Virus record (IMG/VR): IMGVR_UViG_3300048587_001176 | Length of the DNA stretch: 64,000 bases | Reading direction: 5' to 3' (one strand) | Origin: an uncultured virus (IMG/VR IMGVR_UViG_3300048587_001176) | Lineage: Duplodnaviria > Heunggongvirae > Uroviricota > Caudoviricetes | Part shown: one piece after another, positions 1-64,000 of the stretch | How the letters are laid out: each line of letters starts with the position of its first letter | Numbering within the stretch: the stretch's first letter is position 1 | The notes under the pieces: model-generated | What the model was told of the DNA's origin: nothing | The model's database searches: none | The model's input: the letters and a program-made list of their open reading frames with translations, nothing else | Program-made: the position numbers and the translations under genes

Positions 1-477
1 TCAGTCTTCTCCCCTTAGCCAGGCGTCGTAGTCACGCGACAGGTCGCGGAACTTGCGAGCGGCCTCCTCGACGTGGTCGAGCTGGGCGCGGCTGGTGATG
101 CCGCACCGCTCGCGAATGATGGTCGCAGCGTGATCCTTGTCGGTAGCGCCGATGAAGACCCGGAAGCCGCCCTCGTTGCAGAGGATGCCGGCACGCTGTG
201 CGAGCGGGCCTCCCTTCAGCTCCGCGACCGTGATCGGACGAACCGGGCTCTCTACCTTCATCGCGACGAGGTCTTCGTCCTTCGGTTCGAGGCTGGCCTG
301 CAGCTGGTCCTTCAGGCCTACAATCTCCCCGGGGGCGGCGGGCTTGTAGACGCGCAGGTACGTGTCTTCGCCAACGCCCTCGATCCGCACCTCATAGGGA
401 ACGGCATCCTGGAACGCAGGGCCGAGGAGCGCCTTGAGCGCCCTCGGCAGCCGGATGCTGGTCATAGGCTGGATCAT
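1..477 (-). CDS. hypothetical phage protein
   Basis: 158-aa ORF coupled to the upstream gene (overlap at 474-477). Confidence 0.7.
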   Translation of the reverse strand: MIQPMTSIRLPRALKALLGPAFQDAVPYEVRIEGVGEDTYLRVYKPAAPGEIVGLKDQLQASLEPKDEDLVAMKVESPVRPITVAELKGGPLAQRAGILCNEGGFRVFIGATDKDHAATIIRERCGITSRAQLDHVEEAARKFRDLSRDYDAWLRGED

Positions 478-920
478 GGCGTGACGGGCTGCCCTGCTCG
501 CATGCGCGCCGGAGTGGGCTGCAGGTCAGCGCGCGTGGCGGCGATCAACCCATCAATCACGGCCGCCAGGACCGCGACCCCAAGGCTCGGCCGGTCCCAG
601 ACCCGCGCCATAAACCTCTGCGCGCCCACCGAGAAAGTGAGGTTGCAGGTGTACGTCTTGCGAGCCCCGCGGTGCGAAGAGAGTTCGAAGGTGGCGTTCG
701 GCAGAAGCGCGTCGACGATCGTCTCTGCCGCGCCCATCTGGCTGAGCTCCCCGCCGCTGCCGATCGCCATGAAGACCTGGCCGACAACGGACTTGGGGAG
801 GGCGCGATCTGCCGCAGCGATAATGGCCTGCCGGTCGCGGCGGATCGGCACGCCGGTGAGGGATCTCACCACCCCTTGGAGGGCCAGTAGCGAGTTGATT
901 TCGTAGGTGAAGGCGGTCAT
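474..920 (-). CDS. hypothetical phage protein
   Basis: Start reassigned to MTAFTYEI (ATG at 920), overlapping the upstream stop. Confidence 0.65.
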   Translation of the reverse strand: MTAFTYEINSLLALQGVVRSLTGVPIRRDRQAIIAAADRALPKSVVGQVFMAIGSGGELSQMGAAETIVDALLPNATFELSSHRGARKTYTCNLTFSVGAQRFMARVWDRPSLGVAVLAAVIDGLIAATRADLQPTPARMRAGQPVTP

Positions 921-1156
921 GTGGTCTTCTCGACAGGCGGGTGGACGATGTCGCCATCGGCGTCCATCAGGGGGTTGGAGGGCCAGCCGTGGAGCGCGAT
1001 GTTCCGCGCTCGGAGGCTCCGGTTGTAGGCCTTGAAGGCGAGGTTGAACGGCGTGGTGAGGACGGCAGAGACGGCCCACGAAACGGGCCAAATCCCCCAG
1101 GCAAGCCCCCAGGTCAGCCAGGGGTTCGCCCCCATGAAACTCAGGATCTCGATCAA
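917..1156 (-). CDS. small membrane protein
   Basis: Trp-rich hydrophobic N-half (WLTWGLAWGIWPVSWAV); coupled on both sides. Confidence 0.65.
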   Translation of the reverse strand: MIEILSFMGANPWLTWGLAWGIWPVSWAVSAVLTTPFNLAFKAYNRSLRARNIALHGWPSNPLMDADGDIVHPPVEKTT

Positions 1157-1770
1157 AAGCGGGTCTCCCTCAGGGCGGCCATGCGCGCCTCGTTCAGTTC
1201 AGCCATCTTCTCGTGAGAGCCGCCGGGAACGTCCGGATGCCGGTCCCGCGCGAGCACTCGATAGCGGGCCTCGATCGCGTCTTGAGTGACGATGCCATCA
1301 CCGAACGCCATCACCTGGCGCCACCCCTTGGTGGGCGGGGGCAGTTGAGCGAAGCCGCGGAACATGTCCTCCACCGTCGCCACTCCGTACCGCTCGATCG
1401 CCCGGGTAGCCTCGATGTGGGCGGCGATGGCCGCGATGTTGTCGGCCGCCCGGCGGTATGTATCGCAGGGCAGGGCGTGCGGCTTCCCGTTCAGGGTGAA
1501 GTAGAGGCACACCCCCGGGTCCGACGGGTTGCCCTGGTCGGCGCGCGGAGCGCCGTCCAGGCGAGGGACGAGGTTGCTCGACAGCATGACGTCGGTCGCC
1601 TTGAGCCGATCGATCTCGGCCTGAAGGCGCTTCAGCGCATCAGCGATGGACAGGCTCTTCTTGTCCGTCGAGTTGCCCACGCCGGGCACCCGCTTGCCGA
1701 ACGCGCTATCCTTCCGGACGGTCTTGCGCGGATGGCCTTCGGGCCAGAGTAGGGGGAAGGGCCCGGGCAT
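1153..1770 (-). CDS. phage DnaJ-domain protein
   Basis: C-terminal J-domain with HPD motif (YRVLARDRHPDVPGGSHEKMAELNEAR); start MPGPFPL at 1770. Confidence 0.85.
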   Translation of the reverse strand: MPGPFPLLWPEGHPRKTVRKDSAFGKRVPGVGNSTDKKSLSIADALKRLQAEIDRLKATDVMLSSNLVPRLDGAPRADQGNPSDPGVCLYFTLNGKPHALPCDTYRRAADNIAAIAAHIEATRAIERYGVATVEDMFRGFAQLPPPTKGWRQVMAFGDGIVTQDAIEARYRVLARDRHPDVPGGSHEKMAELNEARMAALRETRF

Positions 1771-2153
1771 CAGGAGCACCCCGTTGTGGTGCCGCAGTCG
1801 ACGCAGACTTCGCAGTGCCCCGACACCTTCATCTTCATCGAGTTGCAGTTCGTGCACTGGTTGCCCGTGAAGCCCTGTGCCTTAGCCTCCAGGCGGGTAA
1901 CCTGGGGCTGCGGCTGAGGCGGCTGGGCGTCGGGCTCGTGGATAATCGAGCCATCTTCCCATGCCGCCTTCACCGCGGCGGCCGTCTCGAACGAGCCGAT
2001 GCGGCCGAGGAACCCGAGGATGGCATTGGCGGCTGCCATCGACCCGGCTTCGTAGCCTTGATCGAACGCCTGCAGCGGTGCTTCGGCGATTGAGAGTTCC
2101 TGCATCAGCTCGGGGATGCTGGTGTCGCCGGGGATGTTCGGAAGGTCCGTCAT
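1770..2153 (-). CDS. zinc-ribbon protein resembling the C-terminal tail of class II ribonucleotide reductase
   Basis: C-terminus EAKAQGFTGNQCTNC...GHCEVCVDCGTTTGCS. Confidence 0.65.
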   Translation of the reverse strand: MTDLPNIPGDTSIPELMQELSIAEAPLQAFDQGYEAGSMAAANAILGFLGRIGSFETAAAVKAAWEDGSIIHEPDAQPPQPQPQVTRLEAKAQGFTGNQCTNCNSMKMKVSGHCEVCVDCGTTTGCS

Positions 2154-2404
2154 GCCTGCACCCGATCGATCGAGGTCAACGCGTTGAGCTCCTCAAAGGT
2201 GATGAGGCGGAAGTCGCCGCCGATGATCTCCGCCTTGGCCAACTGACGGCCGAGCAGGTTCTGGGCGTTGGCGAGCTGCGTCTCCGTGCGGCTCTTCGCC
2301 CGCTGAGCGGTCTCCAGCGCCTTGGTGTCCTCGACCAGCTGGCGCTGGTGTCGCTCGACGTCGCCGATCAGGTCGGCGAGCTTGATGGGTTCGGGCGCGG
2401 TCAT
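2150..2404 (-). CDS. hypothetical coiled-coil protein
   Basis: 84-aa coupled ORF. Confidence 0.65.
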   Translation of the reverse strand: MTAPEPIKLADLIGDVERHQRQLVEDTKALETAQRAKSRTETQLANAQNLLGRQLAKAEIIGGDFRLITFEELNALTSIDRVQA

Positions 2405-2853
2405 CAGTTCGTCCTCTGCTGCTTGAAGGCTTCGATCATCTGGCGCAGCAGGGCCTTGGACCCGCCGGGCATGAAGTAGCCGATGGAGTGTTTGTTCTGG
2501 ATCTCGATGCCGAAGGGCTCGAGCCGCCGCCTCAGGGCGGCGACGTGGGCCTTGATGGAGTTATCGCTGGCGGGGCGCGGCTCATGGTCCTCGTAGGCGC
2601 TCGCAATGAGCATGCCCCGGGTGGCCACGTCGGCCTCGAGGATGGCCCCGAGGATCAGCAGCGGCTTGCCGGCGAGGTCGAGGAAGCCGATCGGAACGGT
2701 GAACTGGCCGAGCGCCCTTCGATACAGGTCGGTCTCAGCCTCCAGCACCCGGCAGCGCTCGTCCATCTTCTCGAGGGCGGCGGTCAGGTCGACGTGCTTT
2801 TCCATCAGGCGATCGAGCTGAACCCGCAGGGTCTTGACCTGGAAGTCGCTCAT
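2404..2853 (-). CDS. OmpR/PhoB-type winged-helix DNA-binding protein without receiver domain
   Basis: NSIKAHVAALRRRL...IQNKHSIGY resembles trans_reg_C; N-terminal coiled coil; start MSDFQ at 2853. Confidence 0.75.
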   Translation of the reverse strand: MSDFQVKTLRVQLDRLMEKHVDLTAALEKMDERCRVLEAETDLYRRALGQFTVPIGFLDLAGKPLLILGAILEADVATRGMLIASAYEDHEPRPASDNSIKAHVAALRRRLEPFGIEIQNKHSIGYFMPGGSKALLRQMIEAFKQQRTN

Positions 2854-3080
2854 AGTCCGGCGCTCCTTTCGAGGACGATTTGTTTGCAGCGCTCCCAAGT
2901 CCGCTGCTGCATCGCGAACAGCTTCTCGGTTGCGCGCCGGCGCAGACGGACCTTGATCCGGCGGCGCAGGTGCTTCAGGCGCGCCGGCACCAGCTTCCAG
3001 TGCTTCGCGCAGATCCACTCAGCGAAGGGTTCCTTCGTCGTGCAGCGACAGAACGGGACGAGGCAGGTGAGCCGGGCCAT
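2850..3080 (-). CDS. small Cys/His zinc-binding protein
   Basis: CLVPFC...ICAKHW; start MARLTC at 3080. Confidence 0.6.
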   Translation of the reverse strand: MARLTCLVPFCRCTTKEPFAEWICAKHWKLVPARLKHLRRRIKVRLRRRATEKLFAMQQRTWERCKQIVLERSAGL

Positions 3081-4192
3081 CACATCACCACCGTGACGCG
3101 CTCGGCCGCGCGGGTGACGCCGGTGTAGAGCCACCGGGCGGGATCCTCGCGGGCGACGAACGACTCGTCGAAGAGGTAGACGCTGCCCCACTGGGAGCCC
3201 TGCGACTTGTGGCAGGTCAGCGCGTAGCCGAAGGTGAACTCCTGGTAGCGCTTCTTCTGCTGCCAAGTGAGCTCGTCGCCCCGGTCCTGGAAGAACAGCT
3301 CGCTCGTTTTGACCGTCGCCTTGGCCTGCCGCTTCCCGGCGTCCTCAGGCGAGAGCACCATCGAGAAGTCGGAGAGCTTGAGCCCGGGCGCCACCTCGTC
3401 GACGGTGAACAGCATCCCGTTCAGCAGACCCAACTGGTGGTAGTTGCGGAGGCACACGACCTTGTCGCCGACCTCGGCGCGGGCCTTGTGCTCGCGTCCC
3501 TTCAGGACACGGATGCGATCATTGTAGGTTCGGCGGGTCCGGTTCGTGCCGACGACCACCTGGTCCGCCGTGAGCACGTCCTGGGCATTCACCTGCTGAC
3601 GTGTGATGACGCGCGACGAGCCATAGGTGCCATAGTCCAGGCCACGCCCCTCCCGGATGTCGATCGACATCTGGATGATCGGGTTGCCCTTCGCCTGCCG
3701 ATGGATGTCGGTGAGCATGATGTCGGGCTCGGCTACCGTGAAGAAGCCGGACCCCTTGACCGGCGGCAGCTGGAAGGGGTCGCCGAGGACGAGCACCTTC
3801 TTGCCGAACGACAGAAGATCCATCGCGACGATCTCGTCGACCATCGAGACCTCGTCGATAACGACCAGGTCGGCATCCTTGACGGCCGAGTCGCGGTTGA
3901 CCTCCCAGACCGGGTCGCCGCCGGCGCGGGTGATCGCGTTCTCCCGGTCGATCCGGTAGATCAGGCTGTGGATGGTAGTGGCGCCGACGCAGCCGTTCTT
4001 CCGCATGACGAGCGCGGCTTTGCCGGTGTAGGCGGCATAGACGACTTCGTTCACTTCCTCGGCGAGGTGCCGGGCAAGCGTCGACTTGCCCGTCCCTGCC
4101 CATCCGAACAGCCGGAAGACCTGCTTGTTGCTGTGCTTCAGCCAGTGGCTCGCGGCCTGCAGCGCTGCGTCCTGTTGAGGCGACCACTGCAT
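3080..4192 (-). CDS. RecD/Dda-like SF1B DNA helicase
   Basis: Walker A GWAGTGKS, AYTGKAA, TIHSLIY, DEVSM, GDPFQLPPV, TCHKSQGSQW, YTGVTRA. Confidence 0.92.
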   Translation of the reverse strand: MQWSPQQDAALQAASHWLKHSNKQVFRLFGWAGTGKSTLARHLAEEVNEVVYAAYTGKAALVMRKNGCVGATTIHSLIYRIDRENAITRAGGDPVWEVNRDSAVKDADLVVIDEVSMVDEIVAMDLLSFGKKVLVLGDPFQLPPVKGSGFFTVAEPDIMLTDIHRQAKGNPIIQMSIDIREGRGLDYGTYGSSRVITRQQVNAQDVLTADQVVVGTNRTRRTYNDRIRVLKGREHKARAEVGDKVVCLRNYHQLGLLNGMLFTVDEVAPGLKLSDFSMVLSPEDAGKRQAKATVKTSELFFQDRGDELTWQQKKRYQEFTFGYALTCHKSQGSQWGSVYLFDESFVAREDPARWLYTGVTRAAERVTVVM

Positions 4193-4395
4193 CAGACGAG
4201 TTCCTTCTGCTGGGCAAGCCAGCTGGGCAGCGTGACGACGACGTGGTTGTTCGCTTTCTCCTCAAGCTCGACCAGTTCGAGGGGCAGCCAGACGGCACGG
4301 CGCCGGTCGCCGTCATCGGAGACCAGGATGCCCTTATTGGTGCGGTGGTGGACCTTCATCTCGATGTCGAGCAGGTCTGATTTGCCGTTCTGCAT
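4192..4395 (-). CDS. hypothetical phage protein
   Basis: 67-aa coupled ORF. Confidence 0.7.
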   Translation of the reverse strand: MQNGKSDLLDIEMKVHHRTNKGILVSDDGDRRRAVWLPLELVELEEKANNHVVVTLPSWLAQQKELV

Positions 4396-4398
4396 GGC

Positions 4399-4602
4399 TC
4401 AGTCCTTGAGGTGCAGCGCGTGAAGCGCACGATCGATGACCGCAGCGACGAAGCGGAGTTCCTCGTCGGTCATCAGCGAGAGCTGGAGATTGTCGACGGG
4501 CAGAGACGTGATGGCCTTGGCCTCCTGCGGCCGGCGTTCGAGGCCATGCTCGAGCCGGAAGCAGTAGACGAAGCCCATCGGTGATACGTGCTCGCGCGCC
4601 AT
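4399..4602 (-). CDS. hypothetical protein
   Basis: Start MAREHV at 4602, downstream of an intergenic hairpin. Confidence 0.55.
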   Translation of the reverse strand: MAREHVSPMGFVYCFRLEHGLERRPQEAKAITSLPVDNLQLSLMTDEELRFVAAVIDRALHALHLKD

Positions 4603-4623
4603 CGTCGATCTCGGGTGAGGGGA

Positions 4624-4653
4624 TGCGGCGCCGCCGAGGGGAGCGGCGCCGCA
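4624..4653. other. perfect 11-bp intergenic inverted repeat (processing or termination hairpin)
   Basis: TGCGGCGCCGC-cgagggga-GCGGCGCCGCA. Confidence 0.6.
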
Positions 4654-4690
4654 ATCACGGTTAGGGCCGGGAGGAGGTGGCCCGCCGCGA

Positions 4691-5017
4691 TCAGGGTGCG
4701 GGGTTGAACCGCCGCAGGAACTCGTCATGGGGACGGACCCAGGCCTCGCCGTCTTCCAGGCTGACGTAGACCGTGACCTGGTCGCCTTCCTTGATCGGCT
4801 CCGCGCACTGCACCTGGGCCGCAGGGTAGATGACCTCGTAGCGCTGACTCGTCCGGACGACGTGGGAGTAGATCGGGCCGGTCTGCTGCAACCGTTCGGC
4901 TGCCAGCCGCAGGGTCGTCTTCGTGCCGGCGCTCAGGTGGCGGCTGCGCGCCAACTCGAGCAGTGCGAGCGCGATCTCTTCGTCTGTGGTCGGCGGTTCA
5001 TTTCCTGACGCAGTCAT
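4691..5017 (-). CDS. DUF1653-like protein
   Basis: YSH...RYEVI...VTVYVSLEDGEAWVRPHDEFLRRF. Confidence 0.65.
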   Translation of the reverse strand: MTASGNEPPTTDEEIALALLELARSRHLSAGTKTTLRLAAERLQQTGPIYSHVVRTSQRYEVIYPAAQVQCAEPIKEGDQVTVYVSLEDGEAWVRPHDEFLRRFNPAP

Positions 5018-5373
5018 GGCCTTAGTTTCCTATTCAACCGAGCGAGACGGATCACCTTCTCGCCCTCCGCAACATCCCCGCTGACCCCGTGGAGCAGCAG
5101 AGCCACCTTCACAGGGTCGATCCCCTGCCGTTCCCAGAAGTCGCGCTCGCCCATCGAGTGCTGCTCCCGGTGAATTTCCCAATGAAGCGGGACGGCGAAA
5201 CGATCGTCCGGCTTCTCACCTTTTCCCGTGTGGGGCTTGTCCCGTGTAACGTCGGCATAGCGGACGTGCGCCGCCTCGACCGGGGTGCGCCCGGTCACCA
5301 AGCAAGGCAGCTGGCGAATGAAGCTGAGGTGCTTCTCGTCGCGCTGCCGGGGCGTGCGTTGACGGAGGGTCAT
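5014..5373 (-). CDS. DUF968-like / HNH-related recombination nuclease
   Basis: HLSFIRQLPC..G..PVEAAHVR...KPDDRFAVPL...H.EQH. Confidence 0.75.
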   Translation of the reverse strand: MTLRQRTPRQRDEKHLSFIRQLPCLVTGRTPVEAAHVRYADVTRDKPHTGKGEKPDDRFAVPLHWEIHREQHSMGERDFWERQGIDPVKVALLLHGVSGDVAEGEKVIRLARLNRKLRP

Positions 5374-6068
5374 TTCCCCAGCCTATCCTTGAGGTGCATC
5401 CGGGCCACTTCCAGGACGTCGGGGTTCACCTTCTCGGCGTCGTTGACCATCCAGCTGAGGTAATCCGTTGGGACATCCGCCCAGCGGGAGCCACGGTGCT
5501 TGTTGCCAAACTCGAGGGTGGGCAGGTGGACCGGCTGCTCAGCCCAGCCGACCAGGTCTTCGACCGTCACCTTGCGAAGCATCCGCACGAGAATGCACGC
5601 CGTCACATGGACGTCCGCCCCGGCCCGGTGCGGCGGCATTGCCAGCTCCGGGTCGACCTCGAGGTTCAGCCAGTAGCGCAGCCCTTGGTTTGAGTGCGTC
5701 GGGGCGGAGGGGATCATCCGCTTCGCGGCCTTGTAGGTGCAGATCCACGGGAAGCCTTCCGGTGTCGGGATGAAGTGCTGGTCGAAGCGCTTGTTGTGGG
5801 CCGCGTAAATGTCGCCCGGCTCCATCCCGTCATGCAGGAGAGCCAGGGCGCCGGCAGGAACGGGTGCGCCTACCACCATCGCGTCGACGATGTGATGCAC
5901 GGCCGATGCCACTGCCGGAATGGGGAGGCACGGGTTAACGAAGGTCGACCGAGGGGGCGTCACCGCCAGCGTATCGATGTCGACGTCGCACCAGGCCAGT
6001 TCGACGAGACGGGCGTTTTCGTCCGTCTCCAGGCCCGTGGTCTCGCTGTCGCACACGCGGATTTTCAT
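5370..6068 (-). CDS. DEDDh 3'-5' exonuclease (ExoX-like)
   Basis: DSETTG, AHNKRFD, HRAGADV motifs; C-terminal FGNKHRG...VPTDYLSW. Confidence 0.9.
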   Translation of the reverse strand: MKIRVCDSETTGLETDENARLVELAWCDVDIDTLAVTPPRSTFVNPCLPIPAVASAVHHIVDAMVVGAPVPAGALALLHDGMEPGDIYAAHNKRFDQHFIPTPEGFPWICTYKAAKRMIPSAPTHSNQGLRYWLNLEVDPELAMPPHRAGADVHVTACILVRMLRKVTVEDLVGWAEQPVHLPTLEFGNKHRGSRWADVPTDYLSWMVNDAEKVNPDVLEVARMHLKDRLGK

Positions 6069-6114
6069 GAAAATACCTTCCTAAAGAACCGGCGCCAATT
6101 CCGACGCCAGGCGT

Positions 6115-6129
6115 GAACGACAGGAGAAC
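6115..6129. promoter_or_regulatory. alphaproteobacterial-type LexA (SOS) box
   Basis: GAAC-gacagga-GAAC in the intergenic gap upstream of the leftward exonuclease operon. Confidence 0.65.
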
Positions 6130-6200
6130 ACGGAGAAATAATTCCTATGCACACTGGATAAAAGCAAGGAGCAAATTCCTAAGACTTTTGTGTCCACAGG

Positions 6201-6209
6201 TTATTCACA
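6201..6209 (+). promoter_or_regulatory. DnaA box
   Basis: TTATTCACA matches TTWTNCACA; degenerate GTGTCCACA adjacent at 6190-6198; AT-rich gap. Confidence 0.5.
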
Positions 6210-6214
6210 GGGGC

Positions 6215-7348
6215 CTATTCGGAGTGCCAGCCGTTGAACCAGACCTCGCGAGCCTGCCCCTCGTAGGGGCAGCTCGGCTCACCGCCGGCAGCCTTTGCGG
6301 TCTTGCCCTCGGCGAAGAATGTCTCGAGCTCGTCGTCGGTTAGCTTGGTCGGCTTCGGGCGGACATCGGCGGCGGTGCGCTTGTCCTCGCCCTCCGCGGG
6401 CTTGCCCTGCTGCGGCTGCTGATCCTGCTGCTGCGCGCCTTCCGTAGCAGGATTGTTTTCCTGCGACGCCTTGTCCTGGGCGGGCTTGCCCTGCTGGCCC
6501 GCTCGGTCCAGCGGGTTGTACGTCTTGTCGACTTCGCGGCGCTGCTCCGCCTCTTTGGCGAACGCCTCCTCGACCGTCGACTCGCCGCTCTTGATCGCCT
6601 GGTAGATGCCGATCAGCGTGACCAGGTGGTCGCCCGTGATGTCGTCGGACGTCTCGAGGTTGAGGTGTTCGATGATCTGCTCGGGCTTCACGCCATAGGC
6701 GGCGAACGCCTTGAACGCGTCACCGCGACGCTTCGGCAGCGACTCGGCGTCACCGGCGATCATCTTGCGGGCGGCCTGGTAGGCCACGCGGTAGAGAGGG
6801 CGCGGGATGCCGGCCAGGATCGCGTTGCGCTTGGCGATCGCGCAGGCTGCGTTGGAGGTGACGAGGATCATGTCCTCGCTGAAGAGGTAGCCTCCCGAGG
6901 TGGAGATGCGGCGACGGACGCGCGAGCGCGAGCCCATGTTCGTCTCGAGGTCGATGAAGATGCCCTCGGCCTCGACCCACTTCTCCTGCTTGTTGACCTC
7001 GACGACGTGCGCGTCGATGCGGCAGTTGCCGTACTGCTGCGCGGCGATCTCGGCGAGCCGGATGCTCGGCCCCTCGATCGGCTTCGCCTCGGTGTCGTCC
7101 GAGTTGCCCTGCTTGTTCTTCTTCTTCGAGCCGCGGACGAGCGCGTAAAGGCACTCCGCCGCCGACTCCTCGTCCATCGTGGCGAGCTCGACGATCTTGG
7201 CCTGGATGGCCTTGAAGGTCGGGCGCGGCCGCGCAAGGGCGAGGGCCACTTGCGGATCGTTCATCACCGGAAGAGGAGCCTGGTAGGCGACAGTGATCGC
7301 CCGTTCCTGCGAAACCTCACCGGTCTGCGGGTCGTACTGGTCAGTCAT
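6215..7348 (-). CDS. putative recombination / ssDNA-annealing protein
   Basis: 377 aa, IEGPSIRLAE motif, disordered Q-rich C-terminus; directly downstream of an exonuclease (function by synteny). Confidence 0.55.
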   Translation of the reverse strand: MTDQYDPQTGEVSQERAITVAYQAPLPVMNDPQVALALARPRPTFKAIQAKIVELATMDEESAAECLYALVRGSKKKNKQGNSDDTEAKPIEGPSIRLAEIAAQQYGNCRIDAHVVEVNKQEKWVEAEGIFIDLETNMGSRSRVRRRISTSGGYLFSEDMILVTSNAACAIAKRNAILAGIPRPLYRVAYQAARKMIAGDAESLPKRRGDAFKAFAAYGVKPEQIIEHLNLETSDDITGDHLVTLIGIYQAIKSGESTVEEAFAKEAEQRREVDKTYNPLDRAGQQGKPAQDKASQENNPATEGAQQQDQQPQQGKPAEGEDKRTAADVRPKPTKLTDDELETFFAEGKTAKAAGGEPSCPYEGQAREVWFNGWHSE

Positions 7349-7362
7349 GGTGTCCCTTGGGG

Positions 7363-8430
7363 TTAGGCGTAGATGCCGAAGCTCGGCGGGAAGTCCTCGT
7401 TGTCGAGGACGATCACGTCCGCCTCTGGAGCCCAGTCCTTGTCGGTGCCGAACTTCTCGCGGAACTGCTTGTAGGTGCCGATCGCCTGCTCAACCTCGCT
7501 GCGCGCGGCGGCGAAGACGGCGAGTTCGTCGGGGAACTCGATCAGGGTCGACACAGGGGCGCCTTCGGCTTTCACGAAGAGCCAGAGCCACTGGATGCTG
7601 TCCTTGGCGAACAGCATGTCGATGTAGCGCTCGTAGGGTTCCTCGCCGTGCACCTGGAGGGTGCCGGCGAGATACTGCTCGCGGATGGCCGAGAAGGCCT
7701 TGCGGTAGGCCGCCGACTGGATGTCGTAGCGAAAGTCCCGGATGGCCTTGATGACGTTCTTCCGTGTCTCGCGGGGGCGCCACGGGCGGAACGTCTTGAT
7801 GTCGATGGCAATGCCGGGGAACAGGTAGTCGAAGCGCGCCTTCAGGCGGACGCCCTCATACTCGTAGAAGACCGACACCTCAGGGGAACCGCCGATGAAC
7901 GTGCCATCGTGGAGCACCTTCTGCAGCTTCTCGTGACGCGTCATCCACTCGACGGCCAGCTCGATCTCCCGGGCCGCCTTCGCCGGCAGGGCGGTGACCC
8001 CTTCCTCGATCTGAGCGTTGAAGCGCTCGACGATGGTGTCCCAGACGTGGGCGGTCGGGTCGGTCGTCTTCACCAGGGCGACGAAGTCAGCCTTCGACTT
8101 GCACCCCTTGGTCGAGATGTCCTGGACGGCGAGCCACTCGCGCATGTCCTGGATCGTGACCAGCAACTGCCCCTTGGGGAAGTCCTTCTGCGAGGGGGCA
8201 ACCTTGAACTTGCGCTCGAATGCCTCGGTGCCTTCAAGGACGCGAGCATGGAACGCGGAGCCCCAGACCTTGGCCGGAGTATCCTTGTCCTCGCCGTAGA
8301 GCTTGTCGAACTGGAAGTCGACGGCGTCGAGGAAGACCGACTTCAGGTCGGTCGATCCGAGCGCAGGATCCGCGTGATAGGTCGCGTCATCGAGGCCGAA
8401 ATGGAGGCCCAATGGGAGAAGTTCGGTCAC
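7363..8430 (-). CDS. PD-(D/E)XK exonuclease (RecE/exonuclease VIII-like)
   Basis: YHADPALGSTDLK, GSAFHA, EVSVF..KARFD...DIKT...YDIQSAAY; probable GTG start at 8430 downstream of the promoter. Confidence 0.85.
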   Translation of the reverse strand: MTELLPLGLHFGLDDATYHADPALGSTDLKSVFLDAVDFQFDKLYGEDKDTPAKVWGSAFHARVLEGTEAFERKFKVAPSQKDFPKGQLLVTIQDMREWLAVQDISTKGCKSKADFVALVKTTDPTAHVWDTIVERFNAQIEEGVTALPAKAAREIELAVEWMTRHEKLQKVLHDGTFIGGSPEVSVFYEYEGVRLKARFDYLFPGIAIDIKTFRPWRPRETRKNVIKAIRDFRYDIQSAAYRKAFSAIREQYLAGTLQVHGEEPYERYIDMLFAKDSIQWLWLFVKAEGAPVSTLIEFPDELAVFAAARSEVEQAIGTYKQFREKFGTDKDWAPEADVIVLDNEDFPPSFGIYA

Positions 8431-8466
8431 CGTCGCCGCCTTGCTTGGTGTGTTCGCTATGCCGGG

Positions 8467-8506
8467 AGAATAGCGAACAATTCCCAAACGTCAATGCGCT
8501 GCGCAT
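8467..8506 (-). promoter_or_regulatory. PL-like leftward promoter with repressor operator
   Basis: Minus strand TTGACG-16nt-TATTCT; palindrome ATGC-gctgc-GCAT (8494-8506) abuts the -35. Confidence 0.65.
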
Positions 8507-8521
8507 AGCCATGCATCAAAA

Positions 8522-8530
8522 TTATCCACA
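8522..8530 (+). promoter_or_regulatory. DnaA box (perfect consensus)
   Basis: TTATCCACA in intergenic DNA. Confidence 0.5.
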
Positions 8531-8702
8531 GGGCATCATGCGTGTTGACGCGATCGCCTCGCGCGCAGTAACAACCTCTCACCTTGAAGATAACCGTCGA
8601 CAAGGGGGGAGGGGGGTCTACCCCCCCCTCACCCCCGCCCAAGGTTCCTCTCGTTATAGAGTTCAAATATAGGTAGGTGCGCGTAGGCGAACGCGCGGCG
8701 CT

Positions 8703-9353
8703 TCAGAACGGGCGAAGGCTGTTTGCCACTTCGCCGAGCACCCGGTAGTCGCCCTCAAGCGGCTTGGGTGCATCGCCCGCGCTCTGGGGGCGAATCATCA
8801 GTTGCCACTGGCCGTCTTCGCCCCGGGTGCATGACACCAACGTCAACTGGCGAAGCGTCCCCAACGCGCCTCCGTCACTAGTCCGTTCGACGACACCAAG
8901 GCGGTTGTGGTCGATGTCATCAGACTGCCGGCAGATGAGAAAATCGCCTTCGTGCAGGCCGTCCGCGGAGTATTCCGTTGGCACTCGAACGGCAAACCAG
9001 ACCTCGTCACGACGCCCGGCAAGCATTGCGATCTCAAGCTGGCCGTCGCCCCCCTCGTTTAGGTCGATCGGGTCGGCCTCGGCCCAGTGTTTCAGGTCGA
9101 TTGCCCCGATGATTGGGGTGCCAACCATCGCTCGCTGTGGCTGATCCAGCTCCCCGCGGCCCTGCAGCAGCCAGTCCAGGGTCACCCCGAAGTATTTGGC
9201 GTACCGCATCGCGTCCTCTGCGGCGAAGGCACGGTGGCCGTTCTCGTGGCCCAGGTATGTCGACACCGTAACGCCTAATGCGCGCGCCGCATCAGATGCC
9301 GATGTGAAGCCCGCTCGGACGCGTGCGTCCCTAAGTCTCTGAGCCGGTTCCAT
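8703..9353 (-). CDS. cI: CI-like repressor (XRE HTH plus degenerate S24-like domain)
   Basis: RLRDARVRAGF...AARALGV..STYLGHENG...YFGVTLDWLLQG; divergent from a Cro-like gene; start MEPAQ at 9353. Confidence 0.85.
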   Translation of the reverse strand: MEPAQRLRDARVRAGFTSASDAARALGVTVSTYLGHENGHRAFAAEDAMRYAKYFGVTLDWLLQGRGELDQPQRAMVGTPIIGAIDLKHWAEADPIDLNEGGDGQLEIAMLAGRRDEVWFAVRVPTEYSADGLHEGDFLICRQSDDIDHNRLGVVERTSDGGALGTLRQLTLVSCTRGEDGQWQLMIRPQSAGDAPKPLEGDYRVLGEVANSLRPF

Positions 9354-9397
9354 TTTTGTCCCCAAATTCTTACGGCTTGCGTTTAGCACAGCGCTTA

Positions 9398-9438
9398 ATG
9401 CTGTGGGCATTGACTAACATTTATGCGTAGTGCATTGC
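9398..9438 (+). promoter_or_regulatory. OR/PR region: two operators flanking a TTGACT -35
   Basis: ATGC-tgtgg-GCAT (9398-9410), TTGACT (9410-9415), ATGC-gtagt-GCAT (9423-9435). Confidence 0.7.
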
Positions 9439-9470
9439 TTGATGCCGATCCGACAATTGGAGAGATCGCG

Positions 9471-9725
9471 TTGACTACCGAAACCGACGAAGAACTGAGC
9501 TTCGGCGCAAAGATCCAGGCCGCCCGCAAGGAGCTGGGCTGGAGCCAGGCACGGCTCGCTGAACATCTGGGCATGGTGCAGGCCACCGTTTCCCGCGCCG
9601 AGGGGGATGAACCCCGCTCGACGCTGGTGACCCGTTCCCTCGAACGCTTCGTGGCGGACGTCGCATCCAAGACCCTCACCCCTGACCAGCCGCAGGACGA
9701 AGCGGCCAACACGACCGCCGCCTGA
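9471..9725 (+). CDS. cro: Cro-like XRE HTH regulator
   Basis: IQAARKELGWSQARLAEHLGMVQATVSRAE; TTG start after GGAGAG. Confidence 0.8.
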   Translation: MTTETDEELSFGAKIQAARKELGWSQARLAEHLGMVQATVSRAEGDEPRSTLVTRSLERFVADVASKTLTPDQPQDEAANTTAA

Positions 9726-9781
9726 CGCCGAGGGTTCTCCCACGGCGCCACGCGGCAAATCTTCCCTGAACACTGGAGATT

Positions 9782-10171
9782 TTGCCGGACATGAGCACGG
9801 ACGCGTTCACCGACGAAATCGACGACCTGGCGGCGGCAACCGGGTGGGTCGAACAACTGGAAAGCAGGTTCAAGCTGAAGGGGCTCTCGAAGCCGCAGGC
9901 TTGGCAGAAGATCGCGGAGGCTGACCGGCGGCGGCTCACCCTCGGCGTCATCGAAGGCATCTCACGCCGGCGCGTCAAAGACGTGTCGACCCGGGTGTTC
10001 CGCGCTTTGAACGACCTCGTCGTCTCGGAGCTTTCAAACGAAATCAAGGGATTAGAGCGTGACCTTGAAGAGGCTAGGCGAGCTGCTCTGCGCGTGGATC
10101 CGCGCACGATCAGCACGGCGGAAGTTGCGCTCCGCGATGCGCGGCAAGCGCTCAAACAATCACTGAACTGA
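9782..10171 (+). CDS. hypothetical regulator (CII position)
   Basis: ORF after cro with GGAGA RBS; helical, basic. Confidence 0.55.
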   Translation: MPDMSTDAFTDEIDDLAAATGWVEQLESRFKLKGLSKPQAWQKIAEADRRRLTLGVIEGISRRRVKDVSTRVFRALNDLVVSELSNEIKGLERDLEEARRAALRVDPRTISTAEVALRDARQALKQSLN

Positions 10172-10179
10172 GGCCCGGC

Positions 10180-10584
10180 ATGAGCAACATGTACGACGAA
10201 GACCAGGTCCGCTCCTACATCGAGCAGATCGAAGCCCTCCGCGGCGAGGTCGCGACCAGCAAGTCCAACCACATGACCTTCGCCCGGAAGAAGGGCGACG
10301 AGGAGAAGGAGGTCTTCGACGATGCGAAGGCCAACGGCATCCCTCGCAAGGTGCTCGCCAAGCTGCTGAAGCGGCGCGAGCTCGAGGACAAGATCGACAA
10401 GCTCGATGACGAGATCGACGAGGATCACAAGCCCCTCTTCGTGAGCCTCACCGAGAAGTTCGCCGCCTACAAGCACCCCGTCCAGACGGACATGTTCGAC
10501 GACGGCGAGGAAGCGGATGAGGGCGGCGAAGAGCCGTTCGACCCCGACTTTGTCCCGCCGGCCGAGGGCGACCAGGTCCACTGA
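10180..10584 (+). CDS. GapR/DUF2312-like DNA-binding protein
   Basis: VRSYIEQIEAL...KEVFDDAKANGIPRKVLAKLLKRR; acidic tail. Confidence 0.7.
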   Translation: MSNMYDEDQVRSYIEQIEALRGEVATSKSNHMTFARKKGDEEKEVFDDAKANGIPRKVLAKLLKRRELEDKIDKLDDEIDEDHKPLFVSLTEKFAAYKHPVQTDMFDDGEEADEGGEEPFDPDFVPPAEGDQVH

Positions 10585-10585
10585 C

Positions 10586-11140
10586 ATGCGTCTCCTCGCC
10601 ATCGACGCAGCCTCCAAGTTCGGCTGGGCCTTCGGTGAGACCAGCGGCATGCCCATCAGTGGGCATGGCCGCTTCGCCAAAGAGGGCGCCGACAGCGAGC
10701 TCTATTACGTCGGCGCCTGGAACTGGATGCACAAGTTCATCCACGAGCACCGGCCTGAAGCCATCGTGATCGAGGCCACTATCCCAATGATGGGCCGAAC
10801 CACGCTGGCAACGACCAAGAGGCTCCACGGCATCCAGGCCTGCCTCCGCTGCAACGCCTACCAGAACCACGTCTTCCGGCAGGACGACGCCACCCCGGAT
10901 CAGGTCCGGGCGTATTTCACGCCGCTGCCGCCCAAGAAGAAGGGCGAGAAGCGGCCGCGCCTCGACAGCGAGCAGAAGAAGCTCCTCGTCCGGCGGCGCT
11001 GCATTGAGCTGGGGTTTGTCACCGACGACGTGACCAGCCTCGACCAAACCGACGCCCTCGCCGTCTGGGCCTGGGGCGTCAACCGTTACGATCCGGAGAG
11101 CGCCAAGCGCTTCCTCCCACTCTTCCAAGAGGCTGCATAA
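10586..11140 (+). CDS. RuvC-like Holliday junction resolvase
   Basis: LLAIDAASKFGWA, IVIEA, DQTDALAVW catalytic pattern. Confidence 0.75.
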   Translation: MRLLAIDAASKFGWAFGETSGMPISGHGRFAKEGADSELYYVGAWNWMHKFIHEHRPEAIVIEATIPMMGRTTLATTKRLHGIQACLRCNAYQNHVFRQDDATPDQVRAYFTPLPPKKKGEKRPRLDSEQKKLLVRRRCIELGFVTDDVTSLDQTDALAVWAWGVNRYDPESAKRFLPLFQEAA

Positions 11141-11620
11141 ATGGCTGGACACATGAACCGGGTGACGCTGATCGGCAACCTGGGGAACGACCCGGAGGTC
11201 CGCAACCTCCCCAACGGCGGCAAGGTGGTGGGCATCCGCCTCGCGACCACCGAGAGCTGGCGCGACAAGCAGACCGGCGAGCGGCGGGACGCCACCGAGT
11301 GGCACAACATCTCGATCTTCAACGAGGGGATCGGGAAGGTCGCCGAGCAGTACCTGAAGAAGGGCTCCAAGGTGATGGTCGAGGGGCAGCTGAAGACCCG
11401 CAAGTGGCAGGATCAGAACGGCAACGACCGCTACTCCACCGAGATCCACCTCGGCAACTTCGGCGCGCAGATGATCCTGCTCGGCGACAAGAGCGAAGGG
11501 GACGGCGGCGCTCCGCGTTCGTCGTCCGGCAACGGCGGCCAGCAGCAGTCCCGTCCGCCGCAGCGCTCTTCGCAGCCGGCTTTCGAGACTGGCGGCATGG
11601 ACGATGACATTCCGTTCTGA
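11141..11620 (+). CDS. ssb: single-stranded DNA-binding protein
   Basis: [16 protein letters not shown]...TEWH...[19 protein letters not shown]-terminal DDDIPF. Confidence 0.97.
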
Positions 11621-11837
11621 GCTGCCGGTTGGCCGGAAAACCACCGCCCATCTGAACCTGAAGTTCTCCATCGCTGACATGGACCGCATCGAGAGCATGG
11701 CTCGACGGAAGATGTCCCTGGAGAACATGGCCTGGGAGCTCGCTGCATCCGGGTTGCACGTCGAGCAGGCGGAGTTGGCCCGCCTGCTCCGGAACAACGG
11801 TTTCACATATTTCGGACTGGCCGGCTGGGGCGAATAG
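11604..11837 (+). CDS. hypothetical protein
   Basis: 77-aa ORF overlapping the ssb end. Confidence 0.55.
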
Positions 11838-11866
11838 CCCGGCCGAGCCGGGGCTAAGGGGCCACA

Positions 11867-12325
11867 ATGACGAAGAAGGGGCGCGCTCTCTCGGAGAGCG
11901 TGACGGTCGCGCGGTTGAAGCTGCTGACCAAGCTCAAAGACAAGGGGGCGCAGAAGTTCTCGCCCCGCTACACACCGCTGCGCTGGGCATTCGAGCGCGG
12001 CCTGGTTCGCCAGCAGGGCGACCTGTACGTCCTCACACCGGAGGGCAGCGCCAAGCTCTCGTACCACCACATGGACGCCGGCCTGAAGAAGGCCATTCGG
12101 GTGCTGCCGGCCCTTGCCGGCAAGACCCTGGTGCGCACGGCCAGCGACGCCGAGGAGGCGGTCAACGTAGGCGGCGGCTACCTCTACCACACGGAGCCCG
12201 ATCACAAGCCGTTCCCGCCGGGGGCAGCGCGAACGTTGATCGCCAACGGCCTCCTGGTGGGCCGGAAAGACGGCCTGCTCGATGGCATCGCGCAGACCTT
12301 CCGCCTCCCCAGTGCGGGGGTGTAA
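11867..12325 (+). CDS. hypothetical protein
   Basis: 152-aa ORF in the operon. Confidence 0.65.
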   Translation: MTKKGRALSESVTVARLKLLTKLKDKGAQKFSPRYTPLRWAFERGLVRQQGDLYVLTPEGSAKLSYHHMDAGLKKAIRVLPALAGKTLVRTASDAEEAVNVGGGYLYHTEPDHKPFPPGAARTLIANGLLVGRKDGLLDGIAQTFRLPSAGV

Positions 12326-12327
12326 CC

Positions 12328-12912
12328 GTGGCCGAGACCAAGAAGAAGAACGCCCACGTCTGGGAGCGCGCGGCCAACGACTGGTACGTCGAGCCGTCCT
12401 GGGTCTGGGAGCGGTTCTATGCCCGGGAGCGGTTCGAAGGGGTGATCCGCGACCCCAGCGCCGGCATGGGCAACGGCGTCGTGGCCGCCCGCGCGGCCGG
12501 CTACACGGTCGAGGCTCGCGACCTGATCGCGCGCTTCCCCATCATCGAGCGCGAAGAGGACTTCCTGCAGTCGACCGACGAAGTCGACAACATCTGCACC
12601 AACCCGCCGTTCGGCCTGTGCAATGTCGCGCCTTACCCGTACCTAACCCAGGCGCTGAAACTTGCCCGGCGCAAGGTGGCGCTCGTGATGCAGGCGAGCT
12701 GGACGTTCGGCGAAGATCGCAGCATCGACCTCGAGAAGCTGCCGCTCTACCGCATCTATCACATCACCCCGAAGCCCCCGATGCCGCCCGGGGAGATGAT
12801 CCTCGCAGGCCATAAGCCGAACTCCGGCCAGGTCGACTACGTCATCGCCGTGTTCCTCAAGGGATATGAGGGCGAGCCGACCCACCGCTGGCTGAGGAAG
12901 AACAAGCCATGA
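12328..12912 (+). CDS. orphan amino-DNA methyltransferase (probably N6-adenine)
   Basis: DWYVEP, DPSAGMG SAM motif, TNPPF catalytic motif. Confidence 0.8.
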   Translation: MAETKKKNAHVWERAANDWYVEPSWVWERFYARERFEGVIRDPSAGMGNGVVAARAAGYTVEARDLIARFPIIEREEDFLQSTDEVDNICTNPPFGLCNVAPYPYLTQALKLARRKVALVMQASWTFGEDRSIDLEKLPLYRIYHITPKPPMPPGEMILAGHKPNSGQVDYVIAVFLKGYEGEPTHRWLRKNKP

Positions 12913-13223
12913 GCGGCCGGGTCCATCCGACTACCCTGATGGTCCTCTATATGGAGGGGCATCTTCACCACCTGCGCGAGCGCATGAAGGCGCACCACGA
13001 GCACCAGGCAGAGCTTGGACCGCCGACGCGGACCGACCTCGAGGAGCTGGAGACCGTCAAGTCGATCGCCACGAGCCTGCAGTGGATCTCCCGCGACCCG
13101 GAGGGCTTCAAAGCCTTCTGCGTGCGGCTGTCCAAGAAGTGGGGGCCGCTCAATCCCCCGAAGAGGGCGAAACCCGAGCCGGACGACGACCAGGCGCCGC
13201 CTCCGACGGAGGCCGCTTCGTGA
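12909..13223 (+). CDS. hypothetical protein
   Basis: 104-aa coupled ORF. Confidence 0.6.
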   Translation: MSGRVHPTTLMVLYMEGHLHHLRERMKAHHEHQAELGPPTRTDLEELETVKSIATSLQWISRDPEGFKAFCVRLSKKWGPLNPPKRAKPEPDDDQAPPPTEAAS

Positions 13224-15322
13224 GCGAGATCAATTTCGGCGCCATGATGGAAGGTGTCGCCCGCGAGCTGTGGGGCGACCACAATCCGAAGATGTCGACG
13301 CCCAAGAAGGAGCTCCGCTACGGCGAGAGCGGTGCGCGCTCGGTCGACCTGGAGAAGGGTGTCTGGCAGGATCACCGCGACAAGACCGGCGGCGGCGTGC
13401 TGCACCTGATCAAGAAGGAGCTCGGTCTGGAAGGGCAGGAGGCCTTCGACTGGCTGAAGGCCAAGGGCTTCCCGATCCCCGAGCGCCAGCAGCGCTTCGT
13501 CCAGAGCCGCAATGACCTTGGCGAGCTCGTAGCGCAGTTCCCGTACCGGGACGAGCAGGGCAACGTGCTCTACGAGGTCTGCCGCTTCGAGAACGGCGAG
13601 CTCGACCGCGAGAGCGGCAAGCGCAAGAAGACCTTCCGCCAGCGTAGGCACGAGCCGAACCACCCCGAGGCCAAGGGCGGCGGGTTTGTTTGGCACCTGA
13701 AGGACATCCGGCGCGTGCTCTATCGCCTGCCGGAGGTGCTCGCCGCCATCGAGCGCGGCGAGCCGATCGTCCTCGTCGAGGGCGAGAAGGCAGTGAAGGC
13801 CGCGGTGTCGATCGGCCTCGAAGCCACCACCAACGCGATGGGCGCCGGCAAGTGGGAAGACAGCTTCACCGAGTCGCTGCGCGGCGCCGACGTGATCATC
13901 TGCGGCGACAACGATGAAGCGGGGCGCAACCATGTGCAGCTCCAGGCTTCCTCACTCCGCGGCATCGCCAAGCGGGTGCGCGTGGTCGCGCTCCCGCTGA
14001 GGAGCGAGAAGGACGACATCCACGAGTGGGTGGGGCAGGGCGGCACCAAGGAGGCCTTCCTCGCCATCGCCGACGCGACACCGGAGTGGCGGCCCGCAGC
14101 GCCAGTATCTCGCTTCAACGCGGTCGAGTGGTCGCACATGGACGAGGGCGGGAAGGAGTTCGAGTACCGGATCAAGGGGCTGCTGGCGAAGTACGGCGTC
14201 GCCATGATCGGTGGCGAGTCGGGTTCGGGGAAGTCGTTCATCGCCGGCGACATGGGCTTCGCGATCGCGCGTGGCGTACCCTATGCCGGCCGCAAGACCG
14301 AGAAGGGCCTGGTGCTCTATCAGGCAGGCGAGGGCGGCGTCGGCTTCAAGAAGCGCATGCGTGCGTACCGTCGGGAGCACGAGATCACCGAGGAGCTGCC
14401 GTTCGTTCTGCTGCCCGGCGAGCTCGACCTGCACAACAGCGACGACCACACCAACAGCTTCATCGCCGAGTGCAAGGCCTGGGCGGTCTTCTACGGGATC
14501 CCGATCGGGGCGATCTTCATCGACACCTTCGCCACCGCCACGCCGGGCGCGAACGAGAACGATGGCGGCGAGGTCAGCAAGATCTTGGCGCGCGCCGCCC
14601 GCATCGCCGCCGAGTGCGACACCCTCGTGGTGATCGTCCATCACATGAACGCCGATGGGAAGAAGCTGCGCGGGCACACCTCGATCCGCGCCAACGTCGA
14701 CAACGTCCTGCTGGTCTCGAAGCTCGACATCAAGGACGCCAACGGCCGCTGGCAGCGCAAGGTGGAGCTGGTCAAGAACAAGGACGGTGAGGACGGCTTC
14801 AGCTGGCACTTCGTGCTCAAGCAGGTCGATTTCGGCGTCGATACCGATGGCGACAAGATCACGTCATGCGTGGTGGCAGAGGTCGCCAAGGGCGGGGTCG
14901 AGCAGCAGGCCGCCCAGCGGCTGCGCATGACCCCCAACGACGAACTCTTCTACCGCTGCCTCAAGACGGCCCTGCAGAACGCGGGCCAGGACGCGCCGGC
15001 CGAGCTCTCGTCTCGTGGCATCAAGCGGGTCGTGGACACCAAGGCGGTGCGCGCAGAGGTCAACCGAAAGTGGACCCATACCGACGATCAGGACGCATCG
15101 GAAGAAGACAACCGCCGCCGCCGCAACGAGGCGATCAACAAGGCGCTGCAGCGGTCGGGCGACCGCCTGATGAAGCTCGGCATGATCGACCGCGACTACG
15201 AGCTCGGCGTCATGTGGGACTTGGGTCTGCCGCGGTGGGCCACCAAGGCGGAGCGGGTGTCAGAGGACGCCCAGGGAGAGCCGACGAACGAAGATGGACA
15301 GGAGATTGACCTTGGCTGGTAA
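13220..15322 (+). CDS. TOPRIM primase-RepA/AAA_25 helicase fusion
   Basis: VLVEGEK, GDNDEAG (TOPRIM); GESGSGKS, IFIDT, IVHH, RGHTS (SF4/RepA); GTG start overlaps the upstream stop. Confidence 0.9.
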   Translation: MSEINFGAMMEGVARELWGDHNPKMSTPKKELRYGESGARSVDLEKGVWQDHRDKTGGGVLHLIKKELGLEGQEAFDWLKAKGFPIPERQQRFVQSRNDLGELVAQFPYRDEQGNVLYEVCRFENGELDRESGKRKKTFRQRRHEPNHPEAKGGGFVWHLKDIRRVLYRLPEVLAAIERGEPIVLVEGEKAVKAAVSIGLEATTNAMGAGKWEDSFTESLRGADVIICGDNDEAGRNHVQLQASSLRGIAKRVRVVALPLRSEKDDIHEWVGQGGTKEAFLAIADATPEWRPAAPVSRFNAVEWSHMDEGGKEFEYRIKGLLAKYGVAMIGGESGSGKSFIAGDMGFAIARGVPYAGRKTEKGLVLYQAGEGGVGFKKRMRAYRREHEITEELPFVLLPGELDLHNSDDHTNSFIAECKAWAVFYGIPIGAIFIDTFATATPGANENDGGEVSKILARAARIAAECDTLVVIVHHMNADGKKLRGHTSIRANVDNVLLVSKLDIKDANGRWQRKVELVKNKDGEDGFSWHFVLKQVDFGVDTDGDKITSCVVAEVAKGGVEQQAAQRLRMTPNDELFYRCLKTALQNAGQDAPAELSSRGIKRVVDTKAVRAEVNRKWTHTDDQDASEEDNRRRRNEAINKALQRSGDRLMKLGMIDRDYELGVMWDLGLPRWATKAERVSEDAQGEPTNEDGQEIDLGW

Positions 15323-15623
15323 GCCCGAGAAGTACGGCATCACCGCCGTGCCCCACAAGAAGTTCGAGAACCTCTTCGCGTGCAGGATCGCCGTGCCTTT
15401 CGAGGGGGTCTTCTGGGTGGTCGACGCAGCGAACAACGTCGATGTGTTCGCAACTCGGGACGAGGCGATGGCGGCGGGCGCCCGGGCCTTGCTTCCGATC
15501 CTGAACCGTAGGATTAACTTCCCAGCGAAGCACTGGCCGAAACCAGAGCAGGTCGCAAAGCGCATCACCGAGCACGGGGCCGAGGGCCTTGAGTACGGCT
15601 TCTTCGCCGGGTGCGCTGAATGA
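15294..15623 (+). CDS. hypothetical protein
   Basis: 109-aa ORF overlapping the primase end. Confidence 0.6.
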   Translation: MDRRLTLAGKPEKYGITAVPHKKFENLFACRIAVPFEGVFWVVDAANNVDVFATRDEAMAAGARALLPILNRRINFPAKHWPKPEQVAKRITEHGAEGLEYGFFAGCAE

Positions 15624-15625
15624 GT

Positions 15626-15755
15626 TGTCCGTCAGTTGTCCTAGACGATGTCCTAGAGGCTGACGGCGCGGAACCCCGGTGTGCGCGGGGTTCCGGGGGT
15701 CGAGGGGGCGAACAGGCGTGGGGCCAGGTGTCCGGCAGTTGTCCGGAACTTGTCC
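15626..15755. repeat. candidate replication origin: two helically phased TGTCC triplets around a 10-bp inverted repeat
   Basis: TGTCC at 15626/15637/15649 and 15729/15740/15751; CGGAACCCCG...CGGGGTTCCG at 15669-15695. Confidence 0.5.
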
Positions 15756-15802
15756 GCTCCCTCGAAGGTGCCGGCGGGAGGGCAGCCGGGAATGACGACG
15801 GG

Positions 15803-16093
15803 GTGCACGGGGAAAAGGAAAAGTACCAGGTCTATGTGCTCTGGCTGAAGGGCCACAGCATCAAGACCATCTCCCATTGGACGAAGCTCCGGGAGAAGCA
15901 GATCGCAGGCATCGTGGACCGGGCCCCCTTCAAGGCGCGCTCCGAGATGACCTGGGACGAGCGTCAGGCGGCGCTCAACGACATGCAGCGCATCAGGCTG
16001 AGCAGCGACGGCTCCTCGCTCGACGGTGGTATGTTCGATCGTATCCAGTGGCTGATCTTGCCGCTGCTCACCGGGCAGGTGCGCCGTGGGTAA
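15803..16093 (+). CDS. hypothetical HTH-like protein (start uncertain)
   Basis: YQVYVLWLKGHSIKTISHWTKL; the 5' part of ORF 15620.. overlaps the repeat region and looks non-coding. Confidence 0.55.
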   Translation: MHGEKEKYQVYVLWLKGHSIKTISHWTKLREKQIAGIVDRAPFKARSEMTWDERQAALNDMQRIRLSSDGSSLDGGMFDRIQWLILPLLTGQVRRG

Positions 16094-16775
16094 GAACGAC
16101 ACCATCAAGGATCGCCTGAAGGCGCTTACCGAAGGCCGGGAGGTGGCAGCTGAGCTGCCGCCTCTCACCGGCCGCGAGAGCCACGCTCATCTGAAGGAGC
16201 TCCCGGGCTACGAGGGCAGGGCTGCGCGCACTCGCGCCATTCGCGACAAGGTCCGCACCATGTCGGCGTTCGAGGCAGCCGGCGCGCCGTTCGAGAACCT
16301 GCTGTTCACCGGCAGCCTGATCGTCCCGGGCGAGAAGGAAGACATGGGCTGGCTGCGCGCCGAGGCGGGCTTCCGGTTCCGGCAGGACGTGCAAATGGCC
16401 CAGGTCTCGACCCTCGGCGCGAAGGACTTCGGCAGCGTTGGCGGGGGCTCCGGCAGCCGCTCGATGCTGGCGGACGTGAAGATCTACGCAATGCAGTCGC
16501 TGGGTCGCCTTCGCGACGCCATGCCGAAGGGGCGCTATCAGCTCCTCGAGGCCTTCCTGATCAACGACCAGTGGCTGCTCGAGCTGCCGCGCCGGCGCAA
16601 GAAGATGACCAAGCACGAACGGCAAACCGCGGAGCGCAGGCACCGCAAGGAGATGCTCGACCAGGTGCTCTGCGCACTCGACACCGCCGCCGTCCACTAC
16701 GACCTGCTGCGCTACCCGACCTTCCGGGAGCGCTGGCCCGGCGCGCGCTACGGCCGCACCCGGAACGAGGAATAA
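16086..16775 (+). CDS. putative late-gene regulator (Q position)
   Basis: 229 aa; LCALDTAAVHYDL-type C-terminus; near the end of the replication operon. Confidence 0.45.
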   Translation: MGKNDTIKDRLKALTEGREVAAELPPLTGRESHAHLKELPGYEGRAARTRAIRDKVRTMSAFEAAGAPFENLLFTGSLIVPGEKEDMGWLRAEAGFRFRQDVQMAQVSTLGAKDFGSVGGGSGSRSMLADVKIYAMQSLGRLRDAMPKGRYQLLEAFLINDQWLLELPRRRKKMTKHERQTAERRHRKEMLDQVLCALDTAAVHYDLLRYPTFRERWPGARYGRTRNEE

Positions 16776-16779
16776 CCCG

Positions 16780-17340
16780 ATGAATATGACGTTCACCGAG
16801 AAGCAGCTCGACGAGGCGCCGCCCGCAGGCCGTGTCGGCGACTGGATCCGCACTTTCACCGGGCGGCAGTTCTGGCCCCTCGACGCTCGGGTCGACGAGA
16901 TCGACATCCGAGACATCGCGCATGCCCTGTCGATGCTGTGCCGCTATGGCGGGCACTGCGTCCGGTTCTATTCGGTGGCGGAGCACTGCGTCCTCATGGC
17001 GCGCGCCCTGCCGGCACAGTTCCGGTACGCCGCGCTGATGCATGATGCGGCCGAGGGCTACCTCATCGACCTGCCGAGGCCGATTAAGCGCTGCATGCCG
17101 GAGTACGCGAAATACGAGGCGCCGCTGCTCGCCAATATCTTCGAGCGCTACAGGGTGCCGGAGATGCCCTCGGCGGTGCTGGCTGCAGACAGCCGCATCC
17201 TCGTCGACGAGCAGAACCAGAACATGAATGGGTGGGTCACCGGGACAGACGGGCTGATGCCCCTGGGGGTGACGCTGCAGTATTGGACGCCGGAAGTGGC
17301 GGAGCAGAAGTTCCTCGACGCCTTCCTGGCGTACAGGTGA
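16780..17340 (+). CDS. HD-domain phosphohydrolase (YfbR/YfdR-like 5'-deoxynucleotidase)
   Basis: DIAHALSMLCRYGGH..FYSVAEH...ALMHDAAEGY..DLPRPIK. Confidence 0.9.
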   Translation: MNMTFTEKQLDEAPPAGRVGDWIRTFTGRQFWPLDARVDEIDIRDIAHALSMLCRYGGHCVRFYSVAEHCVLMARALPAQFRYAALMHDAAEGYLIDLPRPIKRCMPEYAKYEAPLLANIFERYRVPEMPSAVLAADSRILVDEQNQNMNGWVTGTDGLMPLGVTLQYWTPEVAEQKFLDAFLAYR

Positions 17341-17583
17341 AGCAAAAAGGGGGAGGCGCTTGGCCTTCCCCTTGATTTTGGTAGGGGCGCCCATTAGTTA
17401 CCAAGCAGTCGGCACTGCCGACCTGCGTATATCGAGGGAAAACTGCGCTCGAAAACGAAGTGCAGACAACCTCAACGGGGCTCGTATCACCGCCGCGGCG
17501 GGTGCGTACAACAGCGTCAGATCAAGAGGCAGAGCCACTGGGGTAAAGGCCAGGGCTTGATCGCGCACTTGCGCAGAAAGAAT

Positions 17584-17703
17584 ATGAGCATGAATATCAG
17601 CGATGTAGCTGATGTGGTGTCTATCGCAGCCGGGGTCGTCGAGACCGTTGTTGGGCTGATCTTTCTCTACCAGATTGCAGTTAGGAAAAGGCGTGACCAT
17701 TGA
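17584..17703 (+). CDS. 39-aa single-TM peptide
   Basis: Hand translation MSMNISDVADVVSIAAGVVETVVGLIFLYQIAVRKRRDH (below ORF-track cutoff). Confidence 0.5.
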   Translation: MSMNISDVADVVSIAAGVVETVVGLIFLYQIAVRKRRDH

Positions 17704-17791
17704 CCGGCGCTTAGCCGCCCTGATCGCACTATGCCTTATCGTCAGCGGCGTGCTGCTGATCGGGAACGGCGTCTCTGGTCTATTGTCGTAG
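17693..17791 (+). CDS. 32-aa single-TM peptide
   Basis: Hand translation MTIDRRLAALIALCLIVSGVLLIGNGVSGLLS; GTG start after AGGA, overlapping the previous ORF. Confidence 0.5.
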   Translation: MTIDRRLAALIALCLIVSGVLLIGNGVSGLLS

Positions 17792-17795
17792 ATAT

Positions 17796-17824
17796 GAGGG
17801 GCGCTGGCTGACCCAGCGCCCCTC
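17796..17824. terminator. hairpin between convergent transcription units
   Basis: GAGGGGCGCTGG-ctgac-CCAGCGCCCCTC. Confidence 0.65.
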
Positions 17825-17829
17825 CCTCA

Positions 17830-18111
17830 TCACGCCGCCTCTTTGATGGCCTCGAGCAGGCGCTTCATGCGCTGCAGCTCGTCGTCGTAGTCCTCCGACC
17901 AGGGCTTGATCCCCAGGCGCAGGGCCGACATCGCGAGGAGCTCGACCTCGTGGAGGTCGTCCCTATCGATCATCCGGTTCTTCACGGTGTTGTAGCTGTT
18001 GACGCTGAGGGCCTGGCCCGCGGCGGTCACCTGCTTGCCGTTGAAGCCCATCAGCTTCATCCATGCCTTGAAGCGGCTCATCGCGCTCTCCTCGGTGTTA
18101 TGGTCGGCCAT
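17830..18111 (-). CDS. small HTH-like protein
   Basis: FKAWMKLMGF..KQVTAAGQALSV...; last gene of the leftward region. Confidence 0.55.
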   Translation of the reverse strand: MADHNTEESAMSRFKAWMKLMGFNGKQVTAAGQALSVNSYNTVKNRMIDRDDLHEVELLAMSALRLGIKPWSEDYDDELQRMKRLLEAIKEAA

Positions 18112-18592
18112 CTTCGCCCCTCGGGAGTAGGGCCGCGCCGGCGATCGACTCGGCAAGGTCGACGTTCTCGGGCTTCTGGCAGAGGCCCACGATGATGCGG
18201 ACCATGTGCGGCACGTCATAGGTGCCGTCGAGCCAGCCCATCACCCGCTCGGACTGAACGATGAAGCCCAGCTCGGTCGGCGTCAGGTCGGCAGTGTCCA
18301 GCGCCTCCGACAACTCCTTGGCCGACATCTTCTGCACCCGCTCGAAGCGCATGCGGTGCTCAAGGCGAGCGTTCAGGGCGCCCTCGAGGGCCTGAAAGGC
18401 GGCGAGCTGCGCCGCGTCCTCGGTCTCGAACAGCGTCGGCCTGTCGGCAGGGCCTACCAGGGCGGGGACAAACCCGGGCGCCGAGAACTGCCCACGGAAC
18501 CCGGAGCCGTGGGGCAGGGCCTTGGCGAAGAATTTGGTCGAGGGTTTCAAATTAGCCGTCTTTTGGAAGTGAACGTTCACCTCATACTCCAT
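18098..18592 (-). CDS. protein with C-terminal XRE-like HTH
   Basis: MSAKELSEALDTADLTPTELG...VMGWLDG...VPHMVRII. Confidence 0.6.
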   Translation of the reverse strand: MEYEVNVHFQKTANLKPSTKFFAKALPHGSGFRGQFSAPGFVPALVGPADRPTLFETEDAAQLAAFQALEGALNARLEHRMRFERVQKMSAKELSEALDTADLTPTELGFIVQSERVMGWLDGTYDVPHMVRIIVGLCQKPENVDLAESIAGAALLPRGEDGRP

Positions 18593-19028
18593 TATTTGCC
18601 GCTTTGGCGAGCGAGGTGGTTACCTCAGTGGGGATAGATAGCTTGTTGGCGAGCTCCCAGAGCCTCTCGGGGGTCAGGGGGTCCGGCGCCGGCGTTCCCT
18701 TCTGCTGAGCCCAGTATGGCAGCCGGAGGACGTGCTCGACTTCGGTGCGCCGCTTGATGAAATCGTCGACCCAGTCGGGAAGGGGCGCAACGACATCGGG
18801 CACGTCCAGCTCGTCCGAGCTGATCGTGTAGCTGTCCATGTAGCCCACGGTGCTCGACAGCTTCTCCATTGCTTCCTCGGATCCGGGGAAGCCTCCCTTG
18901 CCCCTGCGCTCCCAGTCGATCCGCTGGAGGGCTTCGCGCGCGCCCTCGGCATCCTCTTTGGTGAGGTGGGCGCTGGAGAACAGCCCCTCGTCGGTGTCGG
19001 CGGCCAGGGTCCAGATAGTGATCTTCAT
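18582..19028 (-). CDS. hypothetical protein
   Basis: 148 aa, GGAGA RBS. Confidence 0.7.
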   Translation of the reverse strand: MKITIWTLAADTDEGLFSSAHLTKEDAEGAREALQRIDWERRGKGGFPGSEEAMEKLSSTVGYMDSYTISSDELDVPDVVAPLPDWVDDFIKRRTEVEHVLRLPYWAQQKGTPAPDPLTPERLWELANKLSIPTEVTTSLAKAANNGV

Positions 19029-19177
19029 GTCTATCTCCGAAGGTTCATGATTGAGGGGTTGAGATGCTGAGTGCCCGAGTTGGGCGGGTTTGGCGGGGCT
19101 GGAAGATCTAGCAGGTAGGGCAGCCGTTTAGCCCGCTAGACGTGCCAAGCCGCCGCGCTTTGAGAGAGGCCGGAAGT

Positions 19178-19199
19178 AAAAAAGGTGGTGGGCCACCAC
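19178..19199 (-). terminator. intrinsic terminator after mcrC
   Basis: Minus strand GTGGTG-gcc-CACCAC-C-TTTTTT. Confidence 0.6.
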
Positions 19200-19210
19200 T
19201 CAGGCCACGA

Positions 19211-20461
19211 CTAGTGGAAGAGCGCCGCGACCTTCTCGATCATCTTGTCGCTCGCGGCGTCCAGGTCGCCGCCGATGTCAAGCTGATAGTGGTAGAATTT
19301 GGCGCCTGTTAAGACGGCGCCCACGTACTCCAGGCCGCCGGCTTTGCCTGGCTGCGCCGGCGAGATCCAGACACCGACCTTGCTCCCCGATGCCAAGACG
19401 TGGCTAAGCACCTGGTACCGGTCGCTCTCCTCGATGCCCGGCTTGTATTTCACTTCGCCCAGGCCGATGACGACCTTGTTCTTCCGGAAGATCAGATCCG
19501 GCTTCGTTGGGAACCGCTTGTTGTCGAGGAATAGCTTGCCGTGGTGCTGGGGCTTGTTCCCGTCGAGCACGGCGATCTTCTGGTCAGCCAGGGCCGCGCG
19601 GAAAACGTTCCGGATGTAGCTCTCGAAGATGTCGTCGAGCGAAAACAGGAAGCTCGGCATCTCCGTGCCGTGGGCGTCATAGGCGAAGCCGATACGGCTG
19701 TAGCCCAGCAGCATCGAGTAGACCGTCAGCGCGCCGCGATACCCGTCCCTTAGCCACGCTGGGACCGTCCCTGCCGCGGCCTGCCCGCCGAACTGCATCC
19801 GCTGCGGGGTGACCATCCCAAGGGCGTTCATCGCCTCGCCGATCAGCTTGCGGTCCTCGTCCCACTGGTCGCCGCGCGGCATCACGTGAAGGAAGGCCAT
19901 GCAGGCCGACTTCAGCAAGGCGTTGGGGTAGATTCCGGCCGAGAACGTGAAGGAGTCCGCGGCGACGTTGAGCTGGTCGCCGCGCGCCAGGTAGCTCGAC
20001 ACGGTGCGCCCGAACTGCACCTTGGGCCGGTACAGGCCGCGGTGGTGCTCGAGGTAGTAGCCCCTGGCCACGCCGACGGTGAGGATCGATCGCAGGTAGT
20101 GGCAGAATCCCCGGGCCAGCATCTCGTGCGGCGGGATGGCGTTCGCCGCCTGGTAGGACCGCAGCACGGGGTAGATGCGATCGTAGTCGGTGTCGGCGAC
20201 CTCGAGCATGCGCCAGAGGTTGGCGATGGGGAACTTCGGCACCAGGTTGAGGACGATCTCGGGCGTCAGCGGAAGGTAGCCGATCAGGCCCTTCACCCTG
20301 AGCTCGATGCCCTCGAGCAGGTCGCGCATCTCGATCTTGTTGAGCTCGCGCGTCTCCGGCAGCAACAGCGAGTGGCCGTGCCGATCGAACAGCTCGTCCC
20401 GTTGGAAGAGCCGTGGGTCGCGCTCGCGCTGATCCAGGATGCGAACCGCGGCCTTGGCCAT
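19211..20461 (-). CDS. mcrC: McrC-family PD-(D/E)XK restriction endonuclease subunit
   Basis: GLIGYL..VLNLVPKFPIANLWRML, FESY, KPDL...GEVKYK...DRYQV; adjacent to McrB. Confidence 0.85.
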   Translation of the reverse strand: MAKAAVRILDQRERDPRLFQRDELFDRHGHSLLLPETRELNKIEMRDLLEGIELRVKGLIGYLPLTPEIVLNLVPKFPIANLWRMLEVADTDYDRIYPVLRSYQAANAIPPHEMLARGFCHYLRSILTVGVARGYYLEHHRGLYRPKVQFGRTVSSYLARGDQLNVAADSFTFSAGIYPNALLKSACMAFLHVMPRGDQWDEDRKLIGEAMNALGMVTPQRMQFGGQAAAGTVPAWLRDGYRGALTVYSMLLGYSRIGFAYDAHGTEMPSFLFSLDDIFESYIRNVFRAALADQKIAVLDGNKPQHHGKLFLDNKRFPTKPDLIFRKNKVVIGLGEVKYKPGIEESDRYQVLSHVLASGSKVGVWISPAQPGKAGGLEYVGAVLTGAKFYHYQLDIGGDLDAASDKMIEKVAALFH

Positions 20462-20464
20462 GGA

Positions 20465-22090
20465 TCAGGCCGCCGGCGCCGCTGCTTGCGGGGCCTCTTC
20501 CTCCGGGTCCTCGTTCGTCTTGAGAATGTTCTCGATCTCGTCGGACACCGCCTCGAACTTCTTGCGGTCGTGCAACAGGGCGCGGTGCAGGCCGAGGCGC
20601 ACGCGCCGCAGCCATACCGCCGCCAGATCGTCGACCGTCTTCACGCGCAGGAAGTTCGAATGGCCGAAGCCGTTCGGGAACGTCTCGTTGAGGATCTTGA
20701 AGACCTGCATAGTTCGATTGACCACGTTCTCCTCGACCTCAGCGGCCTCGAGGTGGCTCTGCAGGGTGGCCGCGTCGGGGTCGAGCTGAATGACCCAGAA
20801 GCGACGGAGCAGCGCGTCGTCCATGTCAGTCACGGAGCGATCGTATGGATTGGCCGTCGCGATCAGCACCAGGTTGTCGGGCAGCACGGCCTTCTTGCCA
20901 GAGAAGGGCAGCGTGAACTCGACGTTGCGGTAGTCCATCTCAAGGTACGTGAGCGCCTCGCCGAAAATGCGCGCCACGTCGCCGCGGTTGAGCTCGTCGA
21001 TGACGGCGACGAACTTCTTGTCCTTGTTCTCGGGCTTGGCTGCCTCGTTGGCAAAGCTCAGGAACAGACGCGAATCGAGGTCGTACTTGACGCCGGCGCC
21101 GCCGACTGCGGGCATGGGTCGAAAGCCCTCCATGAAGTCGTCGTACCCGATCGCCGGGTGGAACTGCAGGAACAGCACCCGATCCTTGTTGCCCTCGGTC
21201 ATCGCCAAGGCGATCTGCCTGGCGTAACGGGTCTTGCCGGTGCCCGGAGGACCTGCCAGCAGGAACGCGAGGCTCTCCTTCGCCTGCATGCCCTGGATGA
21301 CCGCGGCGTAGACAGGGTCGTCCTCGGACAGCAGGGGCTCGGCCTCGCCGCCAGCGACGCCACCCTCGGCCGGCTGCTCCTCGCCGTCCTCCTCCTCGCC
21401 GCCGCCATTGGCCATATAGGCCACCAGCTTGGGCGCCAACTCCAGTAGGAACTCCTCGTTCGTCGGGCGCTCATCGAGCGTCTCGGGCCATTCCACCGGC
21501 GGCTCGGTGAGCGAGAAGCGGCCGAGGTAGGGGGCGTTGAACTCCTCCAGGCCGAGCTGGCCGAGCAGGTAGGCGCGCAGGTCCTCCCAGCTGTCGATCT
21601 CGTCGGGGAAGCCCTCGAAGGCATAGAGCCAGACCAGGAAGTCCTCGAAGCGGAAGTCGTCCGGGATCTCGTCCTCGAACCGCGGCTGGAACTCGTCCGT
21701 GAGCCGGGTGATCGCCTTCTCGCCCTCGATGAGGCCCTGCAGTCGCATCTCGCGATAGCCGCGCGATGAGAACAGGTTACCCCACATCTTGGTGTCCTGC
21801 CGGATCATGTAGTCGCCCTCGAAGGGCGGCTTGGTCCATGCTGGAATGCCCTTGAGGCGGGGGCGCAGCAAGTTGTTGCCAGTGCCGGGATAGGGCTCGA
21901 TGCCGAGCCTGGCGCCGTTGAAATACCGGTCTAGGAAATGGTCAGTCCCGAGCCGCTGGGAGATGTCCACGAGCTCTTCGGTGCCGACATCGTTGGCAGC
22001 GAACACGAAGGCCGGAAGCAGCCAGTTCGCCTTGTACTCCTGCAGGCGCTCAATCGCCTCTTTGATAGTATCGATACTGAAATAGCGCAC
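20465..22090 (-). CDS. mcrB: McrB-family AAA+ GTPase with unrecognised N-terminal domain
   Basis: GPPGTGKT, QFHP..GYDDFMEG, IDELNRG, ATANPYD (NxxD), DDALLRRF. Confidence 0.9.
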   Translation of the reverse strand: MRYFSIDTIKEAIERLQEYKANWLLPAFVFAANDVGTEELVDISQRLGTDHFLDRYFNGARLGIEPYPGTGNNLLRPRLKGIPAWTKPPFEGDYMIRQDTKMWGNLFSSRGYREMRLQGLIEGEKAITRLTDEFQPRFEDEIPDDFRFEDFLVWLYAFEGFPDEIDSWEDLRAYLLGQLGLEEFNAPYLGRFSLTEPPVEWPETLDERPTNEEFLLELAPKLVAYMANGGGEEEDGEEQPAEGGVAGGEAEPLLSEDDPVYAAVIQGMQAKESLAFLLAGPPGTGKTRYARQIALAMTEGNKDRVLFLQFHPAIGYDDFMEGFRPMPAVGGAGVKYDLDSRLFLSFANEAAKPENKDKKFVAVIDELNRGDVARIFGEALTYLEMDYRNVEFTLPFSGKKAVLPDNLVLIATANPYDRSVTDMDDALLRRFWVIQLDPDAATLQSHLEAAEVEENVVNRTMQVFKILNETFPNGFGHSNFLRVKTVDDLAAVWLRRVRLGLHRALLHDRKKFEAVSDEIENILKTNEDPEEEAPQAAAPAA

Positions 22091-22093
22091 GCG

Positions 22094-23119
22094 TCACTCC
22101 GCGCTGGTTTTCGTCCCTGGCTTGCGGAAGTTGATCTTGTTCCCCGCCCATGAATTCCATAGCGGAGACGGCTTCAAAAGTCGCTTCTGAACTTCATCCC
22201 AGGTGGTCGGCTTGTGCCCGTCTGCTTGGAGGGTCGTCTCGATGTAATCGACGTAGTCCACGCCCATGTCGACGCCCACCACGTTCCGGTCATGCGCCAG
22301 GGCGGTGAAGATGGTCGTGCCGGATCCGACGAACGGGTCGAGTACGTGCCCGCCGACCGGCGACCCCACCTCGATGCAACGGCGGGCCAGCTCGGTCGGA
22401 AAGGCGGCGTTGTGGCCGGCATGCTTCGTCCGAAGGCTGCGCTCGATCGGGATGTTCCAGACGTCCTCCTCGACGAGCTTGGAGCGATCGAAGCTGTAGA
22501 ACCGGGTCTTGGAGAACATGAAGACGTGCTCATACTGCCGGTACGGGCGGTCGCGGGCGGTGGGCTCGACGAAGGCGTTGCCGCGGTTCCAGATGATGTC
22601 CGAGCGCAGCGTCCATCCCCGCTCCTGCATCGCGAAGGCGACCTTCCACGGCACGCCGATCATGGACTTCTTCGGGATGTCCCAGCCGCTCTGGTCGACG
22701 GGGCGCACCTTGGTGCGGGCGAAATTGCGGGACGAGGACCTAGGGTCGCTGCCGTGGGGCTGGCCGTTGCCGCTGTAGTAGGTGTCGCCGATGTTGAGGA
22801 AGAACACGCCCTCGGGGTGCAGCGTGCGCTTCACCTCGTCGAACACCTTCATCAGTGCGTCGATGTAGGCCTGGACGCTCTCTTCATGGCCCACCTGCCC
22901 ATCGTAGCCGTAGTCGCGAACCCAGTAGTACGGGGGTGACGTCACCGCCACGTTGAAGATCTCATCCGGCAACTGCCTTAGCATGGTGGAACTGTCACCG
23001 AGCATCACGCCAGCAATGTTGGTGTCTGCGGTGATCCAACTCGACCTGCCCATCGAGTTCCGTGAGGTAGTCGGGTTAGGAGTCATTCTCGGCGTGGTGT
23101 GGTCAGATCGGGCGGTCAT
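22094..23119 (-). CDS. beta-class amino-DNA methyltransferase (probably N4-cytosine)
   Basis: VTSPPYY precedes VLDPFVGSGTT; start MTARSD at 23119 after GGAG. Confidence 0.9.
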   Translation of the reverse strand: MTARSDHTTPRMTPNPTTSRNSMGRSSWITADTNIAGVMLGDSSTMLRQLPDEIFNVAVTSPPYYWVRDYGYDGQVGHEESVQAYIDALMKVFDEVKRTLHPEGVFFLNIGDTYYSGNGQPHGSDPRSSSRNFARTKVRPVDQSGWDIPKKSMIGVPWKVAFAMQERGWTLRSDIIWNRGNAFVEPTARDRPYRQYEHVFMFSKTRFYSFDRSKLVEEDVWNIPIERSLRTKHAGHNAAFPTELARRCIEVGSPVGGHVLDPFVGSGTTIFTALAHDRNVVGVDMGVDYVDYIETTLQADGHKPTTWDEVQKRLLKPSPLWNSWAGNKINFRKPGTKTSAE

Positions 23120-23291
23120 GTCGGTGCTCCAAGCACTTTGGTCTAAGGGAACGATAGTGAGTCGGGGGCGAGAAAACGACGGGGTGCGCTGCAACTGGCG
23201 GAGTTTTTCGGAGGACTGTTGCTGGTTTCAGGTTGCTCCGAAGCAGCCCGTCAGGCGGACACTCTTTGTGTCGGCGCGGTGACCGGATGCC

Positions 23292-23960
23292 TCAAAGCTC
23301 GGGATCCCTCCCATTGACAGGCTCGAGGTAACCCTCCGGGTGATAGTTCAACGGGTTGTTGTTGCTCACCCGCCAGTCGTAGAGCTGCACCGCGTTGTCC
23401 CACTCGTCGAGCTGGGCTTGGCGCAGGTCGAGCTTCACCCAGATGCTCTCGCCATCCACCTTGGTGACCGTGCCGAGCTCGCCCTCGACGACCTCGCCGG
23501 ACAGAGGGTAGTTGAACTCGAACGCCCGCTTGAAGCGCACCCGGGTGCCGACAGGGATCGTCGGCGTGCCGCGGATGTGGAGCAGGGCCTGGGTGAGGAT
23601 GTCGAGGGCGGCGTCGATCGCCACCTGCATCTCGGGAGCAGTGTCGCCGGGTAGGCCGCTGAGCACTGCCGCCGCTGCCCCGTCGAAGTGGCGCTGCACC
23701 ACGGCGCGGACGCCGTCAAAGGTGGCGATCAGCGGCTCCGGCGGCAGCGGGACAGCCGGCCCCTTGTAGGCCGCGTCCTCCCCCTCCCAGACGCCTGTGA
23801 TGCGGGTGTCATGCCCGTTCTCGTAGTCCTTCTTGGAGGTGGACCAGTCGTCATCGGCGAGAGCGAGCTCGCAGGCGTCCGCCACAGTGGCGGCTTCGTA
23901 GGTAACCTGCCGGTAGACGGGCAGGTCGTAGGTGGTTTCGATGGTAAACTGGGGCATCAC
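23292..23960 (-). CDS. hypothetical multi-domain protein
   Basis: FTIETTYDLPVYRQVTYEAAT N-terminus; SH3-like C-terminus. Confidence 0.7.
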   Translation of the reverse strand: MMPQFTIETTYDLPVYRQVTYEAATVADACELALADDDWSTSKKDYENGHDTRITGVWEGEDAAYKGPAVPLPPEPLIATFDGVRAVVQRHFDGAAAAVLSGLPGDTAPEMQVAIDAALDILTQALLHIRGTPTIPVGTRVRFKRAFEFNYPLSGEVVEGELGTVTKVDGESIWVKLDLRQAQLDEWDNAVQLYDWRVSNNNPLNYHPEGYLEPVNGRDPEL

Positions 23961-24376
23961 TCGCCCTCCTCTTCTGCGGCGTTCATGGTGTCGGCGAGCG
24001 AGTTGAGCTCGTCGATGCTCTCGATCGAATTGCTCAGGGAGCGAGACATGATGATCTCGCGGAGGGTGTCGTAGAGGACGTAGGTTTCCCCGTGGTCGGC
24101 CTGGTAGGGCTGCACCACATACCGCGGCTCAGGCTTCGGCTCCTCGGCGGCGGACAGGGCATCGTTGGGATCGGTGGCTGTCATCAGCTCCTGGATTTCG
24201 CAGGCGAAGGCCCAGGCCTTCTGGCTGCGGGGGTCGGGCTCGTCGTAGAACCGGTGGTCGTCGGCGACCTCGTAGCCGGTGCCGAGGAAGCGCAGGGCGA
24301 GTCGGGCCAGGACGTTGGTCTGCTCGACGATCTCCTCGTCAGTGCGGGGCACGCCGAGGATGAGGGGGAAGGTCAT
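23957..24376 (-). CDS. hypothetical acidic protein
   Basis: Start MTFPLI after GGAGA. Confidence 0.7.
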   Translation of the reverse strand: MTFPLILGVPRTDEEIVEQTNVLARLALRFLGTGYEVADDHRFYDEPDPRSQKAWAFACEIQELMTATDPNDALSAAEEPKPEPRYVVQPYQADHGETYVLYDTLREIIMSRSLSNSIESIDELNSLADTMNAAEEEGE

Positions 24377-24668
24377 GGGGTATGATCTCCATAGGTGCAT
24401 GGTTGCGGTTCACCTGGTCTGTCCGACCAGGCGCTGGTGACGAAAAAGGGCGGCCATAAGGGCCGCCCTGAACATTCGTGGCAGTAGGATGGATCGGCCG
24501 GAGGCCGGTGACCGAGGGGCTCGAAAGGCCGCGATAGCCAGTCCCGACCGGACCAATCGCCACTCCCGCTTGGGGCTCAGGCGATCGTAGAAGTAGTAGA
24601 TCATCACCCCGTTGTCGTTGTTGAGGCGGCTGTACCGGAAGGTCCGAGCCGAGATTGTGGCCATGCCT

Positions 24669-24989
24669 TCACTGCGTCGGATTGAGCTCGCCGCGATAGC
24701 AGCGAAGCTCCCAGGCGTTCCTGAAATCGAGGGTCTGCTTGGCTTGGTTTTCGGGCACCTCGAGCCGAGGCAGATCGTAGGCGGCAAAGATCATGGTGGC
24801 TTGCAGGTTGACCAGCCATTCGTCGTCGGTTTTGCGCGCCACCGCCATCTGGGATGAGAGCGGGGCGTTAGCCTGGCGCGCCTCCATGATTGACTGAGCA
24901 AGATCTCCGATAGTTACGCAGGCATCGGCGAGGGCAGGCACTGCGCTGGCAAGCAGCACGAAGGCGGCGAGAGCAAATGGCGTCTTCAT
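24669..24989 (-). CDS. secreted/periplasmic protein with signal peptide
   Basis: MKTPFALAAFVLLASAVPALADAC; two Cys. Confidence 0.7.
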   Translation of the reverse strand: MKTPFALAAFVLLASAVPALADACVTIGDLAQSIMEARQANAPLSSQMAVARKTDDEWLVNLQATMIFAAYDLPRLEVPENQAKQTLDFRNAWELRCYRGELNPTQ

Positions 24990-25222
24990 ACGGGGATCCT
25001 TTCGAGGGGGATGTAGCCGTCGCGAATGGCAGCGGCGATGGCGGCGCAGGTCTTTAGTCGTCCGCAGGGTGAGCGGCTAGCAGCTTTTCTGAGAACGATC
25101 CGGCCGCGATCGAGGTCGAGGTCGAAGCTGATGGGGGAACCGGTAAGGAACGGCCGGTAGGACAGGCGAAGGCCCTTGTCGGGCCAGAGCCCGCCGACGA
25201 CCTTGAAGTGCGAGGCCCTCAT
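24986..25222 (-). CDS. hypothetical protein
   Basis: 78-aa coupled ORF. Confidence 0.5.
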   Translation of the reverse strand: MRASHFKVVGGLWPDKGLRLSYRPFLTGSPISFDLDLDRGRIVLRKAASRSPCGRLKTCAAIAAAIRDGYIPLERIPV

Positions 25223-26766
25223 GACTTGGTCCGGAACTGGATGATGCAGGTGTTGACGTAGGTTCCGACCTCAGCAAAAGAGCCGGGCGGCAGGTCGTGC
25301 CACACGGCGTGGTGTGAGGCCATGAGTTCGCGGAAGGCGATGGCCTTGCGCGTCTCGCGGAACTCGGTGCCGGCCGACATAATGGAGGTCAGCTGGCCGC
25401 CGGGCTTCAGGAACTTCATGGCATGCACGACGTGGTCGATGTCTCGCTCGCGGTCGAACGGCGGGTTCATCACGATGACGTCGTAGAGGCCGGTCGTGTC
25501 CGGCGTCAGCTGCAGAAAGTCCAGAGCATAGACCCGGTTATAGATACCCTCCGCTTCGAGCTGCGCGGCCAGGTGAGGTTGAATTTCGACGCAGTCGACG
25601 AGATTGTCGAAACGGTAGTCTTTGGCGTGCCGCTCGCGGCCGCCCGACCACCCATCAAGCTCCTCGATTGTCCTGACGCATTGCCGGGCCAGGTTGCCCG
25701 TACCAGCGCTGGGCTCAAGGACACGAAGCTGCGGCTGGTCGGCGCGCCGCAGAACATGGATGCCCTTCAGGTTCCATCTACCGCTGAACATCTCGCTCAG
25801 CGCGTCCTTCGGGGTCGGATAGAAGCCGAAGTATTTCGCCGGCAGGTGCTTCACCTCGGCGAAGGGGTCGGCCTCGGTGGCGTTCGCATCGCCGATCACC
25901 TCGCCGTAGTAGTCGGCCAGGATCTTGTTCACCTGCTCCACCAGATCGGGGCGCGTGAACCATGGGTGCGCGTTGCCATTCTTGAAGATGCGGATCTTCA
26001 TGTAGGCCGACTCGATCTCGCTCTGCTTCGGGCTCCAGGTGTTCTGCCGGTCCCGATCGATGAGGTTCACAATGGTGCCGTAGCTGGGCAGGGCCATGCC
26101 TTCGAGGACGTAGAAGACCCGCTCGATGTCGAGCAGCTGATCCTGCTTGCCGCCCCACCTCAGCTTGCCGTGTTCGCGGTCGCAGACGTAGTCGACGATC
26201 ATTCGCGAGCCGATCTTGAAGCCATCGTGCGACCGGAAGCGGCGGTCCAGGCTCGAGAACACGTTGGCGATGCCGCGGCGGAAGATCATGTCGGCGTCCA
26301 ACATGAACTGCTGCAAGGTGGCCTGGACGTTCTCGACGGTGAGCTCGGGCAATCCGCGGCCAGCCTCCTCTTCGGTGATCAACTCGCCATCGCGGCCTAC
26401 CCGATCCGGGACGTACCGCATCTGGCTGCGCAGCTTGTCCTTGGCCTCCTTATCCATCAGCCGCTCGAGGTCTGTGCGCTGGATGATGTAGGCCCAGGCG
26501 TTGACGTCGATGAGCTTGCGAGCGGTGCGCAGATAGCGCTCCCGGTCCGGCAACTTCAGCGCGTTGTGGAACTCTTCCAGCTCGCGCTCCTGGTAGTAGT
26601 TGTAGCCGTTGGTGCCCGGGTGGGCGCGGCTCGCCATCTCGGCGGCTTCCTTCAGCGCCTCGTCGGCTTGAGCCATCACATCGAAGGCCTTGCCGTACAG
26701 GGTGATGGCAGCATTTCGGGCTGCGACGATCTGCTCGATCGTGGCGCGGGGCATAATCGCGTTCAT
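25219..26766 (-). CDS. DUF4942-domain amino-DNA methyltransferase
   Basis: FRSHDGFKIGSR, KIRIFKNGNAH; FYPTP, VLEPSAGTG, VMNPPF. Confidence 0.85.
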   Translation of the reverse strand: MNAIMPRATIEQIVAARNAAITLYGKAFDVMAQADEALKEAAEMASRAHPGTNGYNYYQERELEEFHNALKLPDRERYLRTARKLIDVNAWAYIIQRTDLERLMDKEAKDKLRSQMRYVPDRVGRDGELITEEEAGRGLPELTVENVQATLQQFMLDADMIFRRGIANVFSSLDRRFRSHDGFKIGSRMIVDYVCDREHGKLRWGGKQDQLLDIERVFYVLEGMALPSYGTIVNLIDRDRQNTWSPKQSEIESAYMKIRIFKNGNAHPWFTRPDLVEQVNKILADYYGEVIGDANATEADPFAEVKHLPAKYFGFYPTPKDALSEMFSGRWNLKGIHVLRRADQPQLRVLEPSAGTGNLARQCVRTIEELDGWSGGRERHAKDYRFDNLVDCVEIQPHLAAQLEAEGIYNRVYALDFLQLTPDTTGLYDVIVMNPPFDRERDIDHVVHAMKFLKPGGQLTSIMSAGTEFRETRKAIAFRELMASHHAVWHDLPPGSFAEVGTYVNTCIIQFRTKS

Positions 26767-26812
26767 GTGGTCTCTCTTGTGTCAGGGGTGACGGTTGTTC
26801 GGCCGGCGGCAG

Positions 26813-27199
26813 TCAGCCGCCGACGACCTTGATCCACGCCGGCATGCCGACGTTCTGGTACTTCTCGGTCCGGAGCACGGCGTAGGCGAAGTCCTGGGCG
26901 TGGCTGCCTTTGCAGAAGAACTTGTCCTGATAGGTCTCGCCGTCCCAGGTGGTGACCGTGCCGATCACGTTGCGGTCGATGCGGCCGTTGATGGACTGGC
27001 CGCGCTTGATCGAGACGATCTTGCCGTTGGTGAGGAGCTGGGCTTCCTGCTTGTCGATCGGCGAACCGACGACATAGGAGTACCAAGTGGCCCATGCGGA
27101 GTGCCGGGACTTCTCCTCCTCGCTGGCGACGAAGTAGACGGTGTGCGTCCGCTTCGGAATGGGCTTGCCGCAGTAGCGGCAGTAGGGTTGGCCTGCCAT
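26813..27199 (-). CDS. zinc-finger hypothetical protein
   Basis: CRYCGKPI...FFC...H. Confidence 0.65.
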   Translation of the reverse strand: MAGQPYCRYCGKPIPKRTHTVYFVASEEEKSRHSAWATWYSYVVGSPIDKQEAQLLTNGKIVSIKRGQSINGRIDRNVIGTVTTWDGETYQDKFFCKGSHAQDFAYAVLRTEKYQNVGMPAWIKVVGG

Positions 27200-27202
27200 C
27201 GC

Positions 27203-27565
27203 CTACACCCCGTGCAGCACAGCGTGTCGGCCTCGACGGACGGCCAGCTCGTCGTCGAGGCGCTGCTTGATGTCGGTCGGCACGCCTCCGCCGCCGTGTG
27301 TCCAGACCTGTTCCAGCGCCCAAGGCACCAGCTCCCAGTCGAACGGCGCCATCAGGTCGGTGTCGTCGTCGGACATGTCGTCCCAGAGCTTCTGGATCGG
27401 GTCGATCAGGGCCGGGACTTCGTCACGCATCGACGCGGTCCCGTGGTTCTCCCAGTGCCGATCGAGCTCGGGGAGGTCTTCGCGATGCTGCAGCATGGCT
27501 TCCCAGATCATGATCGCGACCTGGACCTCGTCGTAGGTGAACTTGCGCTGCTCCAAATCACTCAT
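27203..27565 (-). CDS. acidic hypothetical protein
   Basis: 120-aa ORF in the operon. Confidence 0.7.
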   Translation of the reverse strand: MSDLEQRKFTYDEVQVAIMIWEAMLQHREDLPELDRHWENHGTASMRDEVPALIDPIQKLWDDMSDDDTDLMAPFDWELVPWALEQVWTHGGGGVPTDIKQRLDDELAVRRGRHAVLHGV

Positions 27566-28088
27566 CGCCGGCCACCCACTTCTGCGCGGCCTCGGCGACG
27601 CCTGGCTTGAGGTGGGCGATCTGGTCAGAGCCGATCGCCTTCCAGTCCACCCACTGGATCACCCACGGGCAGAAGCGGAAGTCGAAGTCGAGGGAGACCG
27701 CGAAGGCCTGCTCCTGGATCGTCAGCCACACGGCCTGCACCTCAAATGCGAGGTGGCGCATGGTGTAGCGCATGCCGTAGGAGCCCGACCAATCTCGGAC
27801 ACCCATCATGTCGATGACCCATTGCGGGGTGCCCGGCTTCAGCGCCTCGGTGAGGCTGTCCCACCAGGTGATTTCGGCGTCGATGATCGCCTCGTTCAGG
27901 CACTGGGCCGCCTCGGCGTGGAGGTTGTCCCAGAGGACGCGCTCGACGTTGCCGCCGCCTTTGCCCTCGTCGGTGTGGAAGTCGTAGAGCTCGCGGCGCA
28001 GCTCAGGCGATCCGGCCTGAGCGCCGGCCAGCGAAAGATGGGCGCGGTAAAGCAGCGCCCCGGGGTTCCGGTACGTGGTCATGGTCAT
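27558..28088 (-). CDS. hypothetical protein
   Basis: 176 aa; C-terminal DFDFRFCPW resembles PFDWELVPW of the neighbouring gene. Confidence 0.7.
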   Translation of the reverse strand: MTMTTYRNPGALLYRAHLSLAGAQAGSPELRRELYDFHTDEGKGGGNVERVLWDNLHAEAAQCLNEAIIDAEITWWDSLTEALKPGTPQWVIDMMGVRDWSGSYGMRYTMRHLAFEVQAVWLTIQEQAFAVSLDFDFRFCPWVIQWVDWKAIGSDQIAHLKPGVAEAAQKWVAGDE

Positions 28089-28102
28089 GTCCTTTGGGAT
28101 GG

Positions 28103-28648
28103 TTAGGCGGCTTCGCCGGTGACCCGGATGCGGGCGACGACAACGGCGAGATGGTCTTTGACCGCGTCGCTCGCGGTGAACGGAGGCTGGAGGGCGCCGG
28201 AGGCGCGCTTCATCCGCTCCATCTCGGCGGTCATGGCGGCGATGGGGTCGGGCCCTGCCAGCAGCTTCTCCAGGTCAGCCCACTCGAGAGACGCGTCGTT
28301 CTCGATGCTCGTCGTGTTCTCGTCGCCGGCGTACCAGACGTCGACGTCGGACGGACCGTCGACGCCCTCGTAGCTGTGCTTGTAACCCAGGCCTAGCGCC
28401 TTGCAGGCCTCGATCACTTCGTCCGCGTTGGCATACCTGGTCGTGCCGCTGAACTCGGGGTAGGTGCCCTCGACCAAGCACTTGGCGATGTAGGCCAAAA
28501 TCGGCTCGCGCTCGGCCGTTGCCCCAGGGCTGTAGTCGTAAGAGTCGCTAAGGTCATTGCTCACCACAGCGTTGACCAGTTCGTCTAGGTCATCCACGGT
28601 CTCGATGTGGCCGTGAATGGTTATTGAGCACCAAGCGTCGTGGCTCAA
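28103..28648 (-). CDS. acidic hypothetical protein
   Basis: TTG start after GGAGA. Confidence 0.7.
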   Translation of the reverse strand: MSHDAWCSITIHGHIETVDDLDELVNAVVSNDLSDSYDYSPGATAEREPILAYIAKCLVEGTYPEFSGTTRYANADEVIEACKALGLGYKHSYEGVDGPSDVDVWYAGDENTTSIENDASLEWADLEKLLAGPDPIAAMTAEMERMKRASGALQPPFTASDAVKDHLAVVVARIRVTGEAA

Positions 28649-28684
28649 GGGGATCTCCTTCGGTGCATGGTTGCGGGGGTTAGC

Positions 28685-29149
28685 TCAGCGCCGGTCGATG
28701 ATGCTGAGGTCGTGGATTGCGATCGCCTTGATCGCTAGGCTGATGCCCTTTGCGGCCATCTGCCGAACTTCGTGGACGGCGTCCTCATCGCTGTCGAAGA
28801 CCGGTTCTGGGACACCGCTCGCGCGGTGGTCTGACATGTCGTCGACGCGCTGGATTTCGAGGAACTCTCCGGTGTCGAAGATCTCCCAGCCCTGCGAAAG
28901 GGCCTCAACCGAGTCGGCTTGGGTCCACTTACCCAGGGCGGCGAGCTGACCACGAAGGATGGGCAGGCGCTCCATGTCGATCTCCGTGAGGTCAACGCGA
29001 TGCGGCTCGCCGCTGCCGTCCTTCTCCAGGACTTCGAACACGTCGGCCGTGGTGTCCTCTTTGCGCTGGAACGCCTTTGCCTTGCGGGCCGCCTCCTCCG
29101 GAGAGTGCGCCTCGATGTCCATCTGCCAAGTGACGAGGTACTCAGGCAT
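28685..29149 (-). CDS. hypothetical protein
   Basis: YLVTWQMDIEAHSPEEAARKA N-terminus. Confidence 0.7.
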   Translation of the reverse strand: MPEYLVTWQMDIEAHSPEEAARKAKAFQRKEDTTADVFEVLEKDGSGEPHRVDLTEIDMERLPILRGQLAALGKWTQADSVEALSQGWEIFDTGEFLEIQRVDDMSDHRASGVPEPVFDSDEDAVHEVRQMAAKGISLAIKAIAIHDLSIIDRR

Positions 29150-29336
29150 CCTCGTCCTCCTCGCTCTCCTCCGGGACGACGTAGCCCGGCTCGCTTTCGC
29201 TGTAGGACATCCAGCCGTCGAACTCCTCGAGTGCCAGCTTAAAGGCGTCGAGCTCGGCTTCGGTCGCGAACTCGTAGGTCTTCGCGCTATCCCCGGGTTC
29301 GGGCATCTCGCCCCACAGGATGGTTATCGCGGGCAT
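29142..29336 (-). CDS. small very acidic protein
   Basis: MPAITILWGE...YEFATEAELDAFKLALEEFDGW. Confidence 0.65.
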   Translation of the reverse strand: MPAITILWGEMPEPGDSAKTYEFATEAELDAFKLALEEFDGWMSYSESEPGYVVPEESEEDEDA

Positions 29337-29695
29337 CAGTCGTCCTCCTCCTCGCTCTCGTGCTGGTCGGCGCAGTCGCCGCACATGCCGTCATAGCCCT
29401 CGCCATCTTCGAGGGAGGCGCGGCACTCGCTGCACAGGTCGGCCTCGCCGTCGGTCACGTAGACCCAGGCCATGACGTAGGCGCCATCGTCGCTGACCGA
29501 GACCGGCGCATCGTCCTCGATCTCGTAATCCTCACCGAATGGGTCGGCCGCCGCGGAGCGATAGGCGGCGTCGTTCCGGCCAGGGATGGCGTCGGTACGT
29601 AGCCGCTCGGCGAGGGTGATGTCTTCGGCTTCACCGTGCTGCCGCAGGGCGCGGCCGACACGGTTCATTTCATCGTCAGTGAGGCTAAGCCACAT
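29336..29695 (-). CDS. acidic protein with C-terminal zinc ribbon
   Basis: EIEDDAPVSVSDDGAYVMAWVYV; CSEC...CGDC; GGAGA RBS. Confidence 0.7.
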   Translation of the reverse strand: MWLSLTDDEMNRVGRALRQHGEAEDITLAERLRTDAIPGRNDAAYRSAAADPFGEDYEIEDDAPVSVSDDGAYVMAWVYVTDGEADLCSECRASLEDGEGYDGMCGDCADQHESEEEDD

Positions 29696-30134
29696 GACGT
29701 TCTCCTTTCTGGGTTTGCAGGGGGTGAGTGCCGCAGGATAGGTGGGCCAGCTCCATCGGCCTGAACCAATTGGTGGCGAAGCGGCAGTCGGTGTGTTTGT
29801 CGCGGAGGGTCCATCGCCCCTCGACCAGGACGCCGGTGCAGAAGATCTCGGCCTGCCAGCGATAGGGATGGAAGCCCTCGTCGTCTTCGCCGACCTCGAC
29901 CTTGATCGTCTCGCCGCAGTCGTACTCCAGTTCGAACGACCCCAAGAGCGGGAGCAGCTTGGCGACCTCGAACATGCGTCGGGCAAGCTGCCCGACGTCG
30001 CGCTGGGTGAGTGCAAGGTGAACGGCGATGTAGCTGGGGAAGTATTCGCCCCCGTCATTCATCTCGGTGAAGATCCCGGTGTCGTCTTCGTCAGCCTGTT
30101 GGCTGGCGAAGAGCACGAACTGGTCGTCGCTCAA
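29685..30134 (-). CDS. hypothetical protein
   Basis: Probable TTG start overlapping the upstream stop. Confidence 0.6.
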   Translation of the reverse strand: MSDDQFVLFASQQADEDDTGIFTEMNDGGEYFPSYIAVHLALTQRDVGQLARRMFEVAKLLPLLGSFELEYDCGETIKVEVGEDDEGFHPYRWQAEIFCTGVLVEGRWTLRDKHTDCRFATNWFRPMELAHLSCGTHPLQTQKGERHVA

Positions 30135-30778
30135 TGGAGTGCTCCTTTCAGCGCCCCCCATTGTTCGGCCATCGCCTCAGCGATGCCCGGCGCAATCAGG
30201 GAGCGACGCGCGCCCCGGGAAGGGCTGCGCTGCTCACGGTCTTGCCCGCTCGCCGTCTGGTTGGCGTAGCGGGCACGGTTGATGGGCTGGGTCGGCCGCA
30301 ACAGCGGCAGGTTGTCGAGCCAGAGGTGGGTGGTCTTCTTGTGGTCGTCCCCGAACATGGAGGGGTCGATCACCTGGTCGCGGCGGCGCAGACGGCCGCC
30401 GATCGCCCCGGGCGGGTTCTCCATGCAGCGCATGGGAATGTGCCGGAGGTTCAAGATCTTGCTGACGAACTCGAGGGCTGCCTCGGTCTTCGCCAGGCGC
30501 TCGGGCCTGACGTTGTTCCAGTGCAGGCCAGAGCGGGCCAGGTAGGTGCAGGGAGGGAAGGCGATCAGCAAGTCCCAGGGCTCGCCATCAGGCGTGCCCC
30601 GCATCGCGACGTCGATCAGGTCGCCGACGATGTGGAAGTCTGGGAATTGCTGCGGGGGATAGAGCCACCACTCTTGCGAGTCGGGGCCGAGGATGTCGTT
30701 GGAGTAGGCGTTATGGCCGCGGCGTCGGAAGGCATCACGCACGCGGCCGCTCAGTTCACAGCCGGCGAGGACGTTCAC
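30131..30778 (-). CDS. phage C5-cytosine methyltransferase-like protein
   Basis: VLAGCELSGRVRDAF..RGH, WDLLIAFPPCTYL, MENP, KKTTHLWL, GIAEAMAEQW. Confidence 0.8.
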   Translation of the reverse strand: MNVLAGCELSGRVRDAFRRRGHNAYSNDILGPDSQEWWLYPPQQFPDFHIVGDLIDVAMRGTPDGEPWDLLIAFPPCTYLARSGLHWNNVRPERLAKTEAALEFVSKILNLRHIPMRCMENPPGAIGGRLRRRDQVIDPSMFGDDHKKTTHLWLDNLPLLRPTQPINRARYANQTASGQDREQRSPSRGARRSLIAPGIAEAMAEQWGALKGALH

Positions 30779-31065
30779 GGCGGAGAAATCTCCTCCGCGA
30801 TTTCGAAGGACATGTCGCCGTAGGCGTCGGCCGGCCCGTAGAAGGAGATTGCCGGTGAGAGGCTGCACCCGGGGAGGTCTGGGTCGTCGTACTGCCGGCC
30901 CGAGACGTCGACGCTTTCCTCACTCGGAGAGCCGTCGCCGGTCGGTATCTCCCCGCCCTGGCCTTCGGAGTAGGTGGCGAGGAAGAGCTTTTTGGCCTCC
31001 TCGACACTCGCCGCCCGTATATAGGCGGTGCCGACGATCTTCACGTCGATGCTGTAGACCTTCAT
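30775..31065 (-). CDS. hypothetical protein
   Basis: 96 aa, AGGAG RBS. Confidence 0.65.
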   Translation of the reverse strand: MKVYSIDVKIVGTAYIRAASVEEAKKLFLATYSEGQGGEIPTGDGSPSEESVDVSGRQYDDPDLPGCSLSPAISFYGPADAYGDMSFEIAEEISPP

Positions 31066-31074
31066 TGGCGGCTC

Positions 31075-31464
31075 CTATTTCCTGAGAACTGCGAACCGCG
31101 ACCGGGCGGCGACAAAGCCGTCGACTACCAGCCGGCCGGATGGGTGTGCGTCGATCTTGAAGCGAACCCGCTTCCCGTCCTCGCTGCCGCCCCAGCCGGT
31201 GATCTTCAGGGTGACGTTGGCCTCGCCCTCGGCGTTAACCTCGTCCTCGCTGCCGAACTCGACAGCGAATGCGCTGATGCCGTTCTGGAGGGCCTGCACG
31301 GTCTGCTCGATGCCGATCTCCTGGGAGAGCCAGTGCAGCATGTTGCAGAGCATGTCGGAGAAGACGGTCTCTGGGCCGTCGCCATCGGGCTCGATGGTGA
31401 GGCCTTGCTCGTCTGCAAAGGCCAGCAGGAAGTCGATCACGCTCAAGGCGCGGTCGGTATTCAT
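31075..31464 (-). CDS. hypothetical protein
   Basis: SDMLCNMLHW motif; start MNTDRA after GGAGAG. Confidence 0.65.
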   Translation of the reverse strand: MNTDRALSVIDFLLAFADEQGLTIEPDGDGPETVFSDMLCNMLHWLSQEIGIEQTVQALQNGISAFAVEFGSEDEVNAEGEANVTLKITGWGGSEDGKRVRFKIDAHPSGRLVVDGFVAARSRFAVLRK

Positions 31465-31901
31465 GGTCTCTCCTTTCGGGTGAGGCCCCATAGCTCGTGG
31501 GCCAGGAGCTTGCTGATTGTCTGGGTGCCTGCCATCGCGGCGTTCATCCGGCGGAGCCAGACGACCTTGAGGGGGCCGACGTCCTGGATGGCGGCGATGA
31601 GGATGGAGTGACGGCTCGTCCGCATGTCCCACTCGAGCGCTGTGAGCACTGCGGTAGGGATGGAGCCGGGCCCGGTCTCGATGACGTGCGTCCAGGCCTG
31701 GAGCTCGTGCGCCTTGCCCTCGAAGGTGACCATGAGGAGCTCGGGGATCACGAATTTACGCCCCCCGATGCGGCTACGGCCGTCGCGGGTCGGGTACTCG
31801 AAGAGCTCGTCCTGATTGTAGAGGTTGTAGAGGAGCTCCCATCCAGCTTTGCGGGCGCGGCGCATCTTCTCGCCGTGCCCGAAGGGGGTCTGGTGTTTCA
31901 T
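31461..31901 (-). CDS. hypothetical protein
   Basis: 146-aa ORF. Confidence 0.65.
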   Translation of the reverse strand: MKHQTPFGHGEKMRRARKAGWELLYNLYNQDELFEYPTRDGRSRIGGRKFVIPELLMVTFEGKAHELQAWTHVIETGPGSIPTAVLTALEWDMRTSRHSILIAAIQDVGPLKVVWLRRMNAAMAGTQTISKLLAHELWGLTRKERP

Positions 31902-31910
31902 CGTGGTTCC

Positions 31911-32435
31911 TTAGTCGAGAAGGCCGATCGCCATCACGGTGACGGCGTATCGGAGGGTCGTGGTCGACCACTTGGCGTCGTCGGTCACGAGGATGCGGCG
32001 GCGCCGGGCTAGTTCGGTCGCCTTGGCGTTCGGGCTGGCATGGCCGGTGGCGTCGAGGACGATGCGATACTCGTGCTCGCCGCTCACATTCAGGGCGCAG
32101 CCGGGCGCCACCATGCTGATGGTCACTCCGACCTCGAGGTTGGTGCCGGGGTAGCGCTTCATGAACCGCTCGGCCGACGCGGCGTCGTTGCGCGGGCCGG
32201 CCATGCACTCATCACAGGCCGAGTACCAGCGGCTCAGTTTGTGCGGCAGCTTCTTCCGCCGGTAGAGCTCGAAGACGGAGGTCGAGGAAAGGTAATCCCC
32301 GACCAACACAACGCCCGCCGGCGAGGCTGCGTCCACTAGCAGCTCGCCGGGGTCGCCGAGGCTGACGTTCACCTCAGCGACAATGGTCTTGGCGAGCAGC
32401 CGCCCCATGTCTTTGTCGATAAGGAGGCGCTTCAT
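31911..32435 (-). CDS. hypothetical protein
   Basis: Start MKRLLI overlapping the vWA gene stop. Confidence 0.6.
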   Translation of the reverse strand: MKRLLIDKDMGRLLAKTIVAEVNVSLGDPGELLVDAASPAGVVLVGDYLSSTSVFELYRRKKLPHKLSRWYSACDECMAGPRNDAASAERFMKRYPGTNLEVGVTISMVAPGCALNVSGEHEYRIVLDATGHASPNAKATELARRRRILVTDDAKWSTTTLRYAVTVMAIGLLD

Positions 32436-33604
32436 GGCTGGATGTGCACCGCGTCCCCGAACGGGGTCTTGGCGCTGTTCTCGGCGAACTCCTTCGCCGT
32501 GCCCCACATCGTCCAGATGACGGGGCAGCTCGGCTCCTCGCCGAAGTCGTAGACGTAGAGGTCGGTCAGGTAGATCACCGCCGCTGCGTTGGGGACGTTC
32601 TCCTTGACCCAGGCAAAGGTGTCGGAGAAGGCGGTGCCGCCGCCGCCGACGGCTTCCATCTTGAAGATGTCGCCGCGGGCATACTCGGCCGCCTTCTTCA
32701 CCTCGGCATCGGCATAGACGACGTGGATGCGGTCGATCTGGCCGCCGTCGAGCAGGGCAGCGACCTCGGCGGTGAAGGCGGCGAGGATTTCGGGCTCGGA
32801 CCAGATCGAGCCCGAGGTGTCCACGGCGACGACAAGCTCGTCGATGCCGTTGGCGATGACGCCGGGCAGGTAGAGGCCGGCATGCAGATGGCGCCGATTA
32901 GGACGCGACCAGGTGGCCTCGGTGATCGACAGCGATCGCGCCACGAGGCGACGCAGCTCGTCGGCCCAGTTCACCTTCGGGGCCGTGATCTCGTCGACCA
33001 GGCGCTGGAGGTAGCCGGGCAGCACGCCGGCGTTGCGCGCCTTGCTGAGGTTGGCGGCCTGCCGCACCCTGATCTGGGTAGCGGCCCGCAACTCGGCCTG
33101 CTTGGCCTCGTCGTGAGGCGCGGCCCCGTCGATGACACCGCCGCATCCACCGGGATCATTGCCATTCTTGCTGCCCCCACCGTCCTTCGGAGGGTCGGGC
33201 ATCCGGGCGTAGATCTCCTCGGCGGACATACCGGCGTAGCTGGGGTCGTGCAGCCCGCCTTCGGGCATCTTGCCGATCTTGGCTTCGATGAGCGTACCGT
33301 TGATGGCGTAGTCGGCCGCCATGTTCCACTTCTTGGGGTCACGCTCACGCCGGCGGATGTGGTGCTCGAGCGCGTCATGCATCACCTCGTGGGCGGCGAC
33401 GAACATCATCTCATCCTCGTCGAGGCTCTCGACGAAGGGCGGGTGGTAGTAGAGGTGGCTGCCGTCGGTCGCCATCGTGCCGACGACGGCAGGGTCGTCG
33501 ACCCGCACCGGCTTGAGGTGCGCAAACAGCACGCCGAAGAACGGCTGCTTGTTCAGGATCAGCCGCAGCTTGGCGCGTTCGATCTTCTTGAGGGTGTCGT
33601 CCAT
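32432..33604 (-). CDS. DUF2201-type metallopeptidase-vWA protein
   Basis: TMATDG, AHEVMH (HExxH), WNMAADYAIN; VAVDTSGS, GGGGTAF, YLTD (MIDAS). Confidence 0.9.
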   Translation of the reverse strand: MDDTLKKIERAKLRLILNKQPFFGVLFAHLKPVRVDDPAVVGTMATDGSHLYYHPPFVESLDEDEMMFVAAHEVMHDALEHHIRRRERDPKKWNMAADYAINGTLIEAKIGKMPEGGLHDPSYAGMSAEEIYARMPDPPKDGGGSKNGNDPGGCGGVIDGAAPHDEAKQAELRAATQIRVRQAANLSKARNAGVLPGYLQRLVDEITAPKVNWADELRRLVARSLSITEATWSRPNRRHLHAGLYLPGVIANGIDELVVAVDTSGSIWSEPEILAAFTAEVAALLDGGQIDRIHVVYADAEVKKAAEYARGDIFKMEAVGGGGTAFSDTFAWVKENVPNAAAVIYLTDLYVYDFGEEPSCPVIWTMWGTAKEFAENSAKTPFGDAVHIQP

Positions 33605-33665
33605 TGGTCTCTCTCTGGTGCACAGGTGCGGGGGAGGGGCGGCGCCGAAGCGCCGCCGCCAGTCG

Positions 33666-34667
33666 TCACATCGTGACGTCTTGGTTCTTCTTCGCCCACT
33701 CGATGAAGGCCCCGGTATGGGTCAGGGCAGGGTCACGCCGGCAGGCGTCGACCACCACCATCGTCGCGAACTCCCGGGGCATGCGGTTCAGGTAGCGCAT
33801 GATGTTCTGGAAGTTGTCCGACTTGGCCCGCGAGGCCAGGGCCGACGAGATGGCGTAGCGGGCAGCGACCTCGTCCTCGCTCGGCACCTTCGCGCCGTCG
33901 GGATCGAGGATCACCTGATCGATCGCCGGCAGCTGCTCGTAGGTACGGAGGAAGCCGTCGAACTCGGCGGCGAAGTCGTCACCGACGATGCCTGCCACCA
34001 AGTGCAGGCGACGGCTCGCCGGCTTCTCGGCGTACTTGGCGGCCTGCTCCCACGAACGCGGCGAGGGGAAGGCCATCGCGTCCGTCTTCTTCATGTCGTG
34101 GAGGAACTTGCCCTCACGGAAACGGTGGAAGGCGATCATCAGGGGGTGAACGCCGCTGGCGTTGGCCCACTCGGTGAACGACTCGAGGTCGGGCTCGATC
34201 TCGATGTGAGCGAAGCGGTTGGCGAGCGCCGTCGGCATGCGCTGGGCTGCCGCCCGGTCGGACTGGCGGTTGCCAGCGGCGACGATCACCCAGCCCGGAG
34301 GCAGCTCGTAGGTGCCGACCTTGCGGTCGAGGACGAGGCCGAAGCAGGCGGCCTGCATCAACGGGGACGCGGCGTTGATCTCATCCATGAAGAAGATGCC
34401 CCGCTCGCCGTCGCGGTCGGCGCGGGGCAGGTCGTCGGGATGAAGCCACTTGGCGAAGTCGCCGTCGATAGACGGGATGCCGCGAAGGTCGACCGGATCG
34501 CGCAGCACGGCGCGGAAGTCGATTAGGTTCCAGCCGCGACGCTGCGCCGACTGCTTGACGATGGACGACTTGCCCACGCCCGGAGCGCTCCAGAGCATGG
34601 CCGGGGTGTTCTCGTCGATGTAGTCCTCGAGCAGGAGGGCGGCGTGTTTGATGGTGGTTGCAGGCAT
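33666..34667 (-). CDS. MoxR-like AAA+ ATPase
   Basis: SAPGVGKS, DPVDLRGIP, FMDEINAA, AAGNR, ALANRF, PSPRSWE; start MPATTI after GGAGA. Confidence 0.9.
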   Translation of the reverse strand: MPATTIKHAALLLEDYIDENTPAMLWSAPGVGKSSIVKQSAQRRGWNLIDFRAVLRDPVDLRGIPSIDGDFAKWLHPDDLPRADRDGERGIFFMDEINAASPLMQAACFGLVLDRKVGTYELPPGWVIVAAGNRQSDRAAAQRMPTALANRFAHIEIEPDLESFTEWANASGVHPLMIAFHRFREGKFLHDMKKTDAMAFPSPRSWEQAAKYAEKPASRRLHLVAGIVGDDFAAEFDGFLRTYEQLPAIDQVILDPDGAKVPSEDEVAARYAISSALASRAKSDNFQNIMRYLNRMPREFATMVVVDACRRDPALTHTGAFIEWAKKNQDVTM

Positions 34668-34683
34668 TGTGATCTCCGAGGTG

Positions 34684-34962
34684 TCAGGATTGACGGTTGA
34701 GGGGCAGGAGGCCGTCGCGCACTGCGGCGGCGATGAGCGTGAGCGTGATCGTCCAAGGGGCGATCTGATCTTTGAGGAAAGTGCCGTTCGCCTCGCGGCG
34801 GACAAGGCGTGTCCACATCTGTTCGCCTTGCCGGGTCAGCACCCAGATGCGCTCGGCGCTACGGGCCGACGCGTCGGTGAAGGTGAGGGTCCACGACTGG
34901 CCGTCCGGCGCAGCGCTGAAGTGCCGCGCCGGGGTGAAGGTCTTGGCGCTGATCGTGGCCAT
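34684..34962 (-). CDS. hypothetical protein
   Basis: 92-aa coupled ORF. Confidence 0.6.
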   Translation of the reverse strand: MATISAKTFTPARHFSAAPDGQSWTLTFTDASARSAERIWVLTRQGEQMWTRLVRREANGTFLKDQIAPWTITLTLIAAAVRDGLLPLNRQS

Positions 34963-35168
34963 CAGTCCCAGGTGAAGAAGATGACTTCGGTGTCGACCTC
35001 CATCACGTAGCCGGTAGGTAGGCCGAGGACGCTGCGCACGGCAGCGGCCTCCGCCTTCGCTTCGTCGCGGGTGCTGGCCCGCAGCTCCCGCTCCTCGAAC
35101 TTCTGGTTGTTCTGCACCACCCAGTGCATCACGAACTTGGCCGGGTTGGCCTGCTGGGCTTCGGTCAT
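34962..35168 (-). CDS. hypothetical protein
   Basis: 68-aa coupled ORF. Confidence 0.6.
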   Translation of the reverse strand: MTEAQQANPAKFVMHWVVQNNQKFEERELRASTRDEAKAEAAAVRSVLGLPTGYVMEVDTEVIFFTWD

Positions 35169-36067
35169 ACGAGGTAAGCTCCGATCTGGTCGATGATGGC
35201 CTGGGCCTTGGCCTTGGTCTCGTCGCGCGCGGCCTCGCTGTTGCGCAACGTGTCGGGTTCGAAGCGGGCGAGCTGCTGAAGCTCGCCGGCGATGCGGTCG
35301 AGTTCCGGGTTACCGGTGATGTTGAGGGACGGCATGATGTTGCAGAGGTCGCGGACGTTCAGCACCAGCGAGTCGCGGAAGTAGCCCTCGGTGCGCTCAC
35401 CCTTCTGGGTCGCGGGTTTGAAGGCGGTCAGGCGCTCGACCATCTTGCTGGCCACGTCGTGGACCCGCTCGTAGACCTGCTTCACTGCGGTGTTGGTCGC
35501 GGAGGTGATCGACGCCTCGATCTGCTCGCGGATAGCGGCCGCCTGATGCTCGCTCATCTGCACCCGGAAGTCGTCGGCCGACGGCGCCGGCATGATGTCC
35601 ATCGCCATGTCGAAGCGGTGGCGCAGGTCGTAGGCGTCGGGGAAGTCCTTCGGGTCGAACATGTCGCCCATCCGGCGCTGAGCGTCGGCGGTGTAGGCGG
35701 GGTACTTGGTCAGAAACTCGTCGACCGCGTCCCTGAACTTCTGCTTCTGCCCCCGAAACCATTCGGAGTGGGCGAAGAAGCCGTCGGCCCGCATGATGCG
35801 GCTGCCGTCGTTCAGCCAGGGCAAGGTGCGCTTGATGAAGTCGTGGCGGGTGGCGCTCACCACCTTGTTGATGCCCTCCAGCGCCTCCTTGGGCAGGAGG
35901 TGCTTGTTGAAGTTGCCGGCATCCTTGGCGGCGTTCTTCTGGGCCGTCACCTCTTCGGTCACGCGCCGGTCGAGGCGCTGGGCCGACCACTGGCTGATGG
36001 TGAGGGACACCACCATCGCACGGGTGGCGAGGGCGTTGCTGACGGACATGGGGGTAATGGCGTTCAT
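35165..36067 (-). CDS. DUF3150-like protein
   Basis: LTISQWSAQRLD, KRTLPWLNDG.RI, DFP, FRDSLV.N...LNITGNPEL; next to AAA/vWA. Confidence 0.75.
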   Translation of the reverse strand: MNAITPMSVSNALATRAMVVSLTISQWSAQRLDRRVTEEVTAQKNAAKDAGNFNKHLLPKEALEGINKVVSATRHDFIKRTLPWLNDGSRIMRADGFFAHSEWFRGQKQKFRDAVDEFLTKYPAYTADAQRRMGDMFDPKDFPDAYDLRHRFDMAMDIMPAPSADDFRVQMSEHQAAAIREQIEASITSATNTAVKQVYERVHDVASKMVERLTAFKPATQKGERTEGYFRDSLVLNVRDLCNIMPSLNITGNPELDRIAGELQQLARFEPDTLRNSEAARDETKAKAQAIIDQIGAYLV

Positions 36068-36100
36068 TCGTTGGTCTCCGAGTGCCGCATGATCGCGGGG

Positions 36101-36826
36101 TTATTGGCCTTGGAAGGTGCTGATGGCCCAATGGGCCAGCAGCTCGTTTGCACCCTCGCGACAGGCGTCGAGGGTAAGGTATCGCCGGTCCAGGTCGTCG
36201 GCGGTCCGGCAATCGGGCTCCCTGAAGGTCAGGGTGATCTCGACGAGGGGCTCCTCGCGCCACGGGTTGGCCGTGTCGTTGGTGTCGAGGTAGGCGATGT
36301 CGATGCCGTACTCGTACTTGCCGTCGAGCACCTGATCTTGGTGCTCGTCGAGCTCCTCGCGCTCCTTGTCGTCGAGCTCATCGCGCAGGTTCCAGACGGC
36401 TTCGCCGACGTCATGGTCGACCTCGTCTTTGGTCTTGCCCAGCTTGTCGGCGGCGTACTCGTAGAGGGCCAGCCGACGCTGAGGATCGGTTAGCTCGGCG
36501 ACGGCCTCGGCCAGCGTGGCGTGCTCCATGAGGAAGGATTTCAGGGCCTCATAGCTCTGCTGCGCAACGCTCTCCTCCAGCCGCTTCGGCAGCCAGCCGC
36601 TGCCGTAGGAGCTGCTGACGTGCCCGGTGAAGGCGATTGCCACGCCACCGGAGGCGTTGGGCCACATGGAGCGATAGCCGTCGTCTGACACCAACTCGAC
36701 GTCGGTGCGGGCGATCTCGTCGTAGCTCCCGAACGTCGACCTCATCTCGTCGGTGAAGGTGGCGGCCCACTCGTCGACTTCGAGAAATGCCTCGGGGATG
36801 TCGACGGCCCTGCGCCCCGCCATCAT
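36101..36826 (-). CDS. very acidic hypothetical protein
   Basis: 241 aa, D/E-rich. Confidence 0.7.
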   Translation of the reverse strand: MMAGRRAVDIPEAFLEVDEWAATFTDEMRSTFGSYDEIARTDVELVSDDGYRSMWPNASGGVAIAFTGHVSSSYGSGWLPKRLEESVAQQSYEALKSFLMEHATLAEAVAELTDPQRRLALYEYAADKLGKTKDEVDHDVGEAVWNLRDELDDKEREELDEHQDQVLDGKYEYGIDIAYLDTNDTANPWREEPLVEITLTFREPDCRTADDLDRRYLTLDACREGANELLAHWAISTFQGQ

Positions 36827-37605
36827 GCCGGGAGCGCGAGGCTACGCTCGCGCGGCAGCGGGATCGAGGGCTTGTCGGCTACCCACCGCAGGATGTCGTG
36901 CCTGGCCTGAGAGATGGCCTCGGGCAGGCAATACTCCTCGTAGTCGCCGACGAAGCCCCAGCAGGCGTCGAGCTCCTCGCGCTCGTCGTCATCCTCGTCG
37001 CCGTCCTCGTCGAGGGCGGCTGGGCCAAGAATTTTGAAGCCGTAGACGTTGCCGGTGGCCCAGTCCGAGTATTCCTCGACCTCGCCCTGCATCAGCTTTC
37101 GGGCGCGCTCGATGGTTTCGGGGGTGACGGCGCCGTATTCGCTGATGATCTGGGCGTTGGTCACCCAGATGAAGCCGTAGTCGCCCGAATTGCGCGCGGC
37201 CAGCTCGGCGTCGCACACACTGACGTCGCCGTGATAGCCGATGTCGAGGCCGAGGATCAGGCCATGCTCGGCCATGTTGCGGAGGAGCTTGCCAGGGTCT
37301 TCCTCGACGCGCCCCTCGATGTCGCCCTCTTGGAGCGCCCACAGGTCATCGGGCGTCTCGTCGGGCTCGCGGTAGAGGGCTCGAACGAGGAAGTCGTCGA
37401 GGCCAAACTCATCCATTGCGCGGCTGATGAGATACTGGGCGCGGCTGCACCGGGGCTGCTCGTCGCCGATCATGCGGTCACGGGACCAGCCCGCCATGCA
37501 GGCGAAGGTGTCGCAGTCCTCGCGGGGGTTGGCGGGGTCGTCGTCGTGGTGGATCTCGACGCGGAAGCCGTGAGGCAGCTCCTCGATGTGGGTGGGCTGC
37601 ATCAC
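36823..37605 (-). CDS. very acidic hypothetical protein
   Basis: DDDPANPRE...EVEEYSDWATGNVYG...DACWGFVG. Confidence 0.75.
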   Translation of the reverse strand: MMQPTHIEELPHGFRVEIHHDDDPANPREDCDTFACMAGWSRDRMIGDEQPRCSRAQYLISRAMDEFGLDDFLVRALYREPDETPDDLWALQEGDIEGRVEEDPGKLLRNMAEHGLILGLDIGYHGDVSVCDAELAARNSGDYGFIWVTNAQIISEYGAVTPETIERARKLMQGEVEEYSDWATGNVYGFKILGPAALDEDGDEDDDEREELDACWGFVGDYEEYCLPEAISQARHDILRWVADKPSIPLPRERSLALPA

Positions 37606-37799
37606 AGGCGCGCCCCATCGAGGACGATGAGGCAGCCGATCGCGTCAGGGGAGACGAGGCAGCCGTCCTCGGTGGCGAGCTTTCCCTCAATGCGCTGGAC
37701 TGTGACGCCGATCGCGAAGGCGGCGGCGATGGCGACGAGAACGGAGCAAACGATGGCCGCGCGGCGGCGGGCCAGCTGCTGCTGGGTCGGGTAGAACAT
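37602..37799 (-). CDS. small membrane protein
   Basis: RRRAAIVCSVLVAIAAAFAIGV; start MFYPT after GGAGA. Confidence 0.6.
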   Translation of the reverse strand: MFYPTQQQLARRRAAIVCSVLVAIAAAFAIGVTVQRIEGKLATEDGCLVSPDAIGCLIVLDGARL

Positions 37800-37882
37800 G
37801 ATGATCTCCGGGAGTGCCAGGTGGCGGGTTCGGACTGAGCGTCCTGTGCGACGCGCCGCGAAGGGCGCGTCAGGCGGGGTGC

Positions 37883-38323
37883 TCAGGCAGTGGTCAGGTG
37901 GAGGCGGCGGTCGTCGCCGACATAGATGTCGATCGAGGAGTACCGTTTGGCGATCTTCGACAGCATGTCGCCCACTGGATCGACCCAGTCGCCGTCCCAG
38001 AAGCCCGCGCCGGCGCCATTGCGGGTCAGCCAGAAGTCGTGACCAGCAAGGCTGATGGCGTCGCTGTCGCCGCGGTAGTTGCGGCGGTCGAGGAAGCCAT
38101 CGCGCAGGGCGGGGCGGCAGCGCTCCTGAAAGTCGGCGCAGTCCCGCACGGCCTTGGCGAGCGAGTTGAAGGCGATGTCCTCGATCTCGTAGTTCTTGTC
38201 GAGTGGGTCGTCGTTGTCGTCGGACGTGCTCCACAGGGCGGTGACGAGATACTGGCGGGTGAAGTCGTCGAGGGTCGCCACCAATTCGAGTGTCTGAGGG
38301 TCGCGGCGGGCCTTGATCGCCAT
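37883..38323 (-). CDS. conserved-looking hypothetical phage protein
   Basis: YLVTALWS...AGHDFWLTRNGAGAGFWDGDW. Confidence 0.75.
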   Translation of the reverse strand: MAIKARRDPQTLELVATLDDFTRQYLVTALWSTSDDNDDPLDKNYEIEDIAFNSLAKAVRDCADFQERCRPALRDGFLDRRNYRGDSDAISLAGHDFWLTRNGAGAGFWDGDWVDPVGDMLSKIAKRYSSIDIYVGDDRRLHLTTA

Positions 38324-38565
38324 TAGCTGGCCCCGCAGGCGAGGCCGTCGGAGGTAGCGCCGGCGACGAGGTCGTCGACGAATCGGGGTTCGACCACGAG
38401 GGAGTGCCCGTACCAGAGGGAGGCGGGGTCGACGTGCTCCTCGATCCACTGCGTCCCCTCGTCAGTGAGCGGGGTGCACAGCACGATATTGCCGAGGAAG
38501 TTGAACTCGAGGTCGCGCGGGGGAGTGGCGATGGCGAAGGGGTCGAGGGCGTCGAGGACGGTCAT
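38323..38565 (-). CDS. hypothetical phage protein
   Basis: LCTPLTDEGTQWIEEHV...VVEPRF. Confidence 0.7.
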   Translation of the reverse strand: MTVLDALDPFAIATPPRDLEFNFLGNIVLCTPLTDEGTQWIEEHVDPASLWYGHSLVVEPRFVDDLVAGATSDGLACGAS

Positions 38566-38843
38566 CAGGGGTCTCCGGGGTTGCCAATGTTGGCGGGTGG
38601 CAGGTTTTGGACGGCGTACTCCAACGCCCAGGCCAGGGCGCCGGTTTTGGTGCGCAGGCTGATTATCGGGCGGGAGCCGGCGACCCCGTAGATGTGCCAT
38701 TTGCGGGTGCCGGGCTGGCGATCGACAATGGCTAGGCAGTGGTTGTCGGGGTCGTAGTAGGCGATCTCCACGAAGCCGGTGGAGTAGTGGTCTTCGCGGA
38801 TGCGGATGCCGCGCTCAGTCACTTCGCGGGAGCGGGTCAGCAT
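38565..38843 (-). CDS. hypothetical protein
   Basis: 92-aa coupled ORF. Confidence 0.6.
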   Translation of the reverse strand: MLTRSREVTERGIRIREDHYSTGFVEIAYYDPDNHCLAIVDRQPGTRKWHIYGVAGSRPIISLRTKTGALAWALEYAVQNLPPANIGNPGDP

Positions 38844-39223
38844 CAGTGCCTCCGGGCCTGCGCGGCTTCGGCGCTGGCGGCGCGGCCGGCGAAGTGGGAG
38901 CGCACCTTGTCGGGGGTGACCTTGCGGATGGTGCCGCGGCGGTCAGCGTGGCAGGTGGTCCAGTACCACTGTGGGGGGTGCATGCTCGACACGTAGGCTT
39001 CGAACACTTCGAGGGACAGGCGCAGGGCCTCGAGGGGCTTCTCGGCGTCATGGCGGATGATGACTGCGCAGGTGCCGTGCTCGCGCGGAGCCCAGATTAG
39101 GACGTCCCGGTGCCGCAGGGCCTGGCAGATGCGCAGGTCATGCTCGGTGAGATCGGCGTGGTAGTATTTCACCACGGGGGCGGCGAGGCGCTTCAGCTGC
39201 TGGTAGACGGTCGGGTCGGTCAT
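38843..39223 (-). CDS. hypothetical protein
   Basis: YHADLTEHD...IWAPREHGT. Confidence 0.65.
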   Translation of the reverse strand: MTDPTVYQQLKRLAAPVVKYYHADLTEHDLRICQALRHRDVLIWAPREHGTCAVIIRHDAEKPLEALRLSLEVFEAYVSSMHPPQWYWTTCHADRRGTIRKVTPDKVRSHFAGRAASAEAAQARRH

Positions 39224-39423
39224 GCTGCCACCGCGTACCAGCCTGCAGGGCGATGGGTGGCGTCGAGGACTTCGATGTCGTCGGCGCCGAGCATCCAGCC
39301 GTGGATGCGCAGGGTCTCGCCGTCCTCGGTCAGGACGTCGAAGTCGCCTTCGAGGTCAGGGTCGCGGTCGAGGGTGTCGGCGATGAAGGCGGAATGGATA
39401 GGGGTTTCGATGCGCAGGCGCAT
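39220..39423 (-). CDS. small acidic protein
   Basis: 67 aa, GGAGA RBS. Confidence 0.65.
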   Translation of the reverse strand: MRLRIETPIHSAFIADTLDRDPDLEGDFDVLTEDGETLRIHGWMLGADDIEVLDATHRPAGWYAVAA

Positions 39424-39509
39424 GGGAGGTCTCCGAGGGTGGCCATGATTGGCGGTTGGGGGCGAAGCGCCCAGTGCAGCGCCCCGGCGAGGGGGCGCTA
39501 GGCTGGGGG

Positions 39510-39746
39510 TTACGCGGGGTCGATTGCGAGCACGATGGGGCTGCGCAGGGTGCCGGGCACGTAGGCGAAGACGTCGTAACCGTCGTTGGCGGCGTCGTCC
39601 TCGCCCACGCTCTCATAGGCGGCGCCACCGAAGGCCTTTTCGAGCGTCGGGCCGATTGCGGCCTTGGCTTCGTCCATCGAGGGGAAGGTGCCAAGCACTC
39701 GGCCAAGCATCAGGCCGTCGGTGTAGTCGGTCAGGCGGTAGGGCAT
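39510..39746 (-). CDS. hypothetical protein
   Basis: Start MPYRLT after GGAGG. Confidence 0.65.
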   Translation of the reverse strand: MPYRLTDYTDGLMLGRVLGTFPSMDEAKAAIGPTLEKAFGGAAYESVGEDDAANDGYDVFAYVPGTLRSPIVLAIDPA

Positions 39747-39754
39747 TGCGCCTC

Positions 39755-39973
39755 CTACGGGGTGAAGTTGGGGTTGACGTGGTAGCCGGGGATCTCGAGC
39801 GCGAGGATCAACGCGGCCTCGATGCCGCGGTTCACGTAGCGGGTACGGTCGGCCTTGATCTTGCGGGCCTCGGCCGGGGGAGTGTCGGGGCCCAGTTCGC
39901 CGACGGTTGCGCCGGCGAGTTGGGCATAGGTGACGGGGTGCAAGTAGCCCCGGGTGCGGTAGAGCTTGGACAT
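39755..39973 (-). CDS. hypothetical protein
   Basis: 72-aa ORF. Confidence 0.6.
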   Translation of the reverse strand: MSKLYRTRGYLHPVTYAQLAGATVGELGPDTPPAEARKIKADRTRYVNRGIEAALILALEIPGYHVNPNFTP

Positions 39974-39979
39974 GGGGTG

Positions 39980-40126
39980 TCACGCGGCGATCAGGATGCG
40001 GCGGCCGACCATCTTGCGGGCCTGTTCGGCCTTCCGGGCGAGGAAGGCGCGGGCCTCGGCGGCTTGACGTTCGCGGGCGGTTTCGTGCTGCTCGGCCTTG
40101 GGCGTGCGGAAGTAGGGGTGCGGCAT
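39980..40126 (-). CDS. small basic protein
   Basis: MPHPYFRTPK, GGAGA RBS. Confidence 0.55.
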   Translation of the reverse strand: MPHPYFRTPKAEQHETARERQAAEARAFLARKAEQARKMVGRRILIAA

Positions 40127-40264
40127 TTGGGGGGGGTCTCCGTAGGTGCCATGATTGGCGGGTTTCGGCCTTGCAGCCGTCAAACCGGGCCAGATTGCCC
40201 GGTCAGAGGGGTGCAAGTGCACCCCCTCGCAGGGGAGGGGGTGCCGGGGTTGCAGGGGAGGGGA

Positions 40265-40816
40265 TTAGGCGGCGACCTTCTCGGCCTTGGCCTTGGCCTT
40301 GTTCTTCGCGGTGCCTTCCTTCGACGTGGCGACCGTCACCACGTTGCCACCGTTCAGGACGGCCTCGGCCTCAGCGACCAGCTGATAGGCCTTGACGTGC
40401 TGGAGGTGAGCGCCCGCCTTTTCGGCCGCCTTGAGCAGGGCCGCCAGCTTGGCGGCGAAGTCAAATTCACCCTTGGCACCGGCCGACTCGGGCTTGAAGT
40501 CTAGGACCGGGCAGGCGGCCGCGCCCTCAAGGTCGCCCTTCGCGGCCTTGTTATAGGCGAACTTCACCACGCCGGTTTCTTCGTCCGTGGCGACCTTGAC
40601 CTTGCCGAAGGCCTTCGCCCATGCGGCGATTGCCGCCTTCGTCACCTTGCCGCCCATGTTGTCATAGAGCCGCTGAAGGGGGCGCACGTCACCCGATGCG
40701 TCGACATGGGCGAGGCAGGAATAGGCCACCGTGTGAAGCTGGCCGCTGAACTTGGCGCCAGCCTTGACCACGGAATTGATAGCCGCATTGAGCTTGTTCG
40801 AAGCGATAACCTGCAT
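40265..40816 (-). CDS. basic Ala/Lys-rich protein, first gene of the accessory operon
   Basis: LNAAINSVVKAGAKF..LHTVAYSCLAH...GD...AWAKAFG. Confidence 0.75.
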   Translation of the reverse strand: MQVIASNKLNAAINSVVKAGAKFSGQLHTVAYSCLAHVDASGDVRPLQRLYDNMGGKVTKAAIAAWAKAFGKVKVATDEETGVVKFAYNKAAKGDLEGAAACPVLDFKPESAGAKGEFDFAAKLAALLKAAEKAGAHLQHVKAYQLVAEAEAVLNGGNVVTVATSKEGTAKNKAKAKAEKVAA

Positions 40817-41437
40817 TTGTCAGTTTCCTTTGTTGCCATAATTGGCGGGTTTGGGCGGATTGCCCGTTGCGCCGCACCGTCAAGGGTGCGGCGTAAGAGG
40901 CAATGCGCGGGGGGCTCGCAAACCCCCCGCCTTTCGATTTTTCAATCGTGCCATATTTGGCGGAATTGAAATTCACACTATCGCGCAAGCCCGGGTTCAA
41001 CCTTCCCGTTCGGATTTTTGCGTTCAGCCGTTGTGCCGCCGCGCGCCTCCCCCTCTCACAAGGTGACGTGCCACGGTGCCAGAACCTAGCAAGCCGTTCG
41101 GCGATGCTAGTTGCGCTTTTTCCATAGGTTCACTTTTGCCCCTCAACCTTCCGAACCGGCTTTGTCATGCCGCTTCGATTGGTCCGCCTGTTACGGTCTA
41201 GTGTGATGCAAGGCCCTCGCCTCCCCTCCTAACCGTTGTCGGTTAGGCCATCGCACTAATCAGCCTAGGGGTTTGCCCCGCCGATGGTGCCGGATTGTTT
41301 AATCAGCGTTCCGTCTACGCCGCTTCCCTAAAGGTCGCCCGGTTCACAATGTCTAGTCCAACTCACCCCGCGTAATGCGACGTGCATTCCTAAGTTTGGT
41401 TCCGGGCGTTTCGTTCCTTCCGTTTGCGTTTCGATGC
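40817..41437 (-). ncRNA. putative ~620-nt structured leader / ncRNA
   Basis: No credible ORF; purine-rich on the minus strand; many stems (40859-40904, 40907-40930, 41086-41110, 41199-41258, 41337-41407). Confidence 0.5.
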
Positions 41438-41470
41438 TTGTTTCTATGCCGGAATGAATGCGCGATGCAA
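41375..41470 (-). promoter_or_regulatory. leftward promoter of the accessory operon with CI-type operators
   Basis: Minus strand TTGCAT-16nt-CATAGA; ATGC-gacgt-GCAT (41375-41387) and ATGC-gcgat-GCAA (41458-41470). Confidence 0.55.
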
Positions 41471-41791
41471 CCCCCTAGTTGCACTCAAAGCGCATTTTTT
41501 TGTAGGTTTCTGAAAAAGCCTAAGCCGATCAAGGCGTTATGCGTAGAAAATAGTTTGAGAAAAAGGCTTTACGCGCATCGCATAGCCGAGTCACACAACG
41601 GGGGAAGGGTGCATTACGAATCGCAACGGCGAATCGCTCAATCCCCCCGCAACCCCCCTTGCCAGCTGAAGAAAAACCCCCCTCAAAGCGGGCGGTTTTG
41701 CCGTGGTCAAAATCGGCGGAAACCCCTGCAAATCCTAGCATCTTGCCCGACGGCTTAGCCTAGCTGGAACGGGGAGGGGGAAACGTAGGGG

Positions 41792-41848
41792 AAGGAACGC
41801 TATCAGCGCACCAAGGAACGCACTCCCCTAGCTCACCAAGGAACGCAC
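41792..41848 (+). repeat. direct repeats AAGGAACGC x3 (CACCAAGGAACGCAC x2)
   Basis: Copies at 41792, 41809-41823 and 41834-41848. Confidence 0.75.
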
Positions 41849-41977
41849 CCCGCGCAACCGACTCGGCTTGACGGTGCACCCCCGCCGATCACTCCCCCCG
41901 CGACGCAATGGCCACGGCTTGGCGACATGCGCCACGGGGGAGGGGAAACCATCGGGGGGAGGTAGGGCAGGGGGAGG

Positions 41978-42090
41978 GGGTGCCGGGTGCCGTACGGGTG
42001 CCGGGTGCCGTGTAGGGGTGCCGGGTGCCGGGCGGGTGCCGGGTGCCGTACCTCCCCTAGTGCCAAGCCTTGCCGGGTGCGGGGTGCGCC
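41978..42090 (+). repeat. tandem GGGTGCC repeats (four GGGTGCCGGGTGCCG units plus degenerate copies)
   Basis: Direct reading; G-run-rich. Confidence 0.85.
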
Positions 42091-42240
42091 TAGCACCCTC
42101 GCGCCATGCCTTGAGAGGAAACCGCGCGCGAAACAACCGCCCGCGCTACGTGTGGCAAGCGCCGTGCCAAGTGTCGCGCGTCACATGTTAAACGCCGCGA
42201 CCCCCGCGCACCCCCGCCAGCGCTACCCCCTCCCCCCTTT

Positions 42241-42286
42241 GGGTCCTTCCGGGGCACACCCCCACCGCGGGTGCGGCGCAGCGCAT
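42241..42286 (+). other. candidate cos site (cosQ + cosN), predicted 12-nt cohesive end GGTGCGGCGCAG at 42270-42281
   Basis: GGGTCCT identical to lambda cosQ, 22 nt before GCG^GGTGCGGCGCAG^CGC; upstream of a gpA-type terminase. Confidence 0.65.
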
Positions 42287-42362
42287 TAAGTGAGCGGTTT
42301 TTGACCTCAAAAATTGAGGGTTCGCGTTCGTTTTTGCTGGAAATCACGCAGGAGACGGGCCG

Positions 42363-43055
42363 ATGCGCATCGAAGTGACCAAAAACCTCGTGCAATTCGT
42401 GCGTTTCCGGGATCTTCCGAGGGTCGTTTCGAGCCCAAAGTTCAAGCAGGAGCTCGGTCGAGGGGTCACCGACGCGGGTCGAAAAACGCGAACTCAGGTA
42501 CAGAAGGCCGTCGCCCTGCAGATGGCGGTGACTGCCGGCGGATACCGAGGCTACGTCGTCCCCAACATGAGGGGCATTTCGAGGCCTGCAGCGCTCGCTT
42601 TTGACATCAAAGGCTCCGCCAAGGGCTCTCCGATCGAGACCTATAAGGGGCTTCGGGCTCTCTCCCCCAGGGGGAGGGTAGCCAAGGCCATGAACAAGGG
42701 CCGCTCCGGCATCGATCGCGGCTTCATCAAGTCCGGTGTCTGGAACGCGCCCCGCACATTCAAGCGCTCCTTCGCTCAGGGCGGCATGTTCCTGGCGCTG
42801 ATCCCCGGAGGCAACGGTTCAGGGCGCCTGCCGAAGGCGCTCTGGACATACGGGCACAAGCCCAGCCAGCCGCGCGGACCTGACGGCCGGTTCGGCGCGT
42901 CTGGAGCTGCCGGCTTCAAGATCCGAAAGCTCTACGGCCCGGCACTGGGCAAGGAGCTGGACAAGGATCAGTCCCTCAAGACCTTCCTGACGTTCGGCCC
43001 AGCCGAGCTCGAGGTCCAAGTCGCCAAGCGCGTCGCGAAACTGATCCGTTACTGA
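42363..43055 (+). CDS. basic minor tail protein (lambda gpZ-like)
   Basis: Very basic; IRKLYGPALGKE C-terminal motif. Confidence 0.55.
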   Translation: MRIEVTKNLVQFVRFRDLPRVVSSPKFKQELGRGVTDAGRKTRTQVQKAVALQMAVTAGGYRGYVVPNMRGISRPAALAFDIKGSAKGSPIETYKGLRALSPRGRVAKAMNKGRSGIDRGFIKSGVWNAPRTFKRSFAQGGMFLALIPGGNGSGRLPKALWTYGHKPSQPRGPDGRFGASGAAGFKIRKLYGPALGKELDKDQSLKTFLTFGPAELEVQVAKRVAKLIRY

Positions 43056-43206
43056 TCCCCCGGGCGGCAGCAGGTCCACAACCTGATGCTCGTAAGGCCG
43101 TTCGCTCGCCGCCTGGGCGACCCTCTCTGGAGGCGACCGCCGACACCCGCCATGAGACAGCGGGCATGGAAGCGGTCGCCTCTGGACCCACCCAAGCGAG
43201 GAACGA

Positions 43207-43473
43207 ATGACCGAACACAACGGCCTGCCGGTCTCCGGCTACGCCAAGACCCAGAGCGAGGCGCGCGTCCAGCTCGTCAACGCCAACAAGCTGATCGAAG
43301 AGCAGGTGCTTCGGATCCTCGACACCCTGAAGGACGACCCGGAGATCGACCAGCGCTGGCTGGCGACAGGCCGGACCGACATCGAGAAGGGCTTCATGGC
43401 CGTCAATCGCGCCATCTTCCGGAACGGCCGCGTGAAGCTGCCCGGCGATCCAGATGCAGCGCCGGCCCAATAG
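43207..43473 (+). CDS. acb2: Acb2-like cyclic-oligonucleotide sponge (anti-CBASS)
   Basis: GY..Q.....VN.NK...DQRWLATGRTDIEKGFMAVNRAI fits the Acb2 signature RWLAIGKTD.Q.G.MA..RAI. Confidence 0.75.
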   Translation: MTEHNGLPVSGYAKTQSEARVQLVNANKLIEEQVLRILDTLKDDPEIDQRWLATGRTDIEKGFMAVNRAIFRNGRVKLPGDPDAAPAQ

Positions 43474-43639
43474 GCCGGCTGGCACCTGGCAGCAGTCCGC
43501 CATCACCTTTGCGGTCATCGTCGGCATTGCCACCGCCGTGATCTCGATCGTGCTCGGCGCCGCGCTGCTGCAGCGGACGTGCACCGTCTACGACCTGACG
43601 GGGAGGGAAGCCCAATGCCGAGCGGTTCCATTGCCGTAG
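43454..43639 (+). CDS. small membrane protein
   Basis: Long hydrophobic stretch AITFAVIVGIATAVISIVLGAALL. Confidence 0.5.
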   Translation: MQRRPNRPAGTWQQSAITFAVIVGIATAVISIVLGAALLQRTCTVYDLTGREAQCRAVPLP

Positions 43640-43790
43640 ACCGGCCCGTGCTTCCCTTCGTCCTGCGCTGGGGCGCGTGGCTCAGCGAGCCGAGGCCCTC
43701 CCAGACGCTCGTGCTGATCGTCAAGCGCAGGGCTCCAACGCTCAGCGTGCCGGACGTCGGCTACTCCCATCGAGGAAGGCAGACCTTCAG

Positions 43791-44135
43791 ATGAAGCTGC
43801 GAGTTCACGGCGCGCTCGCGTCGTTCATGTGCCCCGGCTGCCACGAAGAGCACCTGGTCAAGATCGACGGCAATGTGGGTAGCTGGGCTTGGAACGGCTC
43901 GATCCACGCGCCGACAATTCACCCCAGCGTCAAGGTCGCCGCCGGCCATCACGCTTCCGGGCGGGATCCCGGCGAGGACTGCTGGTGCGGCTACGACTGG
44001 GAAGGGCAGCCACCCGACTTCGAGTGCAAGTGCTGCCACTCCTTCATCGAGGTGGGCAACATCCGCTTCCTCGACGACTGCACCCACGCACTGGCCGGTC
44101 AGACTGTGCCGCTCCCCGACATCGGTGCGGCATGA
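43791..44135 (+). CDS. DUF6527-like Cys/His metal-binding protein
   Basis: FMCPGC.EEH...W.WNG...PTIHPSV...CHSFIE.G.IRFLDDCTHALAGQTVPLPD. Confidence 0.75.
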   Translation: MKLRVHGALASFMCPGCHEEHLVKIDGNVGSWAWNGSIHAPTIHPSVKVAAGHHASGRDPGEDCWCGYDWEGQPPDFECKCCHSFIEVGNIRFLDDCTHALAGQTVPLPDIGAA

Positions 44136-44344
44136 TCTTCGGGCGGACAAACGACGAGCTCAAGCTCTGGCGGCGCCGGTACGCGCTGCTGCCGGTGCAG
44201 CTGCGCGACGGACGCTGGATCTGGCTGCAGCACTTCTCGACCAGGTGGCGAGTGAACATGGCGGGCGTCCAGTGGCTCGAGGTGCAGCCCGAGCCCTACG
44301 AAGACCCACCGCCGCCGACCACAGCGCCGCCCCTCAGGAGGTAG
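44132..44344 (+). CDS. hypothetical protein
   Basis: WRRRYALLPVQL.DGRWIWL; coupled start. Confidence 0.6.
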   Translation: MIFGRTNDELKLWRRRYALLPVQLRDGRWIWLQHFSTRWRVNMAGVQWLEVQPEPYEDPPPPTTAPPLRR

Positions 44345-44345
44345 A

Positions 44346-44882
44346 ATGGCACCGACGACCAAGCCGCGGCAGCGAGAGAGCAAGGCGCCCGACCGGGTGC
44401 CGGACAACGTCATCCAGAAGGACTTGGCGAAGGTGCTCGGCTTGTCCGACCGCCGCGTGCAGATCTTGCTGAAGGAGGGCGTCTTGGTGGGCGCCGGTCG
44501 GTCGAGTTACCCGCTCGCCGAGAACGTCGCCCGCTACGTCGACTTCAAGGAGAAGGCCGCCGCCGAGAAGGCGGCACCGGCCGCCGCTGACGGGCTGCGC
44601 ACCAAGCGCGAGGAGCAGCTCGCGATCCGCATCGGCCGCGAGGACCGGCAACTCATCACCCTCACCGAGGCGATCGAGTTCGTCGACAACGTCTGCGGCC
44701 TGTTCATCCAAACAATCTCCGGCCTGCCGGCGCGGTACACCCGCGACCTGGCCGAGCGGAAGCGTCTCGAGGCCACCTGCGACGATGTCCGACAAGAACT
44801 TTCCGATGCTTTCGGCAAAGAGCAGCGTGCTCTCCGCACGGGTATCTCGGCTGATGAAGCCGCCGAAGAGGATGGCGCCTGA
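44346..44882 (+). CDS. terS: terminase small subunit (Nu1-like)
   Basis: N-terminal wHTH QKDLAKVLGLSDRRVQILLKEG plus coiled coil; overlaps terL. Confidence 0.85.
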   Translation: MAPTTKPRQRESKAPDRVPDNVIQKDLAKVLGLSDRRVQILLKEGVLVGAGRSSYPLAENVARYVDFKEKAAAEKAAPAAADGLRTKREEQLAIRIGREDRQLITLTEAIEFVDNVCGLFIQTISGLPARYTRDLAERKRLEATCDDVRQELSDAFGKEQRALRTGISADEAAEEDGA

Positions 44883-46818
44883 CGCCTGGGGCGCAGAGAA
44901 CCGCGTCTACCCGCCGACCTCCGGCATGCCCGGCAAGCGTAATCCGAAAGTTACGCCTTACATCATCGCCTTCGAGCGCGCCGTCGATGCCCGGACCCAC
45001 AAACGCGTGGTGCTGGTGATCTCGGCGCAGTCGGGGAAGTCGGAGGCGCTGCTCGACATCATCGGCCAGCGCATGGACACCTCGCCGACCCCGACGCTCT
45101 ACCTCGGGCCGACCAAGCAGTTCATCACCGAGCAGTGGGAGCCCCGCGTGATGGAGCTCCTCGACGGCGCCAAGGTGCTGTCGCGCAAGGTCACCCGCGG
45201 CCGCACGATGAAGAAGACCATGAAGCGGATCGGCGGCGTGCCGCTCCGTCTCGCTCACGGCGGCTCGTCCTCGGCCCTGAAGTCCGACCCGTTCGGCCTG
45301 GCACTCACCGACGAAGCCGACGAGCTCATGAGCAACGTCAAGGGCGCTGGTAACCCGATCGACCTGGTGGACATCCGCGGCGACACCTATGCCGACTTCG
45401 TCCACGCGATCGTGTCCACCCCCAGCGAGGGACCGAACGAAGTGGAGCGCGATCCCGAAAGCGGCCTAGAGTTCTGGCAGAGCGACCTGGCCGAGGACGT
45501 CAAGTCGACGATCTGGAAGCTGTGGCTGTCCGGCACCCAGTACCATTGGGCGTGGCCGTGCCCGCACTGCGAGGACTACTTCATCCCGCGCTTCAAGGAT
45601 CTGCGCTGGGACAAGCCCAAGAGCGACACCGGGAAGGAGATGCCCTCCGACCCGATCATGGCGAAGCGGACCGCTCACCTGAGCTGCCCGTGCTGCGGCA
45701 CGGACATCTACCAGGACGAGCTGATCGGCAGCCAGAACACCAAGGAGTGGATGAACGAGCGCGGCGTCTTCGTGGCGCCGGGCCAGCACATCCTGTCCGA
45801 CGGCACCGTGGTAGGCGACCCGCCCGAGCGCGAGACGATCTCGTTCTGGGTGTCGGGGCTGGCCTCCCCGTTCAAGTCGTGGGGTGATCGAGCCGAGCGG
45901 TATGTCACTGCCGTGCTTTCCCGCGACCCTGCCGCCATCCAGGCGGTGGTGAACGGCGGCTTCGGCGAGCTCTACAGCCCGACCGGCGGCGTCGTACCGG
46001 ACTGGTCCGAGGTCGCGAAGCTGCGCTCCAAGGAGTACGTCTCCGGCCAGGTGCCGGGCGGCGTTCGCATCCTGACCATGACGGTCGACGTGCAGAAGAA
46101 CGGCATGTTCTACACCGTCCGCGGTTGGGGCTCGCGGGGCCGATCCTGGCTTGTGGAAGCGGGGTTCCTGCAGGGTGAGACGGCCGACGAGGCCGTCTGG
46201 GACACCCTGGAGACCATGCTCTACGACACCTACGACGGCATCCCACTGCGGCTCTGCATCGTGGATGCCGGCTTCCGGCCAGGCAAGAAGGACGAGGTTC
46301 CCCTGAACCGCGTCTACGAGTTCGCCCGGAAGCACAAGCGCCTGGTCCGCGCCTCGAAGGGCTCGTCGTCTGCGATGACGCGACCGATCGTCAGCTCGGC
46401 GATCGACGTCAACAAGAACGGCGAGGTCATCCCGAACGCTCTCGAGCTCTTCCGCCTCGACACCGACTACTTCAAGCGGTGGGTGCAGGAGCGGTTGCGC
46501 TGGGATCCGGAGCAGCCCGGCGGCTGGGCACTGCCCGGCGATGTCAGCGATGACTACTGCCGGCAGATGGTCTCGGAAGCCCGGGTGAAGGGCGCTTCGG
46601 GCAAGGCCACCTGGATCCAGAAGTCGAAGGACAACCACTACTTCGACTGCGAGGCGATGCAGGCTGCGGCCGGCACCATGCTCAACGTCATCAAGCTCCG
46701 CGACGACGCACCGCTCCCTGAACGAGGGGGCGCTGAGAAGCCGCGGCGCACCCCTGAAACTCAGCAGCAGTCGAAGGTCAGCCAGAACGGTTGGCTCGAC
46801 GGCGGGAGCATCTGGTAA
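44785..46818 (+). CDS. terL: terminase large subunit, lambda gpA family (start may be 44854)
   Basis: SAQSGKSE, TDEADE, STPS, WPCPHC, TVDVQ, DNHYFDCE. Confidence 0.95.
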   Translation: MSDKNFPMLSAKSSVLSARVSRLMKPPKRMAPDAWGAENRVYPPTSGMPGKRNPKVTPYIIAFERAVDARTHKRVVLVISAQSGKSEALLDIIGQRMDTSPTPTLYLGPTKQFITEQWEPRVMELLDGAKVLSRKVTRGRTMKKTMKRIGGVPLRLAHGGSSSALKSDPFGLALTDEADELMSNVKGAGNPIDLVDIRGDTYADFVHAIVSTPSEGPNEVERDPESGLEFWQSDLAEDVKSTIWKLWLSGTQYHWAWPCPHCEDYFIPRFKDLRWDKPKSDTGKEMPSDPIMAKRTAHLSCPCCGTDIYQDELIGSQNTKEWMNERGVFVAPGQHILSDGTVVGDPPERETISFWVSGLASPFKSWGDRAERYVTAVLSRDPAAIQAVVNGGFGELYSPTGGVVPDWSEVAKLRSKEYVSGQVPGGVRILTMTVDVQKNGMFYTVRGWGSRGRSWLVEAGFLQGETADEAVWDTLETMLYDTYDGIPLRLCIVDAGFRPGKKDEVPLNRVYEFARKHKRLVRASKGSSSAMTRPIVSSAIDVNKNGEVIPNALELFRLDTDYFKRWVQERLRWDPEQPGGWALPGDVSDDYCRQMVSEARVKGASGKATWIQKSKDNHYFDCEAMQAAAGTMLNVIKLRDDAPLPERGGAEKPRRTPETQQQSKVSQNGWLDGGSIW

Positions 46819-47030
46819 TGGATCCAGCAGAGATGCAGGAGATGCTGATCGAGCTCAAGCGAGCTCGGTTCAGCGGCGCTCGGCGCGTGAAGTTCCGAGA
46901 GCGCGACGTCGAATACAAGTCCGACGCCGAAATGGCGAAGGCGATCAAGGCTCTCGAGGCCGAGATCGCCAAGGCCAACCCGCTGCCCAGCTCCTCGCTG
47001 GCTGAGTTCGACGGAGGCTTCACCTCGTGA
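46818..47030 (+). CDS. head-tail joining protein (gpW-like)
   Basis: ARFSGARRVKFRERDVEYKSDAEM; lies between terL and portal. Confidence 0.85.
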   Translation: MDPAEMQEMLIELKRARFSGARRVKFRERDVEYKSDAEMAKAIKALEAEIAKANPLPSSSLAEFDGGFTS

Positions 47031-48658
47031 ACTTCCTCGACAATGCCATCTCGGCGGTGGCGCCCGGCTGGGCGCTCCGCCGGCAGGTGGCGCGCAAGCG
47101 TATCGAACTGCTCGACGAGCTCCGCGCCTACGACGGCGCCGCGCAGGGCCGCCGCCTGAAGAACTGGAACGCGAGCGCCACCGACGCCGATGCTGAAATC
47201 GCCGCTGGCGGTCAGCGCCTCCGCGATCGCGCCCGCGACCTGGTCCGCAACAACGCCCACGCCGCCAAGGCGGTGTCCGTCCTCGCCGACAACCTGGTCG
47301 GCGACGGCATCATTCCCCGGGCGAACACGGGCGACCCACAAAAGGACAAGGAGATCAACCGGCTCTTCGACATCTTCGCGAGGAACTGCGACCCCTCGAG
47401 GCGGGCGACGTTCTACACGAAGCAGTACCAGGCCGTGCGCGGCATGGTCGAAGGCGGCGAAATGCTCGGCCGCAAGCTGGTCTACCGTCCCAAGATCGTC
47501 GACCCAGACAACCCGGTCGTCGGTCTGCAGATCCAGCTCCTCGAGCCGGACTTCCTCGACACCACGAAGACCTCCGCCAAGGGCAAGCAGTCCGTGATCG
47601 GCGGCATCGTGTTCGACCAGAAGGGTGCGCGGACGGGCTACTGGCTGCGCGGCAAGCACCCGGGCTCCTCGAACACGACCGGCGCCTCCTCGGAGAGCAC
47701 GTTGGTCAAGGCCGACGAGATCGTCCACCTGTACGAGAGCCAGCGTGACAGCGTCCGTGGCGCCAGCTGGCTTGCGCCGGCGATCGTCACGATGCGCGAC
47801 GCCGACGAGTACGACCAGGCGGAGATCGTCCGGAAGAAGATCGAGGCCTGCGTGGTCGCGATCGTCACCCCCGGCGAGGACGACCCGAACGACACCGGCA
47901 TCACCGCGAAGGTGACCGATGCCAACGGCAACATCCTCGAGCGCTTCGAGCCCGGCGTCATCGCCTACTCGCGAGGCGGCAAGCAGATCAACTTCAACAA
48001 CCCCTCCGTGTCGGCCGGCTACGAGCCGTTCAACCGGACTATGTTGCGGAAGATCGCGGCGGGCCTGCGAATCCCCTACGAGTTCCTCACCGGCGACCTG
48101 TCGACGGTGAACTTCTCGTCGGCGCGCGTGGGCATCATCGAGTTCCGGCGGTTCATCCGGGCCGTCCAGAACCACTTCATCATCCCGCAGTTCTGCCAGC
48201 CCATTTGGGACTGGTTCATCGAGGTGGCCCAGCTTCAGGGCCTCATCGAGGACGGCGTGACCATCCCGGTGAAGTGGGTGCCGCCCAAGTTCGAGTTCAT
48301 CAACCCGATCGACGACGTGAAGGCCGACATCCTCGCCATCCGCGCGGGCCTGAAGTCGTGGAAGGACGTCGTGTCCTCCTACGGCTACGACCCCGACGAG
48401 GTGCTCGACGAGATCGCCGCGGTCAACCTCCTCCTCGACGACTTCGGCATCATCCTCGACAGCGACCCCCGCTACACCACGCAGCAGGGCCTCGCACAGA
48501 TGTCGAGCGATGTCGGTGACGGCGAGGCCGACCCAGAGGAAGGCGACAAGCCGACCGAGGGGAAAAAGCCCGCTGCGGCCGCCAAGCCCGCAGCGAAGAC
48601 CACCCCAAAGAAGGCGCCGGCCAAGAAGCCGGCCGCCAAGCAGAAGGTAGCAGCATGA
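47027..48658 (+). CDS. portal protein, lambda family
   Basis: LRDRARDLVRNN, RGASWLAP, GDLSTVNFSSARVG, INPIDDV. Confidence 0.95.
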   Translation: MNFLDNAISAVAPGWALRRQVARKRIELLDELRAYDGAAQGRRLKNWNASATDADAEIAAGGQRLRDRARDLVRNNAHAAKAVSVLADNLVGDGIIPRANTGDPQKDKEINRLFDIFARNCDPSRRATFYTKQYQAVRGMVEGGEMLGRKLVYRPKIVDPDNPVVGLQIQLLEPDFLDTTKTSAKGKQSVIGGIVFDQKGARTGYWLRGKHPGSSNTTGASSESTLVKADEIVHLYESQRDSVRGASWLAPAIVTMRDADEYDQAEIVRKKIEACVVAIVTPGEDDPNDTGITAKVTDANGNILERFEPGVIAYSRGGKQINFNNPSVSAGYEPFNRTMLRKIAAGLRIPYEFLTGDLSTVNFSSARVGIIEFRRFIRAVQNHFIIPQFCQPIWDWFIEVAQLQGLIEDGVTIPVKWVPPKFEFINPIDDVKADILAIRAGLKSWKDVVSSYGYDPDEVLDEIAAVNLLLDDFGIILDSDPRYTTQQGLAQMSSDVGDGEADPEEGDKPTEGKKPAAAAKPAAKTTPKKAPAKKPAAKQKVAA

Positions 48659-50703
48659 CCAAGAAGACTGGTCAGAGCGTGCGGGTCGACGACGGCCGCC
48701 TCGCTCTCGAGGTCCGGTCCGACACTGTGAACCTGGACGACCGCACGGTGGAGGTGATCTTCGCCGCCGGTGCGGCCGTCCGGCGATACAGCTGGGACGA
48801 GGGCTTCTTCATGGAAGAGCTGGACATGGATCCCAAGTCCATCCGGCTCGAACGCCTCAACGCCGGCGCGGCGTTCCTTGACACCCACGACAGCTGGTCG
48901 ATGGGCTCCCGCCTTGGCGCGGTGGTGCCCGGTTCGGCCCGCGTCGAGAAGGGCAAGGGCCTCGCCAAGGTGAAGTTCTCCCGCAGCGATGAAGCTGAGC
49001 GGATCCTCCAGGACACCCGCGACGGCATCCCGCTGCTCATCAGCGTTGGCTACAAGATCCACCGCTACGAAAAGGTCGAGGGCGACGGCGAGAAGCTGCC
49101 CACCCTCCGCGCCACCGACTGGGAACCGATGGAAATCTCCGCGGTGCCCATTCCCGCTGATCCCGGCGCTCATGCGCGCCGGGAGCCCGAAGGCGTCTAC
49201 GACGTCGAAGTCGTCACCCGCGACGACACCACTGAAGCCGCTGCCGCGGCCGAACCCAAGGAAGAGACTATGACCCCTGAAGAGATCGCGGCCGCCGAAG
49301 CGGCGCGTGCCGCCGCTGCCGTGACCGCTGCTCCGGCCCCGGTCGCTGCTCCGGTTGCCCCGGTCGTCGAGACCCGCGCTGCTCCGGTGGCCGCCCCCGT
49401 CGCCGCTCCGGCAGTCGACCAGGACGCCATCCGCACCGCCGAGCGCACCCGCGTGTCGACCATCATGACGCTGGCCGCGCGCCACGGCCTGACCGACGCC
49501 ATTCGCGACGCCGCCATCGCCGACGGCAGCGACGTGCAGTCGTTCCGCAATGCGATCCTCGATGGCATCGAGGCCCGCCAGAGCCGCCAGCCGATCGTGC
49601 CGATGGTTGATGCCACCGTGCGCGGCGCGCAGCAGGACGAGGTCGAGACCCGCCGTGAGGCGATGACCAACGCGCTCCTGAACCGCGCTTCCCCGGCCCG
49701 CACCAAGCTGACCGACGCCGGCCGCCAGTATCGTGGCCTGTCGCTCATCGAAATGGCCCGCGAGTCGCTGCGCGAGCAGGGCGTGAACGTTCGTGGCATG
49801 ACCTACGACGAGATCGCCAAGCGCTCGTTCATGTCGACCTCGGACTTCCCGATCATCCTCGAGGGCGTCACGAATCGCACCCTGCTTGCCGCCTACCAGG
49901 CGATGCCGCAGACCTGGCGCGAGTTCTGCAAGCAGGCCACCGCCCGCGACTTCAAGGAAATGACCCGCGTCCGTCTGGGCGGCGCCGGCGAGCTGCTCAA
50001 GGTCAACGAGAGCGGCGAGTTCAAGCGCACGAACCTGACCGAAGGCAAGGAAAGCTACAAGATCGCGACCTATGGTCGTGTTGTGGCCGTCACTCGCCAG
50101 GTGCTGATCAACGACGACCTCGGCGCCTTCACCGACCTCCCCGGTCAGTTCGGTAAGGCCGTCGCGAATCTCGAGAGCGACACGGTCTGGGGCGTCATCA
50201 CGAACAACGTGAAGATGTCGGACGGCAAGGCGCTGTTCCACGCCGATCACGCCAACATCGCCTCGGGCGGCGGCGCCTTCGGCGTCGACTCGCTTGCGGC
50301 CGGCCGCACCCTGATGGGCAAGCAGCTCGACCTCGACAACAAGACGGTGCTGAACCTCCGTCCGGCCTTCGTGCTTCTGCCGACCGAGCTCGAGCTCAAG
50401 GCCGAGCAGCTGATGGGCTCGTTCCAGCCGAACGTGCCGGGCAACGTGACGCCCGAGAGCATGCGCAAGCTGAAGCCGATCGTCGAAGGTCGCCTGTCGC
50501 AGAAGTCCGCCACCGAGTTCTACCTCGTGGCCGACCCGGCGCAGATCGACACCATCGAGTACGCCTACCTCGAAGGCAACGAAGGCCCGTACACCGAGAG
50601 CCGCCTCGGCTTCGACGTCGACGGCCTCGAGGTCAAGGTTCGCCTCGACTTCGGTGCCGCCCCGCTCGACAGCAAGGGCATGGTCCGTCACCCCGGCGCG
50701 TAA
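48655..50703 (+). CDS. prohead protease-major capsid protein fusion
   Basis: FLDTH, ISVGY, WEPMEISAVPIPAD; STSDFP, TYGR...TRQVLINDDLGAF, KVRLDFGA. Confidence 0.93.
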   Translation: MTKKTGQSVRVDDGRLALEVRSDTVNLDDRTVEVIFAAGAAVRRYSWDEGFFMEELDMDPKSIRLERLNAGAAFLDTHDSWSMGSRLGAVVPGSARVEKGKGLAKVKFSRSDEAERILQDTRDGIPLLISVGYKIHRYEKVEGDGEKLPTLRATDWEPMEISAVPIPADPGAHARREPEGVYDVEVVTRDDTTEAAAAAEPKEETMTPEEIAAAEAARAAAAVTAAPAPVAAPVAPVVETRAAPVAAPVAAPAVDQDAIRTAERTRVSTIMTLAARHGLTDAIRDAAIADGSDVQSFRNAILDGIEARQSRQPIVPMVDATVRGAQQDEVETRREAMTNALLNRASPARTKLTDAGRQYRGLSLIEMARESLREQGVNVRGMTYDEIAKRSFMSTSDFPIILEGVTNRTLLAAYQAMPQTWREFCKQATARDFKEMTRVRLGGAGELLKVNESGEFKRTNLTEGKESYKIATYGRVVAVTRQVLINDDLGAFTDLPGQFGKAVANLESDTVWGVITNNVKMSDGKALFHADHANIASGGGAFGVDSLAAGRTLMGKQLDLDNKTVLNLRPAFVLLPTELELKAEQLMGSFQPNVPGNVTPESMRKLKPIVEGRLSQKSATEFYLVADPAQIDTIEYAYLEGNEGPYTESRLGFDVDGLEVKVRLDFGAAPLDSKGMVRHPGA

Positions 50704-50725
50704 GCGTCTCCACCCACTGACGACG

Positions 50726-50760
50726 ACGAAACGGGCTCCTTCGGGAGCCCTTTCGTTTTT
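50726..50760 (+). terminator. intrinsic terminator after the capsid gene
   Basis: GGGCTCC-TTCG-GGAGCCC-TTTCGTTTTT. Confidence 0.8.
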
Positions 50761-50783
50761 CAGCAACCTCACGAGAGGAAAAC

Positions 50784-51128
50784 ATGAAGAACTTCATTCA
50801 GCCGGGGAACGTGATCACCGTGACCGCCCCGGCAGGCGGCGTCGAGAGCGGCGCTGGCCTCCTGGTCGGCTCGATGTTCGGCATCGCCAACGGCAAGGCT
50901 GCCGAAGGCGAGGATGTCGAGCTGTCCCTCACCGGCGTCTTTGCGCTTCCGAAGGTCTCGGCTCAGGCCTGGGCCCAGGGCGCCAAGATCTACTGGGACA
51001 ATGCCACCAAGCTGGCGACCACGACCGCGGCCTCCGGCGCCAATGCCCTGATCGGCGTTGCCGCCAAGGCAGCTGCCAACCCGTCGCCCGAAGGCGAAGT
51101 GCGCCTCAGCGCCGCCTTCACGATCTAA
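50784..51128 (+). CDS. DUF2190 capsid cement/decoration protein
   Basis: MKNFIQPG...GVFALPK...GAKIYWD. Confidence 0.9.
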   Translation: MKNFIQPGNVITVTAPAGGVESGAGLLVGSMFGIANGKAAEGEDVELSLTGVFALPKVSAQAWAQGAKIYWDNATKLATTTAASGANALIGVAAKAAANPSPEGEVRLSAAFTI

Positions 51129-51211
51129 CCAAGGCCGCTGCTCACACTAGCTGCCAGGCGGGGCAGGGTGGTTCGCCATCCTGCCCCTTTCTGCATATCC
51201 GAGGTGGCCAT

Positions 51212-51658
51212 ATGTCGATCTTCAAGCGCCTCGACCAAATGGTCTCCGGGGCCGTGGACAGGGTGAACAAGGAACGCTTCCGGCTGATCCCGATGCTCGA
51301 CAATACGGACCCCAACGGCCGCCGCCGGCCGGATCCCGAGCGCCAAGTTCGCGACGACCTGTGGGGCGTCTTCGACTACACCTCGGCGGAGTACGGCCTC
51401 GAGCTCGGCGTGCGAAAGAGCTACCGAGAAGCGAACGACCTTCGCGCCGTGTCGGTGGGTCGAAAGCCGGTTCTCTCTATCGACCGCAAGTATTTCCCCG
51501 ACCCGCTGCTCGAGCCCCGTCAGGGCGACCTGATCGAGATGCTCGACGACTTCGGGTTCCCGCAGCCTAACCTCCCGCAGTTCGAGGTGATGGATAACCA
51601 GCGCGATGGCCTGGCTCGCATGGAGCTACGCCTCGTGCAGCGAGGGCAGCAGGCATGA
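51212..51658 (+). CDS. head-tail connector protein
   Basis: Position; EPRQGDLI...FEV; start MSIFK after GAGG. Confidence 0.6.
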   Translation: MSIFKRLDQMVSGAVDRVNKERFRLIPMLDNTDPNGRRRPDPERQVRDDLWGVFDYTSAEYGLELGVRKSYREANDLRAVSVGRKPVLSIDRKYFPDPLLEPRQGDLIEMLDDFGFPQPNLPQFEVMDNQRDGLARMELRLVQRGQQA

Positions 51659-52413
51659 GCCTCAACCGTCTGGCGGTGCGAACCGCAGTTGTCACCGCGC
51701 TCAACAACTTCGGCGTGGCGCCGTATCCCACGCTCGCGGGGCCGCACATCTACGACAGCAAGATCGAGCCGGTCGACAGCGTCGATCGGGACGTCGCCTA
51801 TCCGATGTGCGTCATCTACACCGACTATGATCGCAACTCGATCGCGCACGCCGAGACCCTGATCGGGCCGCGCACCATGACCGTCACCTTCGAACTGCTG
51901 ATCGGCATCCTCTCGAAGGACGAGACGGCCAACTACACGCTGAACTTCCCGGTGACGGACAGCGAGCTCGAGGCCTCCCTCGACATCTTCGAGTACCAGA
52001 TCTTCGAAGCCCTGCGCGCGGACAACGCGGCTGCCAACGTGTTCCGGACGATCTGCTACGGCCCGCAGCAGATCACCAGCCGTCGCGGCGCGACCACCGA
52101 GGGCGGCACGAAGATTGCCGCCCGTCAGATCACCTATGAGGCGAACAGCCTGCACGAACCGTCATCGCCCATCGCGCCATCCTGGTTGCGAGCCTTCCTC
52201 GACCAGCTTGCCGCCTCGAACGGGTTTGGAGGCATCGGGGAGCAGCTGAAAGCGATCTACGACGGCAACGCACCGGTAACCGATCACGAACGGATCGTGC
52301 GGACGATGGGTTGGTCGAAGGACACCTACGACCGGCTCGGCTACCCAACGAAGCCCTATGTCACGCTGGGCACTCCGGTGACCTGGCTCGACCAACACGG
52401 CCAACCTCTTTAG
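51655..52413 (+). CDS. tail completion/terminator-like protein
   Basis: AGPHIYDSKIEP...PMCVIYTD; position. Confidence 0.55.
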   Translation: MSLNRLAVRTAVVTALNNFGVAPYPTLAGPHIYDSKIEPVDSVDRDVAYPMCVIYTDYDRNSIAHAETLIGPRTMTVTFELLIGILSKDETANYTLNFPVTDSELEASLDIFEYQIFEALRADNAAANVFRTICYGPQQITSRRGATTEGGTKIAARQITYEANSLHEPSSPIAPSWLRAFLDQLAASNGFGGIGEQLKAIYDGNAPVTDHERIVRTMGWSKDTYDRLGYPTKPYVTLGTPVTWLDQHGQPL

Positions 52414-52515
52414 CGCGCGGGTTCCTCGCAACTCCCCGCAGCGCTGAAGCGCGGCGGCGATCTCGGCAGTCCCTGGCCTTGAGGTCGCCGCCGCCCGTAA
52501 ACTTTGGAGCCCGGC

Positions 52516-53049
52516 ATGGACGTCTTCGGTCGCCTCATCGATCGCATCGCGACCCTCGAGGCCGAGGTCATCCGCCTGCAGCGGCGGGTGAACAACACCT
52601 TCCGCGAAGCCCGGGTGGAGGAAGTCTACCCCGGGGAGGGGCTGGCCCGGGTGAACGCCCACGGCGCTGGCTCGAAGAAGGTGCCGTGGCTGCAGCGTGC
52701 CGGCGACATCCGGGACTGGGATCCTCCCAGCGTCGGGGAGCGCGTCCTGCTGATCTCGCCCACCGGCGAGCCTGGCAAGGGGCTGATCCTGCCCGGCGGG
52801 TACAGCAAGCAGTATGGCCAGCCGCACGACAAGCTGGCTGAGGCGCGGCGCGTAATCGGTGAGACCTCAATCCTGTCCACCGGCGAAACCCACGTCATCG
52901 AGAGCCCGCGGATCATTCTCCGCGGGAAGGTCACCATCGAGGGGCCGTGCGTCACGCACAACGGCATCGACATCGGCAGCAGCCACAAACACCAGGACGT
53001 CATGCCTGGCCCGGCGCTCACCGGCACCTCAATTCCGAAGGACTGCTAG
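52516..53049 (+). CDS. baseplate spike (P2 gpV-like)
   Basis: VPWLQRAG...WDPPSVGERVLLISPTGE; THNGIDIGSSHKH. Confidence 0.9.
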   Translation: MDVFGRLIDRIATLEAEVIRLQRRVNNTFREARVEEVYPGEGLARVNAHGAGSKKVPWLQRAGDIRDWDPPSVGERVLLISPTGEPGKGLILPGGYSKQYGQPHDKLAEARRVIGETSILSTGETHVIESPRIILRGKVTIEGPCVTHNGIDIGSSHKHQDVMPGPALTGTSIPKDC

Positions 53050-53295
53050 ATGCAGAAGATCAACTACGTAGTGCTTCTCGGCGACGAGAACGGGCTGAAC
53101 TGGGTCGGCGACAAGCAGGTCAAGGTCGGCGACATCGTCCGGCTCACCCCGAACGAGGCGAAGTACCTCGAAATGTCGGGCCAGCTCGAGAAGGCGCGCG
53201 ACCTCGGCGCGCAGAAGGCTAAGGCCACCAAGGCAAGCCGGCAGGCTGAAGCCCCTGAGACCCCGTCGCCGCCCGATGGGATCATCACCCGGTGA
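53050..53295 (+). CDS. hypothetical virion protein
   Basis: VGDIVRLTPNEAKYL. Confidence 0.6.
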   Translation: MQKINYVVLLGDENGLNWVGDKQVKVGDIVRLTPNEAKYLEMSGQLEKARDLGAQKAKATKASRQAEAPETPSPPDGIITR

Positions 53296-53696
53296 GCTCC
53301 GTCGGGATCGATCGCAACACGGGGGCGCTCCTCGTCGGCTGGCCCCACGTGGTGCAGTCGATCGTGACGATCGTCACAACCGAACTCGGCGAGCGCGTCC
53401 AGCGGCGTGACTTCGGCTCCAACGTTCCGGGGCTGATCGACAGGCCGCAGAACCAGGAAACCCTGCTCGAGTTCTTCATCGCCATTGCCGAGGCTATCGA
53501 GCCCCGGCAGATGGCAAACTCGGTTTACGGCGAGCCTCGCTTCCAGGTGGAGCAGATCCTCGTCGACGTCGACACCCCCGGCGAAATGGTCGTCTCCATG
53601 ACCGGCGTCTACCTGCCGGATGGGCACAAGGGGCGGATCACCGGCGCGCAGCGCCAGCAGCTCCGCATCCCGATCGACACCGCCAACCTCAGCTAA
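53292..53696 (+). CDS. baseplate wedge (P2 gpW/gp25-like)
   Basis: GIDRNTG...HVVQSI..I.TT.LGERVQRRDFGS...EPRF. Confidence 0.9.
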   Translation: MSSVGIDRNTGALLVGWPHVVQSIVTIVTTELGERVQRRDFGSNVPGLIDRPQNQETLLEFFIAIAEAIEPRQMANSVYGEPRFQVEQILVDVDTPGEMVVSMTGVYLPDGHKGRITGAQRQQLRIPIDTANLS

Positions 53697-53708
53697 GGAC
53701 CGCGACCC

Positions 53709-54572
53709 ATGACGACGCTGCCCGAGGTGCTGGCCGGCTTGCCGCTGCCCGGCGTCATCCAGGAGATCGACTACGAGGTGCGGCTGCAGCTCTTCGTCGA
53801 CAAGCTGGTCCAGGAGTTCGCCGCAGTCGGGGTTGTCTACGACACCCAAGGCCTCGAGGTTGATCCGGCCAAGATCCTGCTCGAGGCCGCGACCTACGGC
53901 GACGTGATGCTGCGCCAGCGCATCAACGAAGCGGTGCGGGCAAACCTGCTGGCCTTCGCCTACGGAAGTGATCTCGACCACCTCGCCGCATTCTACGATG
54001 TGGTGCGGCTCTACCAGGAGGACGATGAGCGCCTGAGGGCGCGCATCATCCTCGCCATCCAGGGCAGGTCCACCGGCGGCACCGAGCCCCGGTACAAGTA
54101 TGTGGCGCTCACCTCAGACGTGCGCGTCGCCGACGCCGCGGTCTACACCGTGGGGCGCGACCCGACGATCCGCGTGGCGATCTTCAGCACCGAGGAGAGC
54201 GGCGTCGCCAGCCCGGCCCTCCTGGCGGCGGTCGATGCGGCGCTGCAGAAGGCCGAGGTGCGGATGGTCAATGACCGCATCGTGGTCTCCGGCGCCGTCA
54301 AGCAGGTGGTGAACGTCTCGGCGAACGTCTGGCTTCTGCCCGGCGCGGCCCCTGCCGTGGCCACTGGTCTTGAGGCGGCCCTGCGCGCGGCGTGGAGCCA
54401 GGTCGACACCCTTGGGTTTGACCTCACCAAGTCGTGGATCATCGCCAAGCTCATGCAGCCCGGCGTGCAGCGCGTCGAGATCGTTGCGCCTGCCACGGAC
54501 ATCTCCGTCCCGTTCAACGAAGCCGCGGCGCTCGGGACGGTGACCATCACCAACATGGGACGTGGGTTCTGA
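53709..54572 (+). CDS. baseplate J-like protein
   Basis: LRQRINEAVRANLLAFAYGSDLDHLAA...EDDERLRARI. Confidence 0.92.
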   Translation: MTTLPEVLAGLPLPGVIQEIDYEVRLQLFVDKLVQEFAAVGVVYDTQGLEVDPAKILLEAATYGDVMLRQRINEAVRANLLAFAYGSDLDHLAAFYDVVRLYQEDDERLRARIILAIQGRSTGGTEPRYKYVALTSDVRVADAAVYTVGRDPTIRVAIFSTEESGVASPALLAAVDAALQKAEVRMVNDRIVVSGAVKQVVNVSANVWLLPGAAPAVATGLEAALRAAWSQVDTLGFDLTKSWIIAKLMQPGVQRVEIVAPATDISVPFNEAAALGTVTITNMGRGF

Positions 54573-55684
54573 TGCTGAAGCAGCTTCTTCCGGCGAACGC
54601 CACCTCGTGGGAGGAGGCGCTCGCCTCCACCATCGACACGATCGTGAGCGTCGAGGGGTCGATCAACGCGATCCGCGGAACGAAGCTGGTCAACCCTCCG
54701 GCGGCCTGGCTGCCGTTCCTCGTCTACGAGTATGGCCTCGACGAGCTCCGGCCCTATGTGCCGAACCTTTACGAGCTGATCGAGCAGGGCATCGACTGGC
54801 AGCGCGTCCGCGGCACTCATGCGGCCGTCCAGAAGGGTCTCGGCTTCATTGGCTACACGGCCTCGATCGAGGAGGCGCTGGCCCGTCGCCACTTCTGGAA
54901 CTCCTTCCAGTTGCGGTTCCCGACGCTGCCGCCGGTTGACTATCCCGACCTCGACCGGATCGACGGCATCGCCACGCTGTCCGTGCCGAAGCGCTCGGTC
55001 TTCCGTCGCGGTGTGCACTACTACGACGTTGGCCCCCTGGTGGGCGACGGCGGCGCAAAGCTCGACGGGTCTCGGCTCGAGGCCGAGAGCGGGGTCCGGT
55101 TGCGGGAGAACGGGCCGCTCTGGTCGTTCGGTCGGCCAACCGAGATCGTCAACCTCCTGACCGAGGAGGACGGCAGCGCGATCGACAATTGGCTCGAGCC
55201 CGTTGTCGGCGGCCTCACGTGGGAAGACATGGGCTACCCGTGGACCGACGCCACTTTCCCGTGGACGGCGGACGGGGTGGACGCTCGCGCAGCGCTCCTG
55301 GCGGCCTGGTTCCAGGCCAACCCCGGCTATGTCTGCCTCAGAGACACGGACGGCCTGATCGGCTACCGGCGCCTACGGGCCCAGTGGACCGTCGAGGACG
55401 ACACTGCCGGCGTCTACAAGGTCGCCAACATCAAGTACCAGCCGACCCCGAGCGGACGCCGAGCTTACCTGGCGGCGCTAACCGGGTTCGGGGACGGAGC
55501 GGGGCGCACCGCCACCTCCGTCAGCCTCGCCTTCAACCTCGTCACCGCTGACGACGTACCGCCCGGCCGCCTGTGGCTCGAGGAGGACGACGTCGTGTCG
55601 GCCGACGAGATCGCCACCACCAATGTTTCCATCCCGCTACGGCCCACCGTGCGGGAGGACATCAAGTTCATCCTGAGGTTCTGA
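54572..55684 (+). CDS. tail protein I (P2 gpI-like)
   Basis: LLPANATSWEEAL...WLPFLVYEYGL...RVRGT. Confidence 0.85.
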   Translation: MLKQLLPANATSWEEALASTIDTIVSVEGSINAIRGTKLVNPPAAWLPFLVYEYGLDELRPYVPNLYELIEQGIDWQRVRGTHAAVQKGLGFIGYTASIEEALARRHFWNSFQLRFPTLPPVDYPDLDRIDGIATLSVPKRSVFRRGVHYYDVGPLVGDGGAKLDGSRLEAESGVRLRENGPLWSFGRPTEIVNLLTEEDGSAIDNWLEPVVGGLTWEDMGYPWTDATFPWTADGVDARAALLAAWFQANPGYVCLRDTDGLIGYRRLRAQWTVEDDTAGVYKVANIKYQPTPSGRRAYLAALTGFGDGAGRTATSVSLAFNLVTADDVPPGRLWLEEDDVVSADEIATTNVSIPLRPTVREDIKFILRF

Positions 55685-58600
55685 TGGCCCACGAGCACGA
55701 GAGCGGCATCCCGAACGCATTCGACCGCGCCCCCGCTCATCCCGAATGGCAGGGCGTCGCCTTCGTCGGCGACCGCGACGTTCAGGCGGCCGAGCTGAAC
55801 GAGGCCCAGACCATCGCCCGGCAGCGGCACAACCGTGTGGCCGGCCTGATCGCCAAGGACGGTGATCGCGTCGAAGGTGCGGCCGCCGTGGTCGATACCG
55901 AGGCGGGAACCGTTCTGCTCACTCCCGGCAAGCTCTTCGTGGGCGGCGACGTCGTCCCGGTCGGCTTGGCTACTCTCTATGACGTGCCGATGGTCGGTGC
56001 CGTCGAGATCGGCGTGCGGGTCACCAAGACCTGGGTGGATCACGAGGACGACCCGACGCTTCTGGGCCTCGTCCCCGGAACGCTGTCGGAGGGAGAGCCG
56101 GGCGCCGCGCGCGAGACGATCTCCATTGAGTGGTGCCTGGCCGAGGACGCCGACGACCTGCCGTTCGTGCTGGTCTACACCCTGAGCGACGGCACCATCG
56201 TCGACCAGACGCCGCCTCCCTCGCTGAGCGGCATCAATGCCGCGATCGCCATCTACGACCGCGAAGCCCACGGGCACTACATCGTGGAGGGCTGCCGGGT
56301 CACGGCGCTCGGCAAATCCGGTGGCAAGCAGGTGTTCTCAATCCAGGAGGGCACGGCCAATATCTACGGCTTCAAGCGCACCCGCGCCGCCGCTCTTCGC
56401 CACGAGGAGCTCGAGGCCTGGGACATCGGCGCAGTGGCGGCCGAGAGCCATACCTTCGTCGGCTCGACCCCCAACACGATCGCCCTGTCGCGCTCGCCGA
56501 TCGCCAGCATCACCTCAGTGCTGGTGACCAAGCAGAAGACGGTTTCGATCACGCGCGGCAATACGGTGCACGGTGCCGACCTGCTGCCCGATAGCTCGAT
56601 CACCTCGATCATCTCGGTGGTGCAGGGCGGGACGACCTATACGAACCCGGCCTCCTGGATCAAAACCGGCGATCAGGTGGACTGGTCGCCCGCCGGCGCT
56701 GAGCCGGCTGGCGGCTCGCAGTACGACGTGACTTACCGCTACCGCGCGGTGGTGGTGCCGACGAGCTTCGACGACTTCAATGTCGTGGTCGCGGGCGGCG
56801 TAGACGGCACGGAAGTGCTGGTCGGCTACACGTACAAGCTGCCCCGCATCGACCGGCTCTGCCTCAACCAGGCTGGCGTCTCGGTCTACGTGAAGGGCGT
56901 CTCGGCTCAGGCCCTCGACAAAGCCCTGCCGCCGATCCCGCCGAACGACCTGCTCCCGCTGGCGCAGATCAAGAACACGTGGATCGGCAAGCCGGAGGTC
57001 GAGAACGACGGCGTCTATCGGCGCACCTTCGCCGAGATCGACCGGATGGCCCGCGTCCTCGAGAACCAGGTTCGCCTGGTGCAGCTCGAGCGCATCAAGT
57101 CCGGCATCGACGCCCGCGAGCCCACGGCGAAGAAGAACACCTTCGTCGACCCGTTCCTGAACGACTACTACCGCGACGCTGGGGAGACCCAAACCGCAGC
57201 GGTCGCAGACGGGTTCATGGAACTGGCGATCGAGCCGACGTTCTACCAGGCGTCGCTCGCCGGTCCGGTCATGCTCGACTGGGTCGAGGAGGTCATCATC
57301 GCGCAGGAGCTCGACACCTTCTGCGAGAAGATCAACCCGTACCAGAACTTCAACCCGATGCCGGGCGCGATCACGATCACGCCCTCGGCTGACTTCTGGA
57401 CGGTGCAGCAGACCGTATGGGCCTCGCCCGTCACGCAGGAGTTCAATCGCGGCACCACCCGCACCGGCCCGCTGGTCGTCACCTCGACCGATGTGCAGCT
57501 GCTGGGTGAGCGCGACGAGTTGATCCAGTTCCTGCGCCAGATCCCGATCACCTTCAAGGTGAAGGGGTTTGGGCCGGGCGAAGTCCTGCAGTCGCTGACC
57601 TTCGATGGCGTCGACGTCAAGCCTGCCGGCGTGATCACCGCCGACGCCAACGGCGAGATCACGAACACCTTCGTCATCCCGTCGAACATCACCGCCGGCA
57701 CCAAGGCGGTCGTGGCGAAGGGTGCGGCAAGCGGGGAGGCCTATGCCTTCTTCGTCGGCCAGGGCACGATCGAGATTGCGACCATGCGTCGTGTCACCAC
57801 GATCGAGCGCTGGAGGCGGCCGCCGGAGCCGCAGAGTTCGGGGAACAGCACGTCCTACGATCCGCAGGCCCAGACCTTCACGGTCGTCGAGGGTCGGCAG
57901 CTCGTAGGGGTCGACATCAAGCTGTGCGCTGTCGGCGACACCGACAACTCGCTGCTGATCGAGCAGGTTACCGTGGAGAACGGCGACCCGACCGAAGACG
58001 TCATGGCCCAGGCCTTCGTCTCAATGCTGGGCGCGACGCCCGGCTGGAAGTCGGCTCGCTATGCCATGCCGGTGCTGACGCTTCCCTCTCAGGACGCGGC
58101 CTTCGTCGTGAAGACGGACGACGCGAACCACGCACTCGCGATGGCCCGCGTCGGCGACTTCGACACGGCGCAGCAGCGGTGGGTGGGCGCGCAGCCCTAC
58201 TCGATCGGCGTCAATCTGTCGTCGTCGAACGCCAAGTCCTGGACTGCCCATCAGGAGCGAGATGTGACCTTCCGGCTGATCGCCGCGAAGTTCACCAACC
58301 CCGGCTTCACCAAGACGGTGCCGCTGGGCTCGTTCAACCTGGTAGACGCCAGCGACTTGCAGGTCCGCGCCGTAGTGGAGCTCCCCTCGGCTGAGTGCTC
58401 GGTGGTCTTCGAGATCGTCCGCGCCAACAGCGAGGTCTGGCGGGTGCTGCCCTTCCAAGTGCTGCAGCTGACCGAGTTCATCACCGAGACCGTGCAGCTT
58501 CGGGCCGTCCTGACGGGCACCGAGAAGCTGTCGCCGACGCTGTTCGCGCCGGTTTGGTTTGTCGCGGGAAAGATCGCTACGAGCGGCAGCTACGTCAGCC

Positions 58601-58875
58601 GGGCCTTCAACCTGGGCAGCGTGGTGAAGCTGACGTCGTACATGAAGGCCTTCCTTCCGGCCGGCTCGACGCTGACCGCCCAGTACGACGTGGCAGACGA
58701 CAACTGGCAGGCCCTGCCGACCGTCGCGACCGAAGTCCTCGCGCTGCCCGGCTGGGTGGAGCGGAAGATGGAGGCGACGGGGATCAACGCAATCCAGGGG
58801 CGCCTGAAATTCACCTTCACCGGCGGGCCCGCTGCCCGTCCGCTGTTCGGGGATCTCGGCGCCGCCGTCATGTAA
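55684..58875 (+). CDS. large baseplate/tail protein (DUF4815-like)
   Basis: ~1060 aa; VQAAELNEAQ, LPRID, FVDPFLND.YRD. Confidence 0.8.
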   Translation: MAHEHESGIPNAFDRAPAHPEWQGVAFVGDRDVQAAELNEAQTIARQRHNRVAGLIAKDGDRVEGAAAVVDTEAGTVLLTPGKLFVGGDVVPVGLATLYDVPMVGAVEIGVRVTKTWVDHEDDPTLLGLVPGTLSEGEPGAARETISIEWCLAEDADDLPFVLVYTLSDGTIVDQTPPPSLSGINAAIAIYDREAHGHYIVEGCRVTALGKSGGKQVFSIQEGTANIYGFKRTRAAALRHEELEAWDIGAVAAESHTFVGSTPNTIALSRSPIASITSVLVTKQKTVSITRGNTVHGADLLPDSSITSIISVVQGGTTYTNPASWIKTGDQVDWSPAGAEPAGGSQYDVTYRYRAVVVPTSFDDFNVVVAGGVDGTEVLVGYTYKLPRIDRLCLNQAGVSVYVKGVSAQALDKALPPIPPNDLLPLAQIKNTWIGKPEVENDGVYRRTFAEIDRMARVLENQVRLVQLERIKSGIDAREPTAKKNTFVDPFLNDYYRDAGETQTAAVADGFMELAIEPTFYQASLAGPVMLDWVEEVIIAQELDTFCEKINPYQNFNPMPGAITITPSADFWTVQQTVWASPVTQEFNRGTTRTGPLVVTSTDVQLLGERDELIQFLRQIPITFKVKGFGPGEVLQSLTFDGVDVKPAGVITADANGEITNTFVIPSNITAGTKAVVAKGAASGEAYAFFVGQGTIEIATMRRVTTIERWRRPPEPQSSGNSTSYDPQAQTFTVVEGRQLVGVDIKLCAVGDTDNSLLIEQVTVENGDPTEDVMAQAFVSMLGATPGWKSARYAMPVLTLPSQDAAFVVKTDDANHALAMARVGDFDTAQQRWVGAQPYSIGVNLSSSNAKSWTAHQERDVTFRLIAAKFTNPGFTKTVPLGSFNLVDASDLQVRAVVELPSAECSVVFEIVRANSEVWRVLPFQVLQLTEFITETVQLRAVLTGTEKLSPTLFAPVWFVAGKIATSGSYVSRAFNLGSVVKLTSYMKAFLPAGSTLTAQYDVADDNWQALPTVATEVLALPGWVERKMEATGINAIQGRLKFTFTGGPAARPLFGDLGAAVM

Positions 58876-58887
58876 TGGGGGTGGACT

Positions 58888-59967
58888 ATGTCCAACACTG
58901 AGCACCGGAACTACCCGAAGCCGGTGCCGGCGCACAACGTCTCGGACGACGTGCTCCTGCTGCAGCAGGCGATGGATCTCGTCGACAACGACATCCACCT
59001 GCTGTTCGCGGCGATCGCTGACCTGGCGCCGATCGACCACGAGCACGTCATCGCCGACATTCAGGGGCTGACCACCGCTCTGGCCGGCAAGTCCGACACG
59101 ACCCACACCCACACCCTCGAGGCTCTCTCGGATGTAGGCGGCACGCTCGTGGCGCCGGCAGGGTATGTCCTGGTCAAGCTAGTGGACGGCACCTGGGGGC
59201 CGGCGTCGCCGGCCTCCATCATCGGCTCGCACCAGCACGTCATCGAAGATGTCGTGAACCTGCAGACCGCGCTCGACGGCCTCGGGATCTCGGCTCAGGT
59301 TGCGGCCGTCGCGCAAACGACAGTGCTCGACGCCGACGAGTTCGCTATTCGCAAGAGCAGCACCGGCGCCCTCATCAAGCAGTCTTGGGCCAACATCAAG
59401 ACGGCCATCTGGGCGGCTCTCGGCCCTGCCATCGTGGGCCAGACGGCCAAAAACACCCCACTGGACGGGGATGTGTTTGTCGTAGCGGACAGCGCTGCGA
59501 GCAACGCCACCCGTAAGGTTGGGATGCTCAACCTCTGGTCGAACTACCTGAAGGGCAAAGCGGATGCCGTGTATCTCGCCATTGCCAACGTCGCGACGGC
59601 CGCTCAGTACCGCGCCAAGGCGGCCGACAAGGTGTTGACGGCGGACAAGGTATTCGGAGCGGCGGCGCCGGTTGACCTGGGTTCGCTCTCCGGAAGTGTG
59701 ACGCTCGACTTCGCGGCGTTCTTCCACGCCTACGGCACCCTCGCGGCGAATATCACCTTCAGCGCCGCTTCCAACCTCGCCCCGGGGCAGACCGGTGTCA
59801 TCGTCCTGACCAATCCCGGCGCCTTCACTCTGGGCGTCAACACGGCGACGTTCATCGCCAACAACGGCGCGGGCATCCAGCTCGCTTCGGGCAAGAACGA
59901 CATCTCCTACTACGTGGACCATGACTTGAAGGTGCACATCTTCCTGGTCGGCAAGGGGATGGCATGA
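58888..59967 (+). CDS. tail fibre protein
   Basis: HxH repeats (HEH, HTH, HQH), fibre-like composition. Confidence 0.75.
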   Translation: MSNTEHRNYPKPVPAHNVSDDVLLLQQAMDLVDNDIHLLFAAIADLAPIDHEHVIADIQGLTTALAGKSDTTHTHTLEALSDVGGTLVAPAGYVLVKLVDGTWGPASPASIIGSHQHVIEDVVNLQTALDGLGISAQVAAVAQTTVLDADEFAIRKSSTGALIKQSWANIKTAIWAALGPAIVGQTAKNTPLDGDVFVVADSAASNATRKVGMLNLWSNYLKGKADAVYLAIANVATAAQYRAKAADKVLTADKVFGAAAPVDLGSLSGSVTLDFAAFFHAYGTLAANITFSAASNLAPGQTGVIVLTNPGAFTLGVNTATFIANNGAGIQLASGKNDISYYVDHDLKVHIFLVGKGMA

Positions 59968-60311
59968 CGCGCAAGGTCGTTCCGGGCCGCTCCATCCAGG
60001 CCGGCTATGAGTGGCGACTCGGCGTCACGGTCGCTGGCGTGGGCTCCTTCGACGAGGGCGCAACCTTCACGGCCCAGGTGCGCCCCCTCGGCAATCTGGA
60101 GCAGTTGCTGGTCGAGCTCTCGAGCGACGACGGCACGATCATTCGCACCTCAGTCGATGCTCTGGAGTTGGTGATCCCTGCCGCTGCAAGCGCCTCCTGG
60201 CCCGCGCGCCACGTCGTTCTCGATGTGGTCCGGACGGACCTGCCCCAGGCTCAGCACCTCGGCTTCCGGCTTACCATTCCAGTGGTCGTGCCAGTGACAA
60301 GGGGTGCCTGA
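59964..60311 (+). CDS. baseplate/fibre adaptor (BppU-like)
   Basis: IQAG...FTAQVR...LVELSS.DG.I...DVVRTD...VTR. Confidence 0.55.
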   Translation: MTRKVVPGRSIQAGYEWRLGVTVAGVGSFDEGATFTAQVRPLGNLEQLLVELSSDDGTIIRTSVDALELVIPAAASASWPARHVVLDVVRTDLPQAQHLGFRLTIPVVVPVTRGA

Positions 60312-60598
60312 TGGACAGCACCACCATCACAATCGAGATCGTCGACGGCGTGGTCATCGAGACCGGCGTCGCCGACGGCATTGCCATCGAGACGGGCGAC
60401 GACGACGCGGTCGAGGTTTCGGTTGACGCCCTGGGCGCCGTCGAGGTGCAGGCGGAGCCCGTGGGCGCCTCCGGACGAACAGGCGCTCAAGGGGAGCAGG
60501 GCCCGGCTGGGCCCGCTGGTCCCGCCGGCCCTCCCGGGGGCGGCTACTACGACGACCTGCCGGACTTCACCCTCCTCTTCGACAACATGCTGATTTGA
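60311..60598 (+). CDS. short collagen-repeat virion protein
   Basis: GASGRTGAQGEQGPAGPAGPAGPPG. Confidence 0.7.
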   Translation: MDSTTITIEIVDGVVIETGVADGIAIETGDDDAVEVSVDALGAVEVQAEPVGASGRTGAQGEQGPAGPAGPAGPPGGGYYDDLPDFTLLFDNMLI

Positions 60599-60611
60599 AA
60601 GGCGCGACGTA

Positions 60612-61781
60612 ATGGCGACTTTGCAGACGAACATCACGAACCTCGCCACCCGGATCGCGACGGAGTGCAAGTCTCTCCGCACGATGATCAACGGCAACGC
60701 CGCGGACCTTTCGGCGCTCACCACGACGTCCAAGACCAGCCTCGTATCCGCCATCAACGAGCTGCAGGGCGCGATCGCTGGCGCAACGGGCATCAACGAC
60801 GCCTCGACTGGAACCGGCGCCACCTGGTCCGCCTCCAAGATCATTGAGGAGTTGGGCGACCTCAAGAGCGAGATCCTCGGCGGCGCCGGGTCGGCCTTCG
60901 ACACCCTTCAGGAGCTCGCCACGCTGATCGGCGAGAACGACGGCGACATCACGGGCATCCTGACCGCCCTCGACAATCGAGTGCGCTTCGACGCTGCCCA
61001 GACGCTGACCGCGCCTCAGAAGACGCAGGCCCTGGCGAACATCGGGGCCGCCGCCGACACCCACACCCACGGCGCGGCAACGACCGGCGCGGCTGGCTTC
61101 ATGTCGGCAACCGACAAGACCAAGCTCGACGGCATCGCGGCCGGCGCGAACAACTACGTGCACCCGACCACCGACGGCAACCGACACGTCCCTGCGACGC
61201 TCGCCGGCGACGTGCTCAAGTTCCTGAAGTCTGCGGCGACCGCTGGAGCGGCCGCAGTCTGGTCGGCCCTGACCAAGTCCGACGTCGGCCTTGGCAACGT
61301 CGACAACACGTCCGACGCGAATAAGCCTGTCTCGACCGCGCAGCAGGCCGCCCTCGACGGCAAGGCCGACAGCGGCCACGGGCATGGCAACGCCACCACG
61401 AGCGTCTCCGGGTTCATGTCCTCGACGGACAAGAGCAAGCTCGATGGCATCGCCGCAGGCGCCGAGGTCAACCAGAACGCCTTCACCACAATCGCGGTCT
61501 CCGGGCAAACGTCAGTCGCGGCCGATGGGAAGACGGACACCCTGACGCTGGCGAACGGCACAGGCATCGCAATCACCACGGACGCGGTGACTGACACGGT
61601 GACGGTCAGCTTCAACGGCTCCAAGTCCACCGTCGGCCTCAGCAATGTCGACAACACGTCGGATGCAAACAAGCCGGTTAGCACGGCGCAGCAGACGGCG
61701 CTGAACGCGAAGGTGGACAGCTCGGCGATCGGCAACCCTGACACCAACTGGGTGACGGTGTTCGAAGCCGCCCTGGCATAG
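60612..61781 (+). CDS. fibre protein with internal repeats
   Basis: FDTLQELA; 2x GFMS.TDK.KLDGIAAGA; 2x VGL.NVDNTSDANKPVSTAQQ.AL. Confidence 0.8.
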   Translation: MATLQTNITNLATRIATECKSLRTMINGNAADLSALTTTSKTSLVSAINELQGAIAGATGINDASTGTGATWSASKIIEELGDLKSEILGGAGSAFDTLQELATLIGENDGDITGILTALDNRVRFDAAQTLTAPQKTQALANIGAAADTHTHGAATTGAAGFMSATDKTKLDGIAAGANNYVHPTTDGNRHVPATLAGDVLKFLKSAATAGAAAVWSALTKSDVGLGNVDNTSDANKPVSTAQQAALDGKADSGHGHGNATTSVSGFMSSTDKSKLDGIAAGAEVNQNAFTTIAVSGQTSVAADGKTDTLTLANGTGIAITTDAVTDTVTVSFNGSKSTVGLSNVDNTSDANKPVSTAQQTALNAKVDSSAIGNPDTNWVTVFEAALA

Positions 61782-61790
61782 GAGCGGTGA

Positions 61791-62024
61791 ATGGCCACAC
61801 TACAAACCCGCCTCTCCGACCTGGCCACCCGGATCGGCGTCGAGATCAAGGCCATGCTGCCGAAGCTGCTGCCGCCCGGCGGAACAGCCGGGCAGGTGCT
61901 GGCGAAGTCGAGCGGCACCGACTACGCGACCGAATGGGTCGACGCCGGGGGCGAGGGGGGAGCTGACTACGGGCTGATCACCTCGTCGCCGACGGCGTCC
62001 GCTGACTACGGAGACCTCTCATGA
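61791..62024 (+). CDS. small fibre-associated protein
   Basis: N-terminus paralogous to 60612; PGGTAGQVLAKSSGTDYATEW. Confidence 0.7.
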   Translation: MATLQTRLSDLATRIGVEIKAMLPKLLPPGGTAGQVLAKSSGTDYATEWVDAGGEGGADYGLITSSPTASADYGDLS

Positions 62025-62581
62025 GCACTGCAGTGCAGCGGCGACGCGGCACCACCGCTGAGCACGCGGCGTTCACCGGGATCTCTGGCGAGATCACAAT
62101 CGATACGACCAAGAAAACCGTCGTGGTGCACGACGGGGTCACGCCTGGGGGAACGCCCCTGGCCAAGGAGGCGCACAACCACGACGCCCTCTACGTGCTA
62201 CAGACCGCCATCGCAACCGCAGCGAACTTCCTCGCCAAGGTGGTTGGGAAGGTGCTGACCGCGGATGCGGTGTGGGACGCGGCGGTCCCGGTCAACCTGG
62301 GGGCCACGCTCTCAGGCAACCTGACCCTGGACCTCGCCACCTTCATCCACGCGTACGGGACGGCCACCGGCAACATCGTCTTCAACGCCGCCACCAACCT
62401 GAAGAGCCAGTCCGGCACAATCGAGATCACCGCGTCCGGCGGAAACCGGACCGTGGGCCTCACAACCTCCGCATTCTCCGGCACGGCCGTCACGATACCT
62501 AGCGGGCAGACCTATCTGTTCAGCTACTTCGTGCGGCAGGGGGGCAAGGTTCATCTGATGCTGGCGAGTAAGGACATCTGA
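62021..62581 (+). CDS. Mtd N-terminal-domain fibre protein
   Basis: MSTAVQRRRGTTAEHAAFTG...EITIDTTKKTVVVHDGVTPGG resembles the N-terminus of Bordetella phage Mtd. Confidence 0.8.
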   Translation: MSTAVQRRRGTTAEHAAFTGISGEITIDTTKKTVVVHDGVTPGGTPLAKEAHNHDALYVLQTAIATAANFLAKVVGKVLTADAVWDAAVPVNLGATLSGNLTLDLATFIHAYGTATGNIVFNAATNLKSQSGTIEITASGGNRTVGLTTSAFSGTAVTIPSGQTYLFSYFVRQGGKVHLMLASKDI

Positions 62582-62582
62582 C

Positions 62583-63347
62583 ATGCTTCAAATGGGACCG
62601 CCTCCGCAGCTTATCTTGCCCGAGCACTGGGAGGCCAAGCGCCCCGCCATCATCCGCCCCGGCGACGACATCCTTCGAGCCGAACGCGCCCGCCTGAAGG
62701 AGGCCGGGCTCCCTGGCATAGGCGGGCTGCTCGGCGGGGCACCACTCCCCGTCAAGCTCACTTACATCACCTCTGTGGGGTTCACGGCCAACGGCAACAC
62801 GCTCAGCGGCAACTTCACGCTCACCGAGGCTTGCGACGTCTTGCTCATCGGCGTCGGGGATCAGGCGTCGTCCTATGGGACGGTGTCCAACGTCACCATC
62901 GGCGGTGTGTCGCGCACCCCGCTCGACGGCGAACACGCCTGCGCGTTCGGCCTCGGACTGTCTGCGGGCACCATTTCGTTCTCGGCTACATGGACCACCG
63001 CCCGCTCTCGCGGCGCCATCCACATCCTCAAGGTCGAGAACCTGGACACCCCGGCTAAGGTTGACGGCCAAAACATCTTTGTGAGCGGCCTGACGTCCCC
63101 GTTCACGCTGGATGTGCCAGACGGCGGCGCGGCAGCGGTGGCCGTCTATAAGGGCGGCTACTCCGGCGACATCGTGTGGACCAACGCTACCGAGGTCTAT
63201 GACCAGCTCATCGAGAGTACCTCGAAGCACGGCTGCGCGTTCTACGAGAACAACGGCGTTGGTTTCGAGGCCAACAAGGTCATCACGCCAGCGTACTCGG
63301 GCTCATCCGGCAACGCCGCGCTCGGGATCGCAGTATCCTTCAGGTAA
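62583..63347 (+). CDS. putative receptor-binding beta-rich protein
   Basis: Position in the fibre cluster; G/S/T-rich beta pattern. Confidence 0.55.
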   Translation: MLQMGPPPQLILPEHWEAKRPAIIRPGDDILRAERARLKEAGLPGIGGLLGGAPLPVKLTYITSVGFTANGNTLSGNFTLTEACDVLLIGVGDQASSYGTVSNVTIGGVSRTPLDGEHACAFGLGLSAGTISFSATWTTARSRGAIHILKVENLDTPAKVDGQNIFVSGLTSPFTLDVPDGGAAAVAVYKGGYSGDIVWTNATEVYDQLIESTSKHGCAFYENNGVGFEANKVITPAYSGSSGNAALGIAVSFR

Positions 63348-63361
63348 CCCAAGGGGCCATC

Positions 63362-63856
63362 ATGCTCTACCGTGAAACCGAGACTGGGTTCGTCGCTTGG
63401 AGCGGCGAGCCAGTCGACGGCATCTTGTACCCGCGCGACATCGCGCAAAAATGGACGGAGGCCGAGCTCGCTTCGGTGGGACTGTTCCTCCCCGTTGACC
63501 CCGGCGTGCCAGAAGGCAAACGCGCGATCGGCACAACTGTGGCGCGAGTTGCAGGGGTTGTATCCTTCGTGCATGAGCTCGAGGACATCCCGGAGCTCAC
63601 CCCCTCGGACGTTTCCCTGACGGACCGGCAGCTGCGCATCGGCCTCCTATCGGCCGGCTACGATCTGGCCGTCGTCGAGACCGCCATCGCGGCCATCGAG
63701 GATCCGGTCGACCGCGCCATCGCGCAGGTCTGGTGGGATCGCACCACCGTCATCCAGTGGGATCACCCGATGACCCAGACCCTCATGGGGCTGGCGGGCA
63801 TCCCGGAAAACGAGCGCACGCTGCTCTGGATGTGGGCCTCGGACATCGCAGCGTAG
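63362..63856 (+). CDS. tail fibre assembly/chaperone-like protein
   Basis: SLTDRQLRIGL...VETAIAAI.DP...W...HP. Confidence 0.6.
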   Translation: MLYRETETGFVAWSGEPVDGILYPRDIAQKWTEAELASVGLFLPVDPGVPEGKRAIGTTVARVAGVVSFVHELEDIPELTPSDVSLTDRQLRIGLLSAGYDLAVVETAIAAIEDPVDRAIAQVWWDRTTVIQWDHPMTQTLMGLAGIPENERTLLWMWASDIAA

Positions 63857-63864
63857 AGGGCAAC

Positions 63865-64000
63865 ATGACATCGCAGACCGGCAAGGAGGGGCGCTTCACG
63901 GCGCCCCTCGTGCTTTCGCCTGACACTCCCCGGCGCGGATACCGCACCACCCGGGAGTTCTCCTACGACATCGGGTTCAAGGGCTCTGGCCTGACGGTCA
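63865..64000 (+). CDS. DUF1353-like protein (partial, runs off the window)
   Basis: Hand translation MTSQTGKEGRFTAPLVL...FSYDIGFKGSGLTV. Confidence 0.5.
   Translation, partial: MTSQTGKEGRFTAPLVLSPDTPRRGYRTTREFSYDIGFKGSGLTV

Follow-up and report, generated by a model that had tools for sequence, protein, structure and literature searches.

A covarying mini-hairpin before most separately translated genes of a swappable accessory operon in a temperate phage family points to joint control of the gene set

Introduction

According to the available part of Pope et al. 2011 (PMC3203893), the start-associated sequences (SAS) of Cluster K mycobacteriophages recur in 11 to 19 copies per genome, in one orientation and in the non-structural half, as a fixed 13-bp sequence, GGGATAGGAGCCC. 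In the same text, SAS lie 3 to 7 bp from start codons before unrelated genes, have a GGAG core, are ATG enriched and have no known function, while the ESAS are 17-bp imperfect inverted repeats with a spacer of 4 to 13 bp, for which the authors found RNA pairing unsupported and favored DNA binding (PMC3203893). The Aca2 and Aca1 motifs are small covarying 5'-UTR hairpins of phage counter-defense operons that are bound by a regulator from the same operon, with Aca2 blocking ribosome binding; in the sections available, the regulator is a recognizable HTH protein, the rationale given for RNA control is that expression is held despite rising DNA copy number, and each operon has one motif, directly downstream of the transcription start, plus an inverted-repeat DNA operator in the promoter (PMC13551039). 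In phage T4, as far as the available account goes, RegA represses about 30 mRNAs at initiation regions through A+U-rich, unstructured sites, and RegB cuts GGAG in intergenic Shine-Dalgarno sites of early genes, a reaction that requires GGAG with an A-rich context on its 3' side and that structure inhibits (PMC3014915).

Here we describe a repeated element in a 64,000-nt stretch of DNA (the window) from the uncultured virus IMGVR_UViG_3300048587_001176 (Caudoviricetes), a phage whose genome is about 10 kb longer than the window. A temperate phage family of soil and water bacteria carries this hairpin before most separately translated genes of one swappable accessory operon, and the sequence pattern points to an undescribed joint control of that accessory gene set. 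From 5' to 3', the element comprises a C-rich tract, the hairpin NNCA-ANYA-UGNN, an A/C spacer of 2 to 7 nt, GGAG(A) and a start codon; the hairpin has 3 to 4 bp with fixed inner C-G and A-U pairs, an ANYA-type tetraloop and G-poor flanks.

The layout of the SAS, as given in the available text, recurs here (12 copies, all on the minus strand, before starts, in an accessory block), a likeness of layout only. The SAS sequence at up to 2 mismatches gave 3 matches against 2.02 ± 1.42 expected, with 0 at a gene start, and the Cluster K mycobacteriophages differ from the present phages in host phylum and phage lineage. The ESAS as described there also differ, the arms here being 3 to 4 nt with a 4-nt loop in a 12-nt hairpin whose pairing is kept by compensatory change. 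Unlike the Aca motifs of the available account, the present element occurs in 9 to 16 copies, one per independently translated cistron (in the window, 12 over 22 kb); an Aca-like HTH protein was not recognized here, and a matching DNA operator was not found. RegA and RegB resemble the proposed control in that a single phage protein acts on many early mRNAs at their initiation regions, and differ from it in that neither, as covered in the source text, uses a dedicated hairpin tag; no homologue of either was recognized here by Pfam or PHROGs.

The coat protein operator of phage MS2 is a small ANYA-tetraloop hairpin near a ribosome site, at which protein binding represses translation, and an AUCA loop is a tight-binding variant of it. 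That operator has a longer stem and a bulged A, contains the start codon and occurs once per RNA-phage genome. The MS2-type tetraloop is found here in 8 of 13 window copies, the number given in the initial annotation, and in 47 of 73 copies from six genomes; the bulge is absent (0/73; alignment ungapped), and levivirus coat protein had no match in the general Pfam and PHROGs family results. Lambda nut consists of boxA and boxB, the latter a 5-bp stem with a GNRA-like pentaloop, in one or two copies, and RfaH ops is a fixed 12-nt sequence; neither nut nor ops is tied to Shine-Dalgarno sites. The likeness to both lies in a small hairpin in the leader of a long operon, phage or accessory, which a dedicated factor reads as transcription proceeds, whereas the loop of 4 nt (73/73), the stem of 3 to 4 bp and the 9 to 16 copies per genome set the element apart from lambda nut. 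Integron attC, a 57- to 141-bp imperfect palindrome with RYYYAAC and GTTRRRY ends that belongs to the integron integrase, differs by inspection in size from the 12-nt element.

Hairpin copies in the accessory block

The initial annotation had listed 13 minus-strand hairpins, 12 of them just upstream of Shine-Dalgarno sites, and all (13/13) were recovered at those positions. The 12 gene-proximal copies are followed by GGAGA, GAGAG or GGAAA and then by ATG (11) or TTG (1), and open ORFs of 48 to 515 aa with a GC3 of 0.82 to 0.93 (computed for 9 of the 12). The replication and late operons of the window, where the motif had not been noticed earlier, yielded no copy in a covariance model scan. The features are as follows.

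17830..40816, minus strand: leftward accessory block with all copies inside; methyltransferases, a McrBC-like pair, a DUF3150-like/MoxR/DUF2201 trio and many unknown genes
40950..40961, minus strand: leader copy (13th), GCCA-AATA-TGGC, without Shine-Dalgarno site or start
40907..40930, minus strand: GC-rich stem-loop of 8 bp in the leader, between the leader copy and copy 1
40824..40856, minus strand: copy 1, C-tract, GCCA-ATTA-TGGC, spacer, AGGAAA; ATG 40816 (first gene); 34.7 bits
40265..40816, minus strand: first gene of the block, 183 aa, phrog_1448, no Pfam family; candidate partner
40137..40169, minus strand: copy 2, GCCA-ATCA-TGGC, GGAGA; ATG 40126 (48-aa ORF); 38.9 bits
39430..39463, minus strand: copy 3, GCCA-ATCA-TGGC, GGAGA; ATG 39423; 34.9 bits
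38572..38604, minus strand: copy 4, GCCA-ACAT-TGGC, GGAGA; ATG 38565
37805..37835, minus strand: copy 5, GCC-ACCT-GGC, GGAGA; ATG 37799; 26.6 bits
36075..36107, minus strand: copy 6, CGCG-ATCA-TGCG (closing pair G-U), GGAGA; ATG 36067 (DUF3150-like, 300 aa)
34673..34704, minus strand: copy 7, GTCA-ATCC-TGAC, GGAGA; ATG 34667 (MoxR-type ATPase)
33608..33640, minus strand: copy 8, GCA-CCTG-TGC, GAGAGAGA; ATG 33604 (DUF2201 protein)
28654..28685, minus strand: copy 9, GCA-ACCA-TGC, AGGAGA; TTG 28648
26771..26802, minus strand: copy 10, GTCA-CCCC-TGAC, GAGAGA; ATG 26766 (DUF4942 methyltransferase)
24386..24417, minus strand: copy 11, GCA-ACCA-TGC, GGAGA; ATG 24376
19034..19065, minus strand: copy 12, TCA-ATCA-TGA, GGAGA; ATG 19028; 34.9 bits

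Copy 4 lies within the preceding ORF, at its 3' end, and the stop of that ORF overlaps the start at 38565, and the loop region of copy 5 is 2 nt shorter than in relatives. A GC-rich stem-loop precedes copy 8, and an intrinsic-terminator-like hairpin is found near copy 11 (24447-24469).

Chance controls

A covariance model (R1) trained on the 12 gene-proximal window copies scores these at 24.0 to 38.9 bits, a match expected by construction, and the next best place reaches 14.8 bits (E = 0.27; 64 kb, both strands, filters off). The independent test of R1 is the 60 matches in five related records outside the training set. A structure-neutral pattern (C-rich flank, NNC[AG]N4TGNN with pair 3 Watson-Crick, Shine-Dalgarno site and start) occurs in the window at 10 minus-strand and 2 plus-strand sites; in 200 dinucleotide shuffles, the mean was 0.81 (SD, 0.91; maximum, 4), and the equal frequency in shuffled sequence that the initial annotation had named as counterevidence was not seen (10 sites versus 0.81 ± 0.91). 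Rfam release 15 returned 0 matches at gathering thresholds across the whole window, which supports the earlier remark that no named system is known to match the element; at an E of ≤1, the region 33500-41100 gave ssnA alone, at 17.6 bits against a cutoff of 37.3.

Covariation and hairpin structure

Pair 3 is C-G in 5, G-C in 4 and U-A in 3 of the 12 window copies and unpaired in 0. Stem cells in the window are paired in 91.7% of cases, compared with 70.9% in shuffles (0/500 reach the observed value) and 10 to 30% for slid partners; for 72 model matches, the corresponding values are 95.4%, 71.8% (0/500) and 12 to 34%. In a curated, ungapped alignment of 73 copies from six genomes, pair 3 is Watson-Crick in 73/73 (C-G 33, G-C 32, U-A 8) and pair 4 in 59/73, and the position outside pair 4, a C opposite an A, is paired in 2/73, the helix stopping strictly at this C/A mismatch. 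The loop-closing pair is A-U except for G-U in 5 of 71, the sole type of departure. When copies were selected again without regard to structure, by masking the outer stem columns, pair 3 was Watson-Crick in 87/87 of those with a score of ≥14, a Shine-Dalgarno site and a start, and in 26/76 of those scoring 8 to <10 and lacking a Shine-Dalgarno site.

Across nine genomes, the stems upstream of the DUF3150-like gene read GCCA/TGGC, TGCA/TGCA, CGCA/TGCG and CGCG/TGCG, and a similar compensatory pattern is seen ahead of the ATPase, DUF4942 and first genes. The compensatory stem changes first noted in the window copies were found again there, in relatives and at orthologous sites. To judge from these alignments, selection acts on pairing, not on sequence. 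Loops of the 73 curated copies fit ANYA in 47 and NNYA in 57, AUCA being the commonest (28/73).

Taken alone, the hairpin of the curated copies is weak (-2.6 ± 1.0 kcal/mol); in context, its predicted pair probabilities are 0.56 to 0.77, with the flanks predicted to be unpaired at 0.85 and 0.81. A weak hairpin between unpaired flanks, as modeled here, would suit a presented protein site. The Shine-Dalgarno site has a predicted accessibility of 0.42, against 0.40 in control genes, so the hairpin alone would neither expose nor hide that site.

Anchoring to ribosome sites

The position of the hairpin is tied to the ribosome site: among curated copies, the stem ends 2 to 7 nt (mode, 5 to 6) from the Shine-Dalgarno site, and the stop upstream of a copy lies anywhere from -33 to +61 nt away. 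At window junctions with a gap of at least 30 nt, the motif is present in 11/14, and at shorter gaps in 1/20 (heuristic gene calls). Related records are denoted here by G and L numbers. The DUF2201 gene carries the motif where it follows a gap (window, G003, G009) but not where its start and the preceding stop overlap (G005, G006); motif presence tracks independent initiation rather than gene identity. Orientation goes with the gene: in relatives, 57/60 matches share the strand of the block, and of the other 3, 2 precede rightward genes. A T4-type PeSL, in which a sigma-70-type early promoter adjoins the stem-loop, was considered and rejected, with no early promoter at the copies, 1 promoter-like site against 2.0 expected (23000-42500) and no shared -35.

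Leader copies

With R1, the leader copy of the window scores 11.3 bits (E = 2), and its hairpin is kept at the same position in the closest relatives (G005 at 73701, L030 at 9844-9875). Leader copies devoid of a Shine-Dalgarno site and start are found in the window, G005 and the Devosia prophage, and that of G002 has an SD-like GGAGAG and no start; copies of the former type indicate that function is at least partly independent of an adjacent ribosome site. The order leader copy, GC-rich stem-loop, first gene is common to the window, G005 and G002, and intrinsic terminators stand ahead of the first gene in G001, G003 and G004.

Proposed function and alternatives

The reading we prefer, tentatively and with a probability of about 0.4, is that the element serves in the mRNA as an operator tag and that a dedicated factor, probably encoded by the phage, reads it and so controls translation initiation. 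The element would be a cis-acting tag on the mRNA of the leftward accessory (early) operon, and a single dedicated trans-acting factor would recognize the fixed loop, the closing pairs and the helix shape. Bound beside the ribosome site, that factor would set translation initiation, in the simplest form by occlusion and hence repression; control would reach each cistron that starts translation on its own, and exchangeable cargo genes would be switched together as one post-transcriptional regulon. That the element acts as RNA, that a protein reads it, and that translation is affected, and in which direction, we infer from sequence; a non-template DNA hairpin in the transcription bubble would give identical covariation. 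The initial annotation had proposed a shared RNA element and offered an operator, a processing signal and a cassette-exchange boundary. A structured, strand-specific element tied to about 12 translation starts is upheld by covariation and by conservation in related phages, and the exchange boundary is the least favored option, because copies differ in stem yet stay paired, the opposite of what recombination homology needs.

The factor would most likely be a phage-encoded protein, and no candidate other than the conserved first gene of the block has any support. Its presence, alone among block proteins, tracked the motif, the two being together in 12/13 loci. Both were found in 10/10 block-bearing genomes examined and in 2 further IMG/VR loci. 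L048 has a distant partial homologue of the first gene and no motif, and a complete 80.6-kb phage has the DUF3150-like/MoxR/DUF2201 trio and lacks both first gene and motif. This co-occurrence may reflect shared block ancestry alone, the negative control being a single genome. Among the candidate binders named earlier (the genes at 40265, 17830 and 18098), only that at 40265-40816 gained support, through the 12/13 loci. Its product has a K/A tail and is termed unstable; its structure model (pLDDT, 74) had no significant Foldseek match (E of 0.55 or worse, weak winged-helix-like rows), and VIA gave a Z of ≤6, against generic helical arrays. Known RNA-binding families were not found among the proteins of the window or G001 by Pfam or PHROGs, apart from a sub-threshold RMF-like match, and HTH/RHH families were found neither in 35 block proteins by Pfam nor by PADLOC, many block proteins having no family at all.

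Somewhat unlikely as a whole is a broader version in which the tag would be plug-and-play: any gene placed in the accessory operon behind the 12-nt hairpin and Shine-Dalgarno cassette would come under one phage-encoded RNA-binding master switch, maybe the product of the first gene, itself tagged, which would turn a rapidly exchanged defense and counter-defense cargo on or off after transcription. Such a multi-cistron hairpin regulon would be of a type that is not known to have been described for DNA phages.

Several alternatives put the same hairpin to other use. An endoribonuclease of host or phage might cut beside it, or a hairpin at a 5' end might shield RNA from decay, so that half-life would be set per cistron. 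The hairpin is indeed intercistronic, near the 5' side of every independently translated gene, with single-stranded, G-poor flanks; the start-less leader copies lie close to where the operon transcript begins, a place at which a 5'-terminal hairpin would be protective, and a hairpin-specific nuclease, with the Cas6/Csy4-type nucleases as an analogy, would be well served by the fixed loop and closing pairs. We nevertheless regard this as unlikely, since a 3- to 4-bp stem of -2.6 kcal/mol is weak as a passive decay barrier, no nuclease family was recognized among conserved block proteins, and tight Shine-Dalgarno spacing is not something the model requires. More doubtful still is co-transcriptional recruitment, in which a nut-like RNA hairpin or an ops-like non-template DNA hairpin, the two being indistinguishable by covariation, would load an antitermination or anti-polarity factor onto RNA polymerase at each cassette head. 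The 12-nt size fits a transcription bubble, as is the case for RfaH and ops, and the leader arrangements described above, as well as copies directly behind clear T-run terminators (e.g., G001, G004, G009), agree with such a role. However, a terminator-like hairpin with a T-run lies within 70 nt upstream of just 7/98 copies, compared with 17/490 random windows; 9 to 16 sites per operon at a fixed 2 to 7 nt from the Shine-Dalgarno site are unexpected for a processive antiterminator, NusG/KOW, N-like and Q-like families were not found, the tetraloop is unlike the boxB-type pentaloop, and a boxA-like element was not noticed.

The constant link to GGAG and mostly to ATG, the unpaired flanks and the presence of the motif wherever a gene begins after a gap, whatever the gene, would also be expected of a factor-independent initiation part, a clamp hairpin with A/C-rich standby flanks that insulates a strong Shine-Dalgarno site so that acquired genes are reliably translated. 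Such a part would need pairing alone, which leaves the invariant C-G and A-U pairs, the ANYA-type loop and the strict C/A helix stop unexplained; Shine-Dalgarno accessibility is no better than in control genes, and leader copies serve no gene, so that we consider it improbable. Equally poor are the prospects of a DNA-level site, be it a promoter that a phage-directed form of the polymerase would use, a recurrent operator like the L5 stoperators or ESAS, or a recombination boundary for cassette swaps, even though the copies are repeated, one-directional and placed where genes start in the non-structural region of a temperate phage, as are stoperators and SAS/ESAS in the available text (PMC3203893), some stand behind terminators, and the gene content between them differs among relatives. 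If double-stranded DNA were recognized, the free Watson-Crick covariation at two positions would have no explanation, and stem differences lower the homology that recombination needs. Where 2.0 sigma-70-like matches are expected in the block (23000-42500), 1 was found, not at a copy, a conserved -35 was not found in the 30 nt upstream of copies, and no RNA polymerase or sigma gene was recognized in the window, which is without about 10 kb of the genome.

If a single factor does read the operator tag, it would amount to a compact post-transcriptional regulon over mosaic phage cargo, whatever that cargo encodes; in the window, this would comprise methyltransferases, the McrBC-like pair and a MoxR/VWA module. 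The element would then be a structured counterpart to the mycobacteriophage start-associated sequences, testable by compensatory mutants, and tag and reader could serve alphaproteobacteria as an orthogonal RNA pair with a tag of about 12 nt.

Distribution in phages and bacteria

Five related IMG/VR phages carry 9 to 16 copies per genome, and Devosia, Hoeflea, Rhizobium and Ensifer prophages have the element as well. The signal does not extend to the host genome at large: in these four bacterial genomes (4.1 to 7.7 Mb), 44/44 matches at an E of ≤1 fall inside prophage regions, 150 of 1,315 to 2,417 first-look candidates having been scored per genome. Whatever the mechanism, the motif is a practical marker of the accessory block in Hyphomicrobiales prophages. 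The phages that share it have proteins only 30 to 60% identical, and gene content between copies varies among relatives, in whose block cargo a beta-clamp homologue and a PAPS-reductase-like gene are also present. As in prophages, a tyrosine integrase lies at the end of G001.

The accessory-operon hairpin and its sequence context

The repeated mini-hairpin is a real, strongly conserved, structured, and start-associated element that belongs to a phage accessory operon in Hyphomicrobiales. The phage DNA that carries it in the window (64 kb; G+C content, 65%) is organized as follows.

Organization of the window
1-17.3 kb: replication and recombination genes
17.8-40.8 kb (17830-40816), minus strand: long leftward accessory block
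40.9-42.3 kb (40900-42360): stretch of about 1.5 kb without a high-GC3 open reading frame, G+C content 0.61
From 42.4 kb, plus strand: late genes for small and large terminase, portal, protease/major-head fusion, decoration protein, baseplate, and tail fiber

The stretch from 40900 to 42360 separates the divergent accessory and packaging operons and likely holds a promoter. The 130 nt preceding the leader hairpin show good conservation against G005, a related IMG/VR record.

All 13 hairpins claimed by the initial annotation from the sequence alone were found where it had placed them (13/13). The 12 gene-proximal copies do precede ribosome-binding sites, with GGAGA, GAGAG, or GGAAA a few bases on and then ATG (11 copies) or TTG (1 copy). 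The open reading frames (ORFs) opened by these 12 starts encode 48 to 515 amino acids, with a GC3 of 0.82 to 0.93 in the 9 for which it was computed. The conserved unit exceeds the hairpin: an A-rich stretch is followed by a C-rich tract, N N C A, the tetraloop, T G N N, an A, and an A/C-rich spacer that leads to GGAG(A), with the start codon 5 to 10 nt farther on. The leader copy, the 13th, lacks both a Shine-Dalgarno site and a start codon, yet G005 and a Devosia prophage have the hairpin at the equivalent leader position.

With R1, a covariance model trained on the 12 gene-proximal copies, these copies score 24.0 to 38.9 bits, a match that is by construction, so that the relatives provide the test; the next best site in the window reaches 14.8 bits (both strands, filters off), and the leader copy scores 11.3 bits. 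A structure-neutral pattern found 10 sites on the minus strand of the window and 2 on the plus strand. The 10 minus-strand sites compare with 0.81 +/- 0.91 (maximum, 4) in 200 dinucleotide shuffles.

Base pairing, loop, and stability

Among 73 curated copies from six genomes, pair 3 of the stem is formed in every copy (C-G in 33, G-C in 32, U-A in 8), and 59 of 73 have a Watson-Crick pair 4. Just outside pair 4, C stands opposite A in 55 of the 73 copies and pairing occurs in 2; the helix is therefore held to 3 to 4 bp. The inner two pairs are C-G and A-U, the sole departure being G-U (5/71). Because R1 rewards pairing, the selection was repeated with a weight matrix that ignored the four outer stem columns; this matrix replaced loose regular expressions, which caught noise along with true copies. 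At sites scoring at least 14 and having both a Shine-Dalgarno site and a start, pair 3 was Watson-Crick in 87/87 and pair 4 in 72/87, in a set that includes the Rhizobium sp. CF080 prophage, a duplicate of G004. Sites scoring from 8 to below 10 and lacking a Shine-Dalgarno site had a Watson-Crick pair 3 in 26 of 76 cases.

Stems at orthologous sites also differ in a compensatory manner. Ahead of the DUF3150-like gene, four genomes have GCCA/TGGC, three have TGCA/TGCA, one has CGCA/TGCG, and the window has CGCG/TGCG; stems ahead of the ATPase, DUF4942, and first genes of the block show the same behavior. The loop is AUCA in 28 of the 73 curated copies and fits ANYA in 47. The isolated hairpin is weak (free energy, -2.6 +/- 1.0 kcal/mol); in its mRNA context, predicted pair probabilities are 0.56 to 0.77, and the flanks are predicted to be unpaired at 0.85 and 0.81.

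Relatives and distribution

Searching IMG/VR for exact matches to one form of the motif returned nine stretches, five of them in large records.

Large IMG/VR records carrying the motif (R1 copies at E <= 0.1)
G001: 72 kb, provirus, rated 100% complete; 16 copies
G002: 53 kb; 12 copies
G003: 74 kb, provirus; 9 copies
G004: 77 kb, provirus; 12 copies
G005: 75 kb; 11 copies

G005 is a close relative of the window (protein identity, 60 to 92%); G001, G003, and G004 share the same build at a greater distance (24 to 60%), and G002 has the accessory block alone in common with the window. In these five records 57 of the 60 copies lie on the block strand, and 2 of the other 3 lie before rightward genes. 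Two genes in the G001 block each have a hairpin tag ahead of them, namely, those for a full-length DNA polymerase III beta-clamp homologue (L012:7716-8924, minus strand) and a PAPS-reductase-domain protein (L012:4110-5171, minus strand).

Bacterial genomes were searched with an alignment of the first gene of the block (40265-40816, minus strand), and prophages were found in a Devosia metagenome-assembled genome (MAG), a Hoeflea MAG, Rhizobium sp. CF080, and Ensifer sp. MPMI2T. These prophages hold 37 R1 matches at E <= 1, all in the same orientation as the first gene. Across the four whole genomes (4.1 to 7.7 Mb), 44/44 matches at E <= 1 lie inside prophage regions, a result qualified by the scoring of 150 of the 1,315 to 2,417 first-look candidates per genome. 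Every hairpin copy compared, together with its 45-nt flank, was identical between G004 and the Rhizobium sp. CF080 genome (G008 C8:242-276 kb); the two records represent one prophage and were treated as one where so stated. The motif was likewise present in two further IMG/VR phages that encode a first-gene homologue, one of them at 52% G+C. The sole negative control is an 80.6-kb phage (L001/G010; 47.6% G+C) that has the DUF3150-like/MoxR ATPase/DUF2201 trio and no motif.

No DNA-level relative of the window was found in the INPHARED phage collection, the best terminase match in the phage collection had 44% identity, and a search of genome contigs with the block ATPase did not retrieve a relative. 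Among sequencing runs carrying matching sequence, none was recorded as RNA, and four wastewater runs labeled RNA-Seq are probably DNA, consisting of short contigs that reveal neither transcript ends nor strand. The window is probably a prophage, since the first-gene protein was also seen on a 317-kb contig and its closest named homologue is from Devosia sp.

Position relative to genes and initiation signals

The hairpin is anchored with respect to the ribosome site, the stem ending 2 to 7 nt (mode, 5 to 6) from the Shine-Dalgarno sequence. Relative to the upstream stop codon, copies range from -33 to +61 nt, with 5 of 44 lying within the upstream ORF. Presence of the motif tracks independent initiation, not gene identity. 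The DUF2201 gene has it where a gap precedes the gene but not where its start codon overlaps the stop of the ATPase gene; by heuristic gene calls in the window, it is found at 11 of 14 junctions with gaps of at least 30 nt and at 1 of 20 shorter ones. The startless leader copies of the window, G005, and G002 each have a GC-rich stem-loop downstream.

Several signal-based readings were rejected. Upstream terminators are exceptional (7/98 copies versus 17/490 random windows), so a terminator plus the motif is not a rule. The Shine-Dalgarno site is not exposed by the hairpin, being predicted unpaired at 0.42 versus 0.40 in control genes. Sigma-70, ECF-type, and sigma-54-type promoter readings were dropped on inspection by eye because there is no -12 GC, no conserved -35, and variable spacing to GGAG, and GGAGA as the -10 element of leaderless mRNAs was discarded, its distance to the start varying from 3 to 10 nt.

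Possible function of the element

The free Watson-Crick covariation rules out simple duplex-DNA recognition and points to a folded single strand, either mRNA or, possibly, the non-template strand of the transcription bubble. DNA-level roles are considered improbable. A specific reader is favored over passive structure because the loop and closing pairs are fixed, helix length is strict, and intrinsic stability is weak. A passive insulator of the initiation region is as improbable as a DNA-level role.

Since the hairpin is tied to the Shine-Dalgarno site, we argue for an effect on translation initiation. Our leading and still tentative reading (probability, about 0.4) is that the motif tags the mRNA as an operator for a single trans-acting factor, which would set translation of each independently initiated cistron of the block. 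Confinement of the motif to the prophage in four bacterial genomes suggests that this factor is phage encoded. We consider a processing or stability signal unlikely, and a nut- or ops-like recruitment site less likely again.

Comparison with described systems

Rfam contains no family for the element, and no description of it was found in the openly accessible literature on start-associated sequences, phage stem-loops, and translational operators. We take its loop to resemble the MS2 operator loop, as a lead only. The closest described system is the SAS/ESAS of Cluster K mycobacteriophages, which has a similar layout and in which the function of the SAS is equally unexplained. However, the Cluster K SAS is a fixed 13-mer that was not found in the window, and the ESAS inverted repeats were judged by their authors not to pair as RNA (PMC3203893). 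The Aca2 and Aca1 RNA motifs resemble the operator tag proposed here in mode of action but comprise a single leader motif and a recognizable HTH partner, unlike the element in the window (PMC13551039). T4 RegA and RegB target many early initiation regions, but at unstructured sites (PMC3014915).

The first gene as a candidate reader

The only candidate reader with any support, and a weak one, is the first gene of the block. It is present in 10/10 block-bearing genomes examined and at two further loci; the complete trio-bearing phage that serves as the negative control lacks both it and the motif, and a distant partial homologue (L048) comes without the motif. However, linkage may account for the co-occurrence, and the negative control is single. 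The protein matches no Pfam or PADLOC family. Foldseek with its structural model gave a best E value of 0.55 and no recognizable fold, a VIA wide search returned generic helical proteins at Z <= 6, and an Atlas search yielded viral hypothetical clusters only, its named leads (DUF3102 and phage repressor c) scoring at chance level (0.78).

In alignment A3 of the first-gene proteins, 11 of 12 have a Lys/Ala/Pro-rich tail that terminates in Ala-Ala and resembles C-terminal degradation tags; such a tail would fit an unstable regulator. A short ribosome-modulation-factor-like motif (PF04957) occurs below the 27.9-bit cutoff in two otherwise unrelated proteins, one from the window (6215-7348, minus strand; residues 338 to 376; 18.7 bits) and one from G001 (L011:15305-15781, plus strand; residues 103 to 140; 21.0 bits). 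The G001 gene lies directly 5' of a plus-strand hairpin copy.

Other genes of the window

The block cargo comprises methyltransferases, a McrBC-like pair, and the DUF3150-like/MoxR ATPase/DUF2201 (metallopeptidase plus VWA) trio; Pfam and PADLOC assigned no family to the remaining block genes. Three loci deserve mention.

19211-23194, minus strand: tight cluster in the block of a McrC-like gene (PF10117), a McrB-like AAA_5 ATPase gene, and a Type II N6/N4 methyltransferase gene
43207-43473, plus strand: 88-aa protein with an Acb2/Tad1 hairpin domain (PF24729; E value, 2.6e-15; above cutoff)
10180-10584, plus strand: GapR-like DNA-binding domain (PF10073; E value, 4e-6)

The first of these carries no hairpin tag, and none of the five IMG/VR relatives has a homologue of it; for these reasons it looks like a recently acquired defense island. 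The Acb2/Tad1-domain gene has the regulatory gap on one side and the gene for the small terminase on the other, and from its domain the product would likely be a sponge against cyclic-nucleotide defense signals. The GapR-like family consists of alphaproteobacterial nucleoid proteins, consistent with the Hyphomicrobiales hosts of the relatives.

Follow-up and report, generated by a model that had tools for sequence, protein, structure and literature searches.

Genomic context of a long intergenic region in a temperate phage

The window, i.e., the whole stretch of 64,000 nucleotides from an uncultured virus analyzed here, has a G+C content of 65% and bears a temperate phage. A gene for a CI-like HTH repressor is located on the minus strand (8703-9410), and a replication block with GapR-like, SSB and primase-helicase genes lies on the plus strand (10180-17340). 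A long block of minus-strand genes extends from 40816 down to approximately 17830. On its other side, starting at 42363, a plus-strand structural block encodes an Acb2/Tad1-like protein, a small and a large (gpA-type) terminase, a lambda-type portal, a protease-capsid fusion, baseplate proteins and a DUF4815 protein. From 40817 to ~42360, the two divergent blocks are separated by approximately 1.5 kb of non-coding DNA, as judged from the lost third-position GC signal. The cargo of the minus-strand block comprises three DNA methyltransferase-like proteins, an AAA_5 ATPase adjoining a McrBC-like protein, a MoxR-type ATPase adjoining a DUF2201 metallopeptidase/VWA protein, and many small unknown proteins.

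The first gene of this block, in the following gene 1 (40265..40816, minus strand; 183 aa, phrog_1448), shows weak similarity to an early gene of phiKMV-like Pseudomonas phages, and its relatives are labelled Devosia. Related protein clusters (n = 8) are found mostly on Logan or ENA contigs, including two of 27.9 kb and 7.9 kb with 54-56% protein identity, and the neighbors of the protein in the Atlas are viral hypothetical proteins. An AlphaFold model of the protein (mean pLDDT 67.6) had no match in PDB at E ≤ 0.001; the best weak hits were winged-helix regulators of the MarR type (E 0.43). We infer that 40817-41437 is the 5′ leader of a minus-strand accessory-gene operon of 16-23 kb in a temperate Devosia phage.

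One genome end of the phage is probably located close to this leader. A related IMG/VR contig of 74.8 kb carries identical 12 bases at both ends, which align at about 42271-42282 of the window, where the window itself is continuous. Because of these identical contig ends and the gpA-type terminase, the position resembles a cos site whose 12-base overhang has been filled in. The promoter of the leader (see below) is about 0.8 kb away from this putative genome end and reads inward. In phage lambda, the end packaged last enters the cell first; by analogy, and provided that the cos assignment is correct, the operon may sit on the DNA end entering the cell first. Repeats of GGGTGCC are also found, like the probable cos site, within less than 1 kb of the leader, while the replication genes are 25 kb away.

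The 620-nt stretch is non-coding and folds better than shuffled sequences

The original prediction had described 40817-41437 as an ORF-free stretch packed with stems, and both observations hold. Third-position GC periodicity is absent from the stretch, in comparison to values of 0.8-0.9 in the flanking genes. On the presumed transcribed strand, four ORFs have a length of 15 codons or more, but not one stays in frame in both relatives of the region (described below): three gain stop codons and the length of the fourth shifts by 2 and 1 bases modulo 3. A reading of the leader as a series of small ORFs was rejected on this basis.

When folded as RNA, the minus strand reaches −244.8 kcal/mol (z −4.56), compared to −235.0 kcal/mol (z −3.69) for the plus strand, and in either case none of 20 shuffled sequences folded as well. 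All stems named in the prediction, as well as a repeat it had noticed, are present in the sequence; their fate in the relatives differs and is given with the respective structures. The leader contains 193 G, 172 A, 161 C and 94 U. Since it is rich in purines, G exceeds C and the RNA is predicted to be heavily paired, it should be a poor Rho substrate. The motif GGCAC occurs five times on the minus strand of the leader (1.15 expected), and three of these copies are kept in the relatives. Among 12 sequencing runs listed for the region, none has a contig recorded as RNA; four runs labelled METAGENOMIC RNA-Seq gave Logan contigs which were flagged as “probably DNA” and cover the leader and its two flanks only thinly.

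Relatives of the leader found so far

Besides the window, the full region was found in two sequences, namely a phage contig in IMG/VR and a prophage in a Devosia MAG. The former is the 74.8-kb contig mentioned above (G002), which was recorded as L001, L002, L004, L005, L014, L034, L037 and L041 but counts as one sequence; the latter is L003 (G001). In addition, a metagenome contig of 1.6 kb (L009) covers 167 nt upstream of a gene-1 relative and reaches the last 19 nt of the conserved core defined below.

Further members were searched for in several collections. No match to the region was found by DNA search in GenBank phages, nor in plasmids. In IMG/VR, the gene-1 protein and its profile retrieved one contig, and a 31-mer search returned the same contig only. 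A two-hairpin pattern matched eight IMG/VR loci, seven of them unrelated, and two gapped core patterns also matched eight loci, of which six were unrelated and two belonged to the G002 contig. Taken together, the three patterns gave 16 loci, which were sorted into three on G002 and 13 unrelated ones using BLAST, inspection by eye and a covariance model. A 21-mer search of JGI metagenomes yielded zero matches, and the gene-1 protein profile found one short contig there. Among 243 genomes of the family to which the MAG belongs, BLAST detected one true match and one chance match in a CoA-transferase-like coding region; the gene-1 profile likewise matched one of the 243. Extending BLAST to 401 genomes of the order gave one true match and 14 weak ones. 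Eight of the latter were inspected and look like chance similarity in unrelated sequence, while the other six were left uninspected. A covariance model of the 3′ domain (R1) hit one of 151 genomes of the order and none of the 13 unrelated viral loci. Thus, the RNA appears to be confined so far to three Devosia phage sequences.

Conservation among these three sequences is unevenly distributed over the region. In a three-way alignment, pairwise identity amounts to 74-83% in a core of approximately 408 nt (41355-40948), but to 27-46% in the 5′ segment (41434-41356), 49-68% in the spacer following the core (40947-40848) and 55-78% in the DNA upstream of the promoter (41700-41471). Gene 1 itself shows 82-84% identity at all positions and 65-77% at third codon positions. 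Judged by these segment identities, and by 74-83% for the core versus 27-56% for flanking non-coding DNA, the core therefore seems to be constrained at about the level of a protein gene and far above its non-coding surroundings.

A conserved core with four predicted domains

The three core sequences were folded jointly using RNAalifold (alignment A4), resulting in a consensus structure of −134.9 kcal/mol with 124 pairs, 18 of which are changed on both sides. One long-range helix was an artefact of the alignment cut and was dropped, so that 118 pairs in 17 helices were counted. In these, 94.3% of the cells are paired, compared to 88.2 ± 1.1% in shuffled alignments. The 18 pairs changed on both sides among the 118 contrast with 6.3 ± 2.2 in shuffles, none of which (0 of 500) reached 18, and with one to three such pairs in slid controls, in which pairing partners were shifted by 1-3 alignment columns. 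A covariation score of 0.249 versus 0.133 was obtained. Double changes occur in eight of the 17 helices (3, 4, 5, 6, 10, 12, 14 and 15), whereas helices 2, 11, 13 and 17 never vary and are, for this reason, neither supported nor contradicted. With only three full sequences, two of them close to each other, such counts are low in statistical power, and the caution that the tool itself issues for related sequences applies here; the covariation is therefore suggestive, but not statistically strong, evidence of a fold conserved by evolution. We conclude from the comparison of the three sequences that the stretch encodes a real and new structured RNA family of three members.

The predicted core (40948..41355, minus strand) is divided into four domains. 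Domain 1 (41355-41259) consists of 5′ hairpins and helix 3, domain 2 (41258-41199) is a three-way junction, domain 3 covers 41196-41141, and domain 4 (41123-40962) is a multi-branch structure closed by GGAA/UUCC and GCGCAA/UUGCGC. A terminal mini-hairpin (40961-40950) completes the core. A helix joining all four domains is without support in the three-sequence consensus fold. The multi-domain RNA proposed originally is supported, since covariation in eight of 17 helices argues for a conserved four-domain fold. The loops and junctions contain blocks of 40-56 nt without any change across the three sequences, and three GUGA-type loops are present. The longest invariant block includes a hairpin CGGCGU-AGACGGA-ACGCUG (41304..41322), whose six pairs and loop are identical in all three sequences; as nothing varies here, covariation neither supports nor contradicts its pairing.

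The stems named originally fared differently in the comparison. Covariation is seen in two of them: the stem CTAGCA..TGCTAG, i.e., CUAGCA..UGCUAG in the RNA, changes to CUGACC..GGUCAG (CTGACC..GGTCAG in the DNA of the Devosia prophage), and in TAGTG..CACTA enclosing CCTAACCG/CGGTTAGG, both the outer and the inner stem covary. A further example of covariation is the change of ACGGG..CCCGG to ACGCGG..CCGCGG. Other stems exist in the window but were not retained as proposed. TTCAAT/ATTGAA is not kept in the Devosia prophage and competes with the covarying helix GGAA/UUCC. The long-range pairing GCCCGG/CCGGGC is not kept in the relatives; its 3′ copy pairs locally and with covariation instead. The repeat GGAAGGTTGA is indeed found at two positions (41151-41142 and 41006-40997) but is absent from both relatives.

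A conserved promoter and the choice of strand

Upstream of the leader, a sigma-70-type promoter is predicted on the minus strand (41441..41470), with the −35 hexamer TTGCAT (41470-41465), a spacer of 18 nt and the −10 hexamer TAGAAA (41446-41441). The −35 hexamer and a G-run preceding it are invariant in all three sequences, and the −10 hexamer reads TATAAG in the IMG/VR contig (L001) and TATAAC in the Devosia prophage (L003). A consensus scanner missed this promoter because it demands a T at the sixth position of the −10 hexamer; the same scan found no other promoter-like site for gene 1. Hence, the promoter postulated before is real as a motif conserved in three of three sequences. Transcription is expected to start near 41434-41437, which would result in a leader of about 620 nt and agrees with the length originally assumed.

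The core begins about 80 nt downstream of the promoter. The segment in between (41356..41436, minus strand) is A-rich and variable, with the low identity of 27-46% given above for the 5′ segment. It contains a palindrome (41387-41373) which is specific for the window and resembles sites adjoining the CI-like repressor gene. Operator-like palindromes related to these CI-adjacent sites are found in the region at 41373-41387 and 41569-41585.

Doubts about the functional strand had been raised since the G-U polarity of the stems seemed mixed. The consensus energy is lower for the minus strand (−134.9 kcal/mol) than for the plus strand (−118.8 kcal/mol), and the minus-strand structure has 48 G-U cells versus four A-C cells, a count which is biased because the structure was predicted on this very strand. 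Several one-sided changes from G-U to G-C are also seen. However, among the 112 pairs of a mirrored consensus fold of the plus strand, 21 are changed on both sides, and covariation as such cannot choose the strand for this reason. The minus strand is favored as the transcribed strand above all because it is preceded by the conserved promoter and followed by gene 1, and additionally because of the consensus energy and the G-U cells and changes. The doubt is thereby reduced rather than removed.

Start cassettes and terminators downstream of the core

At the 3′ end of the core, on the minus strand, a first copy of a mini-hairpin (CGCCAAAUAUGGCA; 40949..40962) forms what we call a “pseudo start cassette”: in the relatives, it is followed by a degenerate GAGA resembling a ribosome site, but a conserved start codon is absent. 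The core is succeeded on this strand by a GC-rich hairpin GCGGGGGG/CCCCCCGC (40907..40930), one of the stems named in the prediction. It exists in the window, but its place in the relatives is taken by a hairpin of different sequence, CCGCCGGGGG/CCUCCGGCGG. A U-tract is absent on the minus strand, and the hairpin is terminator-like for the plus strand only. Similarly, the nested minus-strand hairpin ATTGCC..GCCGCACC/GGTGCGGC..GGCAAT (40859..40904), also named before, is present but specific for the window, as it lies in the poorly conserved spacer and the relatives have other hairpins at this position.

The mini-hairpin recurs in front of the genes of the operon. The start cassette of gene 1 (40814..40847, minus strand) is composed of the mini-hairpin CGCCAAUUAUGGCA (40847-40834), the ribosome site AGGAA (40829-40825) and ATG (40816-40814), and that of gene 2 (40127..40160, minus strand) of a mini-hairpin (40160-40147), GGAGA and an ATG at 40126. 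The CGCCAANNAUGGC hairpin both ends the core and sits 4-7 nt before the ribosome sites of the starts at 40816, 40126 and 39423. Four strict copies of CGCCAANNAUGGC are found, all on the minus strand, compared to 0.42 expected (0 of 100 shuffles), and the positions of the mini-hairpins are kept in L001, L003 and L009. A looser scan revealed covarying cassettes before the starts at 38565, 37799, 36067, 34667, 24376 and 19028, so that at least nine starts of the operon are preceded by such an element. Its layout is ACC, a stem of 3-5 bp with a loop of 4 nt, about 6 nt, GGAGA and ATG. Between cassettes, covariation is seen in the stems (GCCA/UGGC, CCGCG/UGCGG, GUCA/UGAC, GCA/UGC and UCA/UGA), which points to a hairpin formed in RNA. 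A promoter of the sigma-70 or sigma-54 type was rejected as an explanation of the mini-hairpin due to misfitting spacing, as assessed by eye against the consensus sequences.

A scan detected no terminator-like site on the minus strand between the core and the ATG of gene 1. As the minus-strand hairpins following the core lack a U-tract, transcription should continue into gene 1, and the RNA should, judged from these sequence features, physically be the leader of the operon. Further GC-rich hairpins are present between the first operon genes. In the 20 kb scanned, the minus strand contains a single canonical terminator (24469-24447), which lies inside the operon, and terminator-like sites on both strands number 9 compared to 10.8 ± 3.0 in shuffled sequences.

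Comparison with cataloged RNAs and boxA

The search against Rfam suggested in the original prediction was carried out, and no cataloged family matches the leader. Rfam 15 gave zero matches at the gathering score in the whole window. At a cut-off of E ≤ 10, the region 40300-42400 has two hits at chance level, located beyond the leader (E 5.5 and 6.2), and at E ≤ 5 the relatives L001 and L003 have two (E 2 and 3.7), neither of which recurs in the other sequences. Hence, the RNA does not belong to GOLLD, ROOL, the C4 family, a riboswitch class, RNase P or tmRNA. ARAGORN predicted no tRNA or tmRNA gene in the 64-kb window.

A host-type boxA, the Nus-factor site of antitermination leaders such as those of rrn operons, was searched for as well. 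All seven rrn leaders of Devosiaceae contain a boxA of the form CTCTTTGACA[GT]TGTGAAGA, and the start of the core, CTAGACATTGTGAA, shares an 11-mer with two of the seven, but the 5′ half of this box is unconserved in the three RNAs. The likeness to boxA is not significant, as the local alignment scores are within the range of shuffled sequences (e.g., 48 of 200 reach the window/L045 score).

Possible functions of the RNA

Our main reading, to which we assign a probability of roughly 40%, is that the core acts as a cis-acting control module of operon expression, e.g., by antitermination or by exclusion of Rho. Transcription of the minus strand would produce the leader as the 5′-terminal ~620 nt of the mRNA, and the core would fold while being made and act in cis. 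It would keep RNA polymerase elongating through the 620-nt untranslated leader and the GC-rich intergenic hairpins, with the polymerase itself as its target or by depriving Rho of a place to load, and the terminal mini-hairpin would tie the core to a factor reading the start cassettes of the operon. The conserved promoter, the missing terminator before gene 1 and the long operon with its GC hairpins and the terminator at 24469-24447 are in line with such a module, as are the poor quality of the leader as a Rho substrate, the hairpin shared between the end of the core and the start cassettes, and the position near the probable cos site. The original prediction had drawn a parallel to put of HK022. 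The put sites are cis-acting antiterminator RNAs of a lambdoid phage, which are about 70 nt long, form two stem-loops and function without a dedicated N-like protein; the EAR antiterminator RNA, also acting in cis, is about 120 nt long. Like put, the core is located just downstream of a temperate-phage promoter and heads a long operon containing one canonical terminator, but with ~408 nt, 17 helices and four domains, the likeness is one of position only, and the core is about six times larger than any cis antiterminator RNA known to us. Moreover, the scarcity of terminators, with a single canonical one in 20 kb, leaves a need for antitermination not evident, the invariant single-stranded blocks are more typical of partner-binding or compact tertiary RNAs, and the test for a host-type boxA was not significant.

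These invariant blocks of 40-56 nt in loops and junctions, together with the four domains and three GUGA-type loops, would also fit to a stand-alone large ncRNA acting in trans, the main alternative, which we regard as possible, though on the unlikely side. It would be cut from the leader, e.g., at or before the first mini-hairpin, or stabilized by the hairpin at 40930-40907, and would then act within the first minutes of infection, e.g., as a decoy or scaffold against host defense, or in host take-over. Approximately 130 nt of poorly conserved hairpins and the gene-less “pseudo start cassette” separate the core from gene 1, the operon encodes methyltransferases and other genes resembling defense or counter-defense functions, and GGCAC is enriched on the minus strand of the leader, all of which agrees with a free RNA. 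However, a terminator with a U-tract is absent after the core, none of the Rfam models including GOLLD and ROOL matched, and the window is devoid of tRNA genes, whereas GOLLD and ROOL are usually located near tRNA genes in phages and prophages. Alternatively, the stretch could be a string of independent hairpins with generic roles such as nuclease protection or blocking of Rho and without a joint function. No supported helix ties the four domains together and GC-rich hairpins are common between the operon genes, but generic hairpins need neither the invariant blocks nor conserved unpaired linkers, and hairpins in the neighboring spacer drift (49-68% versus 74-83% identity); this reading is accordingly improbable. 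Slightly less credit still is given to a sensor leader, riboswitch-like or protein-binding, which would switch the accessory operon on or off depending on a phage protein or a signal from the cell. The 5′ position, the conserved unpaired blocks, the multi-branch junction and the mini-hairpin shared with translation starts could be expected of such a sensor, but a conserved alternative terminator/antiterminator pair is missing, conservation is lowest in the spacer adjoining the gene-1 ribosome site, and no riboswitch family matched. In addition, typical riboswitch aptamers are well below the 408 nt of the core. Finally, it is very improbable that the region functions as DNA, e.g., by operators, a replication origin or packaging signals, rather than as RNA. 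Both strands fold better than shuffles, and operator-like palindromes (41373-41387, 41569-41585) are present, with the probable cos site and repeats of GGGTGCC at a distance of less than 1 kb. However, these DNA features are outside the conserved core and the replication genes are far away, while the core stems remain paired on the minus strand despite double changes and via G-U intermediates. Such behavior is a property of a single strand and argues against a DNA element.

Whether acting in cis or as a free molecule, the core might represent a new class of large phage RNA which works as an RNA machine at the start of infection, reprogramming the polymerase or having a role as free RNA. We consider this broader idea doubtful at present. 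If true, the DNA end entering the cell would yield this RNA before any other product, and the RNA would allow read-through of 20 kb by the host RNA polymerase without a phage protein; alternatively, the free RNA would neutralize host defense or capture the factor that reads the start cassettes. The family is tiny, with three sequences from one host genus. In bacteria and phages, large structured RNAs whose conserved architecture looks tertiary are rare and, to our knowledge, most of them (e.g., GOLLD, ROOL, OLE, raiA) are still without a known function. Here, the genetic setting is defined by a promoter, the location at the head of an accessory and defense-related operon near a probable cos site, and a 3′ hairpin in common with the gene starts, so that clear-cut experiments are possible.

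Similarity to other phage RNAs and motifs

A functional RNA carried in an operon leader would have precedents in the immunity RNAs c4 of P1/P7 and CI of P4. These are antisense RNAs of about 70-80 nt, processed from leaders, with targets downstream in the same transcript. In contrast, the RNA described here does not match the C4 family, complementary target repeats were not found, and its core has ~408 nt.

The core resembles GOLLD and ROOL, which are described as large, ornate RNAs of phages and prophages (PMC5737381, PMC12286853), in kind only. It is likewise large, phage-borne, multi-domain and defined by covariation, with several loops of the GNRA type. It differs in its smaller core (~410 nt), its position as an operon leader behind a promoter and the lack of tRNA genes nearby.

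For the start cassettes, a parallel exists in the SAS of cluster K mycobacteriophages, which are short motifs of one orientation located just 5′ of the starts of non-structural genes; about half of them carry an additional upstream inverted repeat (ESAS), and they are suspected to be connected with translation initiation (PMC3203893). The mini-hairpin is likewise short, present in one orientation and placed directly upstream of many non-structural gene starts. The two elements are distinguished by host phylum, presumably by sequence, and by the covarying stem of 3-5 bp in the mini-hairpin, one copy of which closes a large ncRNA.

Start-linked mini-hairpins and recurrent words

In the accessory operon, a start cassette with a common layout precedes at least nine genes; in this layout, ACC is followed by a 3–5-bp stem with a 4-nt loop, approximately 6 nt of spacer, GGAGA and the ATG. 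In the window, the mini-hairpin was located on the minus strand at 40847–40834, 40160–40147 and 39454–39441, and cassettes of this kind stand before the minus-strand starts at 38565, 37799, 36067, 34667, 24376 and 19028. It is likewise present in relatives, i.e., in L001, a piece of the related 74.8-kb IMG/VR contig (1192, 1879 and 2241), and in L003, a Devosia MAG prophage (2971, 3652, 4123 and 5642). The stem covaries. The cassette resembles the SAS/ESAS elements of mycobacteriophages, which are themselves unexplained.

A second recurrent element is the word GGCAC, found five times in the leader compared to 1.15 occurrences expected from its density in the window. The words bearing it, CCGGCACC, CUGGCAC and AUGGCAC, recur in the structured core (41291, 41080 and 40952, minus strand) at conserved sites that are unpaired or at the edge of a stem, as well as in the start cassettes. 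At the very start of the core (41355–41342), the 11-mer GACATTGTGAA is common with the boxA-to-downstream part of two Devosiaceae rrn leaders (L045 and L051); this likeness to leaders of the host family was not significant in a shuffle test.

Sequence elements around the leader promoter

Two copies of CGATTCG and one of TGACTCG, all containing GANTC, are located 120–170 bp upstream of the leader promoter (approx. 41640–41590, minus strand). One CGATTCG and the TGACTCG are kept in all three sequences (window, L001 and L003) within a conserved block, which may hold a second promoter. GANTC is the methylation motif of CcrM, and an N6/N4 methylase gene is also carried by the phage (22094–23194).

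Palindromes of the form YTATGCG-N3-YGCATAR were found on both sides of the CI-like repressor gene and of the leader promoter (8492–8508, 9421–9435, 41373–41387 and 41569–41585). Regarding the leader promoter, one lies approximately 100 bp upstream and the other within the transcribed 5′ segment. The palindromes are possible repressor operators; statistically they are weak, with 11 matches vs. 4.8 ± 2.7 and the observed count reached in 2 of 100 shuffles.

Probable cos site and cargo genes

The related 74.8-kb contig carries 12 identical bases at both ends (start of L033, end of L034), and the window is colinear across this point at approximately 42271–42282. The point, roughly 80 nt ahead of the first gene of the structural block, is probably a cos site whose overhang spans 12 bases. 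After this site, the contig contains approximately 1.4 kb of additional DNA absent from the window. About ten GGGTGCC heptads (GGCACCC on the minus strand), paired and spaced by 18–20 nt, occupy 41977–42085, i.e., 200–300 bp from the probable cos site; in relatives, the corresponding region contains repeats of the GGTGGCACCC type. These heptads may represent terminase-binding repeats or iterons.

Immediately preceding the terminase genes, a plus-strand gene (43207–43473) encodes a small protein in which an Acb2/Tad1 hairpin domain is recognised (Pfam, e-value of 2.6e-15); proteins of this family are sponges for the cyclic-nucleotide signals used in defence. Two minus-strand gene pairs of the RNA-headed operon (19211–22090 and 32432–34805), one comprising an AAA_5 ATPase and a McrBC-like protein, the other a MoxR-type ATPase and a DUF2201 metallopeptidase/VWA protein, are both defence-like or counter-defence-like cargo. 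Within the 20 kb scanned, the minus strand has a single canonical intrinsic terminator (24469–24447; 9-bp GC stem followed by TTTTCG), which may either separate two transcription units within the block or be the site that read-through must pass.
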